A stretch of DNA of 64,000 bases, from contig NW_003314264.1 of NCBI RefSeq assembly GCF_000143415.4, positions 1,442,733 through 1,506,732 of the forward strand, read 5' to 3'. The stretch comes from Selaginella moellendorffii. Lineage: Eukaryota; Plantae; Lycopodiophyta. The notes below the pieces were generated by a model. It saw only the letters and a program-made list of their open reading frames with translations. It was not told the DNA's origin and did no database searches. This document shows, in pieces, positions 1 to 64,000 of this stretch (positions are counted from its first letter, which is position 1; every line of letters starts with the position of its first letter). A program made the translations under genes and the position numbers.

Positions 1-158
1 GGGGCATTCCCTAGGCATCGAACAACCGACTTAGAACTGGAACAGACAAGGGGAATCCGACTGTTTAATTAAAACAAAGCATTGCGATGGTCTCTGCGGA
101 TGTTGACGCAATGTGATTTCTGCCTAGTGCTCTGAATGTCAAAGTGAAGAAATTCAAC

Positions 159-231
<73 letters not shown>

Positions 232-317
232 TGCGCATGAATGGATTAATGAGATTCCCACTATCCCTATCTACTATCTAGCGAAACCACATCCAAGGGA
301 ACGGGCTTGGAAGAATC

Positions 318-357
<40 letters not shown>

Positions 358-364
358 ACTTTGT
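1..364 (+). rRNA. 26S/28S (LSU) rRNA gene fragment, 5' side of the LINE insertion site; degenerate copy that continues upstream of the window
   Basis: Conserved eukaryotic LSU sequence (GGGGAATCCGACTGTTTAATTAAAACAAAGCATTGCGATGG; GTAACTATGACTCTCTTAAGGTAGCCAAATGCCTCGTCATCTAATTAG; GACCCTGTTGAGCTTGACTCTAGTCCGACTTTGT) with scattered apparent C>T/G>A changes. Confidence 0.97.
348..364 (+). repeat. Target-site duplication copy 1 (CTCTAGTCCGACTTTGT)
   Basis: Same 17-mer at 37155-37171; 16-mer at 44823-44838. Confidence 0.95.
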
Positions 365-446
365 TAAATAGGGTATTTTATTTTCCAGTAAAAAACCAAA
401 AAGACTGGGCATGGTTTTGTTGGGTACAAATCCAGCTAAAGAGCCT

Positions 447-3400
447 TTACCTAGAGGAGCCTACAATGGAAGTACCTACGGAAAGGGGGGTTGCTCGCGA
501 GCTGGTGCCCGAAGGTCTTCCTAGATGTGACACTTGGAACCATTCATCCGGCGGTGTCCACATCCATTCCCGAGTACCTGCCTCCCCTTGCTTCCACAAA
601 AAATGCTAGATCTGTGCCTCTTTTTTTGCTTTTTCTGGACCATTTCTCCATCCTCTCTTTTCCAGCTGTAGGACACGGGCTGCTGCTGCAGTTATCATTC
701 TAGTCCACACCCGTGATGCCACCACCCTTGGTCCTTCTTCCTTGTCATTGAAAATCCTGTTACACCAGGCTTTCCACACTTCCCACATTGTAATTCCTCG
801 CAATAGATCTACTATCTCTGATGGAATTCCCTCTGTGTCTGTTCTCGTTGTGTTGAGCTGATCGAACCACGGTGCCTCTTCTTCTTTTGAGGACCATTTC
901 CAAGAGTCTGTTCCATTTCTCATTCCTGTAGCAGCTTCGCCCCACACTGCTGCTTCATACGTGAGGCACACTTGTCTTTGGGAGTGTTGTTGCAGCAACC
1001 AGCACGTGCTTCTCCACACGTCTTGTGTGCTTTCACATTCCCATAGTATGTGCCTTTGTGTCTCCCTCGCTCCGCATTTATCACATGTTTGGTCCAAGAG
1101 ATGTATATTCCGCTTAGATGGTAGTCGGTCTTGCATTGTCAACCACATAAAATATCTTGTTTTTGCTGCCCACTGTCCATTCCGTAGTCCTTTTAAAGTC
1201 TCTTGTTGCATCCTGTCTTGTATGTTAGCTCGTTTCATCCTTGATATCAGCAGCGAGTCACTGCGCGGGCAAATAAGCCTTCTTCCCAATCTTGTTTCGT
1301 ATGCAAAGAACTCTTCTTTTTTTCACCCTTGCCAATTCCATTCCATTGGATCCCAGGTCAGCTCACTTAATTTTTGTTGCCTAAACCAGTACATCCTAGC
1401 TACTAGGCCTTCCGATATCTTCGGGTCCATTGTTGCTGTTTTCTTATCCATTTTTATAACTCGTATCGGCTCTGCTCTTGACATGTCTGGTCGTGGACTT
1501 TCCTCGGGCACCTTGTATGGTAATAGTCGACCTGCCACCCTGACTTCGAAGACAACACACTTTGCCTGGTCTTGAGTTGCCGTATATATCACCTTTTCCT
1601 CGGCTATCCACCATGCTGGTGTCGTTTCTCTGACTTCCCTAATGCTCTGTTTGCAGTTCCTTCGTGCTCCTTCAAAGGCTGTTTCGAACTTTTTCAAGCG
1701 GTGTGCTGAAATTTCCAGCCCGTAGAAAGCTTTTAGTCTATCTCTGTTCATTTCTGTTTCCCCCACTTTTATTATCGAGTTGGCTTCTGCAAATGTTCTC
1801 ATCCCAACCCTGTGGAGATCCCGGCATACCTTGTCTATTTCTCTGTTCCCTGTTTCCCCCAGACTTTTCCCTTTATACTGAAACAGCTTATTAAGGAATA
1901 TTGGTTGTTGGTCCACCTTGTAACTGTTTGCCGGTTTTCTTTTTTCCATCTTGCTCTTGAGTTCTTTCCATAGCCTGAATAATTTTCCAGAGAACGTATT
2001 TGGTTTTGGCATTTTTAGAGCTCCTTCATTGAACAGCCACCTTTCATCTTTTTCCCAATTTTGTCTTGTGTGTTCTAGTCTATCAGGAATGACTTTGAGC
2101 AATTGGTAGCGTAGTAGGAGTTTCCATGGTTGGTTTCCAGGCATGTTCATTCGGTGAAAGATCTTGAAAAGCAGCGCCTTGCATTGTTCCTCTATATCTA
2201 TTATATTTATCCCCCCATTGTGTTTTGCTCTCGTGACTGAGCTCCATCCAACCTTTGCCCCTCCTCTTGATACTGTTGCCTGTCCCTTCCATACATATGT
2301 CCTGATGAGCTTGTTCATGTCTTTTAATGTTTTCTTGTCTAAGTTCCATGACGCTGCCAAGAACCAAATTTCCCCTAGCACAATATTGTTTGCCACTACA
2401 CACCTCGCCGAGAAGGATAGCTTTCGTGATGCCCAAAATTTCAGTTGATCTCTAAGCTTTTCGACCGCTTTTTGGTTCTGTGGGAGGGGGTCGTAAGCCT
2501 TGCCTACTTGGAACCCCAAATATCTTGTGGTTTCCCCTGGCTTCAGCCACTTAAACTCCCACTCACTCCCCCAGTTTGGCAGGTCAGAGCTTGGCAGCCA
2601 TATCCCCACCGATTTTCCCCAATTTATTCTTGACTCAGTTGCCAGGTTGAAGAAGTCTAAATCCTCCTTAACCTTGCTCATGTTTTCCGGTGATCCTGAT
2701 GTGATGATTCCCGTGTCATCCGCGAATGCGCTGGATTTCAACTGCCGTTCAGCTGTCCCTGCCAGATCTTGTAGCGAGTCTCTACACCCGGGCAATACCA
2801 GCCCCTCTGGCCCATCCTCCCTTGCTAAATAGTGCACTAAAGCATCGGCCACGAACAGGAATAAAAAAGGGGCTAGTAGACACCCTTGTCTTACTGACCG
2901 TTGTAGCTTGATCATGTTCCCCACTGTCCCATTTATTGTGACTTTGCTTGATGCACCTTGGTACAAGGTGGCCGTCCATCCTATGAACTCTTCTGGAATG
3001 CCAATCTTCCTCATTGTCATTTGCAGGAACTCCCAGTCCACTTTGTCATACACCTTCTCGTAATCTAGGAGTATTATTGCCATCTCTAGTCCTTGGTCCT
3101 TGACTTGTTCTTGCGTGAGCAGCACTGTCAAGATGTTGTCTACCAGTTGTCTGCCTTCCACAAATCCATTTTGGGTGTCGTGTATTGTCTCTGGCAGTAT
3201 CGGCCTTAATCTCTTGGCTAGCGCCTTGGCTACTATCTTGTATAGGGTGTTCAGCATCGAGACCGGTCTCCAATTTTTGATTAGAGATGCATCTCCCCCT
3301 TTTTTCGGAATGAGTGCAATTATTCCATCTATGGCTCCTGGAGGCCATTGTCCCATTCTCATCACCTCCCTCCACGTGTTCAACACTACTGGCCCAATCC

Positions 3401-4881
3401 ATTCCTAGTTCACTTTATAGTACGCTGGTGGCATCCCATCTTCCCCGGGCATCTTGTCGTCGTTCAAGTCTCTAACTGCCTCCTCTAGTTCTTCCAGTGT
3501 GAAGTTTCTACACAATGCTCGTGCTAAGGATTCATCTACTTTCCGGGGTACAGCCTGGAACACCTCGTTCATAGCTGTTTTCCTTTCTTCTGTCCATGGT
3601 TCCACCCTAAACAGTCCTTGGTAGTATGCCTCAGCCATCTTGTGAATTTCCTGTAAGCTTGTGTGTATCACCCCTTGGTCATCCTTGAGCCTGAACATTG
3701 GCGGGGACATGACTCTTGCTTTTATAGACTCATAAAACTCTTTGTTCAGCGCATTCTCGCTAATATGCCACTTGAGGTGTCCCAACCTTATAAATGCCTC
3801 CATTTTTTTCCGCCTCCAGGGTGAAAAGTTGAGCTTTGGTTCTTGCTAATTGAGTTCTGAGTGACGTATCCAGCGGGTCCAACCTGATAAATCTCTTAAT
3901 AGCTTCAATATTTCTTCTTATTGCTTGCACTTTTGTATAGACTTTTCTTTGTTTGTTCTGTGTCTTTTTCCGGATCTCATTGGCTATCTTGGTTGTGAAC
4001 TCGTGCAGATCTCCTCCTTCTTGCTGATTCCACTTTTCTTTTATGTAGTCATTCAGTTTCCTGTCCTCGAAGTTTTTCCAAGACACCGGTGCAGGCCTCC
4101 TTGTTCCCCACCTCTTTAAGATGGGAAGCGTCAATGACACCAAGTTATGATCCGAGAAGTCTCTGTATCCTGTTGCTATATCTAATTTTCCACTATTCCC
4201 ACCCAGTTCGGGTGATACATAAAAACGGTCTAGTCTTTGTTGAATTCCCCATTGCTGGTGCTCTTGCCATGTGAATCTTGGTTGGTGTTGTACAAAACCT
4301 GGGATGTTGTACGTATCTTCTAGTCCCAGCGCTAGCACTAGTTGTGCCCACATTGCTCTTTCCCTGCTTGTCCTTTTGTTTCTCATTTCTCCCCCATCTT
4401 TGTCTAGCTCCTCTTCCACAAAGTTGAAGTCTCCCGTGACCATCCATGTTGAGGGTTGTGTAGGTATTCAGTGTACCAATTTATTCCAGAAATCTGCTCT
4501 TTCAGAGGAGCTTCCTGCTGGTGCATACACATTTAGGAGGCCCACTAGCATATCTCCTATCTTAACCTGGACACACTGTGCTCTACCTGGTACCAGTATT
4601 GCATGATCTTCGACCAGGGATTCCCACGGGCCTTTTACCACTATTAATGTGCCTCCACTGCATGATACTACCGGATTCCAGAAATATTTCCCTTTCGTAA
4701 ACTTATAAACCAGGTCCATACTTGAGAGCCTATGCTCTTGCACACACAGGAAATCAAAACATTGAGTCACACCTTCTACTTGGCTAAGGTACTATCTAAA
4801 CTTCGTCTTTTTGTTATTCAGCGCTGATCTCTCCTTCTTCAGGCCTCCCATGTTCCACGTTCTCACGTTGACGTTAACCAT
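447..4881 (-). pseudogene. LINE A ORF2: APE endonuclease, reverse transcriptase and C-terminal zinc-binding domain; stops and frameshifts present
   Basis: Motifs TWNMGGL, LCVQEH, NVYAP, GDFN, RLDRFY, SDH; WRPVSMLNTLYK, LDYEKVYDKVDW, SVRQGC, AFADD; CDKCGARETQRHILWEC. Confidence 0.93.
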
Positions 4882-6273
4882 TTCTGAATCCTCGGGCGCT
4901 GCCAAGATGCTATCTCTCCACCCAATGGTATGGTCCCATTGGGCGGAGTGGCCATGCAAACGGGATTTTCACCGTTCCTCGGAACCTGAACGAGTTCGGC
5001 GCTTCCTCCACGAAATTGTCTTCTCGAATCGAAAACCTCTGTGGGTTCCAGTTGAAGTTGTAGGCTAGAATATCCTCTAGAGTCCGGCCTATGTCTTGTC
5101 CAGGCAAGATCAAAATCACCGGTGGGGCGTATCCAATTCTGTTGTCGATCCATTCCCCCAGAAACTTGGGAGGGTTCGTTCCACTGACATAGAGCTCTAT
5201 TTCACAAACTGCTCTTCTTGGGGGAGTGAATCCTAGAGGACAGTTTCCTCTTGCAAAGCCTTCCGTTCTTCCTGATCTTGAGCGCGACTATTGTTGTTCT
5301 ACTGGCCTTGGCCCCCTTTGTGTAGCCTACTGTGGTGGTAGTTCTCCTTTATCCTGGACAATCTCTACGTCTGTGTCAAGTCCCTTTGCCTCCCCCATGG
5401 CTTGTCCTTCAAAGAGTCTTCCTATCAGCCTCCATTCTTTCCCTCGCGAAGCCCCCGACTGTCCTTTTTCCGGCTTGGCTGCTGTTGATTGCTCCCCTTG
5501 TCCCTCCTCCTTCTGTCCTTTGGTTCGAGGCTTCTTGCTTTCTCCGCTGGAGGCCGCTTTCTCTATTATTTCCCTTTCCCCTCTGGCTCCTCGTTTTTTG
5601 CCTTCCGAGCCACTGTTTGTTTTCTGTCGGTCCTCTCCTGTTTCCTGCATTCCCCCCATGCTTGCTCCTCTGGCCAAACAGTGTTTCCCAATATGTCCCG
5701 TGCGCCGGCAAATAATGCATATGCTCGGGTTTGGTAACAGCATAACCCGAATCCTTCTTGGCCCTTGCCCCTTCCCTGGCTTGAGTTCTATCTCGAAGGG
5801 GATGTGTACTTCTTTCGGAATCCTGACTTTGACCGTGACTCTGTCTCCCACTAGCATTCCTTCCATCCTTGTAAACGTAGCGAACTGCCTCAGAATTGCC
5901 GCCAGAATCTTGTCTTTTGCCAGTGCCACGTCCATGCCCTGTAGCTCAAAGTTCACGATCACAGACGGTGGGAGTAGCATCCTTTTTTTCTGGGGCGTGA
6001 AGGTGTTGTGGTATGCTCTGAAGAAGAGCTGAAAGTCTAACTGTGCATACGCATCCACTCGCAGCAGCTTGTGCCGAGCTCTCTCGTCCTTGATGACCAC
6101 ATTATAGCATTTTTCCCCCAGGTCCTTCACATCTTCTGCTAAGACCGTGACCAACATGTCGTGATACGCCAGTGCTACGCACACCCAATCTGACACTACA
6201 AATCCTGCCGAGACTGCTCCTTCCACTATCACATGTATTGTTTCCTCAGCTCTTCTGGCTTGCAGCTTGTTTA
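4874..6273 (-). pseudogene. LINE A ORF1, C-terminal part (CCHC zinc knuckle)
   Basis: CIICRRTGHIGKHC; homologous to ORF 41690-43099; the ORF1 stop overlaps the ORF2 ATG region. Confidence 0.85.
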
Positions 6274-6824
6274 TGTAAGCGACTAATTTTTCCATTCTAC
6301 TTTAGTCACTTAACCACACCTTCGACCACTTGGAGGAGTCTCACTCACAACCTCCTTAAGTCCAATTCAGGACTTGGGACTTGCTAGCCCCAAGAATGGC
6401 ATCCATGCCACTCAACACTTGCACCTGGTCCAAGTGCTCCACGTGTCCGGTCCCAAGACCGACACCCAAAGGTACCACTGACATCTCGGCCCGTTACGCT
6501 AAGGCCATGCCCATTCACCTTTGCTGCACTAGTGGTCCAATACCACTTGCATCACCATCCCGTCTCTCCAAGACTGGGCTATCGGTCCACGAGTGGTCAT
6601 CCTAGATCCACTCCTTAGCATCCTTAGGATGCCCACAGACCTGGGGAATCGCCTTCCCCAAAGTCCCTTTGTCAATTCCTACCAAGTCCCTTTTTGCCCC
6701 TGGCCGTGTTTGCCAACATTGCCACTGGATCGAGGCCCACAGGCCCGACCACTAAGTCCCATGGTCCTCTGGGACTTCCTCACCACACGACTGTGTCCTT
6801 GGTCACTACCCCAGAGGACTGCTC
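6274..6824 (-). repeat. 3' LTR of the non-autonomous element, piece 1 (continues at 14346-14373 and 27693-28766)
   Basis: Near-identical to 32837-33387. Confidence 0.93.
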
Positions 6825-7975
6825 TGTAAGGAACCGACTCCCCGAGATGTCGTAGGCTAAAGGATCCCCAAAAGCTTGACCGAAATGACAAAGAGTTCAT
6901 CGGATGGGACCAAGTCGAGGATCGAGTCCAAGACCGACTCTAGGACCGAGTTCGAGATAGAGTCCGGAATCGAGTCCGAGACCGACTCGGGGACCGAGTT
7001 CGAGTCCGAGTTCGAGACCGAGTTCGAGACGGAGTCCGGATCTGAAATTGGGTCCGAGACCGAGTCCGAGGTCGAGTCCGAGGTCGGGTCCGAGATCGGG
7101 TCCGAGATCGAGTCCGTGATCGAGTCCGAACCCGAATCCGAAGTCGGATCCGAAATCGGGTCCGAGATCGAGCCAGAGACTAAGTCCAAATACTAATACG
7201 GGTCAAGGGGTGAAAGCCCAAAGCGTGCGTCTCCCAGGGGGGGGGGGGGGGCTGCAGGGGGTTCCAAAAGTATAGTAGGGATAGTGAGGTCCAGGAACCA
7301 GTTTTGAAGGGACTCTCCAGTTGGGCTTCCAAACCGACTTGAGGTTGAGACTGGGACCGAGGGGCCTTGGGTGGGAGTGAGCATGGACTTGGCTGGTGCC
7401 GGAGGGGCCATCCAAGGAAGTGCTCAAGAGCAGCTCCCACTCCCGAAAGGGAAACTGATTGCGGTGCTTCCGGCTCATGTGGAGTGGTGCCCCACTTGAG
7501 TACCATGCGGCTCATTGGTCCTCGCCCTTCCTAGGGGCTTGGGCCTTCCTTCGGGATGGAAGTGGGGGGCGAGAGGTACCCATACCGGGCCGCTAGGCCA
7601 CGGTGTTTCGCCCCGGCATCCCGAAGCAAGTGTTGCACTCAAGACTTGGGATTTAGAGGGTCCCATGATCAAGTCTTGTGGTACCAAGGGATGTTAGGAA
7701 CCTGGAAGCTTGGTGTGCTTGGCTGCTTGTGCTTGCGGGGAGTGTAGTCGAACCTTAAGTCCAGTCTAACCCGGGGAGGGGGATTGGGAGTGATTTGGGA
7801 ATCCGTGGAAGGATGGCTAACACCCCGTTGCTCGTGCAGTGAGTAGCTGAAACCAAGTAGGAGCTGGTACCATAGGCGAGAACCTTGGCGAGGGGACTTA
7901 GCAAAAGCCAAGGCAGTGTTGGACGGATAGACGAGGTAAGCTGGCAAATTGGAAAGGAAAAATTTGTGGCTTACA
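6825..7975 (+). repeat. Chromovirus 5' LTR
   Basis: Nearly identical to 13210-14340 (a few SNPs, one ~19-bp indel, poly-G length difference); contains a GAGTCC/GAGATC hexamer array. Confidence 0.97.
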
Positions 7976-8034
7976 ATTTGGTATCGGAGCCTTTATCTCA
8001 GTTCTAGCGAAGGATAGAGGCGGATTGCTGGGAG

Positions 8035-11000
8035 ATGGCAAGGGCAGGGCGTAAGCGAACCCAGACGGAGACGGAACCTCCGCCGGAGCTGGAGCCTCCG
8101 GTTGAACAGGAGGCTATGGATGAGGAATCCTTGCATGAGGAGGACTCTAGTGAGGAAACTTCCAAACAGGAGTCCGGTGGCAAGGTTCGGTCGTCCAAGG
8201 CTCGATTGGACGTGCTAGAAGGACAGTTGGCACAGACCAATGCCCTGCTGGAGACTCTCGTACGCAAGTTAAAGCGTGACGAGAAGCGGAAGAAAAAGCG
8301 AAAGACTGCGGATGAAGGCAGCGCAGAAGGTGCGGACCCTTCGGCAGGGACTGAGGCAAAACCAGACAAGGTCGAACAGACCGAAGTGGAATCAGTCCCT
8401 CAGGCAGTTCCCAAGTACAAACCAAAGCCCCCACCGGTGTTCAAGGGAGTGAACGACTATAAGGTTGTGGAGGATTGGTTTTACGATATGGAGGACTACT
8501 TCCGAGCGTTACGGTTACCGAGCTCGGAGAAGGTCCCATGTGCAAAACCATACTTGGCAGATAATGCCAAGTCTTGGTGGAGAACAACGGAGGCCAACGA
8601 AGGACCGGTGGCCACCTGGGACATGATGAAGGCGAGGATCCGCGCGACATACGTTCCTCCAAATGCCACTCTGCATCTGAGAGATGAGCTGAGTAGGCTG
8701 AAGCAGACTGGAACCATCCAGGAATATGTGAATGGGTTCATGGCAAAGAGGATACTTGTCACGGACATGGGGGATATGGATGCGTTCCATGCCTTTATAT
8801 CAGGTTTGCAAACCTGGGCTCGCGGTGAGGTGATGCGCTGGAACCCGACCAACTACAAGGAAGCGTTGGATGCGGCCATCAAGGTGCATTTCAACGATAA
8901 CCTGCGAAAGGGGAACACGACGGGGTCGGGATCCACGTTTCACAAAGGGGCCAAACCGAGGGGAACATATAGCAGGGGGAAATTCAAGAAGAGTTTCTCT
9001 AAGAATGAGTCCTCGGGATTCCGGAAAGGCAAATCCGGTGGCCAGCGAGCAAGTACGTGGGGGAGTCAAGCGAAAAGAGACAAACCCACGGATAAGAAGG
9101 TCAAGTCATATAGCAGCGTGGGAAACAACGTATGCTACAACTGCGGTGAAGCGGGACACTTTTCGAGGGAATGTCCCTACCCGAAGAAGGCCAGAGCCAA
9201 TATGGCCATCAAGTCGGGTGAAGTCCAAAATGAGGTATGTGATCCAGTCCCTAACTCAAAGTTACTCATTACACGAGCAACTTTGGTAGAGAGTCGTTCG
9301 CGACATCTACTAGCCCTCCGAGGGAAGCTCGGAGGTAGCTTTGTTAAGATCCTTATTGACACGGGTGCTTCGGATAATTTTGTGGTTGCAGACATAGTCC
9401 GGCAAGCCGGACTAACGGTGCAGCGGCTAGGCGAACCAAGGACTATAGAGTTTGTTCAAGGTAGCCAAAGCACCGATGAGGTACTTCGACAAGCGAGAGT
9501 CGAAGTGGGGACATGGAAAGTGGACATGGATTTCACCGTCTTGGACATGGCGGGATTTGACGTGATCTTCGGAATGGATTGGTTTAATCGGTTCGTGGTA
9601 GCCCTGCATGGACAAGGTAGGAACCTTGTGGTATTGGCGAATGCCCAAGGAAGAAGATCTAGGGTGGAGGCCCAGGATCTAAAGGTAGGGCAAAGCAAGG
9701 CCAAAGAGTCATGCTTAAACCTGGTGTCCACGAGAGGACAACTCACTAAAGGAACTAAGGCAGCCTTTTTGTGCTTACTCTCGGTGAAGAGTGACAAAAA
9801 GACAAGAACGGAAGAAGTACCTTTAGTGATCCAGCAGGTGCTGGACCAATTCCAGGATACGATGCCGGAGGAGCTACCGGCGGGGTTGCCCCCTGCACGA
9901 CCGATAGAACATAAGATTGAGCTAGTCGAGGGTGCTGAGGCGGTGGTTCGTCCACCCTATCGATTGAACAAAAAAGAACTCAAGGAGCTCAAGAGCCAAC
10001 TAGAGGAGTTGGTGGACAAAGGGTATGTTAGGTTGAGCAAGTCGCCGTATGGGGTGCCGGTGCTATTTGTGAAAAAGAAAGATGGATCTATGCGCATGTG
10101 CATAGACTACCGGTTGCTCAACAAGTATACCAAGAAGAACAAGTACCCTTTGCCAAGGATCGAGGACCTGTTCGATAGGTTGGGAAAGGCAAAATACTTC
10201 TCGAGGATTGACCTAAGGTCAGGATACTACCAGATCAGGGTAGCTGAGGAAGATGTCGAGAAGACAACCTGTCGAACGAGGTATGGGAGCTTTGAGTTTC
10301 TGGTGATGCCCTTTGGGCTGTGCAATGCGCCGGCAACGTTTTCGGCGTTGATGAACCACATCTTTGTACCCTACCTGGATCACTTCGTGGTCGTCTATAT
10401 TGACGACATCCTGATCTATAGCGAGACGCTAGAGGAGCATGCCGAACACTTAGCGAAGGTGTTTGAGAAACTAAGGGAACACAAACTGTATGCTAAAGAG
10501 AGCAAATGTGACTTTGCTCAACAAGAGGTAAAGTTTCTAGGGCATGTGGTGGGCCAGGACGGGCTCAAGGTGGACCCGGAGAAGGTCCAAGCGATCCAGG
10601 ATTGGGAGCGACCATCGAATGTACATGAGTTGAGGGCATTCCTGGGGCTATGCAACTACTATCGAAAGTTTATCAGACACTATTCGAGAGTAGCCCTGCC
10701 CTTAACGGACCAAACAGGAAAAGGGAAGATGGTATGGACAGCAGAATGCGAGACGGCATTCGTCCACCTCAAAGGGAAGTTGAGGAAGGCTCCCGTATTG
10801 GCATTGCCAGACTTTGGTAAGGACTTTGAGGTAGAAACGGATGCTTCGGACTTTGCGTTGGGCGCAGTTCTGAAGCAAGACAACCATCCGGTAGCGTTCT
10901 TCTCGAAGAAGCTGGACAAGGCTCAACGGAAGTGGCCTGCCCACGAGAAGGAATTGTTTGCGGTGGTCAAGGCACTCAAGGAGTGGCGACACTACCTTGG

Positions 11001-12806
11001 GAGACACTTCAAGGTTTACACGGACAATGTGGCAACGAAACACTTCTTGTCACAGCCCGACCTAAGAGGGAAACAAGGTCGGTGGGCCAATGCCTTGGCC
11101 GAGTTTGATTGCGAAATTCTGTACAAGCCTGGGAAGAGCAACATCGTGGCGGATGCGCTAAGTCGAAAAGCGAGCTTGAAGTTGGCAATATCCAGCGCAA
11201 CAGCAACCTTCTGGGACGATGTGCGGACAGCATATGAGAACGATGGTCTAGCACAGGAAGTGTTGCTGAGGAATCTAGAGGCGCGGGAAGCTCACCAGAG
11301 AGGTGAGTTGCCAACGGAAGAGAAAACGGGCTATGCAGAACGCAACGGACTCATTTATTACAAGCAAACGAGGGTGTATGTTCCAGAAGGGGAACTAAGG
11401 AAGGTGGCCTTAGAAGAGTGTCATGACGGACCTCTTGCGGGACACGGTGGAGTGCCCAAGACGATGGGCCTACTCAAAAGGAAGTACCATTGGCCAGATA
11501 TGGCTAAGGACGTCCAAGACTATGTAAAGACATGTCCAACATGTCAGCAGGTAAAAGCCGTGACCAAGGCTAGTGGGGGCTTGTTGCAAAGCATCCCAAT
11601 TCCAGATCACCCGTGGAAATGTCTTACAATGGACTTCATCACGGGACTCCCCCCAAGTGAGGGGTTTGATGCGATATTCGTGGTGGTGGACCGATTTTCG
11701 AAAATGGCACACTTCATACCCACCACAACAGACGTGGATGCGGAAGGTGTGGCAAAGCTGTTCTTCGAACAAGTGGTTCGAGTGCGGGGAAGACCGGAAG
11801 AGATCATCTCAGATCGAGATAAGATCTTCACCAGTAGGTTCTGGAGGACTCTCCTGGAACAGTATCGCACCAAGTTGAAATTCAACACAGCCTATCACCC
11901 ACAGACAGGTATGGGGTATTGAGTCAAGTTGTTGGCCCTAACACTTCTTGACAGACGGACAAACGGAAAGGGTGAATAGGCAGCTGGAGGATTATTTGCG
12001 ATGCTATGTCTCGGGAGACCAGACCGATTGGGTAAGTCATTTGGGACTTGCGGAAATGTGTTATAACAACTCACCACATTCGAGTATCGGGGTGAGTCCA
12101 TGGGAAGTCATCAATGGGCGGGCTATTGAAGGTCCTGTGGAACTCGGTGTGGCCGAGTATCATGGAGAGTTACCCGCAGTGGAGGCATTCATGGCAGAAA
12201 GACTCAGCATTTGGAATCTAGTGAGGGATTCCTTGGAACGGGCTCAACAAAGGCAAACCAAATACCCGAACCAGAAGCGTCGGGATGTAGAGTTCCAAGC
12301 TGGGGAGAAGGTGTGGCTGAACACCAAGAACCTCAGACTACCAAGTGGGATCAGCCGAAAGTTGACCCAAAGGTAAAGATGCATGTATTCCTGTAAATGA
12401 ATTGATCTTGAGTTCCTTAAGCAGGTTCGCGGGGCCTTACGAGATTGAGGCACGAATCGGTAAAGTGGCTTACCGACTCCGACTTCCTCGAGAGATGGGG
12501 AAGATACACCCAGTGTTCCACGTGAACTTACTCAAGCCGTACTTTGAGGATCCGCTTCGCAAGGACCAAGTGAGACCTTTACCTGAGGTTATCCAAGGGG
12601 AAGAGGAATACGAAGTCGAAGCCATCCTCAATGCGCGCAAGAGCAAGCGACAAGGACGCGAGGTGAGAGAGTTCCATGTGAAGTGGAAAGGATTTCCACA
12701 CTGCGAAGCAACATGGGAACCGGAGGAGAACCTAGCGAACGCGCGAGATCTAGTGGAGGAATTTCTGCAAGGCAGAACTCTATGTACTTATGCAAAATTC
12801 AATTAA
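8035..12806 (+). CDS. Gag-Pol polyprotein (gag, CCHC, protease, RT, RNase H, integrase, chromodomain); exons 8035-11908, 11955-12372, 12425-12806
   Basis: [14 protein letters not shown]; LIDTGAS; YIDD; [10 protein letters not shown]; HHCC zinc finger; removing two GT-AG introns restores [14 protein letters not shown] and KLTQRFAGPY; chromodomain [22 protein letters not shown]. Confidence 0.93.
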
Positions 12807-13209
12807 AAATATCAATTTGCAAAGTTGAGCAAGTGGCATATGTTGGGACCCGAAGGCGCGCCAAAGGTAAGCTAATTACCATGGGTTGGATAGGTCGACC
12901 AGGCGTAGGGCACTACGCCCGACTCCCCGCGGGGATGTCGAATCCGTAGACGTATTCTACAGAGGTTGGGTTCGAGTCCCAACCCCCTAGTAAAGCAAGG
13001 CTGGGTTCAAGTCCCGACCCTATACTAGGGCGTGGTGAAGTGAGGAGTATAGGGACACCTATATTCCGTTGTCATGGGCTCTTGGCCGGGGAGGCTAACT
13101 TAGGCACACCACTAAGTGGGGGGATGCCCCCGGAGACATGGACAACAAGTCGTAGGATAAAACGAGACATTCGATGTGGGCATCGAACTTCTTCTATGGG
13201 TGGTGGAGT

Positions 13210-14340
13210 TGTAAGGAACCGACTCCCCGAGATGTCGTAGGCTAAAGGATCCCCAAAAGCTTGACCGAAATGACAAAGAGTTCATCGGATGGGACCAAGT
13301 CGAGGATCGAGTCCAAGACCGACTCTAGGACCGAGTTCGAGATAGAGTCCGGAATCGAGTCCGAGACCGACTCGGGGACCGAGTTCGAGTCCGAGTTCGA
13401 GACTGAGTTCGAGACGGAGTCTGGATCCGAAATCGGGTCCGAGACCGAGTCCGAGGTCGAGTCCGAGGTCGGGTCCGAGATCGGGTCCGAGATCGAGTCC
13501 GTGATCGAGTCCGAACCCGAATCCGAAGTCAGATCCGAAATCGGGTCCGAGATCGAGCCAGAGACTAAGTCCAAATACTAATACGGGTCAAGGGGTGAAA
13601 GCCCAAAGCGTGCGTCTCCCAGGGGGGGGGGGGGCTGCAGGGGGTTCCAAAAGTATAGTAGGGATAGTGAGGTCCAGGAACCAGTTTTGAAGGGACTCTC
13701 CAGTTGGGCTTCCAAACCGACTTGAGGTTGAGACTGGGACTGAGGGGCCTTGGGTGGGAGTGAGCATGGACTTGGCTGGTGCCGGAGGGGCCATCCAAGG
13801 AAGTGCTCAAGAGCAGCTCCCACTCCCGAAAGGGAAACCGATTGCGGTGCTCCCGGCTCATGTGGAGTGGTGCCCCACTTGAGTACCATGCGGCTCATTG
13901 GTCCTCGCCCTTCCTAGGGGCTTGAAGTGGGGGGCGAGAGGTACCCATACCGGGCCGCTAGGCCACGGTGTTTCGCCCCGGCATCCCGAAGCAAGTGTTG
14001 CACTCAAGACTTGGGATTTAGAGGGTCCCATGATCAAGTCTTGTGGTACCAAGGGATGTTAGGAACCTGGAAGCTTGGTGTGCTTGGCTGCTTGTGCTTG
14101 CGGGGAGTGTAGCCGAACCTTAAGTCCAGTCTAACCCGGGGAGGGGGATTGGGAGTGATTTGGGAATCCGTGGAAGGATGGCTAACACCCCGTTGCTCGT
14201 GCAGTGAGTAGCTGAAACCAAGTAGGAGCTGGTACCATAGGCGAGAACCTTGGCGAGGGGACTTAGCAAAAGCCAAGGCAGTGTTGGACGGATAGACGAG
14301 GTAAGCTGGCAAATTGGAAAGGAAAAATTTGTGGCTTACA
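13210..14340 (+). repeat. Chromovirus 3' LTR
   Basis: Direct repeat of 6825-7975, preceded by the polypurine tract. Confidence 0.97.
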
Positions 14341-14989
14341 TGCTCCTCTTCCTTTCCACAGTCTAGGCCTTTGAAGCTCTATTTCGTTAAAGTGGGATTT
14401 ATTCAGTAAAATGGGACTAGGTACAAATTTTCAAGTATTTGAAAATGACGTGAAATTATATGTTTTTTGTCCAGGGGCTAGACATATCTGGGGCATGGTG
14501 ACTAGCGCGGTGACTTTGTGTCCAGACTGAGTCCATCTGGTTGTATAAAAAATCTCATTGTCAAGGTGAACAAGCCGAATCTGAAGCTAAAGAAGAGCGA
14601 TGGCATGCGCGCACACACTATTTGTTTGTTCATTGAGCGTGTGGTGAGCTTTCCAAGATGAACATCATTCCTATTAGCCAGACATATAACTTAATGGTGA
14701 GAACATTTAGATATTATTCAATGTTATCTTTTTCTAACGAATCTAATTGTGAAGGTGTAGCAAGAGGCATTGCTAGTCTGGAAAAGTCATTTAACTCATT
14801 TGACCCTTAGTGTATTTTCATGAAACTAAATAACATTCATATTATTAAGGAATTTCTCTAGTACCTTTTTTTTACGACATAGAGGCTTGCATTTCTTTCA
14901 AAGGTGATTTAGTAAAAGGCCTGAGGGCACATGCCATTCTATTTCTCAGACCGGTATTAAGATATACTAGTGCAAAGGGCCACATGCCA

Positions 14990-17900
14990 TCACGCCTCCT
15001 CTGATTCAGATTCGGATTGTTCACCTTGAAATAAAATACATTAGAAACTTAGTAAAGGAATATTAATGAATCTCACCTTGAACCCGGGTTATGAATGCTC
15101 TTGCTGCATCTCTTGCATGGTCTGGCAAGGTGATGGTGGCACTCTGCTTCCGCATCCAACCATGCACAACATTATCCACCGATATGCTCATGCTGGGATC
15201 CCTTGGATTCAGCACCCATCTCTTTTCTAGGCAATCCTTCGTATATCCGGAACTTGACTTGAACCACTCCACAGTTACATTGAAGGAGTTAGTTTCCGCA
15301 TCCTCCTCTGCATCAGTGATGCAGCGCCCCACCCATATCATTTGTTTTTTATTACTGGGTCTGACAAGCACGACCATTCCTTTGCAGACCTGTACTGGAT
15401 TGAATGATGAATCCGGCTTCTTGTTCCTCGGCCCACAATAGTGATCCTCAACATCGTTATCTGTCACTGCATTTCCAGAGGACATTGTTCCGCTACTATC
15501 TGGTGCTCTGGGTTCTGGCCAAAAGGACTCTTCCAATTCTTCATATACAACCGGCCCATTTTGGATAGCAGATATAATCTTCTCCCAGTATTCGAGCAAA
15601 GGCTTGCACCTCTTAAAATAGGATTCTCCACCAAACACCAACCCCCTCTTCCAGAAGGCAATATGCTGTCTAATCCCGGCCACTATACTTTCCTGGTCTT
15701 TGAGTCCATCCGGGTGCATCGGCCGTGGGGAACCCTGAGGAATCATAGGTTCCCCAATTATGGGATCTCTCTTGAAGAGTTCAATGCCATCCACTGGCAG
15801 CCACACTGTGTCCCATTCTCTCATCTTGTACCTCATCACTGGAGCACCGTCACGCATGCTGAAATGAAACTGAAGAGGCTTGGAGTGGCCAATCAGCGTT
15901 TCGGATCCGTCCCTGATGTAGCCTCTTACAAACCCCTTAAAGTCTGGAACCTCTGTCACAAGTGCAGCTTCAACAGTGCCTTTGATGCAATTTTGGAATT
16001 CATCGTAGAGTTGTGGGAGGGTGAGGACATTGGATCGCCGGAGGGACTCTGCCAGGTGACTGAACATGGCATCGACGTCTTCATGAGTGTGCCCAACCAT
16101 GAGAAAGCCAAGTGTAACCGTTTCAAATATGCCTTTGGCAACAAGCATCGCCAAGTACGCGAAGACGTACATGTTTTTGTTCTCACTGCCAGCATTGTCT
16201 GTTTGGAGCAGAAGATGGGGTGGAAGGCCACATCGGCCGCAAGAACTTCCTTGAGATTCTGCTTCGTTTGGATGAGGCTGTGCATTCACCGGGCGACCAG
16301 CCTCGTCGTAATGGCATGAGGCCTCACGTGATAACCCTACAATCTGACGGCCAACATATTCACTAGGATGGCATGGGGCCCCACGCGATACTGCAAGCCT
16401 TTGCTCCTCCTCCAGCTGAACCCTGTATGGGGTTCGATCGACAAGGGCCTTATGCAAGGGTTGGCCGTTCAGCTCAGTCTGCGCACTTTGCAGAGACCTT
16501 AAGTGTTTTGCTAAGGACGCAATCATCATGTTTGCACCCCCGCCACCCCATAGAGGCACAAAGAAGTTCCCATAGTTCTGGGCACCATGCCCATGAGCGA
16601 TTATGCCAAACAGAGACACAGGCAGCTGCATGGATGAAGAGATTGCCTTGGGGGCAGGATTGAGTCGAGGTAAGCACGTCTTTTTCTGATCCATTTTGTC
16701 GTGGATGATGCAGAGGTAAGAGTCAGGTCTCTCCATGGAGAGAATCCTGTTATGATAATATGCAGTCCTGCAGCTTCTCTGCTCGATGTTGTGGTCGAGC
16801 CGCCTTCTAACCAACGTCTCTCGCTCTTGAGCGCTGCAAGAATTCTTCGACAAAGCCATTTTGATAGCAGTGCACTCGTCACACTTTGAAAAGCTGGAGT
16901 ACTTTCCTATACTCACATCCCTGAACCTGTTGCTCCACAATCTACTAAATCTAGATTGGCTCAGCTTCCTGTAGCCATTACTCTGGAGTTCCTGATTCAC
17001 ATCTTCCAATATGGCCCCCTTGGTATACATGGAAGGGAGAACTCGTTGGGTGTCTCGTGTTCCATCTTCCAAGAGGCAGGTTTTATGTGGTTGCTGCTCG
17101 CTACATGTCTCGACAAACCTCTTGAAGATTGCCTCTCCATATACAACATGACCCCTGGTTTTGTGCGTACCGTCGTTCCCATGGACTGCCTGTTGAACCC
17201 TTTGTTCCTCGAACTCAGTTTTGATTCTGTAGAATGTGGTTCGAGGGACTCCATAAATGATTCTCCATGCCTTCATGCAGACCAAACCCCTCTGGAAGAC
17301 CATGCCCCCCACCTGATGTTCTGAAGCATCAACAGATGACCGTAATGCCTCATACACAAAATTGCGAGCTGCCTTCCAGGACAATGTCTTGTATCTTGCT
17401 CTCTCCTCTTCAATAGCATCCCAATCAGCATGTTGACAGCACCTCCTCTTGCAACAAGCAACTGTCGAGACCATTCGAACCTCCATCGCCATTTTCTGCC
17501 TTTTCGGTTCGTTGCTCAGATCCCTTTGGCTGCGCTGTAGGAAGGTGTACTTTCTTTTCCCATGAAGAGATGTTCTGTCATCAGTTGTAGTGGTGTTTGA
17601 TTGTGAATCCTTCACATTCTCAAACACTAAATGCCTCAATTTCCACCGCACAATGCTTCCAATAGTCAGACTGTTTTCTTCTGTGTCAACAACCTCTAAA
17701 ATTGCAACTCCAATATCATCCCAGCCCAATTCTTGATTAGCAACCGCATCTCTTGGATCGACAACTGTGGCTAAGCCCTCAGCTACCACCTCCCCCTCGG
17801 GGTTGTTTAGAAACACCTTTGCCTGAATCCATGTAGCACGGTTCTTAAGATCCACGGAGGGAACATGCGTCGCACTTGCGCTGTCCCCAACATCTGCTTT

Positions 17901-18131
17901 CTTCTGAAGATTTTTCAAGGCAACAACAACATTTACCCCGACGACCATCTCTCCTCGTTCAATAGCGACCACATTCCCATCGAAGACAGTCTCTACTGAT
18001 ACAGCAGCATTGCCTTCCCCAAGCCTTTGACAGTGTATAACAAAGTTCCGATCCATAGACACAAGGGTCCCTTTTGCAACTCTCTTCCCACCATTCAAAA
18101 TGTAAACCTTTTCCCCAACCCTGAAGGCCAT
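14990..18131 (-). CDS. Sola-like DDD transposase (~1030 aa; probable intron 15025-15076)
   Basis: CCKRRC and VCMKAW..YGV cysteine cluster; KCDEC; IIHDKMDQ; LQTDNAGSENKN; FLMVGHTHEDVDAMFS; 4-bp TSD fits Sola; superfamily assigned from recalled motifs. Confidence 0.8.
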
Positions 18132-18939
18132 TCTGAAAGTGCAGAAAAGAAGTTAAGACCATACAAAAAATGATTGGAGAATGGCCTAAATCATAACATA
18201 CCAAACAACCTCAATAGCATGAGGCCACATGCCATTATTCAAACATGCTATTGACACCCACATGAAATTTCGCATTCACAAAATTGGCATGAGGCCTCAT
18301 GCCATCTTGATATACACACAGCTGCAGGCAAGTAAAAACATACATGACAATACGCTAGCCATGAAATTGCAAGGGCCTAAGATGGCATGTGGCCTCATGC
18401 CATTTCTAAATGTGGTCCTAAACCATTCCATGGTGAACATACCAGGAAGCACAAGTGCCGAATATCAAGAGGAAGCGGTAGCCACACCAAAGACAGTGCC
18501 GCTCGCAACACCGCAACTACTCGTAGCGCCGCTCGCAACACCGCAACTGCTCGTAGCGCCGCTCGCACAAACTGCCACTCGCATAAACTGCCGCTCGCAA
18601 TGGCGCTCGCAATGCCGCAACCGCTTGTAGACGCATAAACCACAGCTCACAACGCCGCTTACACAAGCAGCGCTCACTGCGCTCAGCGGAACCAAGAACA
18701 CGGCGCACAAAAATGATAGACCTAGGAATGAGTTCGAGAATTCAAAAATAACACACGCTTGAACGTCACATCAAATCCTCTGACAAACCAGATCTTATGA
18801 TTCCTCTGACAAATTTCAAACTGAGTAGCTTCTAGACTTTGCTGTCGGAGGTTGAACTTTGTCACATCATGTCCTTGCCTCGATCCAGCTGTGCCATGTC
18901 AGTGATTCGAACTTTGCCATGCCATGTCAGCGATCCGCG

Positions 18940-20797
18940 CCAAGATTATTTGCCGTGTAAAGGAATAATTATGCTGTGTGTGTACGTCCATTTATGGCAA
19001 TATAAGGCCACACGCCATTCAAAGAATAATGCTAGTCGAGCATCTTTTGGTGCATTTTTGGGTTCAAAATTGCATGAGCCCACACGCTATAAAGTTTACC
19101 TGTACCAAAAATAGAAACAGCTTTATTTACTTGGGAATTTATATGGCTGAGGCATTTTTAAACTTACAAACACATGCCCTACTTACATTCCTTTGGTTGC
19201 TTAAAATTCAAAAATATTATAAACCTTTCTTTTTGCATTTTCAATGTTTTCAATTATGGTTTTTGATTTTCGCAGGACCAGCCTAGTAATCTATTTGCAT
19301 CCCGTCATGTTTATAGCTAGCTTTCGTTTGTCCCCTTCGCTAGCCTGAGATACATCTGCTCGGCATCTGCCTCTTACAGCATTTGCCCAGAAAGGGCATC
19401 TTTCTTCACGCAGCATTTGCCACATGTTTAGGGTTAGGGTTTAGGGTTTAGGGTTTAGCAATTCAGTAGCTTGATAAACATGCAAATACAGAACTTGATG
19501 AAAAATCCTTGGATATGTCACAATGCCCTTAGGACCATAAACACATTTCAATAGAGAGGGTCCTTTCATTTCATAACTCCTTATGTAGATCTTGGTGAAA
19601 CCAGAGTTAGTGAAGTTGGTTTCTTGTGATCCCGCATCTGATTGTGATGTCCCTTTGCAGTGTCGATGGAAAGGTCAATGCACACCAAACTGTAGAATCT
19701 TGGAGCAAAATAACGGTCGGATCTATGGCAAATGCCCCTGAAACATTGTAAGGCTCGTGTGGTCTCATGTGGTGTCCGATCGAGATGCTTCTTTGCAGGG
19801 TCATCAAGAAGGACATTGTATACCATTCTGTAAAATCTAGTTGCGATCTAACGGTTGGATCTCCAGGAAACTCAAAACAATCTCGCGCGTGTCAGAATAT
19901 TCTAGAAATATACTCCTATGTGCTCCAAGATTATTCGCCGTGTAAAGGAATAATTATGCTGTGTCATTTATGGCAATATAAGGCCACACGCCATTCAAAG
20001 AATAATGCTAGTCGAGCATTTTTTGGTGCATTTTTTGGTTCAAAATTGCATGAGCCCACACGCTATAAAGTTTACCTGTACCAAAAATAGAAACAGCTTT
20101 ATTTACTTGGGAATTTAAGTGGTTGAGGCATTTTTAAACTTACAAACACATGCCCTACTTACATTCCTTTGGTTGCTTACATTCCTTTGGTTGCTAGCTT
20201 TCGTTTGTCCCCTTCACTAGCCTGAGATACATCTGCTCGGCATCTGCCTCTTACAGCATTTGCCCAGAAAGGGCATCTTTCTTCACGCAGCATTTGCCAC
20301 ATGTTTAGGGTTTAGGGTTTAGGGTTTAGCAATTCAGTAGCTTGATAAACATGCAAATACAGAACTTGATGCAAAATCCTTGGATATGTCACAATGCCCT
20401 TAGGACCATAAACACATTTCAATAGAGAGGGTCCTTTCATTTCATAACTCCTTACGTAGATCTTGGTGAAACCAGAGTTAGTGAAGTTGGTTTCTTGTGA
20501 TCCCGCATCTGATTGTGATGTCCCTTTGTAGTGTCGATGGAAAGGTCAATGCACACCAAACTGTAGAATCTTGGAGCAAAATAACGGTCGGATCTATGGC
20601 AAATGCCCCTGAAACATTGTAAGGCTCGTGTGGTCTCATGTGGTGTCCGATCGAGATGCTTCTTTGCAGGGTCATCAAGAAGGACATTGTATACCATTCT
20701 GTAAAATCTAGTTGCGATCTAACGGTTGGATCTCCAGGAAACTCAAAACAATCTCGCGCGTGTCAGAATATTCTAGGAATATACTCCTATGTGCTCC
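18940..20797 (+). repeat. Tandem duplication (~0.99 kb + ~0.87 kb) in the transposon spacer, each unit with a short (TTTAGGG)n tract
   Basis: Units begin CCAAGATTATT at ~18940 and ~19925; telomere-type repeats at 19427-19458 and 20304-20329. Confidence 0.92.
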
Positions 20798-21229
20798 TGA
20801 AAATGGCATGCGGCCCCACGCCATTCAAGAGATAACGCCAGATGACGCCGAGCATTTTTTGGTGCATTTTTTGGGATCAAAATTGCATGAGCCCACATGC
20901 TTGAACGTCACATCAAATCCTCTGACAATTTATTTAGCTGAACATCTGGCATTTTTGGAAATACAAGATGCTTTGGAATATCCAATCATGCATGGTATAA
21001 ATATAGCGAGGGTATTAAATGATATCCCAATCATGATCTTTCTTTTGGATTTCGCGTGCATGCAGTCCGAGGAATGATGACGTTGCGGATTTCTTTTGGA
21101 TTTCACGCATGCGCGCGCCGATCCAGAAATTAATGGTGGCGCCCAAGTCCGAGAAATGATGACGTGGCGGGATTACCAACCGTCGTGACATTTCGCGCGT
21201 GTGAGGTTAGGTTTTGCATTTTGCTTCAT

Positions 21230-21420
21230 ACTCGCGCTCGCATACCTCGCGCGCACTCGCGCTCCCACTCGCGCTCGCATCGCGCTCCCACTCGCGCTCG
21301 CATCGCGCTCCCACTCGCGCTCGCATCGCGCTCCCACTCGCGCTCCCACTTCTCTACAGGTTTCTCGTGTGCATCGGCGTCCACTCGCGCTCGCATCGCG
21401 CTCGTGTGCATCGGCGTCCA
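21230..21420 (+). repeat. CG-rich 24-bp minisatellite (CTCGCGCTCGCATCGCGCTCCCA-like) upstream of the cargo gene
   Basis: Directly visible tandem units; a comparable 30-bp CG-rich repeat lies at ~18498-18600 upstream of the transposase. Confidence 0.85.
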
Positions 21421-21623
21421 CTTCAAGACACACCCAGTTTGTAACTTCGCCGCCAACTCCGCCGACCACTCCGCCACCCACACGCAGCCCACTTGGCGTC
21501 CCGGGAGATTTCAGCGCCACTCTCCAACTGTAAGTGGCAGAGTAGCCTTGCTGCTACAATCCGCTGCACACACAGTGCACATTCGCCAGCGAGTCCGGTT
21601 GTCACGCCTCCATTCGGCTTCAA

Positions 21624-24600
21624 ATGGTAAGTCTTTTAGGCCAAGTAGAAAATGGCATGAGGCCACATGCCATTCAGTAGCAACATTGGCATGCACCGAT
21701 TGGGCTCTCGAGTGCAGTCCGGTTACAGATGGCGTGTAGCCTCACGCCATCTTAGGATGCAGCCTCAAGACATCTGATGCAGTGGTGAATGGCGTGTGGC
21801 CTCACGTTATTTCCAGCTACTAGCTTTTCATCTGTCAGCTCTAATTGTTGTGCATTTCTGAACAGGCGAGGAATTGCGTTCTTCTTCCAGCCACTGTCAA
21901 TGTGGATGCAGAGAAGGGGGAGGAGCTCACCAGTTGGACTTTCGGGATAGAAGGCGAGGATCTGAGGCTGTACAACACAGATGGTGGGAGAAAAGAATGC
22001 ATGGGGATCCTCATCCAAGTGACAGACACTCCATGCAGTTCCATGCAAGAATATGGACTGGCACTTGTGGTAGAGACAGCGTCTGCCTTCAAGATCCACC
22101 TTGCACATCCTAGCGGCTTCCCGGAGGGGGGCAGCGGCTATGAGGAATTCCTAGAGGGAGCTAGGGAGAGGTTGTCCAGGAGGCCCACAATTTCAAAGAC
22201 GCTGCGGGTCTATGAAGATCACATGGAATCCACGGACCTCACCTACGGCGATGTTCAAAAACTATATTCCAACATTGAGCCGTTGAGAGTGACTCCAGTT
22301 CGCGAAGCAAAGGGGAAGGGGGTCGATCTGGAAACTACCTCAAAGCAGAAAAGGGTGGTCAAGCTCAAGCCGACGTCCGACTCTCCTGCTCCAAAAAAGA
22401 AGCTACTCAGTGATGCCATTGCCTCGGGTTCGAACACTACACCCACCAAAAAGAAGAGCCGCAAAGAGCAGAAAGAGCAAGAAGAGGCAGCAAAAATCGT
22501 CGCAGATAATAGTACTTGTTACTATTCCAACAATGTATATACAATCGACGTGAGCCGTATCGACATCCAAAGCAAATACAACCACAGGCTAGTATCTGAT
22601 GAGTGGGTGGAGAAACTGAAGCAGAAGATGCTGGCAAGTCCAGTAACACCCGACATCGCAGACGTGATCCCCTACTACCGAACAATGAAGGGCGAGACGA
22701 GGTTTCCAGACTTGATCAATAGGAAGGTGTTGGACGATCAGAACATCCGGTTCTATGCCGTCTCCGGGCAGCATTCTAGCTTGGCGATGCAAGAGATAGT
22801 TGTGGATATTATGGTGGGCGAGGAGGTGAAGAAAGTCTTCAAGACAAGAGTTGTCCGCCTGATAAAAGGCAACTCGCCCCTCCGATCTATCATATACATC
22901 TCCCACGCGCAGAATGTCAAGCAAGAAACGTGCTACAAATCGGGTCTGCACGAGACATTGGCACGAACACGGAAGCTCTGGGTTCAACTGAAGAAGCCAC
23001 AAAAACCAGGACAAGGACGTGCACTAGCAACTAGCGCCTGGCAGGTAAGCCTCGTTGCATGTGGCATAGCATGTGGCCTCACGCCATTTCCATTGCAGGA
23101 ATTCTCGAGTCTTCTCTCGAAAACACTGGGGGTCAATGACACACTCAGCATCCATAACATTCTACTCGCGACAAAAGTTGTTTTTGACAAATGGGTAGAT
23201 GTGCTGAGGAGGTACCATGACGGGGAGTTGCCAAACTCAATGGGTGTGGAGGACGGCCGGAAGCCCAATGATTTGAAGCTCAACGCCTTGCGTTTCTCGC
23301 GGTCTCTAGACGACGACGACCTTCTGACAGTGGCTAATGCTCTTCTACGTGGTGAGGTTGTCTTCAACAAGACCAAAATGACTCCCGGCCATATTGTGAC
23401 ATACGAGGACTTGTGCACGACTCTGAGAGCTCGTGCGCTATTGAAGGATTGGATCTTCGAGCAAGTGGCCGTGGAGAGGGTGAGCATCGACACCACGCAA
23501 GAGATGATGGAAGCGCTGGAGTTGTCAAATGAAGACATCGACGAGTACGTGAAGGGGGCCCCCAAGTTCATCGATCTGCTGCGGGATGCCACGAAAAGTA
23601 AAGCTGAGAAGTTGGATCAGTATCCAAATTTCATTAAGATTGATGTCGACCGCCGGCTTCAGAAACAGCTCAACCCCGCAGCAGAGGCCTATTGAGAACC
23701 TTACTGGGTATACTTGAATTCGGATGAGGATCAAAGGTGGAGGAGCATCGTTTCCCGCGGAGATGAGCAGGTCAAGAACATCTTTTGTGTGATGGACTTC
23801 ACAAACGAGGAGATCACTCATGCAGACGAAGTCAGCTCCATCATTGACTTAATGGTGGGACTTGCAGAGGTGGAATCTTCAGTCCACTATATGATCTACG
23901 ACTCCGAATCCTATCACAAGTTCTGGAAGGCCTTGAACGCGGTGAAGGCTCGGTTGAAAGGCAAGGAGATGCGGGAGATCCATGGGATAATGGCTAAGAA
24001 GAAGATACCGACGAATGTCCGCATCTTCACACTCGCCCTTGTTATTGGTCCTGCAGCAGAGTGGGACTGGAGTGACTTCCCAGCTTCGTTCGACAAGGCC
24101 AATCGAATTGATCTGAGGGAGGTCAATTTACCCGTGCCTGAGGAACTGAAGACGGCTATGGAGCTTTCGAATCCAAAGAAAGCTCCAGGTGCAGCATGGG
24201 AAATGCTCAGCTGGGTCTTCAACGCAATAGCGGGTGGGTCATCTGCTTCCGACTCCAAGGGCAAATGCGTTGTCGAGTACAACTGCGGCGGACTATTCTT
24301 TCGAGCCGCACTACTCAAGGGTGTCCCTTGTGTTGCGGTGACAAACTCCATTGAAGAGATGACTTCAATGGAGCATATAATTACAGTTGCCAAAGAAAAA
24401 CAGTATCTTCTCTGCGAACCTGGTGAGTACACACTTTAAGTTTAAATGTTATCTCACAAGCTCTGTATGCAGGAGCGTGGCCACCCCCAGATGCTGAAAC
24501 GGCGTTAACAGCTACTTTTGAAGATACCCATGTTGGGCCGAGCTCACAACCTGCACAAGGTAAGGTCACGTGAGGCCTCACGCCATTTTGATTATAGATC

Positions 24601-27246
24601 GTTGTGAATATTTAGACACGAGGACTGAAAAGCGCACTGGTGGCGCATCGAAGAAGGACAAACAGAAAAGCAATAGGAAAAAAGGAGGTACAAATTATAT
24701 TTGCAATGGCGTGTGGTCTCATGCCATTCCTTGCAGGAGAAACTTCTTCAAAGGCAAAACAGGCAAGCACCAGCCAAGCTCAAACTGACAGTGGTCATAA
24801 AAAGCGAAAGCACGTTGGACAGTCGTCGAGATCAGAGGCGTTTGATTCGAAAAGGAAGAAGGGCAACGAAAAGATGATAGGTAATGCCTCGCGGTTATGG
24901 CGTGTGTGCTCATGCCATTCATTGCAGATCAAGGGCTGAGTGAAAGCAGGCAGTCACCACCTCATGACTCAGATTCCTATGGCGGACTCCCCTTCCCCAA
25001 TCTCAATGGAGAGGTACAATGGATGAGGGAAGCTTTTCAAGGCAGGGCCACGTTTTTCTCATCTCGTCGTCTTCGAAGGGTGCAAGAACGTGCAGAAACC
25101 ATGTTAAGACAGTCGGGTGAGGATACGGTCCTAGGTCACGCACTAAAACAAGCTATGGATGTCTTGTATTTTGAGATGGAGACTCGGCCAGATGATTTTC
25201 CCAAGATGGTCCTGGAAGAACAAGCCATCCAGCCTGAGCAGCCTATGGAAGAAATGCAGGAGGGGGATGAGGAGCCAGAGAAAGATAATGAGCAAGAAGA
25301 GCAGAAGGACGAAGAGGAGGACAAAGAAGAGGAGGACAAAGAAGAGGAGGACGAAGAGGACTTGGATGGTCCTCACAATGGTGACGATAACAATAACGAC
25401 GACGACGATGATGACGACGATGGCCAGCCTGAGGTGGCCAAAGAGCGGCGGAGGAAGGTCATACAAGACAAACCATCAGGTAAATAATAATACATCCATT
25501 CCTAACCTTTTACCATTTCTAACATTGTCCATGTAGGTCGCAGAGCAAATGGTAAGTAGAGATTATTCAGTTGAATTTACAAACTCTAGCCTTTAGTGTC
25601 GAGGAAGGATAGTGCCAAGCAAGGGTCGAAACGTATGTCCAATCCTTCAGAATCAGCAGTGCGCTCAAGTGATATCGGTCCTAGTTCCTCAATAGCAGTT
25701 GATGGTAAATACAGTATAGTCGATTCAATGTGCTAATGATTTTGTTTTTAGTAGCACGGGAGGATACCATCTCAATCGAAGGGAGATATTTGGACATGCA
25801 TATGGATCCGCCAGTGGACTCTACTTGGCTGCAAGAGTCATCAGAGCTGGTGGAGGCTACTATCCATATCAACGCCAAGCAAGCTGACCACGCTCCACTT
25901 GATGCTGCCCATACCACTGAGTCAATCTTGTCCACGTATCCAACTGACGGTGACCAGGCGCCATTGGACCCACATGAGGCCGCCCCAGCCGCCGAGCCGG
26001 TCGTATCCTCATTTCCAATGGACTCAACGTGTGCCCAATCGTCTGACTACGCGCCGTTGGAACCTCCCTACACCGCCCCTGCTGCTTGTTCGGTCATGTC
26101 CACTTTGCCAACGGAGGCACCAGCTGAAATGGCGTGTGATCACACGCCATCGGAACCACCCCATGCCACTGTTGAGCCAGTTGTACCAGAGTCTACAGCT
26201 GAAATGGCATGTGCCCACACGCCATCGGATGCGATTGACCCCACATTGCAGAGGAGAGTATTTCCGCCCTTCACGTTTCCTCGACCAAAACCCTCTCAAC
26301 GACCATCGGGAGCAACATTCGCTAATATTGTAGATGGTAAAATTGACTTGTACCATTTTTTATGCTGACGCATTTCATTTCAGAGTCACGGCGAAGGTAC
26401 TGTATCGTTTTTGATCTGAACGGTGTCCTTTTCTCCCATGAGCGTGGCTCGTCCTCGAATGTCATTGCACCCTCCAAAGCTTGCGGTCGCAAGTTGGTCA
26501 AAAGAGACAGATTCACATTAATCACACGGGAGAAACTGCGGGATCTAATAATGACCATGCGACACTTAAAACAGAGGGCCGGGTTCAATTTGCAATTGGG
26601 AGTTTGGACATCCATGATGCGCCACAATGCATTAACGTTGCTACAGATGATGCACGATCAGACGCGAGTAATATTACCATTTGACTTTCTCCTAACGCAG
26701 GAGGATTGCTTGACTATGGTCCATGTGAGGGGTAGCAAGCCCATCTTCGTCAAGCCAGAGGCTGTAGTGATGAACCGGACTGCTAGCTCAAGTGAAATCC
26801 TTATCATCGATGACTCGCCGATTAAAACTGCAGCGAACACGCACACATATGCAGTGCACCCCATCTCTTGCAGTATGGAAACTAGGGAGAAGAAACCGTA
26901 TGTTCTGGGCGACCTTGCAAAACGGCTTGGAGCGATGGTGATAGAGAACCGGCCAGTCCAGGAGGTGGCTGCAGAAATCAACCAAATGGCAGATGGAACG
27001 GTATATCAGAAGCCATTTGATCGGACAGACACCAGTCATCATTTATGGCATGTATATTGTCTAGCCAAGCACTATCCGCATCTCCATAATCTGCTCAACC
27101 GGATGGGTTCTTCGACCACTGAACATGAGCGTGGACGTATTAGAGAAGAGATGGCATTACTATTGGGTTTAAATCCTGATAGTGTGGAGAGTGATGAAAT
27201 TCCAAGATTATTGTATAGGCGTTGGAGGCAAAAAATAACAGTCTGA
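21624..27246 (+). CDS. Transposon cargo: multi-exon gene with ParB-like domain, degenerate methyltransferase-like region, acidic/Pro-rich linker and FCP1/NIF-type HAD phosphatase; one in-frame TGA at 23693
   Basis: ATG 21624, then introns 21627-21865, 23045-23098, 24423-24472, several more, and 26337-26383; FYAVSGQHSSLAM..ISHAQN (ParB-like); IVFDLNGVL, GVWTS, ILIIDDSPIK (HAD). The middle exons are not fully resolved, so this could be two genes. Confidence 0.65.
26384..27246 (+). CDS. FCP1/NIF-like HAD-superfamily phosphatase domain (terminal exon of the cargo gene)
   Basis: Motif I variant DLNGVL; motif II VWTS; FLLTQEDC; KPIFVK; motif IV IIDDSPIK. Confidence 0.8.
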
Positions 27247-27692
27247 GATGGCATGTATTTATTTAAAAATGTAACTTATTATGGCATGGTGTTCCATGCA
27301 ATTGTATTAATATTAAAAGACAATTCTTTGAGAGGATTTGCATTATACTAAAAGTGTTACAGCATGTTATTGGAAGTCTACGAAGTTGTTTTATTAATAA
27401 TGGGAAAGTAAAGATTGAATGGGGACTTGGGCTCCACCTAGACTCGGAGCAACTGAGCCAATATTAAAAGGATGGAAAGAAATTGGACGACGATGACAAG
27501 GAGAAGAGAGAGGTGAAGCAGTGGCAGGGGGAGGAGAAGTGATTGAGTAGACATTTCCTTGTTTAAAATAAAATGGCATGTGCCTCAATGCAGTTGAATT
27601 TTGTTATATTTATATACTATATAAAGGTTTGGAAACCTTATTTTACAAGTGGGATAATAACAATTCCCACTTTAACGAAATAGAGCTTTTTG

Positions 27693-28222
27693 GGACAACA
27701 TTTCGGAACACCGTGGCCTTACGCGAGCCACCTGGGTACTCTCCCCGCCTTTCGCCTTTAGGTGCTCTAGCCATGGGCTTAGAGCGAGGTTCCGTTGAGC
27801 CACACCTGGTATCCAAGTAGGTAGTGCCACCCACACTTGGACTGGGAGCATCGGCCAGTCGATCTCCCGGGGGAACTAGAGCCGGCTCTTGAACACTTCA
27901 CCAAGCTACCCCGCTTGTCGGTCCGTGTTCACTCTAGTCTTGGACTTCCCAGTGGGCATCTCATCACCCAACACTGGGTCCGGCCTTCCTGGGCCAAACT
28001 GGCCTTTCCTGGCCAAACTGGCTCCACTGCAGTCCTCCCCCTACTATACTTTTGGAGCTCACCAAACCCCCCAGGGTCTGGGAGACGAACGCTTTGGGCT
28101 TTCACCCTCTCAGGCTCCGGACTCGGACTCGGACTCGGACTCGGACTCGGATTCGGATTCGGACTCGGACTCGGGCTCGGGCTCGGTCTCGGCCTCGGCC
28201 TCGGTCTCGGTCTCGGTCCCGA

Positions 28223-28254
<32 letters not shown>

Positions 28255-28766
28255 CCGGTCTCGGTCTCGACTTCGGACTCCATCTCGGACTCCATCTCGG
28301 ACTCCATCTCGGGTCCATCTCGGGTCCATCTCGGACTCCATCTCGGACTCCATCTCGGGTCCATCTCGGACTCCATCTCGGACTCCATTTCGGGTCCATC
28401 TCGGACTCCATCTCGGACTCCATTTCGGGTCCATCTCGGGTCCATCTCGGACTCCATCTCGGACTCCATCTCGGACTCCATCTCGGACTCCAACTCGGGT
28501 CCACCTCGGACTCCACTTTGGACTCCATCTCGGACACTCCCACGTGTCATGTGTTGGTCCTTTTGGGTCCCTTTTTGGAGCCTCGCCTTTTGCTCGCTTC
28601 GTGCTCGTTCCTCGAGCACTTCGTTGGGAGTTCCACTCCCGCTCTTGACTTTTCAAGTCGGAGCTTTTGGTCCAAATGTGTTACGCTCGTTTGGCTCTCG
28701 CTTCGGCCACTACCATGTGGCACCCTTCCGGCTCCACTTTGGGGCCTAGGGATTTTGTGTCTCACA
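27693..28766 (-). repeat. 3' LTR of the non-autonomous element, last piece, containing 6/12-bp tandem arrays
   Basis: Near-identical to ~33417-34570; (TCGGAC)n, (TCGGTC)n and (TCGGACTCCATC)n arrays. Confidence 0.93.
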
Positions 28767-31700
28767 ACTCCACCACCCATAGACGAAGTTCGATGTCCTC
28801 ATCGAACGGTAAACCCTTTCATAAAGTAACACCCACACGTGTTACCATTTCCATCCTTGGCACCTAGCCAATCTTTGTCTATGGTTTGACATCAAAGGCT
28901 CACCATGCCTTGTCCATCCTTTAAGGAGCGTAGTCTCTCCAACTTAGAGACTGATTGGACCACATGTAATGGTTCTCCCCTTTTATTGGTTTAGTTCTCG
29001 CTAAACCTCTTAGAGACCCTTCTCTAAGTCAATCCCACTACTCCTTCTCGAGTAGTCTCAATTTCCATCTATTGAATGTTTGCACCTTGGAACTTTTACT
29101 CTTTTGACTTTTTGGGAGTCAATTTCCTAGGTGTCTCCAACACCTTGCATTGCACAGATTGTGCAACTCCACTTCCCTATCCTAGGAAGTTCATTACTTG
29201 AGGGCACCATCATCCTCTCTTCTATTTCGTGCCACCTTGGGCACTAAGTTCCATTTATCATACTTTGTGCTAGGGCTGTCCATGGCCCTATCATTTGGCT
29301 ACCTTACCGCTCCCTCACTTGGAGCCTTTACTTCGCCAAATTGGAGCACTTAGGAATCCGTCCTTGAAAGTCCGCTTCCTTTCCCACAAGCCGTTAGCAT
29401 CGAACACATTAGTGTTCCTTGGCTAACTTTGCCATTTGGATCCCTTCCATTAAATTCCATGGCCCCAAACTTTGGCCACTAGTCCTTTGCTCCTATCCTT
29501 GATTGTTGCACCCAGCAACATTGGATCGCTACCTCCATTTTTGAGGTATCCTTTCGGTTCCATAGCAAAGACTCTTCTTTGCCAAGTCCGGAGGATGTTC
29601 ACCCCTAGTATGTCTCTTTAGCATATTCTGCTATGGGCTCTATCCATGGCCCAACTTCGTGACCCTCCCATGGGTCTTTTATAGAGACTACTTTCCTCGG
29701 ACTCACTATGCCATCGGACGGACATAGTTTATTTCCCTTAGGTGCTCTTCCCACTTGGTCATCGCGACCAAGCCACACCATCTTAAACAGTTCAATTTCA
29801 ACATTTTGAACCAGGAACTTCATTCCTTAGCCAACCAAGGACCTTGTCCTTATCTGGCCATAAGATCACCTAGTGATCTCACCTTGGCTCCTTAACAGAG
29901 TTGCCAAGAGGTACTTGGTCTTCTAGACCTCCAAGTTGTTGACTATAACCCCGGGGGCATCCCCCACACTTGGCGGTGCACCCAAGCTAGCCCTTACGGC
30001 CAAGGGTTCATAGCAACTGAGATTAGGTGTCCCCATCTCACTCACCACGACCTTGGTGCCACTTGCACCAAAGCGTTCAAGTTAGATATGCCGAGCTTTC
30101 ACACTAAGCAATCTAACCGTGCATCACGACTCCGAGGCATCCCTCGCTTGGCGGTGTGCCCAAACCAGTCTCCCCACTGAGAGTCCATGACCACCGAAAT
30201 ATGAGTGTCCTCATATTCCAAACCATCACCACGCCCTAGTGATTTGGGACTCGAACCCAAGCACTAGAGGGTTGGGACTCGAACCCAACCTCCGTATATG
30301 CATCTACGGACGGCATCACACTAGATGCCTGGCGTGACTCCCCACGCCGGTGCACCAACGTATTTTTAAAGCGCGCTACAGATCACAGCTTAGGAACCTA
30401 GTTCCTCCACACTGCCAAGTCCTCTCACTTGACATGTCTGTGATCATGCATGGACTCCTCCATGCTCGGCCCCATGGCCCACCCTTTTTGAAGTTATCAC
30501 CTTCAACTAGGGTATTTGTTCCCCCGACATGCCAATCTCGCTTGGCAAGTCCTCCGACCACTGTAACATGGTTCCTGCATAAGCGTGAAAGTCCTTGACC
30601 ATCGACTTTCGTTCAAAGCCCTCTCTTTGAACACTCAGGAACTACTTCCCTAACCTTGATAGCCTTGCCTCATGGCAAGCTTCAAGACCACGCTTCTGCT
30701 GCGCCACTCTGATTTCACGCGTTCCATGAACCATTTATACTTGGCCTTTCTAGGTACTAAGCTACCTAGAATCGTCTTTGGGAACCTTGAAGGAACTCTG
30801 TCCCTCAGCTTGCTAAGGCCTCCCTTTTTGCAAGCCTTCCAAATGCCACATAGTCTAACATGGACAATTCCATATTTTAGACTCTCCATGGCATCATGGT
30901 TGCTAGCGGCAACACCCTTGAGCCCCCACTTGATTCTCCACTCCCAGCTGGCATAACCAACCTTGGTTATGCCCTTTGATTCCTATGGTTCGGTTCTATC
31001 CCCTTACTTCTTGCTTTTTGGCTTCACACCTTTCCTTTGGTCATTCTCCTCCCAACTAGGAGGATAGTTTTGCACTTTCTATCATGCCTTAGCAAGTATT
31101 CTTAGGGATGAACCTACCCAATAGCCTAGGGAGTGGTTCCTCAATCCGGGTATGCTCACCTTATAATCCCACACACTGGGATTACATTGTTGCTTATGGG
31201 CCTTTACATGCCCATCACTAGCCTTGCCAAAATTCCATTTTTTGGCTTTGTCCAACTCGGGTAGACAGTCCTCTCCTGTCTCCGCAACCTTGGACATTTG
31301 GATAGCACCTTCTATCCATCATTCGCTAGGGACTTAGTCCCTTGGGCTTTATCCATTACCCTCGCGACATCAAACACCACCTTCTGGTGTTCTAGAGTGT
31401 TCGGGTGTCCCAATGATGGCTTTCTTGACAATGAGTATTTCCTTTTATGACATTGACTTACTATATCGCAACACAAGCAACTTATCCCCCGTAAAGGTAT
31501 ATCCAACTTCCCTATGCTATTAAGAAGTCTTGGGTAGCTACCTTCTACCCGTTTAACCAGTTATTTTGCACCTCTTGCTTAGTTGCCTCGTAGTTGTCAA
31601 GTCCTACAACTCATTGCTTGGTGCTTTCACACCTCCATCATTATCTGGGTCACCACACTCCAACTGCATGCTCTGCAACTTAGGCTATGCTATTCCCATT

Positions 31701-32821
31701 TCCATTGGGATTCCTTTGGCAAGGGGTTCTCATGAACCCACTAACATAGCCTCAAGGTATCACACCTTGGCACATTTGGTGTCTCCACACCATCGGCTCC
31801 ACGAGCCCACCTCTATGGCATTTCCCCTTCGTGTCTAAGTCTTTGCCAAGACCAACACCGCTCTTTCTTATGCCAACCATCCGTTAGCACTGCACCATAG
31901 AGGTCACACACAACTTTATGTCAAAGTTGTTTTCTTCTGAGAACACCTTTCCCATAACTTTAGCATGGCACATTCTGCCATTGATGAGATACCCTCTGTT
32001 CTCATCCTTGGATCCTATGATCCCCCCCCCATCCTTTGTGGGGTACAACACACCTCAGTCCAAATGCTTCCATCAGTCCTTTTAGGACCATCCGTTGACT
32101 CTACTTGAGTCATCCAGCAGTTTTGGACTTGGTTAATCCACAGACCCGTAAGGTCCTACTTGTGAGGCACTAGCTCACTGGAATACACTTCTTGCATTCC
32201 TGTCCTACTCAAAAGGACTATTTTCACAAGTGTTACTCCGACACTTGATTTTGTTCTCTGGGGGCAACCTTTGCCCCTTAGGACTACTTGTCCATGTGAT
32301 GAGAACACCAACTCATCCACTTAATACACCCCCAACTCCTTGGGTTGTTCCAGCATTTATTAGAGGTAGCCCCGGCTACCTTTTCAAGGGCTTGAGTCCT
32401 CTTCCGTATTTGACCTTCCACGGTCATTACCTTTGGTCTCACATTCATGAGCACCAACCTCGACTATATGAGGATAATCTTGTGACTCCTTTATTGTTTT
32501 GGAGTCTCTATCTTTCCTGTGATCCCAAATTTAGTTGTTTACCACAACAACCTTAGCCAATTTGCTAAGACAAATGCTCATCCGGATCACATCCTCAACT
32601 CAATGAGGAAAACCTTGCACTGTTCCCAAGATCCCAAAGTCGTTCCATTATTGGCCCTTTTCTATCCACCACCTCGTCTACAAGTTCACACATGAACTGT
32701 AATGGAGAGCCATGTCTTCCCGACTTGCTACTCCTCAAGGACAGGCCCACTCCTCGGACCTTCTGATGCCAACACTAGTGGTGATATACTTGAGCACCAA
32801 TAAAAGTCGGACTAAGGAACA

Positions 32822-32833
32822 GCTCTGATACCA
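32822..32833 (-). promoter_or_regulatory. Primer-binding site (tRNA-iMet)
   Basis: TGGTATCAGAGC on the minus strand, 3 nt from the LTR. Confidence 0.92.
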
Positions 32834-32836
32834 AGT

Positions 32837-33921
32837 TGTAAGCAACTAATTTTTCCATTCTACTTTAGTCACTTAACCACACCTTCGACCACTTGGAGGA
32901 GTCTCACTCACAACCTCCTTAAGTCCAATTCAGGACTTGGGACTTGCTAGCCCCAAGAATGGCATCCATGCCACTCAACACTTGCACCTGGTCCAAGTGC
33001 TCCACGTGTCCGGTCCCAAGACCGACACCCAAAGGTACCACTGACATCTCGGCCCGTTACGCTAAGGCCATGCCCATTCACCTTTGCTGCACTAGTGGTC
33101 CAATACCACTTGCATCACCATCCCGTCTCTCCAAGACTGGGCTATCGGTCCATGAGTGGTCATCCTAGATCCACTCCTTAGCATCCTTAGGATGCCCACA
33201 GACCTGGGGAATCGCCTTCCCCAAAGTCCCTTTGTCAATTCCTACCAAGTCCCTTTTTGCCCCTGGCCGTGTTTGCCAACACTGCCATTGGATCGAGGCC
33301 CACAGACCCGACCACTAAGTCCCATGGTCCTCTGGGACTTCCTCACCACACGACTGTGTCCTTGGTCACTACCCCAGAGGACTGCTCCTCTTCCTTTCCA
33401 CAGTCTAGGCCTTTGGGACAACATTTCGGAACACCGTGGCCTTACGCGAGCCACCTGGGTACTCTCCCCGCCTTTCGCCTTTAGGTGCTCTAGCCATGGG
33501 CTTAGAGCGAGGTTCCGTTGAGCCACACCTGGTATCCAAGTAGGTAGTGCCACCCACACTTGGACTGGGAGCATCGGCCAGTCGATCTCCCGGGGGAACT
33601 AGAGCCGGCTCTTGAACACTTCACCAAGCTACCCCGCTTGTCGGTCCGTGTTCACTCTAGTCTTGGACTTCCCAGTGGGCATCTCATCACCCAACACTGG
33701 GTCCGGCCTTCCTGGGCCAAACTGGCCTTTCCTGGCCAAACTGGCTCCACTGCAGTCCTCCCCCTACTATACTTTTGGAGCTCACCAAACCCCCCAGGGT
33801 CTGGGAGACGAACGCTTTGGGCTTTCACCCTCTTAGGCTCCGGACTCGGACTCGGACTCGGACTCGGACTCGGATTCGGATTCGGACTCGGGCTCGGGCT
33901 CGGTCTCGGTCTCGGTCCCGA

Positions 33922-33953
<32 letters not shown>

Positions 33954-34570
33954 CCGGTCTCGGTCTCGACTTCGGACTCCATCTCGGACTCCATCTCGGA
34001 CTCCATCTCGGACTCCATCTCGGACTCCATCTCGGGTCCATCTCGGGTCCATCTCGGACTCCATCTCGGACTCCATCTCGGGTCCATCTCGGACTCCATC
34101 TCGGACTCCATTTCGGGTCCATCTCGGACTCCATCTCGGACTCCATTTCGGGTCCATCTCGGGTCCATCTCGGACTCCATCTCGGACTCCATCTCGGACT
34201 CCATCTCGGGTCCATCTCGGACTCCATCTTGGACTCCATCTCGGACTCCATTTCGGGTCCATCTCGGGTCCATCTCGGACTCCATCTCGGACTCCAACTC
34301 GGGTCCACCTAGGACTCCACTTCGGACTCCATCTCAGACACTCCCACGTGTCATGTGTTGGTCCTTTTGGGTCCCTTTTTGGAGCCTCGCCTTTTGCTCG
34401 CTTCGTGCTCGTTCCTCGAGCACTTCGTTGGGAGTTCCACTCCCGCTCTTGACTTTTCAAGTCGGAGCTTTTGGTCCAAACGTGTTACGCTCGTTTGGCT
34501 CTCGCTTCGGCCACTACCATGTGGCACCCTTCCGGCTCCACTTTGGGGCCTAGGGATTTTGTGTCTCACA
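32837..34570 (-). repeat. 5' LTR (intact) of the non-autonomous LTR element
   Basis: TGTAAGCAACTAAT...TGTCTCACA; matches the pieces 6274-6824, 14346-14373 and 27693-28766. Confidence 0.93.
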
Positions 34571-34575
34571 GTTTA

Positions 34576-36400
34576 ATTCCTCTATGAATTCTTCTGGGTC
34601 TACTTCCAACACATCGTGTGCTGGCCCATGTGGCATTCTCATGGGCTTCCTTGGTGGCATTATCTCCTTGATCTTCACTGGAGGTGGCCCGAATGGGACT
34701 ATGGGTGCATCCGAGCATACAGACATTTTCGAGTACTGCGGCAGTACCTTCGGGTATCCTGTCTCCGGTTCTTGCTTTCCATCCGTGGATATCACTACTT
34801 CTGGCGTGAGCTCTTCCCGGACCCCTCTTGACGATGATGCTTCCCATTGTCTCACCTCATCCCACTTCCCTTTTCCCTTATCATCCCTTATCCTACCCTA
34901 GAGTTCCTGTCCAATTTGCGCTTCATATGTTCGTGCCACCTGTTCCATCTCATTCGGTCTCTCCTGTCTGGCTTCCTATTGCTGCCTTTCCTTGATGGCC
35001 TTTTCCCTCTCAGCTTCTTCTTCCAGCAGCCGCTTTGCTTCCTCTTCTACCAGTCGTCTGGCTTCTTGTTCTTTTCTTGCATTGGCTTCCCTGATTGCCT
35101 TGAAACAAGGAGGGCCCTTGTCCAGTGGACAGCACATCTTGACCCTTCGCTTGACCCCGGTCGGGGATCCTACCCACACTTCCTTCCCGCTGACTTCTTT
35201 TTCTGCCCTTGCCGCTGCGCTTTCCTCCCCCGCCCCTGGCGATTCATTGGTGATGTTTCTTCTAGGCACTCTTGTGAGTGGTGCTCCCTCTTCCTCGCTT
35301 GAATCCTCTTTTCCCTTGTTTTCTACATTGACTAGCGAGACTTCTCCTACCAGCACCTCTTCTGGATTGAGTACTTCCGGCAGCTGCACCCCTTGGGCTC
35401 TCCTGCCTGCAGTACTCATCCTCGCCATTGTCCTTGCTCGTGGCATATTTCCCCCCGTGTCTTCCTCTTTTTGCTTTTTCCCTTCTGAATCTTGTGTTCC
35501 TCTCCTCCCCTCACCTACTTTTTCCCCCTTTTCCTTCTCTTCTGTTCCCTCCACTTTGTCCACAACCCTCTTCCCTTTTGGAGATTTCTCCTCCTTGTCT
35601 TTCCTTTTCCTCTCGCTTACCGCATTGCTTTTGTCTTCACGCTGCCCTTCATTTTTTACCGCAAACAATGCCCTCCGGATTGACAAGTCCCCTTTAAATA
35701 ACGCTGACCCTAGCTGCCACTTGTCATTCCGCCATTTGCTGCTCGCTCCTCCACGTTTTTCTTCCCCCTTCCCTGTCCATGTATCTAATGCACATGCTTG
35801 TTTTCTTGGATTCCTCGGCTTCTCCTCGGACATTACCCCGCCACGCATCTCTCCCTTGGATTTCATGCATGGATTTTCCCCCCATGCATCTCCACGTGTC
35901 GCCTTGTCCTTCTTCCCCTCCCTTCCGACTGTGACCTGCTTGGTCGCTTTAATTCCCACTCGCTGCGTGTTGATGACGTTGTTACTGTCCTTGTTTTTCT
36001 CCCGATTTGCTATGATCTTGACAGTTATTCCGCCTTTCCCCCCTATTAACTCCTTCCTTGGATTTCCCGCACCTGCATTCATTTGCCGTCTAGCCGTTGT
36101 CTCGGGATTCCAGCCGCTCCCGATTCCTCCCATCTTGTTCCGCCGCATGTCCACCATCTCCTCCGTCCCTTCTTCTCCTCCCGGTCGTATCCTAGCCGTC
36201 CAGAGCAGTGGTTTTTTACCTTTGAACATCGTGATCTTTGCTTCAAGCTTTGCACTTCCTTTCTTGGGCGTTTCTCTGGCCAGCGAGCTTGGTCTTCCAA
36301 CTAAAGTGGAGCTTCCCTCTTGCCCAGTTACTTTTGCTCAAGATCTCGGTCGCATAGAGCTTTTGAACCTTCAGAAAAAAATTTCGGGTCCAAGCTGATG
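34576..36400 (-). pseudogene. LINE A ORF1, N-terminal K/E/G-rich part (start codon uncertain)
   Basis: ORFs 34976-36229 and 34550-34855 are homologous to 43071-44822 of copy B and join 6273 across the GTTTA TSD. Confidence 0.75.
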
Positions 36401-37154
36401 TCAGCCGGCCAGCCCAGTTTTGCTGTGCCCAAGATCCCCCCGACTAGTACTCCAGATCATTGCCTTATTGCGACCGTTCCTCTTATCCTCCCAGCGCACA
36501 CTCTTTCTTTTTTAGTGCATGCAGTGGAAAGTTCTTGGTGGACTTTTGAGACTTTTCACTTAGCTTTTTATAGCTCAACGATCTTACTCCTCTCTGGCTT
36601 GTTCCCCCGAGGACCAAAAGGACTTTCTTACAAGCTAATACTGTCAGCCGAGGGGGGGCTAGAAAGGATGTCGTTCGGAGCCATTCCAAACTTGAGATAC
36701 GAGCCAAAGAATGCACGGCGGGGGTGATTCAAGGGGATGCTTTCGATTCTTTTTTCTTTTTTCTAGCGCTTTGCAGCTGGAGGAGAGGCTTCGCTTCTAG
36801 CTTTGATCTTTAGCCTTTGTCTGGTGAACTCTTAGCTGAAAAAACTGGCCCACCGACTTGAAACCAGCTTGAACCACACTACGAGCTCTATCCACCCAAT
36901 CTCTTGCTGTACCTTGCGCGAGTCGCTCACACCCAGAGAAGGACCAAACTCACTGCCCAGCCACACTCAGAGCCATTGTGCTTCCGCCTGGAGCTTCCCG
37001 ATCAACTTGCAAAAAACCCTCTCGGATATGGCTGCAGTCGAGAAGATCCAACGGCGCGTCTCACTACCGTCCAGCGCCAGTGCCACACTCAAGCGTCCAG
37101 TCCACTCTCACCCAGCGGCTGCACTTCTCTCCTCTTGCCTTGGTGCCTTCCCTC

Positions 37155-37171
37155 CTCTAGTCCGACTTTGT
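37155..37171 (+). repeat. Target-site duplication copy 2 (rRNA-derived 17-mer between the two LINEs)
   Basis: CTCTAGTCCGACTTTGT lies between the 5' end of LINE copy A and the 3' end of LINE copy B. Confidence 0.95.
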
Positions 37172-37253
37172 TAAATGGGGCCTTTTATTTTCCAGTAAAA
37201 AACCAAAAAGACTAGGCGTGGTTTCATTGGGCACGAATCCAGCAAAAGAGCCT

Positions 37254-40200
37254 TTATCTAGAGGAGCCTACAATGGAAGTACCAACGGAAAGGGGGGTTG
37301 CTCGCGAACTGGCGCCCGAAGGTCTTCCGAGATGTGACACTTGGAACCAATAGTCCAGCGGTGTCCACATCCATTCCCGAGTACCTGCCTCCCCTTGCTT
37401 CCACAAAAAATGCCAGATCTGTGCCTCTTTTTTTGCTTTTTCTGGACCATTTCTGCCTCCTCTCTTTTCCAATTGTAGGGTGCGGGCTGCTGCTGCAGTT
37501 ATCATTCTAGTCCACACCCGTGATGCCACCACCCTTGGTCCTTCTTCTCTGTCATTGAAAATCCTGTTGCACCGGGCTTTCCACACTTCCCACATTGTAA
37601 TTCCTCGCAATAGATCTACTATCTCTGCTGGAATTCCTTCTGTATTTGTTCTCGTTATGTTGAGCTGATCGAACCGAGGTGCCCCTTCTTCTTTTGAAGA
37701 CCATTTCCAAGAGTCTGTTCCATTTCGCATTCCTGCAGCAGCTTCGCCCCACACTGCTGCTTCATACTTCATACGTGAGGCACACTTGTCTTTGAGAGTG
37801 TTGTTGCAGCAACCAGCACGTGCTTCTCCACACATCTTGTGCACTTTCGCATTCCCATAGTATGTGCCTTTGTGTCTCCCTCGCTCCGCATTTATCGCAC
37901 GTTTGGTCCACGAGATGTATGTTTCGTTTAGATGGTAGCCTGTCTTGCATTGTCAACCACATGAAATACCTTGTTTTTGCTGCCCACCGTCCACTCCATA
38001 GTCCTTTTAAAGTCTCCTGTTGCACCCTGTCTTGTATGTTAGCTTGTTTCATCCTTGATATCAGTAGCGAGTCACTGCGTGGGCGAATGAGCCTTCTTCC
38101 CAATCCTGTTTCGTAAGCAAAAAACTCTTCCTTTTTTTGTCCTTGCCAATTCCATTCCATTGGATCCCAGGCCAATTCACTTAGTTTTTGTTGCCTGAAC
38201 CAGTACATCCTAGCTACTAGGCCTTCTGATATCTTCGGGTCCATTGTTGCTGTCTTCTTATCTATCTTTATAACTCGTATCAGCTCTGCCCTTGACATGT
38301 CCGGTCGTGGACTTTCCTCAGGCACCTTGTATGGTAATAGTCGGCCTGCCCCCCCCCCCCGACTTCAAAGACAACACACTTCGCCTGGTCTTGAGTTGCC
38401 GTATATATCACTTTTTCTTCGGCTATCCACCATGCTGGTGTCGTTTCTCTGACTTCCCTAATGCTCTGTTTGCAGTTCCTTCGTGCTTCTTCAAAGGCTA
38501 CTTCAAACTTTTTCAAGCGGTGTGCTGAAATTTCCAGCCCGTAGAAAGACTTTAGTCTATCTCTGTTCATTTCTGTTTCCCCCACTTTTATCATCGAGTC
38601 GGCTTCTGCAAATGTTCTCATCCCAACACTGTGGAGGTCTCGGCATACCTTGTCTATTCCTCTGTCCCCTGTTTCCCCCAGACTTTTCCCCTTATACTGA
38701 AATAGCTTATTAAGGAACATTGGTTGTCGGTCCATCTCGTAGCTATTTGCCAGTTTTCTTTTTTCCATCTTGCTCTTGAATTCTTTCCACAGCCTGAACA
38801 ACTTCCCGGAGAACGTATTTGGTTTTGGCATTTTTAGCGTTCCTTCATTGAACAGCCACCTTTCATCTTTTTCCCAGTTTTGTCTCGTGTGTTCTAGTCT
38901 ATCTGGAATGACTTTGAGCAGTTAGTGGCATAGTAGGAGTTTCCATGGCTGGTTTCCAGGCATGTTCATTGGTGAAAGATCTTGAATAGCAGTGCCTTGC
39001 ATTGTTCCTCTATATCAATTATGTTTATCCCCCCTTCCTGTTTTGCTCTTGTGACCGAGCTCCATCCAACCTTTGCCCCTCCTCTTGATACTGTTGACTG
39101 TCCCTTCCATATGTATGTCCTGATGAGCTTGTTCATGTCTTTTAGTGTTTTCTTGTCCAAGTTCCAGGACACCGCCAGGAACCAGATTGCACCTAGCACA
39201 ATGTTGTTTGCCACTACACATCTTGCCGAGAAGGATAGCTTTCGTGATGCCCAAAATTTCAGTTGGTCTCTGAGCTTTTCAACCGCTTTTTGATTCTATG
39301 GGAGGGGGTCGTAAGTCCGGCCTACTTGGAACCCCAAATATCTTGTTGTTTCCCCTTGCTTCAGCCACTTGAACTCCCACTCACTTCCCCAACTTGGCGG
39401 ATCAGAGCTTGGCAACCATATTCCCACTGATTTCCCCCAGTTTATTCTTGAGCCAGCTGCCAGGTTAAAGAAGTCCAAATCCTCCTTGACCTTGCTCATG
39501 TTTTCCAGGGCTCCTGATGTGATGATTCCCGTGTCATCCGCGAAGGCACTAGATTTCAACTGCCTTTCAGCTGTCCCTGCCAGATCTTGTAGCGAGTCTC
39601 TACACTCGGGCAATACCAGCCCCTCTGGCCCATCCTCCCTTGCTAAATAGTGCGCTAACGCATCGGCCACGAAAAAGAATAAAAAAGGGGCTAGTGGACA
39701 CCCTTGTCTTACTGACCGTTGTAGCTTGATTGTGTTCCCCACTGTCCCATTTATTGTGACTTTGCTTGATGCACCTTGGTATAGGGTGGCCGTCCATCCT
39801 ATGAACTTTTCTGGAATGCCAATCTTCCTCATCGTCATTTGCAGGAACTCCCAATCCACTCTGTCATACGCCTTCTCATAATCTAGGAGTATTATTGCCA
39901 TCTCTAGTCCTTGGTCCTCGACTTGTTCTTGCGTGAGCAGCACTGTCAGGATGTTGTCTACCAGCTGTCTACCTTCCACAAATCCATTCTGGGTGTCGTG
40001 TATCGTCTCTGGCAGTATCGGCCTTAATCTCTTGGCAAGCGCCTTGGCTACTATCTTGTATAGGGTGTTCAGCATCGAGATCGGTCTCCAGTTTTTTATT
40101 AGAGATGCATCCCCTCCTTTTTTCGGAATGAGTGCAATTACTCCATCTATGGCTCCTGGAGGCCATTGTCCTGTTCTCATCACCTCCCTCCATGTGTCCA

Positions 40201-41697
40201 ACACTACTGGCCCAATCCATTCCTAGTTCGCTTTATAATACGCTGGTGGCATCCCATCTTCCCCGGGCATCTTGTCATCGTTCAGGTCTCTGACTGCCTC
40301 CTCTAGTTCTTCTAATGTGAAGTTTCTACACAAGGCTTGTGCTAAGGATTCATCTACTTTCCGGGGCATAACCTGGAGCACCTCATTCATGGCTGTTTTC
40401 CTTTCTTTTGTCCATGGTTCCGCCATAAACAGTCCTTGGTAGTATGCCTCAGCCATCTTGTGCTTTCCTGTAGGCTCGTGTGCATCACCCCTTGGTCGTC
40501 CTTGAGCCCGAACATTGGCGGGGACGTGACTCTTGCTTTTATAGACTTATAAAACTCTTTGTTTAGTGCATTCTCGCTATTATGCCACTTGAGGTGCCCC
40601 GACCTTATAAATGCCTCCATTTTTTCCGCCTCCAGGGTGAAAAGTTGGGCTTTGGTTCTTGCTAACTGAGTTCTGAGTGACGCATCCAGCGGGTCCAACC
40701 TAATCAATCTCTTAATAGCTTCAATATTTCTTCTTATAGCTTGCACTTTTTTATAGACTTTTCTTCGTTTGTTCTGTGTCTTTTTCCTGATCTCATTGTC
40801 TATCTTGATTGTGAACTTGTGCAGATCCCCTCCTTCTTGTTGATTCCACTTTTCTTTTATGTAATCATTCAGCTCTCTATCCTCAAAATTTTTCCGAGAT
40901 ACTGGTGCAGGCCTCTTTGTTCCCCACCTCTTTAAGATGGGAAGGGTCAATGATACTGAGTTGTGATCCGAGAAGTCTCTGTATCCCGTGGCTATGTCTA
41001 GTTTTCCACTGTTCTGACACAGTTCTGGTGACACATAAAACCGGTCCAGTCTTCGTTGTATTCCTCGTTGCTGGTGCTCTTGCCATGTGAACCTTGGCTG
41101 GTGTTGCACAAAGCCCGAGATGTTGTATGTGTCTTCTAGCCCCATAGCTAGCACTAGTTGTGCTCACATTGCTCTTTCCCTGCTCGTCCTCTTATCTCTC
41201 ATTTCTCCCCCATCTTTGTCTAGCTCTTCTTCCACAAAGTTGAAATCTCCCGTGACCATCCATGCTGAGGGTTGTGCAGGTATTCGGTGTACCAACTCAT
41301 TCCAGAAGTCTGCCCTTTTGAAGGAGCTTCCTGCTGGTGCATACACATTCAGGAGGCCCACTAGCATATCACCTATCTTAAACTGGACACACTGTGCTCT
41401 GCCCGGTACCAGTATTGCATGATCTTCAACCAGGGATTCCCACGGGCCTTTTACTACTATTAACGTGCCTCCACTGCCTAATACTGCCGGATTCCAGAAA
41501 TATTTTCCCTTCGTAAACTTATAAACCAGGTCCAACCTTGAGAGCCTATGCTCTTGCACACACAAGAAATCAAAACATTGCGTCACTCCTTCTACTTGCC
41601 TAAGGTACTATCTAAACTTCATCTTCTTATTAGTCAACGCTGGTCTCTCCTTCTTCAGGCCTCCCACGTTCCACATTCTCACATTGACGTTAACCAT
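37254..41697 (-). pseudogene. LINE B ORF2 (APE-RT-zinc finger), disrupted
   Basis: Same motifs as copy A, including WNVGGL, GDFN, LDYEKAYDRVDW, QGCPLAP and FADD; several frameshifts and stops. Confidence 0.93.
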
Positions 41698-44600
41698 TTC
41701 TGAATCCTCGGGCGCTGCCAAGACGCTGTCTCTCCACCCAATGGTATGGTCCCATTGGGCGGAGTGGCCATTGAAACGGGATTCTCACCGTTCCTCGGAA
41801 CCTGAACGAGTTCGGCGCTTGTTCCACGAGATTGTCTTCCCGAATCGAAAACCTCTGCGGGTTCCAGTTGAAGTTGTAGGCCAAAATATCCTCCAAAGTC
41901 CGGCCTACATCTTGTCCTGGCAAGATCAAAATTGCCAGTGGGGCGTATCCCACTCTGTTGTCGATCCATTCCCCCAGGAACTTGGGAGGGTTCGTTCCAC
42001 TAACGTAGAGCTCAATTTCACAAACTGCTCTTCTCGAGGGGGTGAATCCTGGTGAACAGTTTCCTCTTGCAAAGTCCTCCGTTCTGCCTGATCTTGAGCG
42101 TGACTGTTGTTGTTCCACTAGCCCCGGCACCCTTTGTGTAGCCTGTTGTGGTGGCATTTGTCCTTTATCTTGGACCATCTCTACTTCTGTGTCAGGTTCC
42201 TTTGCCTCCCCCACGGCTTGTCCTTCGAACCGTCTTCCTGTTGACCTCCATTCTTTCCCTCGCGAAGCCCCCGACTGTGCTTTTTCCTGCTTGGCTGCTG
42301 TTGATTGCTCCCCTTGTCCCTCTTGCTTCTGTCCTTTTGTTCGAGGCTTCTTGCTTTTGCCACTGGAGGCCGCTTTCTCTGTTGTTTCCCTTTCCCCTCT
42401 GGCTCCACGTTTCTTGCCTTCCGAGCCACTGTTTGCTTTCTGTCGGTCCTCTCCTATTTCCTGCATTCCCCCCACGCTTGCTCCTCTGGCCAAATAGTGT
42501 TTTCCAATGTGTCCCATGCGCCGGCAGATAATGCACACGCTCGGGTTTGGTAACAGCATAACCCTAATCCTTCTTGGCCCTTGCCCCTTCCCTGGCTTGA
42601 GTTCTATCTCGAAGGGGATGTGTACTTCTTTTGGAATCCTGACTTTGACCGTGACTCTGTCTCCCACTGGCATTCCTTCCATCCTTATGAACGTAGCAAA
42701 CTGCCTCAGTATTGTCGCCAGAATCTTGTCTTCGGCCAGTGCCACGTCCATGCCTTGTAGCTCAAAGTTCACGATCACAGATGGCGGGAGTAGCATCCTC
42801 TTTTTCTGGGGCTTGAAATTGTTATGGTATGCTCTGAAGAAGAGCTGAAAGTTTAACTGTGTGTACGCATCCACTCGCAGCAGCTTGTGCCGAGCTCTCT
42901 CGTCCTTGATGACCACATTATAGCACTTTTCCCCAAGGTCCTTCACATCTTCTGTTAAAACTGTGACCAACATGTCGTGATATGCCAGCGCTGCGCATAC
43001 CCAATTTGATACTACGAAACCTGCCGGGACTGCTCCTTCCACTATTACATGTATGGTTTCTTCCGCTCTTCTAGCTTGCAACTTGTTTAACTCCTCCATG
43101 AATTCTTCCTGGTTCTACTTCCAGAACATCATTTGCCAGCCCGAATGGCATTCTCGTGGGCTTCCTTGGTGGCATTATCTCCTCAATCTTTACTGGAGGT
43201 GGCCCGAACGGGACTATGGGTACATCCGGACATACCGACATTTTCGAATACTGTGGTAAAACCTTCGGGTATCCCGTTTCAGGCTCTTGCTTCCCTTCCT
43301 GGGATATCACCACCTCCGGCACGAGCTCTTCCCAGATCCCTCTTGATGACGATGCTTCCCACTGTCTTGCCTCATCCAACTTCCCTTCTCCCTTGTCCTC
43401 CCTCATTTTGTCATGAAGTTCCTGTCCCAATGGAGCTTCGTATGTTCGCGCCGCCTGTCCCATCCCGTCCAATCTCTCCTGTCTGGCTTCCTGTTCTTGC
43501 CTTTCCTTTACGGCCTTCTCCTTTTCCCTTTCAGCTTCTTCTTCCAGTAGCCTTTTTGCTGCCTCTTCTGCCAAGCGTCTGGCTTCTTACTCTTTTCGCG
43601 CATTGGCTTCCCTGATTGCCTTGAAGCAGGGGGGGCCCTTCTCCAGTGGGCAGCACGTCTTGACTCTTCGCTTAATCCCGGTCGGGGACCCTACCGCTGC
43701 TTCCTTCCCGCTGGCTTCCTTTTTTGCCCTTGCCCCTGCGCTTTCCTCCCCGACTCCTGGTGATTCGTTGGTGGGGTTTCTTCTAGGTGCTCTCGTGAGT
43801 GCTGTTTCCTCTTCCTCTCTTGCATCCTCTTTTCCTTTGTTTTCCACATTGGCTGGCGAGACTTCTCCTACCAGCGCCTCTTCTGGATCTAGTACCTCTG
43901 GAAGCTGCACACCCCTGGCTCTCCCTCCTGCAATACTCATCCTTGCCATTGTCCTTGCTCGTGGCATTTTTCCCCCAGTGTCTTCCTCTCTTTTTTTTTC
44001 CCTCTGATTCTAGCGTTCCTCTCTTCCCCTCCCTCTCTTTTTTCCCCTTTTCCCACCCTTCCGTTCCCTCCCCTTCTTCCACTTCCCTCTTTCCTTTTGG
44101 AGATTTTTCCCCCTTGCCTTTCCCTTGCCTTTCGCTTACTGCTTTGCCTTTGTCTTCACGCTACCCCTCGTCTTTTACCGAAAACAATGCCCTCCGGATT
44201 GACAAGTCCCCTTTAAATAGCACTGACCCTGGCTGCCACATGTCATTCCGCCATTTGCTGCCCGCCCCTCCACGTTTTTCTTCCCCCTTTCCTGTCCACA
44301 TTGATAGCGCACATGATTGCTTTCTTGGATTCTTCGGCTTCTCCTCAGACATGACCCCGCCACGCGACTCTCCCTTGGATTTCCTACATGGATTTTCTCC
44401 CCATGCGTCTCCACTTGTCGCCTTGTCCTTCTTCCCCTCCCTTCCAACAGTGACCTGCTCGGTCTCTTTAATTCCCACTGGCTACGTGGTGATGACGTTG
44501 TTACTGTCCTCGTTTTTCTCCCAATTTGCTACGATCTTGACAATTATTCCGCCTTTCCCCCCTATTAACTCCTCCCTTGGATTTCCCGCACCCGCATTCA

Positions 44601-44822
44601 TTCGCCGTCTAGCCGTTGTCTCGGGATTCTGGCCGCTCCCAATTCCTCCCATCTTGGTCTGCTGCGTGTCCACCATCTCCTCCGTCCCTTCTTCTCCTCT
44701 CGGTCGCATCCTAGCCGTCCAGAGCAGCGGTTTTTTGCCTTTGAACATCGTGATCTTGCTTCAAGCTTTGCACTTCCTTTCTTGGGCATTTCTCTGGCCA
44801 GCGAGCTTGGTCTTCCAACCCA
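41690..44822 (-). pseudogene. LINE B ORF1, 5'-truncated and disrupted
   Basis: ORFs 41690-43099, 43071-43574, 43587-43967 and 44161-44748 match copy A ORF1. Confidence 0.85.
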
Positions 44823-45102
44823 TCTAGTCCGACTTTGTGAAATGACTTGAGAGGCGTAGAATAAGTGGGAGCTTCGGCGCAAGTGAAATACCACTACTTT
44901 TAATGTTATTTTACTTACTCCGTGAGGTGGAGACGGGGCCTGGCCCCTTCTTCTTGTCCCAAGGCCGGCTCATGCCGGCCAATCTAGGTGGATGACATTG
45001 TCAGGTGGGGAGTTTGGCTAGGGCAGCACATCTGTTAAAAAATAACGCAAGTGTCCTAAAATGAGCTTAACGAGAACAGAAATCTCGTGTGGAACAAAAG
45101 GG
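44823..45102 (+). rRNA. 26S/28S rRNA fragment, 3' side of the insertion site, truncated at the Cassandra array
   Basis: TCTAGTCCGACTTTGTGAAATGACTTGAGAGG..GAATAAGTGGGAGC..GTGAAATACCACTACT..GTCAGGTGGGGAGTTTGGCT..ACAGAAATCTCGTGTGGAACAAAAGGG directly continues the sequence that stops at 364. Confidence 0.96.
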
Positions 45103-46229
45103 GGTGCACTCTTGTTCATGGGCCCTTTCCCTCTATATTTGAACCCCTATGGATCGTCTCTCAAGTCATTCTCTTTGGTTGCTTACAATCCACCACGCTT
45201 CCCTACAAGTCAATCAAAATGTCAGATGTCAATCAACATGTGGTGTGATTCCCCTAGCCAACTAACAGAGTCGGACCCGAGACCGCTCTGATACCAAATG
45301 TAAGCTCCTAAGTTTGGACTTCCCAAGAGGTCACCTAACCCAGTACTATTCAAACCCAAGGACGCTTAACCAAGTATCCCAAGACCCTTAACCAATTGGA
45401 AAAGGGGGTGCACTCTTGTTCATGGGCCCTTTCCTTTTATATTTGAACCCCATGGAATGACTTGAGGTGAACAGAAGCTGAGAGCCGCAGCTCTCCCGAG
45501 AGCCCCGCTCTCTTGAAACCCTACCCCTCGGGTCGAGCCCAGTGAGAGCAAATTGGACTAGCTAGATGTCAATCAACATGTGGTGTGATTCCCCTAGCCA
45601 ACCAACAGAGTTGGACCCGAGACCGCTCCGATACCAAATGTAAGCTTCTGATTTGGACTTCCCGGGAGGTCACCCAGCCCAGTATTATTCAAACCCAAGG
45701 ACGCTTAACCCCAAGTATCCCAAGACCCTTAACTTATTGGAAAAGGGGTGCACTCTTGTTCATGGGCCCTTTCCCTCTATATTTGAACCCCATGAACCGT
45801 CTCTCAAGTTGTTCTCTTTGGTTGCTTACAATCCACCATGCTTCCCTGCAAATTCACGCCCTCGTGAACGGAAGCTAAGAGCTGCAGCTCTCCCGAGAGC
45901 CCCGCTCTCTTGACACCCTACCCCTCGGGTCGAGCCCAGCGGGAGCAAACTAGACCAGCCAGATGTCAATTAACATGTGGTGTGATTCCCCTAGCCAACC
46001 AACAGAGTCGGACCTGAGACCGCTCTGATACCAAATATAACCTCTTGAGTTTGGACTTCCCATGAGGTCACTCAGCCCAATACTATTCAAACTCAAGGAC
46101 GCTTAATCCTAAGTATCCCAAAACCCTTAACTGATTGGAAAAGGGGGTGCACTCTTGTTCATGGGCCCTTTCCCTCTATATTTGAACCCCATGGACTGTC
46201 TTTCAAGTCGTTCTCTTTGGTTGCTTACA
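45098..46229 (-). mobile_element. Tandem array of Cassandra-type TRIM (4 LTRs, 3 internal domains) with 5S rRNA-derived core in the LTRs
   Basis: ~190-bp LTRs at 45639-45830 (TGTAAG..CTTACA) and 46036-46229, partial at 45299 and ending 45187; iMet-type PBS (TGGTATCRGAGC) x3; PPT; minus strand GTTAAGCGTCCTTGGG..TACTGGGCTGGGTGACCTCCCGGGAAGTCC resembles the 5S A-box/IE/C-box. Confidence 0.92.
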
Positions 46230-48059
46230 TTCATTTAGTTAGCCATACTAATGTAATTGCCATGCAACTAGGATGGCAATATACTTTGTATATATTACCA
46301 TTATTATTATTATTATTGCCCTAGAGTTTGAGCTATCATGCAAGCCTCTTCTTTGATTCATGTTGTGTGCCCAAGGATTGTAGGTTCATGTTTATATATA
46401 CTTGAACACTTGCAATAACTAGTGATAGAAGCTACCTATGAATGGTTGTCTCTTTGAATGATAAGAACAAACATTATTAATGGCTCGGTTAGTAAAGGGC
46501 TAACAGTGACAAGGTGGTAGTGGTCAATGGATAGACCTTCACATGAGGACAATGAGGCCATAAAAATGTTATGCTGTCATGAGGTGGAGTTGTGGTTTTT
46601 TAGGAGTTGAGGAGGGGTGGTGTGAAAAGAAAACCCTCAGGCAATAGCTTCAACCAGCAAATGCATAAGAAGCAAAGTAGGCATCATTGTTCAAGTGAAC
46701 TCATAGCACTTGGCCTTTTGTTTCTTGTTCCCAAGCATTAATAATGTTAGGGAGAGTGCTTTTCAATGGAGGTAGTACTAGGAGATCAAGAGGATCTTTA
46801 GAATCTGGTATCTTCCTTGTGATTCATTATTTCTTATGTGCATGTGTCTAGATTAAAAAAGACAAAAATGAAACTAACTTAATACAATAAGTAAAGCAAA
46901 CTTACCATCACTTCAACCACTTCCATGTATTTCTCAGTGTTAGATAACAAGCACTCGTAACTTCTTCCTCCAAGCCAAAACTAACTTTCCTCTTTTGCTA
47001 TGGAACTCAAGGCACAACTTCCCAAAAACCATCACTATAAGTGCTAACATTTTTTATATATTATCAAGATTAAGAACATTTATCAATAATTAATCAGTCC
47101 CCATGAAAGATATTTGCCTTCTTGGACTTTCCAACAAAGTTTACAGTGTTTAAAATAAAACATACAAAGTTAAGGAAAGATTTTACTAGGATATTGAGAG
47201 AACCTAAAACTGGGATAAAGAACCAACGAGAGAAACCACTTAAATTCTCCACAACTTATTTTGATTTCTTATTATGTCAATCATATAAAAAATTGATTAA
47301 ACCTTTGTGAAAAGATATTAATTCTAATATTAATTTATACTTTTTACATTTATTTTACCATAAGCTTCCATGGATTATTTATTCTATATCAGTGGAAAGC
47401 CCAGTGAACTCTTCTCTGTTAGCCTCATCCATGTTATTGTTTTTGTAGAAGACATCCCTCATCAAGCCTCTCTAGCTTGGAGACCCTTCTTCACAATCGC
47501 TAACACCTGCCCGACTTGCAAAGAAGTGTCATGTTTGGCGCACCAAGAAATTCCAGAAAGGAAGATGAAAAGATATCGGGCCTCCTTGGGCGCCCTGGGT
47601 ACCAAGCGCTATCCGGTAGGTCACGGTGGGGTTGACCATACCGACTTAGCACTACTGGGTCACTGACGAGGGGGGCCAAGTGGTCAAGGGTCAGCGACCC
47701 CATTTACTAAGCAACCCGAGGGATGCAAGCGCCCTTTCAGGCTCTCCCGGATTAACCCTTCTTGCAACTCCATTTCTTTTATACCGCTGTTCCTCTACTG
47801 CGCCTTGGCTGGTGGGATAGGTTTTCAGCTTACATGGCACAACACCCGCATCTCCGGGATGTCTAGGATTGTCGGTTGTCAACCTGGCAGTTTGCACCGA
47901 CATTTCGACAACCTATTCATTTCGATGGATTTTCCACCCAGAAGAATCATCCACAAGCCCGGCTGTGGATGGATTGCTCCAGCTGACTCGCCCCATTGCG
48001 TCAACCATGATGCTCGATCCTGGGAGAGATCCCAAAGTCTGCGATCATGGACAAAAATC

Positions 48060-49410
48060 TCGGCAACACTGCTCGAGCTGGCTCGCTGCTGCTGCTAGAA
48101 TTGTTGTGAAGATGGTCTCGTCTGGCTTGAAAGCCAGAAAGATGCATCTCTCAAAAGAGATCCAGTGCCTCGCTCACGCGTCCGTTCTGGACATAGGCCG
48201 CGATGATCGAGCTCCAGGCCTCCTGCTTCTTTTCAAATCGCTCAAAGGCTGTTCTCAAGGATTGGGCTGTGATGAGAGCCACTGAGTTGCGATCCGGCAT
48301 TGTCTCGTAGATGTCCCTGGCACTGGCAAGCTGGCCTTCCCGCGCATAAGCTTGCATCATCACAGTGGACGTCACAGCGTTTATCTCTGGCATTTCGACG
48401 AAGATTTTCACTGCTTCCCCGGATAATCTGCAGCTGACCAGTGAGGACAAGAGAGTGTTGTAAGACACCAGGTTGGGGCCGGGCATTTTTTCAAAGAAAT
48501 CTTTGCAGTGGTGGACGTCGGGTGCGTAGCAAGCGAGCATGGTGTTCCAGGAGACCATGTCCAGGCACGCCAAAGCATCAAAAACTGCTCGAGCTTTGTC
48601 GATCTTGGAGTGATCAGCGCAACTGGGATCGTCGAGTGTGGTTTCTCGCATGATCTTGTACATGCCCAAACCATACGCTCCAGGTGATTGAGCTTCGCTC
48701 TGGCACGACACAATATTGGGAGCAGGCATTGCGTCAAAGGGATCTTTCGCCATGGAGAAATCCCCAGCCTGGGCAAATGCCGAGATTATAGCGTTCTATT
48801 CTTGTGCCGACGCTCTGGAACACAGTCATAGCCTTGCCCGTGTTTCCACTGAGAGCGTAGCAAGGAATCATAGGCGTTCACGTCTACTCGTCGTGAGCAG
48901 GCGTGATTTGAAAGAGCTCTATGGCTTTTCCGTAATGCCCGGTCTAGGCATATGCGCACATCATGGAGTTCCACGACACCACGTTCCTCATGGGCCTATT
49001 CTCGAACATACATTGCGCGAGATCCAAACGCCGTTCTCGGCGTAGGCATTCATCATAGCCGTCCATGTGACCACGTCCTTTAAAGACCCGGCGAGCGTCG
49101 TCCAGGTGCCCCCTCTGGGCATACGCCCGGAGGAGGATATTCCGGAGAAGGAATTGGGATCTTTGATGCCAGCGAAGACGGAGAGGGCGTGCTCGAGGCT
49201 GCCACAGAGCGCATAGGAGATTGGCGAGGTACCGATGGTCGCGGCATTGCGCGCACATTGGCAATCCTGCGAGGAAAATCTTCTACTTGCTGCTCGTTTG
49301 CGCGAGAAGGAAGAGAGGAGGAATGGATCATCCATCCAAAGTCGCCAATTCCCTCCCGGGGATTGTTCTCCAGCGCTGAGATCAAGGTTCTCAGGCAGCG
49401 GATCCATGCC
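48060..49410 (-). pseudogene. PLS-type pentatricopeptide repeat gene, frameshifted
   Basis: PPR motifs (DVVTWTAMMNAYA, NVVSWNSMMCAYA, DMVSWNTMLACYA, WSSIIAAYVQNGRVSEALDLF) spread over different frames. Confidence 0.8.
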
Positions 49411-50747
49411 CAAATATGAAGAAATGCTCGCGGCTTACAAACACCGCGTGTAGCTCAAGCAAACCAGAGCGTTGATATTTATCTTTGGATAGAAGTTTTG
49501 GATCATCTTTTCTCTCTTGTTATGACGTGGTTTCTTCCATCTCCACCGAAGAGATTCTTCTCTGGACGAATTCGTTCTCCACCCTCGACTCTGCCAGGCC
49601 GCAGCGGAGCTCCTGGGATCAAACAGAGTCGATCGATAAGCTTTTCGTTTTCCTTCTTCTAAGATAAGAACTTCGTCTCTAGATTCGTAGTCTCTTCATC
49701 AAGCTTTCAGTGTCACCAAACTGGCACTCTGATCTCAACAAAATCCTTCCTCGCGTTTTGGATTCCACTCCATTCACTGTCACAAACAGACTCCACGCTC
49801 CACTTTGCGTTTGCTCTGCCGTATTGGTAATCAAACCGAGGGATGGACAACTTGGAGCGAAGGGGATACTCAATCGAAACTGAGAACTCGCTGCTGGAGA
49901 CGCGTAAGTAGTTTTTCTTCTCTTGACTTCCATGAGTTTGTATCGTTGTGAATCCAGGACTCTCCACCATGGCTGGGCCTTGCACTTTGCGCCCGAGCAA
50001 CCGGCTAGTGGCTCGTCCTCTCGTCTTGCATGGACAGTGAGCTACTTTCGCGACGGAGCGCGCTTGCTGAGCACAAAACACGCAAGGTCTTTGGTTTTTG
50101 TTTGCGGTGTTTGTTTTCATCTCAAGATCACGCTCACGCAGGAGGAAAGTCCAGGATGAAGACTTCGGAGGCTGGTTCAAGGACGTAAATTCACAGTGGA
50201 AGAAAAACTATGGAAAATTCCTTTCCTTGTCTCGAGTAAATATGGCCAAAGACAAACACTCAACTTGATGCAGCATGGGGACTCTCCATTTACAATGAGA
50301 AGCCGTGAGCACATGAAGAAAGTAAATTCCTAGTACCGCCAATCACTTTGACAGAAGTGTGGAACCATACGAAAAATCAATAAACAAAGGATGATCAGAA
50401 CTTACAAATGATCCATACTGAGTATTTTTTTATGTCTGTAAAAATCCCAGTTGGTCTGGATGTCCAACCGTGGGGACTTAAAGCCGACCCAAGGAAAATC
50501 CAGTCAGAAGCATAGGCCACGATACAGCTGCTTACACAAAACAAAATACAACCAACAATGGTGGCTTGCTTTACCAGCGTAACACTTGATCATCCTGAAG
50601 CGTACCTTTTGCTCAAAACCATAACACCTACGATGACTGTGGCTGCAATCAAACCAGGAAAAGGGGGCGATCCAGAAACGAAATGAGTTTTGATTCAATA
50701 GGTAAGTTAAGAAAAATCACAGTCCAAATTCATTCAGGCCAAATCGT

Positions 50748-52580
50748 TCAAGCGCTTTGATCTAGTGTTTGTTTTTCTTTATGAATTTCCCGGACTAGGG
50801 AAGTCCAATGTTCAAATTCTGGAATAAATGGCATATTATCAAAGAGCTCTTTTGCCTCCTCTAAGTTCCCAGCTCTTGCCAAGAGGTCTATCATGCAACC
50901 AAATTCTTGCCTCGTCCAGGCAGTACCATGGTTTGCGCAAATCGACTGGAAGTAGCGTCGACCGGCCATAACATCGCCCGAGTGGCTACAGGCGTTCAAG
51001 ACACTTATCATCAGCACCTCATTTGAATCTAAGCCATTCACACACATGCTCCAAAAGGTGCCAAGGGCATCTCCAATAGATTCTCCAGATTTGGCTTGGA
51101 AAGCTGAATTCTGCACGATGGGACTGTCCTGTTCCAGAGATCTTTCTGAGTTTTTCGTGGCTCTTGATGAGAATCCGGCCTGCCTGAGAGATGTTAGCAA
51201 GACTGTCGTGGAGAAAGAATCGTGGTGCTTATGGTGGAAGAGCTTGAGAGCTTCGTGCTGGTGGTTATTATCAGCGAGTGCTACTGCAAGTGTTGTCAAT
51301 GAAACAAGATCATGCTCAGGCATTCTATAGTTGAAAAACTCCTTTGCAAATGCTAGATCTTTGTTTTGCACAAGTGCTTCCAGCATTACGTTAAGCGAGA
51401 CAAGGTTACGGCTAAGCATTGTGTTAAATGTGGTCTCAGCTTCCAAAAACTGCCCGTTCCGGGCGTACAGTGCAACGAGAGCTGTTGCCGAGAAGAGGTC
51501 ATGGTGCGGCAATTTTGCTAAGATAGAGCTTAGAAAACTAGAATCAAAGTCGGTTTTACTAGCAGAAAGCAAGGTAGAAAAAGACATGGGAGTAATTTCA
51601 GGAATGTAATAAAGTAGATCATTACAACGATCCATATGCCCGGTTCCGGCGTAAACTGCAAGCATAGCGTTCCACGAGACAGAATCTTTCTCGCACAGTT
51701 TTGAGAACAAGTTTTCAGCTTCGTCAACTTTTGAGTTTCTCACATAAACATAAAGCATTGCATTTGATGATATTACATCGTGATACGGCATACCATCGAA
51801 AACGTCTTTCGCTACATCAACTCCGCCACTTTGGGCATATGCTGCAAGGAACAATGTTGTCGACGGGATATCATGCTCCGGCATGGACTCATATATTCTT
51901 CTGGCTATCGCCCTGGATTCATCTTCCTGGAGGTGGAAAGAAAGGAGGAGCGTCCAAGTGATGATATCATGGAGCTCCATCCAGTCAAAAAACGATTTTG
52001 GGACAAAAGAATGCCCGAGAGAGGCAAATTGCTTGACCACAGAGTTACCAGATACAAGATCATACTCTGGAAATCCCTTTAAGAAATCAATCACACTTTG
52101 AAAATCTCTGGATTGCGCAATTGCGTCCAGTATTGAGTTCCACGAGAAGAGATTTCTAGCAGGCATCCCGTCAAAGATTAGTGCCGCATTTTCCAGATAC
52201 CCTGATTGGGCATATGCAGAAACAAATATCGTCCATGAAACCAGACTTTTCTCTCGCATTGAATAAAACATCACGGAAAGAGCCTCCAGATTTTTCTGCC
52301 GAGCGTACATCCCTAGCATCAGATTGAAGGAGACGAGATTCCAGCCGGGCATTCGATCAAAGAAATCAATAGCCTCACTAAATTGCCCGTGCCTAGCAAA
52401 TGCCGTAAGCATCGCGTTCCAGGAGACAATGTTCTTGGCGGGCATCGTATCGAAAACGCTCTTGGCATTGGCCAGGCTCCCATCTTTGGCAAGCGCGCTG
52501 ATCAACTTGTTGTGCCGGGAGACGATATCATCGAAAGAGTTGTGACACAAGAACTCGAAGTTCCTTACCGCTACTGTCAT
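50748..52580 (-). CDS. PLS-class pentatricopeptide repeat protein
   Basis: Intronless 610-aa ORF of tandem ~31-aa PPR motifs, ending VLNACSHSG..FGCMIDLLARAGNLEEAKELFDNMPFIP. Confidence 0.92.
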   Translation of the reverse strand: MTVAVRNFEFLCHNSFDDIVSRHNKLISALAKDGSLANAKSVFDTMPAKNIVSWNAMLTAFARHGQFSEAIDFFDRMPGWNLVSFNLMLGMYARQKNLEALSVMFYSMREKSLVSWTIFVSAYAQSGYLENAALIFDGMPARNLFSWNSILDAIAQSRDFQSVIDFLKGFPEYDLVSGNSVVKQFASLGHSFVPKSFFDWMELHDIITWTLLLSFHLQEDESRAIARRIYESMPEHDIPSTTLFLAAYAQSGGVDVAKDVFDGMPYHDVISSNAMLYVYVRNSKVDEAENLFSKLCEKDSVSWNAMLAVYAGTGHMDRCNDLLYYIPEITPMSFSTLLSASKTDFDSSFLSSILAKLPHHDLFSATALVALYARNGQFLEAETTFNTMLSRNLVSLNVMLEALVQNKDLAFAKEFFNYRMPEHDLVSLTTLAVALADNNHQHEALKLFHHKHHDSFSTTVLLTSLRQAGFSSRATKNSERSLEQDSPIVQNSAFQAKSGESIGDALGTFWSMCVNGLDSNEVLMISVLNACSHSGDVMAGRRYFQSICANHGTAWTRQEFGCMIDLLARAGNLEEAKELFDNMPFIPEFEHWTSLVREIHKEKQTLDQSA

Positions 52581-52916
52581 AGATTAAGGTTGCTAGACTT
52601 ATCCAAATCCTTGCATCTTCTTTACATATTGTGCCTCTTATCGACGATCGATCGATAAACCTTTAATAAGTTACTATACTTTTATAATACATTACCAAAG
52701 ATTAGTTTCCCTAACAAAGATTGTATCAAAGAAATGAACAACTTCATTAAATTAGCATCTGCGTTCTATAAGTTGGTGATCGAATACGGGTCTTATCTTT
52801 GGCAATCAATTTATTCTTAGTTGTGACACAAGAACTCGAAATTCCTTAATCTGGTCTTCTTGTGATCGTCCCAAGCAAAAAAAATCTTGGTAGAGCACTC
52901 AAGGATGGCACTTATT

Positions 52917-55668
52917 TCAAGTTTCATAGACCATGGAGAGCTCGAGAAGGCGCGACGATGGGATGCGAAAGGTGGACACGGCCGAGCGGCAGGAGCTATG
53001 GAGGAAGCGATAGATCTTGTTCACGACCATCCTCTTAAACCAGCTGCGGCTGCCCGTGTGGAGAATGCTGTGACCCACGACGTGAACAGCGCCCCTCCGC
53101 CTCGCAACATCCAGCTCCACCATCTCCATCTCAGCCGCGCACTCCATCACGCAATGCGCCGCCGCCGCCTCACCGCTGCTCCTCCCCTCCAGCTCCTTGG
53201 ACTTCTCCTCGTACTCCGATCGAATGAGGTCCACCAAGCTGGCGATCACTTGATCCACGAACTCCTCTTTCACCATGTCGACGTGATCCAGGTAGCCGTA
53301 GCGAGCAACGCAGCGGTAGAGTCCCTTGACGCCACTGCCACGCGCGACGAACAGCCTCTCGCTCTCCAGCACCGTCTTGACGGGCACCACCCGGATGGTG
53401 AGGAAGATGACCACCTCGTGCAAGGATCCCACCGCTCGCATGTAGTGTCCCATGAGCGGAGGGAGGCCTCCGCCGTGGATGAGGTTGCTGTAGAAGAGGC
53501 AGAGGCCGGGAACTCGTGTGACTTCCAAGCTCGAGCACAAGTTCTTGAAGTCGTGCGAGCTGATCCTGTTCTTGGCCTCGAACTCGTACTTCATGCGCCT
53601 GCCGTAGTTCCAGCTGAGGCTCACCACCACGAAGAAGGACGAGATGGCGAAGGGAACCCAGCCTCCCTTGGCCAGCTTCTCCGCAGTGGATGACAGGTAG
53701 ATCACCTCGACTGCCCCGAAAACGATCAAGAAGAGGATGATCCACAGCACCGATGTTGTCCACACGACGAGCATGACCACGGCTACGAGTGCGGTCGTGA
53801 TGAGCATCACCCAGATCACGGCAACTCCTGTGAAGAAAACATATTAGAACTCCGAGGAGAAATGAAAGCTTTGTTACCGTATGCGTTTCCAATCCCATCA
53901 CTGTCCTGGAAGCCGATCACGACTGCCAAGCAAAGTCCCAGCAGCAGATAGTTCACTTCGGGGGAGTAGATCTGACCCTCTTGGCTGGCTGAAGTATGGA
54001 CCAGCTTGATCCTCGGAAAGCAGCCGAAAGACACCGACTGCTTGAGAACGGAGAATGTCGCTGTGATAAGCGCCTGGCTAGCAACTATCGCTGCCAGAGT
54101 CGCGACTACAAAGACAGGCCAGAACACCGGACTGGGAACTGACTTAAAGAAAGCGTCGATGCGATGTTCTGGGTGTTTGATCAGAAAGGCCGTCTCTCCA
54201 GCGTATGTGATGATAAGAGAGGGGTATACGACGGCTATGAAGGCGATCTGTCCAAGGAAAGTGTGTCTAAGCATGAATTCGATATCTCATTCTTGCACCT
54301 ACTTGAATGGCTTTTATGTTGAAGTGGCCCAAGTCGGCAAACATCGCTTCGGCTCCTAGAGAAGTAGGAAGTTACGCTTGGAAACTAAAGACTCACGTAA
54401 GCAAACAACGAACCTGTGATACAGAGGACTATTGAATTGAGCATCTCCCATCCATGCCTCTTGTTTCTGACAAAAAAGCGGATGGCATAGTGCGGAGACA
54501 AGGCCTTTAGAACCGTCGGGTAGTAATTCATGATGTTGTAGATGCCTATGACAGTCGTAGAAGCGAACCACGTAGCCATGATCGGCGAGAAGATACAACT
54601 CACTCTATGCGTGCCAATGCTTTGCAAGAGAAATAGTGCCGAGATAATCACACAGGAGATGGCGATCACCACCGCTGCATGCACTGTTTAGCGACAAGAA
54701 AACAAGAAGACGCTCACATCTATATACTTTGGCTGATTGCGGGGACTTGAGAGCGAAGTCCACCAATAGATGAAAGAACTGCAAAGAAAAAGGAGAGCAT
54801 CTCACAGTTTCTGGAAAGAAAACTTGTGTACCTGAGATTGCTGGAGTCAAAACACCATCTCCTATGACCATGCAAGTTCCAAAAGTCACGCAAACGAGCA
54901 AAATCTTCTGGGCAATCTCGCTCTTCTCCAGGACCATCTTTGCTCTCGTGTGCACCCTGACACGCTCGGCATCTCCGAAATACGAGAACTCGGAGTCCGA
55001 CTCCAGCCTTCCATAGTGTTTTCCAGCATGCCGTCCAACGTTTGCGTGGCGGCACAGCAAAGAATAGAGCGCAAAAGTTCCACCTAGAACAAAGAGCGTG
55101 TGAAGTTCTTACTTTCTAACATCTCGGAAGAAGTGGAGAGCGTACCTTCGCCATGATCATTGGCATGGAGCACGATGAGCACGTACTTGACAACACCGAT
55201 GAGCGTGAGCGTCCAAAAGATGACGCTCAAAACCCCGAGGTACTCTCGCTCATTTCGCGAATCTATCTGCGCTGTGGGATACACGTAGAGCGGAGACGTC
55301 CCCAAGTCGCCATAGACCACACCGAGGGTCTGATAAGCCAGCCATAGTGTCTCCCGGCAGCCAAAAATCTGAGCAAAAAAGAGAAGAAACCACGCGAGAA
55401 ATCGCCTAACAGAAGAAAGAATCACTCTCCTTACCTCTTGATCCTTGTAGAAGGAGTTAATCCGAGAGCTGAAAGACCTTGAAGTCCTGGAGAGAGACCT
55501 CCTGATATCCGCCTTCGAGGAGAGACGCAGCGGCAGCGGGGGCGGCGACGGCTGGCCTGGATCGTCAAGAACTTGCACGCATTCCTCGAAATCCACGGCG
55601 CGAGCAGCAGCTCGCGCGCCTTGATCTCGATCGGGCGACGATTGGCAAGGATGGGCATTTCCCTCCAT
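52917..55668 (-). CDS. KUP/HAK/KT potassium transporter (multi-exon)
   Basis: [21 protein letters not shown]; ANDHGEG; [13 protein letters not shown]; AIVASQALI; GQIYSPEVN; KLAKGGWVP; YRCVARYGY. Confidence 0.96.
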
Positions 55669-55956
55669 TTCGCGATCGAGATAAAGAATTAGGGTTCTTG
55701 GTGGCCCCTTTATTTATTAAAGGAAGGCCCGACAAACGTTAGTAAGCGTTGACTCACGAGTTTAAAGTGCTTGTCTCATACCACTGAAAACTCGCTTTTT
55801 CCATTTGACAAGTATCATAGATTACATTTTTTGTCAACTCCTAGTTGACTAAAACTTCGAAGAAATCGTCCATCACGAGGTTACAGAGTTTGAAGAGTAT
55901 AGGCTCGAAAGGAGGAGCGATCAATCTCTTGATAAATAGATAGATTCTTAGAGCGC

Positions 55957-58045
55957 TTACACTATGTCCAGTATTTCCTCGTCGCTGGATTTTTGCGTTC
56001 CGTTTAGAATCGTGTATTTCGCTGTGCCAATCTCGATTCCGGACTGGTCTTGCCTGTCTTTCTTCTGAATGTGAGCTTCGTACCTGGAAAAAAAAAACGA
56101 AAAAATCGAAGATGGAACCGAGCGAGCACAAGAAAGACTTACTTGAACCAGTTGTAGAGAGCTACTCCCACAACAATAACGAAGAAGCCGATCCCTTTGA
56201 GCAATGTAAACTCGTCTTGGAAGCAGATGATCGCGGCCTTGAAAGGCAAGATGTGAGCAGTGAATTAGTTTCTAGACGAAATGACGCCGGCTTACCACGA
56301 CGGTGACGACCTCTTTCACCACGCCTGCGACAGTCATTGTGACAGCACTTGTTTTGATGATTAGGAGATACTCTGCAATCACCTGAATCGAGAGGAGAGT
56401 TAGATTTTAAAAAGGACACAAGAGAGGTACCATAAAGAACGCAAGAGTTCCACCAAGTAGCATCAGCATTGTGCTTTCCATGACCCGAGAACGCGAATCA
56501 AACCATGACGTTTCAGCGAGCTCGTGCCAGGGTTCTAGAATGAGTGAGAAGATAGCAGTGATCAGTGCCATTATAGGCGTGAATTGGCTCATTGCCGCTA
56601 AAGGATTGCTCAGACCGTATTCTTCTTTCTGCAGTTAAAAAAAACAACGAGTTTCAGAAAGTAAAGAACAACAAACAAAAGTTGTGCTCCAGACCTGTAG
56701 AAGAAGCTGGGTGACGACCCACCGAAATCCAGAACTTAATGCAGCTAACATGACTAATACAAATCCCGCAAAAATAAAGTGTGTTTCTTGCGCAACTGAA
56801 AAAAAGGGGTCAAAACAGAAAAACCAAAACGAGGAGCACAAAACTCACCAGTTAATAGTACACCGCAAGAGATAATAAATATGATCCCAAAAAGCTTGAA
56901 GCTGGGAGTCTCTAATCTGCCACAAGAAAACATGAGCACGACAACCATGCAACCGGCAACGCTTACTTAAATATGAAAGCAAACAACAAAAGAAACACCG
57001 GCGTCGCGGATTTGCACTGGAAAAAGAATGTTAGCACGTTTGTGAAAAAAAGAAAAAGTAAAATTAAAAAATAAAAAATTCCACTCACCATTGTCGCGAA
57101 CGTAACCGGGATGAAGACGAGGGACGCATTCGTGAGATCCACATCTAGCGCAGTAGCCACGCCGGTAGGAACCACTGTGAACCAAAAAAAGAAACGAAAA
57201 AAAAGGAGTAAACTTTAATGGTTTTGGAATACGAGCGAGCTCACATTACCCCTCACGAAGTAGTCCTTCCATGACATGGAGACGGTCGTCGCCGTCGAAG
57301 GAAAGCAACATCGTAGCAAAAGCGACGATACGATGGCTTGCATAGAGAAGTGTATCGTGTTCATGAGCAGCGGAGCTGGGAACTTGCCATATTTTTTTCC
57401 CAGCAGCAACTTATTGTACCTGGAATGAAGATCGCAAACCATGAGAAGAAAGTGGTAGCAAGATCTTCCAAAGAACAAGAAAGAAAAAACTATGCAAAGA
57501 ACACGAAAAAAAAAAAACCCAAGGAGAGGGTGGAAAACTTACAGTGTGAGGCAAGTGCTAAACGTATACCACAGGAGCACGTAAAACAGCGTCTGGAGAA
57601 CAGTTCTTATCAGCGACGCGGTATCACTGCCATCCCCGGAAGATCGAATTTCGTCCAGGAGCTTCTCAAAGTCGGTCTTCTTGGCAGTGGATTCGCAATC
57701 ACTGGCAACATCACTCCCCCCAAAATCCCTCTCAAATCCATCCACTTTGAGCGCCACAACATCCGGAGCTCCCGCCTCGTAGTGGCTCGATCTCCTCTGG
57801 AAGAGCTCGTGCTGGCTGAAATCGTCTACGCTAGCAAAGGTGAATGCCGCATCCACAGTGGAATCGCAGGCGCTAGATCTACTGGACGACGAATCATCGT
57901 CCTCCCCCCTGGCGCCTGCTCCACAGGCGCTAGCAATCCCATTGGAAAAAGAGAGTACCCTGTCCATTCGACAGCCGGCGCCTAGCGGCAGCTCCTCGAA
58001 GCCCTGGAGCTTGAGCGATTCGCCCAAAGGATTGTCGATCCCCAT
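55957..58045 (-). CDS. Triose-phosphate/nucleotide-sugar transporter family protein (SLC35C2-like; multi-exon)
   Basis: WYTFSTCLTL-YNKLLLG..FPAPLLMNTIHF; VPTGVATALDVDLTNASL; CKSATPVFLLLFAF; SGFRWVVTQLLLQ; GGTLAFFM. Confidence 0.92.
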
Positions 58046-58154
58046 CTTCCCCCCGGCCCGATCACGCCCTTTTCTTGGGCGACCTAACCCTCTGTTTTAA
58101 GTGCCAATCTAACCTTTTGAAATGATTGAGATTTAGGGTTCTTGGGAAGAGAGA

Positions 58155-59134
58155 ATGTGGGCGGGATCGAATTGCGATGTCGCGCTGTGCCAGGGCGCAA
58201 ATTTCTTGAGCTCCAAGACACCCCGCAGCAGCGGCAGCGGTAGCGGCGGCTCTGGTGCGGTCTCCAAGAGCGTGCGCCGGCTGATTCTCTTGCGGCACGC
58301 TCACAGCTCTTGGGCCAATCGATCGCTCAAAGGTAGGGTAATCGCTCGCCCTCGTCTCGTCTCTGGCTGAAAATCGAGATGGAATTGGCTCGTTCAAGAT
58401 CACGAGAGGCCTCTCAGCGGCCGTGGGCGGCAGCAAGCAGCCAGCATCGCGGCCAAGCTCCGGGAATTAGGCTGGCTTCCCGAGCTCGTTCTGTGCAGGT
58501 ATTTCTCTCTTCTTTTCCTTCTAGGCGATTGATTGATTGATCGAAGAGATGATAGAACGATTATATTGATCGACACATCTAAGGAAAAAAATCTTTTTTC
58601 TTATCGCAGTGACTCAACGAGGACTCGAGAGACTCTGGAGATTATCAAGAGACACACTGTTGAGTTGCTCCAGGTCGAGACCCATTTTCTAACGACTTAC
58701 TATTCAGTTGCAGCCATGGACGGCCACACTGCGCAGCATATAAGAGAAACCATTTGCAAATTCGCCAAGGATGACATAGCCACAATCCTGTAAGATCTTC
58801 AAACGCTCGTCTCCCAAAGTTTAGTCATCTTGTTTTCCTTTTGGAGAAACTTTCAGGTGTATGGGACATAACAGGGGATGGGAAGAAGCGGCCAGTATCC
58901 TCTGTGGCCGACCGCTGGAGCTCAAGACCTCCAATGCGGCTCTCCTCGAAGCACACGGTTGTTCGTGGCAAGAGGTTTGTTTTGTCTAAAGTTTTCTCTC
59001 CTTTCGCTCATTCGAGCAAAGCTCTTGTCCAGACTTTTGCTAGCGCCGGCGCTGGCGGATGGAAGCTCAGAGAGATTTTGCAGCCAGCAGCGGTCTCGGA
59101 GTCAAGTAAGCTTGACATAGATTTATTGACATGA
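58155..59134 (+). CDS. Histidine phosphatase superfamily protein (SixA-like; multi-exon)
   Basis: RRLILLRHAHSSW; DHERPLSGRGR; LCSDSTRTRETL; MGHNRGWEEAAS. Confidence 0.9.
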
Positions 59135-59407
59135 GAGAAAGATCCCGGAGAGCGAGAGAGAGATAGACGATTGTAAATTCGTCACCGATAGGAAAAAATC
59201 GGAGACTACCTACTCATTTGAGCTGTTACCATGAAAATCTAAGCGAAGAACTACAGGTTTTTCTTGACAAAAGAAGAAAGCTGAAAACCAAAGAAGCTCC
59301 AGAGTTCTTCCACTGAAAAGAAACGAGCACAAGAGACTTTAGCTTGAAGGAAAGCAAGGATTTGCGAACCTTGTTTGATCTGGAGCTGGAGAGCAGCTAA
59401 AACGCGG

Positions 59408-59707
59408 TCACTTCTTCTTTGCTCCTCCACCTTTGCCGGGAGTGGCGCCTTTGCCTTGATTCGATGCCCCGGCGCTCTTGCGCAGGTTTTTGATCTTGCG
59501 AGTGCACGCAAACTCGCCAAACTTGTGACCCACCATGTCCTCGGTGATCTTCACTCCCAGAAACGTCTTACCATTGTGGATCTGGACCATGAAGCCCACG
59601 AAGTCCGTCAGGATTGTGGACCTCCGCGAGTAAATCTTTGCTCCGTCCACGATGGCCTTGACTGCCTCGTCCACGAACGGACCCTTCCATTTGGACCTCG
59701 GTGACAT
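59408..59707 (-). CDS. rps19: Ribosomal protein S19, organellar (mitochondrial type), nuclear-encoded
   Basis: MSPRSKWKGPFVD..KIYSRRSTIL..HNGKTF..ITEDMVGHKFGEFACTRK. Confidence 0.92.
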   Translation of the reverse strand: MSPRSKWKGPFVDEAVKAIVDGAKIYSRRSTILTDFVGFMVQIHNGKTFLGVKITEDMVGHKFGEFACTRKIKNLRKSAGASNQGKGATPGKGGGAKKK

Positions 59708-59798
59708 TCTCTCCTCGTCAAGAACCCTACACAGTGAAGGAGAGAAATTAAACAAAAATCCAAACTTTAGCTCATCAACATACCTTGAGGAATTTTTT

Positions 59799-62700
59799 TC
59801 ACCGGGGGACTTCGAATCTCTTCTTGCTTCTCCGCTTGTCTGGAACGAGAGTTTCTCATCGAATGCCAGGATTTTTTTCATATACAGAAGACTGACCTCG
59901 GAGAAGCTGGTTGTTGGCTGCCTCGTCTTTCGAGGGTCTCTTCTTGCTGCAAGCTTTCATGAATAGCTTCACGGTTTTCTCGTTCTTGAAGCCCCTGTGA
60001 TGGAGATGAATGCGAGTCACTCAAACGAAGCGAAAAGATGAAGCTATTACCAGTCTTTTGCTATCTCAGACATGTAGTCCTTTTTCTTCTGCTGCTCCGT
60101 CTCAGTAGCATTGCAAGCTGGAGGGTGATCTTGGTGGTTTTCGTGTTGCTGTGGAGGAATAGCAACCTGAAAGAAAAAACGAAAACACAAAGAAATCCAT
60201 GAGGAACTTTAAATGATTGTTCCACCTGGTCCTCTACGCTGTCCGAGAATGTTGGCGTTGTTTGATGTACTGGAGTAAGTTCTTCCGCGTCGATTGGTGT
60301 TGTTCCTGAGCTTTCAAAGTCTAGATCTATCACCATAGCTGCAGGGGCTGCTGCACAAACGGGAGTCTTCGCATTCGCTTCCCAGACCTGTGACTTTTTC
60401 TCCTGTTCCTCTTTAGCGGGATACGATACTAAGTTTGCCTCATCCTGAACAGAGGAACAACAAGAATTAAGACTTGATCAGATCCAATGAAAACCATCAC
60501 CTGATCATAAGTGCGAGTGTCCTCCATGGCAAAGAGAATGCAGTCGATGCATTCGTAATCGATGTCGTCGTCGTCAACGTACTTGATCTTTGCAAGAGCT
60601 TTGTTGAACCGGATCCTGACGTCGTAGCCCCTCCACAGCGCCTGTACCTTTGTCGCGGACTCACGCTGTACACTCTTCAAGGTTCTAAGTCCCGGCAAAA
60701 GTTGAAGACGTCGAACTCTCGAGCCTCTCCACAGTGCTTGTAGCCGGCATACTGATTCATGTTTTTTGTTCTCCCGGAGCTGACGATACTGCTTTCTGCA
60801 GATATGGCCTCTCACAAGCGCTTGGATCTTTGCAGCCTTCACCCAAGGACAAAACACACTTCGTCAGCTGACAGTAAAAAGCAAAGAGAGAACAAGAAGC
60901 AATCACAAAAGCAAAACAAAGAAACAACTGAGCTTAGACGTGTCTACGACCGCTGGCGACTTGATCGAATTCAAATCGCGAGGAACGAACTCCTTTACCG
61001 GATAGAAGTAAATACCTGTAGTTTGAAGTTGTCTATCCAGATATTACGGCCAGTGACAAGAGAACAGCTCTCCGCTTCTTCCTCCCATTCTTCTTCAGAG
61101 TACAAGTCTGTTTCTTCGGGGTCAAGGAGCTGTTCTTCCCAAGATTCCACTTCATCTTCCTCCCATCCTTGTTCCGAGTAAGTCTCAACCTCTTCTGCGT
61201 TGTTTACGTGAGTGCCAAGACTTAGAGTTTCCTCTTCTCGATGCTCGACATGAGATGAAGTTATAGCAGTCCGTCCAGTGTCTAGCTCTTGATGCTCGGC
61301 TGCGCTATTGCTAGAGCTGTCCAGTGAAATTTCTTGATTTTTGGCTGCATGCGTTAAAGATGATGTTCCAGCTCCATCTTGTGATCTTCGAGATTCTGAG
61401 TCTTTAAGCAACTTGTCTCGAGTTTCTGCTTCTTGATACTCGGCTGCCTGCGTACAAGATGGTCTTTCAGCGGCCTCATGCAACCTTTGAGTTCCATTTC
61501 CTTGACCACCGCACGGCGTGTCAGTTTCATCTTGAGAACTACCATCAATCTCGGAGCCAACTATATCCTTGTGACTCGGGACAAGTAGAAGCTTCTCTTC
61601 AGAACTAGCTTCCTCGTCGACCTGTTCTAAGCAGCAACTCTTTTTCGTCTCAAACGTCTCCCAGCTTTTTCTCACTTGATCGAGTTGGACTTCCTCATTT
61701 AGCCTGAGCGAGCCTTCGATCATTTTCGAGTTGCCACCCAAGTTTTCAAGCACACGGCCCCGAAGATCTAGCTTGAAAGCTGCCACTACTTTGCCGTTTA
61801 TAATGATCGACGTTGCTCCCTGGTTTTCCAGCACGCTTTGTCGAGCATGATGAACCAAGGCTAGCTGCGCTCCAACCTGTTTTGCTTCCTTCCCCAAGCC
61901 TTTCCATTTGTGAGTAAGTGGGACGCTGCTTCCAGCCATACTGACGGAAAGCTTAAGAACCTTTCCTATTAGCCGAGAAACTCTCTTCTGCACAATAGCA
62001 GCTCTCTGTTCCTTGGTTGCAAGATTCTCGCAGCTCGGGCCAAGCTTTTGTGATAGAAGTTTGCCAACGTCGTAACCGCTGTTTACTTCACATACTAAAA
62101 CCCGATGCATGTTTTCCACTACTTTCTGTAAGCCGGCAGGAAACTGAGAGACCACCGAGCCAATCCCGAACCTTTCTATGTTTCTTATGCAATCCTGGAA
62201 GATGCTGCATAAGTCGTCTCGAGAAGCCCGTGAAAAATAGTCGTCTATGCTCTCAGGCAAGCAAGCAAGCGCAAGATCCTCAGAGATTGTCGGTTCAACT
62301 TTTAGTGTTTTCACCTCCTCCCTGGTAAGTTCCATCTTTCTGGATTCCTTAAGCATTTTTTCTTCCCCAAGAGCTGTAGTCTTGCTTTCATCTACCTTTA
62401 ATGTCTCTTCAGTCTCACAACTGATCATCGCTTCTTCAACGGCTTTCGAAAAACCTTGATAGCCATGTAAAAATTTTCGCCAGACTCTTCCATCCTGCAG
62501 GGTGGAGACTAGCGTCAAGAGTTTGTAAACTGAAAAACATACCGGATGGGTAGTATGAACAAGATCAAGTAGATTCTTGTGTTCGGCTTCAGAAAGTTCC
62601 TCAATCAACCTGGGACGGTCAATGCATGAGAACCTCGATTGTTAAAAACAACATCTCACTTCAACGCCATTTCTCCTTCTTTTCCAATCTCTTCCAGTTT

Positions 62701-63823
62701 TTTTCGCTGCTCAATCTCCATTTCTTTCTGAGAGACAAACAAAAACGTAGTAAGGACTGTAAGAACGGAGGGAGATTCTTTCTACCTGGAGTGTTATTTT
62801 GTGTTCTTCGATGAAAGCCAGCTCCCTGGTCACATCTTCGTTCTTTTGCTGCCTGCAAGCTTCCTTTCCAATGCGCCTTTCGAGGTCGTTGATCTTGAAT
62901 TCTTGCACCAAACTTCTACGTTGCTGTGCTAGAGAAAATACGGGGTCGTCGAGAAGCATTTCATCCGTCAAATCCTTCCCCTCATTCTCGGAAAACTTTA
63001 CAGAATACTTCGTCCGTCTTTCGCATGTGTCAAGCAAAGCTTTCGCTCTCTCCAAGACACGGCTGCCGTCATCCCCCTTGGAGCACGCATAGCTTCCTAT
63101 GTCGAATAAATTCACATTCGACTCTTCGTGAAGTGACTCTTCAAGATCCTTGAATTTTTTATCTCTGGCTTCCAGCCCTTTAAGAACCTGCTCAAACGGA
63201 TCCTTGTTGGGTTGAGCATCAGAAAACTCAAGCCTCGTACCTGCATAGAAACACTGTTAAGAAAATCAGTGCAAAAAACTTCGATACTGGCATAGAAACT
63301 AATGGAAATACCTCATCTAAAGTTTTCCACACATCTAAATTTACCAAAGAACGCTCGTCATTCAAGAAGAGAAAAGGAAACAAAGAGCATTCCATTCACG
63401 GACACATAAAACGAAACTTTCATCTTAAAATGGCCAGGAAAGCGCTCGTAGCTCGAGAAAAACTCACTAAACTGCGCATACCACAGTGATCTTGAATGAA
63501 ACAAGGAGAGCAATCGAAAAAACACCCGCAATCTACACTAGATTCTTATTTGCTTTGTTGAGCATTCCCTTCACGGACACACAAAACGAAAATTTCATCT
63601 CAGAATGACCAGGAAAGCTTTCTTAGCTCCAGAAAACTCACTAAACTTTCACATACGACACAGGGAACTAGTGATCTTGAATAGCTCCAGGAGAGGATCG
63701 AAACAAAGCGATCAATCAAGAGAAAGCACCCGCATTCTACACTAGAATCTTACTTGCTTCGTTGATCACGTCAAGCATAGCTAAATCCCTGTCCCATTCG
63801 TCGTCATCGTCGTCCTCCTCCAT
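59799..63823 (-). CDS. IQ-motif coiled-coil protein, LRRIQ1-like (multi-exon; exon boundaries approximate)
   Basis: Three IQ motifs (KIQALVRGHICR, RLQALWRGSRVR, KVQALWRGYDVR), then DDDDIDYE and a spliced IAKDW/GFKNEKT C-terminal motif. Confidence 0.7.
63386..63765. repeat. Diverged ~180-200 bp tandem duplication in the first intron of the IQ gene
   Basis: GAGCATTCC.TTCACGGACAC..AAAACGAAA and CACCCGCA.TCTACACTAGA each occur twice. Confidence 0.75.
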
Positions 63824-64000
63824 AGCTCCTGCCCTAAAAGCTTTGAAAAAGTGCCTACGTGGCGGTTACATTCAAACGAGCTCTAGTGATTTAGGGTTCT
63901 TCTTCTTCTAGTGCCAGAGCAATGAAGGAGCGTCGAGTGACAAATCGAGGCGCTCCGGCAGCTCCAGCTGCTGCTGCTGCGTCCCGGCGGAGAAAGAAGC

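Follow-up and report, generated by a model that had tools for sequence, protein, structure and literature searches.

LINE copies joined to a single nucleotide of the 26S rRNA gene in Selaginella moellendorffii: an L1-like family with a fixed target

R1, R2 and their relatives are the classic models of retrotransposon target choice, and tools for gene insertion are currently being built on them. To our knowledge, the well-described site-specific rDNA LINEs all come from animals. R2 elements have one ORF with a C-terminal RLE and N-terminal zinc-finger/Myb motifs, and they are co-transcribed in sense with the rRNA; the R1 site lies ~74 nt farther 3′ than theirs. For R1Bm, one study describes an endonuclease (EN) that cleaves both strands specifically (PMC1919474). 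Target-specific Tx1-clade LINEs of vertebrates include Tx1L, Mutsu (5S rDNA), Keno (U2 snRNA genes), and Kibi and Koshi (microsatellites). The Utopia paper counts Tx1 among the three groups to which most target-specific LINEs belong (PMC4640811). From plants, a 2024 review of rDNA and transposable elements gives no LINE at a defined 26S site except two unconfirmed R2 entries, from rice and maize (PMC10946416), and a search of literature available in full text returned no description of a plant 26S-specific LINE. Here, we describe LINE copies from the lycophyte S. moellendorffii that are joined to one nucleotide of the 26S rRNA gene.

Two LINE copies within a decayed 26S rRNA gene

The window, by which we mean the whole 64,000-nucleotide stretch of S. 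moellendorffii DNA that was analyzed, holds a decayed 26S rRNA gene that is broken off at position 364 and taken up again at 44823 (Table 1). By Rfam, positions 1-364 correspond to 2078-2442 of the eukaryotic LSU rRNA model and positions 44822-45226 to 2425-2810, so the 26S sequence is contiguous across the insertion site, with 16 nt duplicated. The duplicated 16-mer, TCTAGTCCGACTTTGT, occurs exactly three times in the window against 0.03 occurrences expected by chance, and none of 100 shuffles contained it three or more times. The upstream 26S fragment is 97.3% identical to the 26S flank of a further locus of the assembly (L003) and 92.9% identical to that of another (L002). It retains an intact R2 site (TTAAGG/TAGCC, at ~196-206), and the new LINE site lies 163 nt 3′ of it. 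The downstream fragment ends at ~45100-45226; beyond it lie tandem repeats and ordinary genes. The window thus contains a two-member LINE array within a decayed, orphan 26S fragment.

Both LINE copies, A and B, lie on the minus strand, antisense to the rRNA, and their 3′ junctions are identical, reading ...CCC(C/T)ATTTA followed directly by ACAAAGTCGGACTAGA. Copy A is full length and is divided by a 28.3-kb nested LTR-retrotransposon complex. The outer 5′ LTR of this complex is itself split by further insertions, among them a Ty3/gypsy gag-pol ORF and a DUF7869 ORF. By BLAST, copy B is 91.7% identical to the 3′ part of A and 86.3% identical to positions 34571-36301; copy A extends 854 bp further, to 37155, so A is the longer of the two and B is 5′-truncated by ~850 bp. 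The ORFs in the 3′ part of A are disrupted by stops and frameshifts, and its 3′ UTR carries no poly(A). Neither the nested insertions nor the divergence decides whether A or B was inserted first. A preliminary description of this DNA, made from its letters alone, had placed the end of the 26S sequence at 364 and its resumption at 44823, with three 16-mers bracketing two LINE copies, one full length and one 5′-truncated, both antisense with a common 3′ junction, and an intact R2 site some 160 nt upstream; each of these features was recovered.

Table 1. Features of the window, with positions counted from its first nucleotide
Feature	Position	Strand	Remarks	Basis
26S rRNA fragment 5′ of site	1..364	+	decayed pseudogene copy, extends past window start	Rfam LSU_rRNA_eukarya, 437 bits
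Target-site duplication copy 1, TCTAGTCCGACTTTGT	349..364	+	3′ flank of LINE copy A	
Target-site duplication copy 2	37156..37171	+	common to A (5′ end) and B (3′ end)	
Target-site duplication copy 3	44823..44838	+	5′ flank of B; runs into downstream 26S	
26S rRNA fragment 3′ of site	44823..45226	+		Rfam model 2425-2810, 220 bits
LINE copy A 3′ part, subfamily F1	365..6273	-	end of ORF1 and ORF2	BLAST vs B, frame map, Pfam
Copy A domains	APE ~4791-3763; RT 3404-1326; zf-RVT 1322-609	-		Pfam, frame map
Conserved 3′-UTR hairpin, copy A	405..435	-		RNAalifold
Conserved 3′-UTR hairpin, copy B equivalent	37212-37242	-		RNAalifold
LINE copy A 5′ part	34571..37155	-	~0.8 kb 5′ UTR and ORF1 start (open stretch 36337-34979)	
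LINE copy B, subfamily F1	37172..44822	-	7651 bp, ORFs broken	
Copy B domains	APE ~41607-40390; RT 40222-38969; C-terminal part 38921-37257	-		
Nested LTR-retrotransposon complex within copy A	6274..34570	.	termini TG...CA; 5-bp duplication GTTTA	
Ty3/gypsy gag-pol ORF	8035-11922		inside complex 6274-34570	
DUF7869 ORF	15063-18131		inside complex 6274-34570	

Proteins, 3′ ends, and phylogenetic placement

Three subfamilies, F1 (~8.5 kb), F2 (~7.0 kb), and F3, are only ~65% identical to one another at the DNA level; between F1 and F2, identity is 49% in the APE domain and 70% in the RT. An intact ORF2 of 1473 aa at L003 (GL377659.1, L003:7451-11869) contains the Pfam domains Exo_endo_phos (PF03372, E=2.5e-14), RVT_1 (E=5e-31), and zf-RVT (E=1.5e-8). 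ORF2 aligns with human L1 ORF2p at E=2e-42 over residues 304-903 and with R2 proteins over the RT core only (E=1e-13 to 1e-15). A second match to human L1 ORF2p, over the CxxC...H...C region, is weak and alone not significant (HMMER i-E 140).

In an alignment of 25 sequences, the catalytic columns of the EN (E, Y, D, N, and D) show no variation. Because the EN domain sequence gave only a weak ExoIII match in the PDB (E=0.012), fold comparison was used. The AF2 model (pLDDT 88) had human L1 EN, 1VYB, as its top fold match (E=1e-17, TM 0.71-0.78), and the ENs of R1Bm and TRAS1 were absent among the best 50 fold matches. ORF1 is very long in F1 (~1050 aa) and matched no Pfam family. The F1 and F2 ORF1 proteins share 24% identity over ~200 aa only; F1 and the 5S-targeting relative described below each carry a CCHC knuckle, and a search of F2 found none.

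A poly(A) or A-rich tail, typical but not universal in L1 elements, is absent from this family. All 16 tails examined lack poly(A) and end in ...CCCCRTTTA (F1 and F3) or ...CCCCATTG (F2), with the target following directly. A hairpin in the 3′ UTR is kept across 14 tails of F1, F2, and F3, with two compensatory pairs between families (CG/UA and AU/UA).

Phylogenetic placement was based on an unrooted maximum likelihood tree of 55 RTs, in which Xenopus Tx1L, mammalian L1, and R1-clade RTs were not represented. The F1 and F2 RTs fall in a streptophyte assemblage, and a branch with 98/100 support splits them from a fish/turtle clade that contains Q76IM5, Q76IM7, and entries named “pol-like protein” and “transposon TX1”. 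Their nearest relatives are L1-like proteins of Chara, Riccia, Adiantum, and angiosperms. Membership of the Selaginella family in Tx1 is rejected by this tree. The preliminary description had called the elements “L1/Tx1-type”; the L1 half of that label is upheld by the APE, RT, and zf-RVT domains, the match to L1 ORF2p, and the EN fold, and the Tx1 half is unsupported given the grouping of the RTs with streptophyte LINEs.

The same RT clade includes a LINE found at a single position within plant-like 5S rRNA genes (5S rRNA position ~11-25, junction CATACCGAGGCTACT), with a duplication of 15-17 bp. Near a further Selaginella LINE (L009), an Adiantum LINE (L011), and on the contigs L010 and L012, no rRNA or other Rfam family was found, so target specificity cannot be claimed for the RT clade as a whole. 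L010 stops at a contig end, and the 3′ end of L009 is interrupted by another transposon.

Insertions across the assembly and a proposed route of integration

The census of insertions comprised the window and six further genomic places, which were reached via protein similarity and not via rDNA; its 16 junctions are a small sample, drawn from annotated gene models. Across the seven places, 15 of the 16 LINE 3′ ends are joined to ACAAAGTCGGACTAGA, all at the same 26S nucleotide. The 16-mer directly precedes 13 of the 16 5′ ends, and at least 10 different truncation points were seen. The head-to-tail arrays mix F1, F2, and F3, with members ranging from 198 bp up to full length. Most junctions are array-internal, and real 26S sequence past the 16-mer is visible in three places only, the window, L002, and L003. 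In L002 and L003, the 26S sequence continues antisense beyond the 16-mer, with the LINE in the same orientation as in the window. Variants of the 16-mer are common to neighboring junctions within an array (...TAGC three times in L004 and GACCA twice in L007), as they should be if each new insertion duplicates a 16-mer already present. Identity among the F1 copies seen is 88-96%, and most of them are broken; ORF2 of the best F2 copy contains one stop. A scan of JGI metagenome contigs for the junction pattern gave no match.

The one off-target junction (L001) lies within a gypsy element. This copy ends at the same terminal element nucleotide, without the 16-mer, and has ACAA in common with the rDNA target, which fits priming from a ...TTGT 3′ end. 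Collectively, the on-target junctions record separate insertion events at one nucleotide of one target, the defining behavior of a sequence-specific LINE. Site-specific, independent insertion had been proposed from the window, together with a tabulation of the flanks of other copies; the proposal holds across three subfamilies, and the tabulation finds one of the 16 3′ ends at another site. Overall, the interpretation offered in the preliminary description is largely supported.

Hallmarks of target-primed reverse transcription are present in the 16-bp duplication and the variable 5′ truncation. We consider it very probable that F1, F2, and F3 make up an L1-superfamily family that integrates by this process at one fixed 26S site. 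The ORF2 protein, with its APE, RT, and Cys-rich C-terminal domain, would place a nick in the rRNA-sense strand, directly 3′ of ...GACTTTGT (Rfam LSU position 2442). The freed 3′ OH would then prime reverse transcription of the element RNA, beginning at its defined 3′ end, which has no poly(A). A cut in the second strand 16 nt away would produce the 16-bp duplication. Each insertion would leave two 16-mers, which later ones could re-use, building head-to-tail arrays spaced by exactly the 16-mer. The antisense orientation excludes R2-style co-transcription by Pol I, a point already made for the window; the orientation is the same in L002 and L003, and the element would need a promoter of its own. 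The target sequence is probably read by protein, through the APE domain and/or other parts of ORF2p, and the conserved 3′-UTR hairpin may act as a recognition element for the RT. Read-through RNA with ACAAAG... could anneal to the nicked primer and fix the junction.

Specificity might instead come mainly from RNA-DNA pairing, with an EN that is only loosely selective for an L1-like T-rich/purine step (TTTGT/GAAA). Read-through transcripts of 26S-resident copies would end in ACAAAGUCGGACUAGA and anneal to nicks exposing ...TCTAGTCCGACTTTGT-3′. The nick site, TTTGT/GAAAT, is indeed like TTTT/AA, the cleavage preference of L1 EN; the sole off-target junction retains a 4-nt match; and F1 and F2 have the same target though their APE domains have diverged further than their RTs. 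We nevertheless regard this account as unlikely, if deserving of some weight. The second-strand cut is fixed too, with the 16-bp duplication at nearly every 5′ junction, and pairing at the 3′ end leaves this unexplained; a new lineage at the site would also still require an initial specific event. Moreover, known APE-type rDNA elements such as R1Bm have a sequence-specific EN (PMC1919474).

An origin of A, B, and the other arrays from a single insertion multiplied by tandem duplication or unequal crossing-over, with no repeated targeting, we judge highly improbable. In L006, a pair of full-length F2 copies has the same 5′ ends and reaches 99.8% identity, and this one pair could be a product of duplication or an assembly effect. 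A and B, by contrast, differ in their 5′ ends, and their 91.7% identity stands against 88-91% to copies on other scaffolds; that they are no closer to each other than to those copies argues against local duplication, and we reject it as their origin, as the preliminary description had leaned toward doing. The arrays, in addition, mix ~65%-identical subfamilies in members of very different lengths, each bounded by the 16-mer. Scarcely credible, finally, is that the element carries the 16-mer or a longer 26S piece as terminal sequence or by 3′ transduction: the 16-mer alone is visible at most junctions, these being array-internal, but in the window a further 348 nt of 26S flank one side and ~300-400 nt the other, contiguous in the model with exactly 16 nt shared, and the L001 copy stops at that same element nucleotide although no 16-mer follows, so we reject the 16-mer as part of the element.

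Relation to described elements

A plant L1-type family with nucleotide-exact antisense targeting and a 16-bp stagger would represent an independent origin of the rDNA life-style, and its 5S-targeting relative would represent a second. We are evenly balanced on the wider proposition that green plants have their own undescribed L1-like lineage targeting rRNA genes, with a 26S branch (Selaginella, antisense) and a 5S branch (another streptophyte), whose rDNA specificity is independent of animal R1, R2, and Tx1. If true, this would provide a plant-derived, APE-based system in which to study, and perhaps exploit, site-specific safe-harbor insertion. The 26S and 5S elements would permit a direct comparison of how an L1-like endonuclease and RT gain specificity, and such LINEs would explain why the Selaginella assembly contains orphan rDNA fragments and arrays of LINEs.

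R1 elements (R1Bm, R1Dm, and the arthropod R1 clade) are like the 26S family in having two ORFs, an N-terminal APE, and one fixed LSU rRNA site. Their 3′ end is likewise defined and free of poly(A), their target duplication is short and fixed, and tandem arrays are possible. R1 hosts are animals, however, and R1 lies in sense to the rRNA, whereas the 26S family is found in a plant and in antisense. Its site, 163 nt 3′ of the R2 site, is not the R1 site, and its RT and EN are L1-like, with human L1 ORF2p and L1 EN as the best PDB relatives, unlike R1. The site, the orientation, and the ranking of the L1 EN fold first place the family outside the R1 clade, the RT tree being without R1-clade RTs.

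Elements of the Tx1 clade share with the 26S family an L1-group APE, RT, and C-terminal Cys motif and a strict specificity for multicopy RNA genes. The 26S family is unlike them in that its RT groups with streptophyte LINEs (the 98/100 split), and both the 26S target and the lycophyte host are new. R2 and other RLE elements share the rDNA niche and use one nearby 28S/26S site. The 26S family differs from R2 in its two ORFs, N-terminal APE, antisense orientation, and distant RT similarity (E=1e-15); the two ORFs, the APE, and the restriction of R2 protein matches to the RT core set it apart from R2/RLE elements.

Ordinary plant L1s resemble the 26S family in protein architecture and occupy the same broad phylogenetic neighborhood. 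One monocot L1 lineage is reported to have stringent 3′-end recognition (PMC3472496). According to their descriptions, plant L1s are dispersed and in most cases carry a poly(A) tail, whereas the 26S family is fixed in its target, lacks poly(A), and, in F1, has a very long ORF1 of ~1050 aa.

Two LINE copies in an interrupted 26S fragment

The 16-mer TCTAGTCCGACTTTGT occurs three times in the window (349-364, 37156-37171 and 44823-44838), against 0.03 occurrences expected by chance, and none of 100 shuffles reached three. It corresponds to positions 2427-2442 of the LSU model and is present on both rRNA pieces, which join contiguously in the rRNA; the 16-mer is therefore a true target-site duplication. 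The three occurrences bracket two LINE copies, A and B, which align at 91.7% and 86.3% identity, with A reaching 854 bp further 5′. Coordinates, Rfam matches and identities thus bear out the preliminary description, in which 26S was interrupted by two diverged copies between three 16-mers, one full length and the other 5′-truncated. Stops and frameshifts break the ORFs of both copies, and the endonuclease (APE/EN), reverse transcriptase (RT) and Cys-rich C-terminal (zf-RVT) domains are still recognisable. Part of copy A matches the S. moellendorffii gene model EFJ35486 at 100% identity, and close relatives all come from the same species.

An LTR retrotransposon of 28.3 kb (6274-34570) interrupts copy A. 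It begins and ends with TG...CA and lies within a 5-bp duplication of GTTTA; its own 5′ LTR was invaded by further insertions. The 26S flanks are decayed, with 97% and 93% identity to 26S fragments elsewhere in the genome and transitions at otherwise conserved rRNA positions. On the right side the rRNA ends at ~45100-45226, followed by tandem repeats and then by ordinary genes, so that the rDNA/LINE block adjoins ordinary plant genes within 48151-62608. The rDNA of the window is an orphan or edge-of-array fragment and no working unit.

Features of the window, of the F1 subfamily to which A and B belong, and of the 5S array contig
Feature	Position	Strand	Size	Remarks
Eukaryotic LSU rRNA, upstream piece	1-364			Rfam, model 2078-2442
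Eukaryotic LSU rRNA, downstream piece	44822-45226			Rfam, model 2425-2810
LINE copy A	365-6273 plus 34571-37155	minus		
LINE copy B	37172-44822	minus	7651 bp	
Outer LTR element, 5′ LTR	6274-6824 plus 27689-28766			split by ~21 kb
Ty3/gypsy element	8035-11922		1295 aa	in that ~21 kb; coordinates and size are those of its long open gag-pol frame
DUF7869 ORF	15063-18131	minus	1022 aa	in that ~21 kb
12-bp tandem repeats	28070-28372, 33781-34083			inside LTRs
Tandem repeats	45223-46106		340-397 bp	begin exactly at end of downstream 26S fragment
Two PPR ORFs	48151-48753, 50748-52580			
KUP/HAK potassium transporter exons	53816-54274, 55084-55668			
Ribosomal protein S19-family exon	59408-59881			
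ORF	60995-62608		537 aa	no Pfam match
F1 5′ UTR			~0.8 kb	
F1 ORF1			~1050 aa	no Pfam family; one CCHC knuckle
F1 ORF2	L003:7451-11869		1473 aa	intact
F1 3′ UTR			~80 nt	
5S array contig, LINE copies	~4220-10375, 11999-19228			ORF1, APE, RT, zf-RVT
5S array contig, 5S genes	1002, 2598, 10376, 19229			

Repeated targeting of one 26S nucleotide

Six other places in the S. moellendorffii assembly were fetched via protein similarity only, with rDNA not used as query. At L002 (GL377582), four 16-mers follow in succession, with a LINE 3′ end before every one of them; the last continues into antisense 26S. At L003 (GL377659), an F1 copy ends in CCCCGTTTA joined to ACAAAGTCGGACTAGA, with ~900 nt of antisense 26S beyond. 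At L004 (GL377636), members of two subfamilies form an array of five or more, one of them a full-length F1 copy that extends 26 nt past copy A at the 5′ end. Three 3′ ends of subfamily F2 meet the 16-mer at L006 (GL377720), where one copy is full length (6982 bp) with a single stop breaking its ORF2, and two further junctions were found on GL377637 (L007/L008).

Across the window and these six places, 15 of 16 LINE 3′ ends join the same nucleotide of the 16-mer, which also directly precedes 13 of the 16 LINE 5′ ends, at no fewer than 10 different element positions. Pairwise identity within subfamilies is 88-96%, and the A-B identity does not exceed that of either copy to copies elsewhere. Variants of the 16-mer are common to adjacent junctions of one array (...ACTAGC at three neighbouring L004 junctions; GACCA at two L007 junctions), as predicted by re-insertion into an existing duplication, which suggests that variants are inherited when the duplication is re-used. 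Taken as a whole, the findings rule out both a local duplication of A and B, which the preliminary description had already disfavoured, and a 16-mer carried by the element itself. These data establish repeated, nucleotide-exact targeting of the 26S site by a Selaginella LINE, and the proposal of independent insertions at one 26S nucleotide holds.

The sole exception among the 16 is L001 (GL377565.1, 9948-13472): the copy stops at the usual element nucleotide, but what follows is the inner part of a Ty3/gypsy element (84.7% identity to window 7869-10043), and ACAA is all that this site has in common with the rDNA target. At the 5′ side the copy is cut by a DUF7869-type transposon terminus (98% identity to window 14374-16320), the same terminus that cuts an unrelated LINE in L009. 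At the 5′ junction of the full-length F1 copy in L004 (12483-12522), an 8-bp filler, GAGAGAGG, lies between two 16-mers. Beyond the LINE array of L002, antisense-strand rDNA debris (15348-16758 and 20656-20774) comprises 26S pieces and a collapsed 18S match, with a 5S gene ~5 kb further on, suggesting that degenerate rDNA units with linked 5S persist away from the main arrays.

Element anatomy and relatives

F1 ORF2 contains Exo_endo_phos, RVT_1 and zf-RVT domains; its match to human L1 ORF2p spans tower, RT and wrist (E=2e-42), compared with only 1e-15 against R2. When the EN domain was modelled with AlphaFold (pLDDT 88), the nearest fold was human L1 EN (1VYB, E=1e-17, TM 0.71-0.78), which outranks APE1 and ExoIII. 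Comparison of ORF2 from L003:7451-11869, L004:3626-6952 and L006:4804-9429 gave F1-F2 identities of 70% in RT and 49% in EN; the alignable part of ORF1 is 24% identical, and the CCHC knuckle was not found in F2 ORF1. Despite this difference between EN and RT, both subfamilies use the same target nucleotide. No copy examined has a poly(A) tail. The 3′ tails of all subfamilies are alignable and share a potential hairpin ~45-75 nt from the end, in which two base pairs differ by compensatory substitutions between F1 and F2; as these represent one evolutionary contrast, conservation of the hairpin is suggestive only.

In a full HMMER scan over 1.8 billion representative proteins, every hit above 50% identity was from S. 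moellendorffii. The next matches (28-43%) included proteins from Chara, Riccia, Adiantum and Closterium, one sea-turtle protein and metagenome or read-assembly contigs. In a maximum-likelihood tree of 55 RT domains, F1 and F2 group together (100/100) and with another Selaginella LINE (99/97), within a 12-row clade (100/95) of Selaginella LINEs, Adiantum sequences, one further cluster and the L005 LINE. A 98/100 branch places all streptophyte-labelled rows on one side and a fish/turtle clade on the other; the latter holds the "pol-like protein" entries Q76IM5 and Q76IM7, which reportedly derive from a search by Kojima and Fujiwara for target-specific members of the Tx1 clade, and proteins named "transposon TX1" by NCBI. 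From this position the Selaginella family is L1-superfamily and not filed under Tx1. Of the earlier L1/Tx1-type label, the L1 part agrees with the ORF2 domains and the L1 ORF2p and EN matches, and the Tx1 part is not supported.

The closest RT outside Selaginella (36-37% identical to the window element) is that of L005, on ENA metagenome contig ERZ25070695 ctg131015_2x_c (1-20340), a 5S rDNA array with plant-like 5S. All three LINE 3′ ends there join 5S directly before CATACCGAGG, and two 5′ junctions, with differing 5′ ends, each follow CATACCGAGGCTACT(AC), so that the element lies within the 5S gene, in the sense direction, and has a duplication of 15-17 bp. Judged by these junctions, it looks like a 5S-specific plant LINE. 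No target was visible for the other clade members examined besides L005 and the Selaginella family.

Proposed mechanism and comparison with known systems

As the element sense strand is the rRNA-antisense strand, the cDNA primer must be the rRNA-sense strand. This strand would be nicked between ...CTTTGT and GAAATG, and the opposite strand cut 16 nt off, between ...CTAGA and GTCAAG. The first site, T-rich and then purines, is reminiscent of the preference of L1 EN, and the precision of the two cuts suggests that ORF2p reads further sequence as well. The junction may be fixed when read-through RNA (ACAAAG...) pairs with the primer; the ACAA retained at the off-target L001 site would fit this. 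As previously argued, antisense orientation means that Pol I co-transcription cannot supply the template, and the promoter presumably lies in the long 5′ UTR.

Full-text literature searches turned up no description of a LINE that occupies a defined position in plant 26S. Since S. moellendorffii repeats are deposited in Repbase, prior annotation of this LINE there is possible. Listed plant rDNA insertions are mostly LTR elements in 18S or spacers (PMC10946416). Table 1 of that 2024 review also credits Oryza sativa and Zea mays with "R2 into 28S", referring to Kojima and Fujiwara 2004, an entry that conflicts with the restriction of R2 to animals stated elsewhere. The Selaginella family has the same life-style as R1, R2 and Mutsu, but differs from them in belonging to a plant L1 lineage, in its new site and in its antisense orientation.
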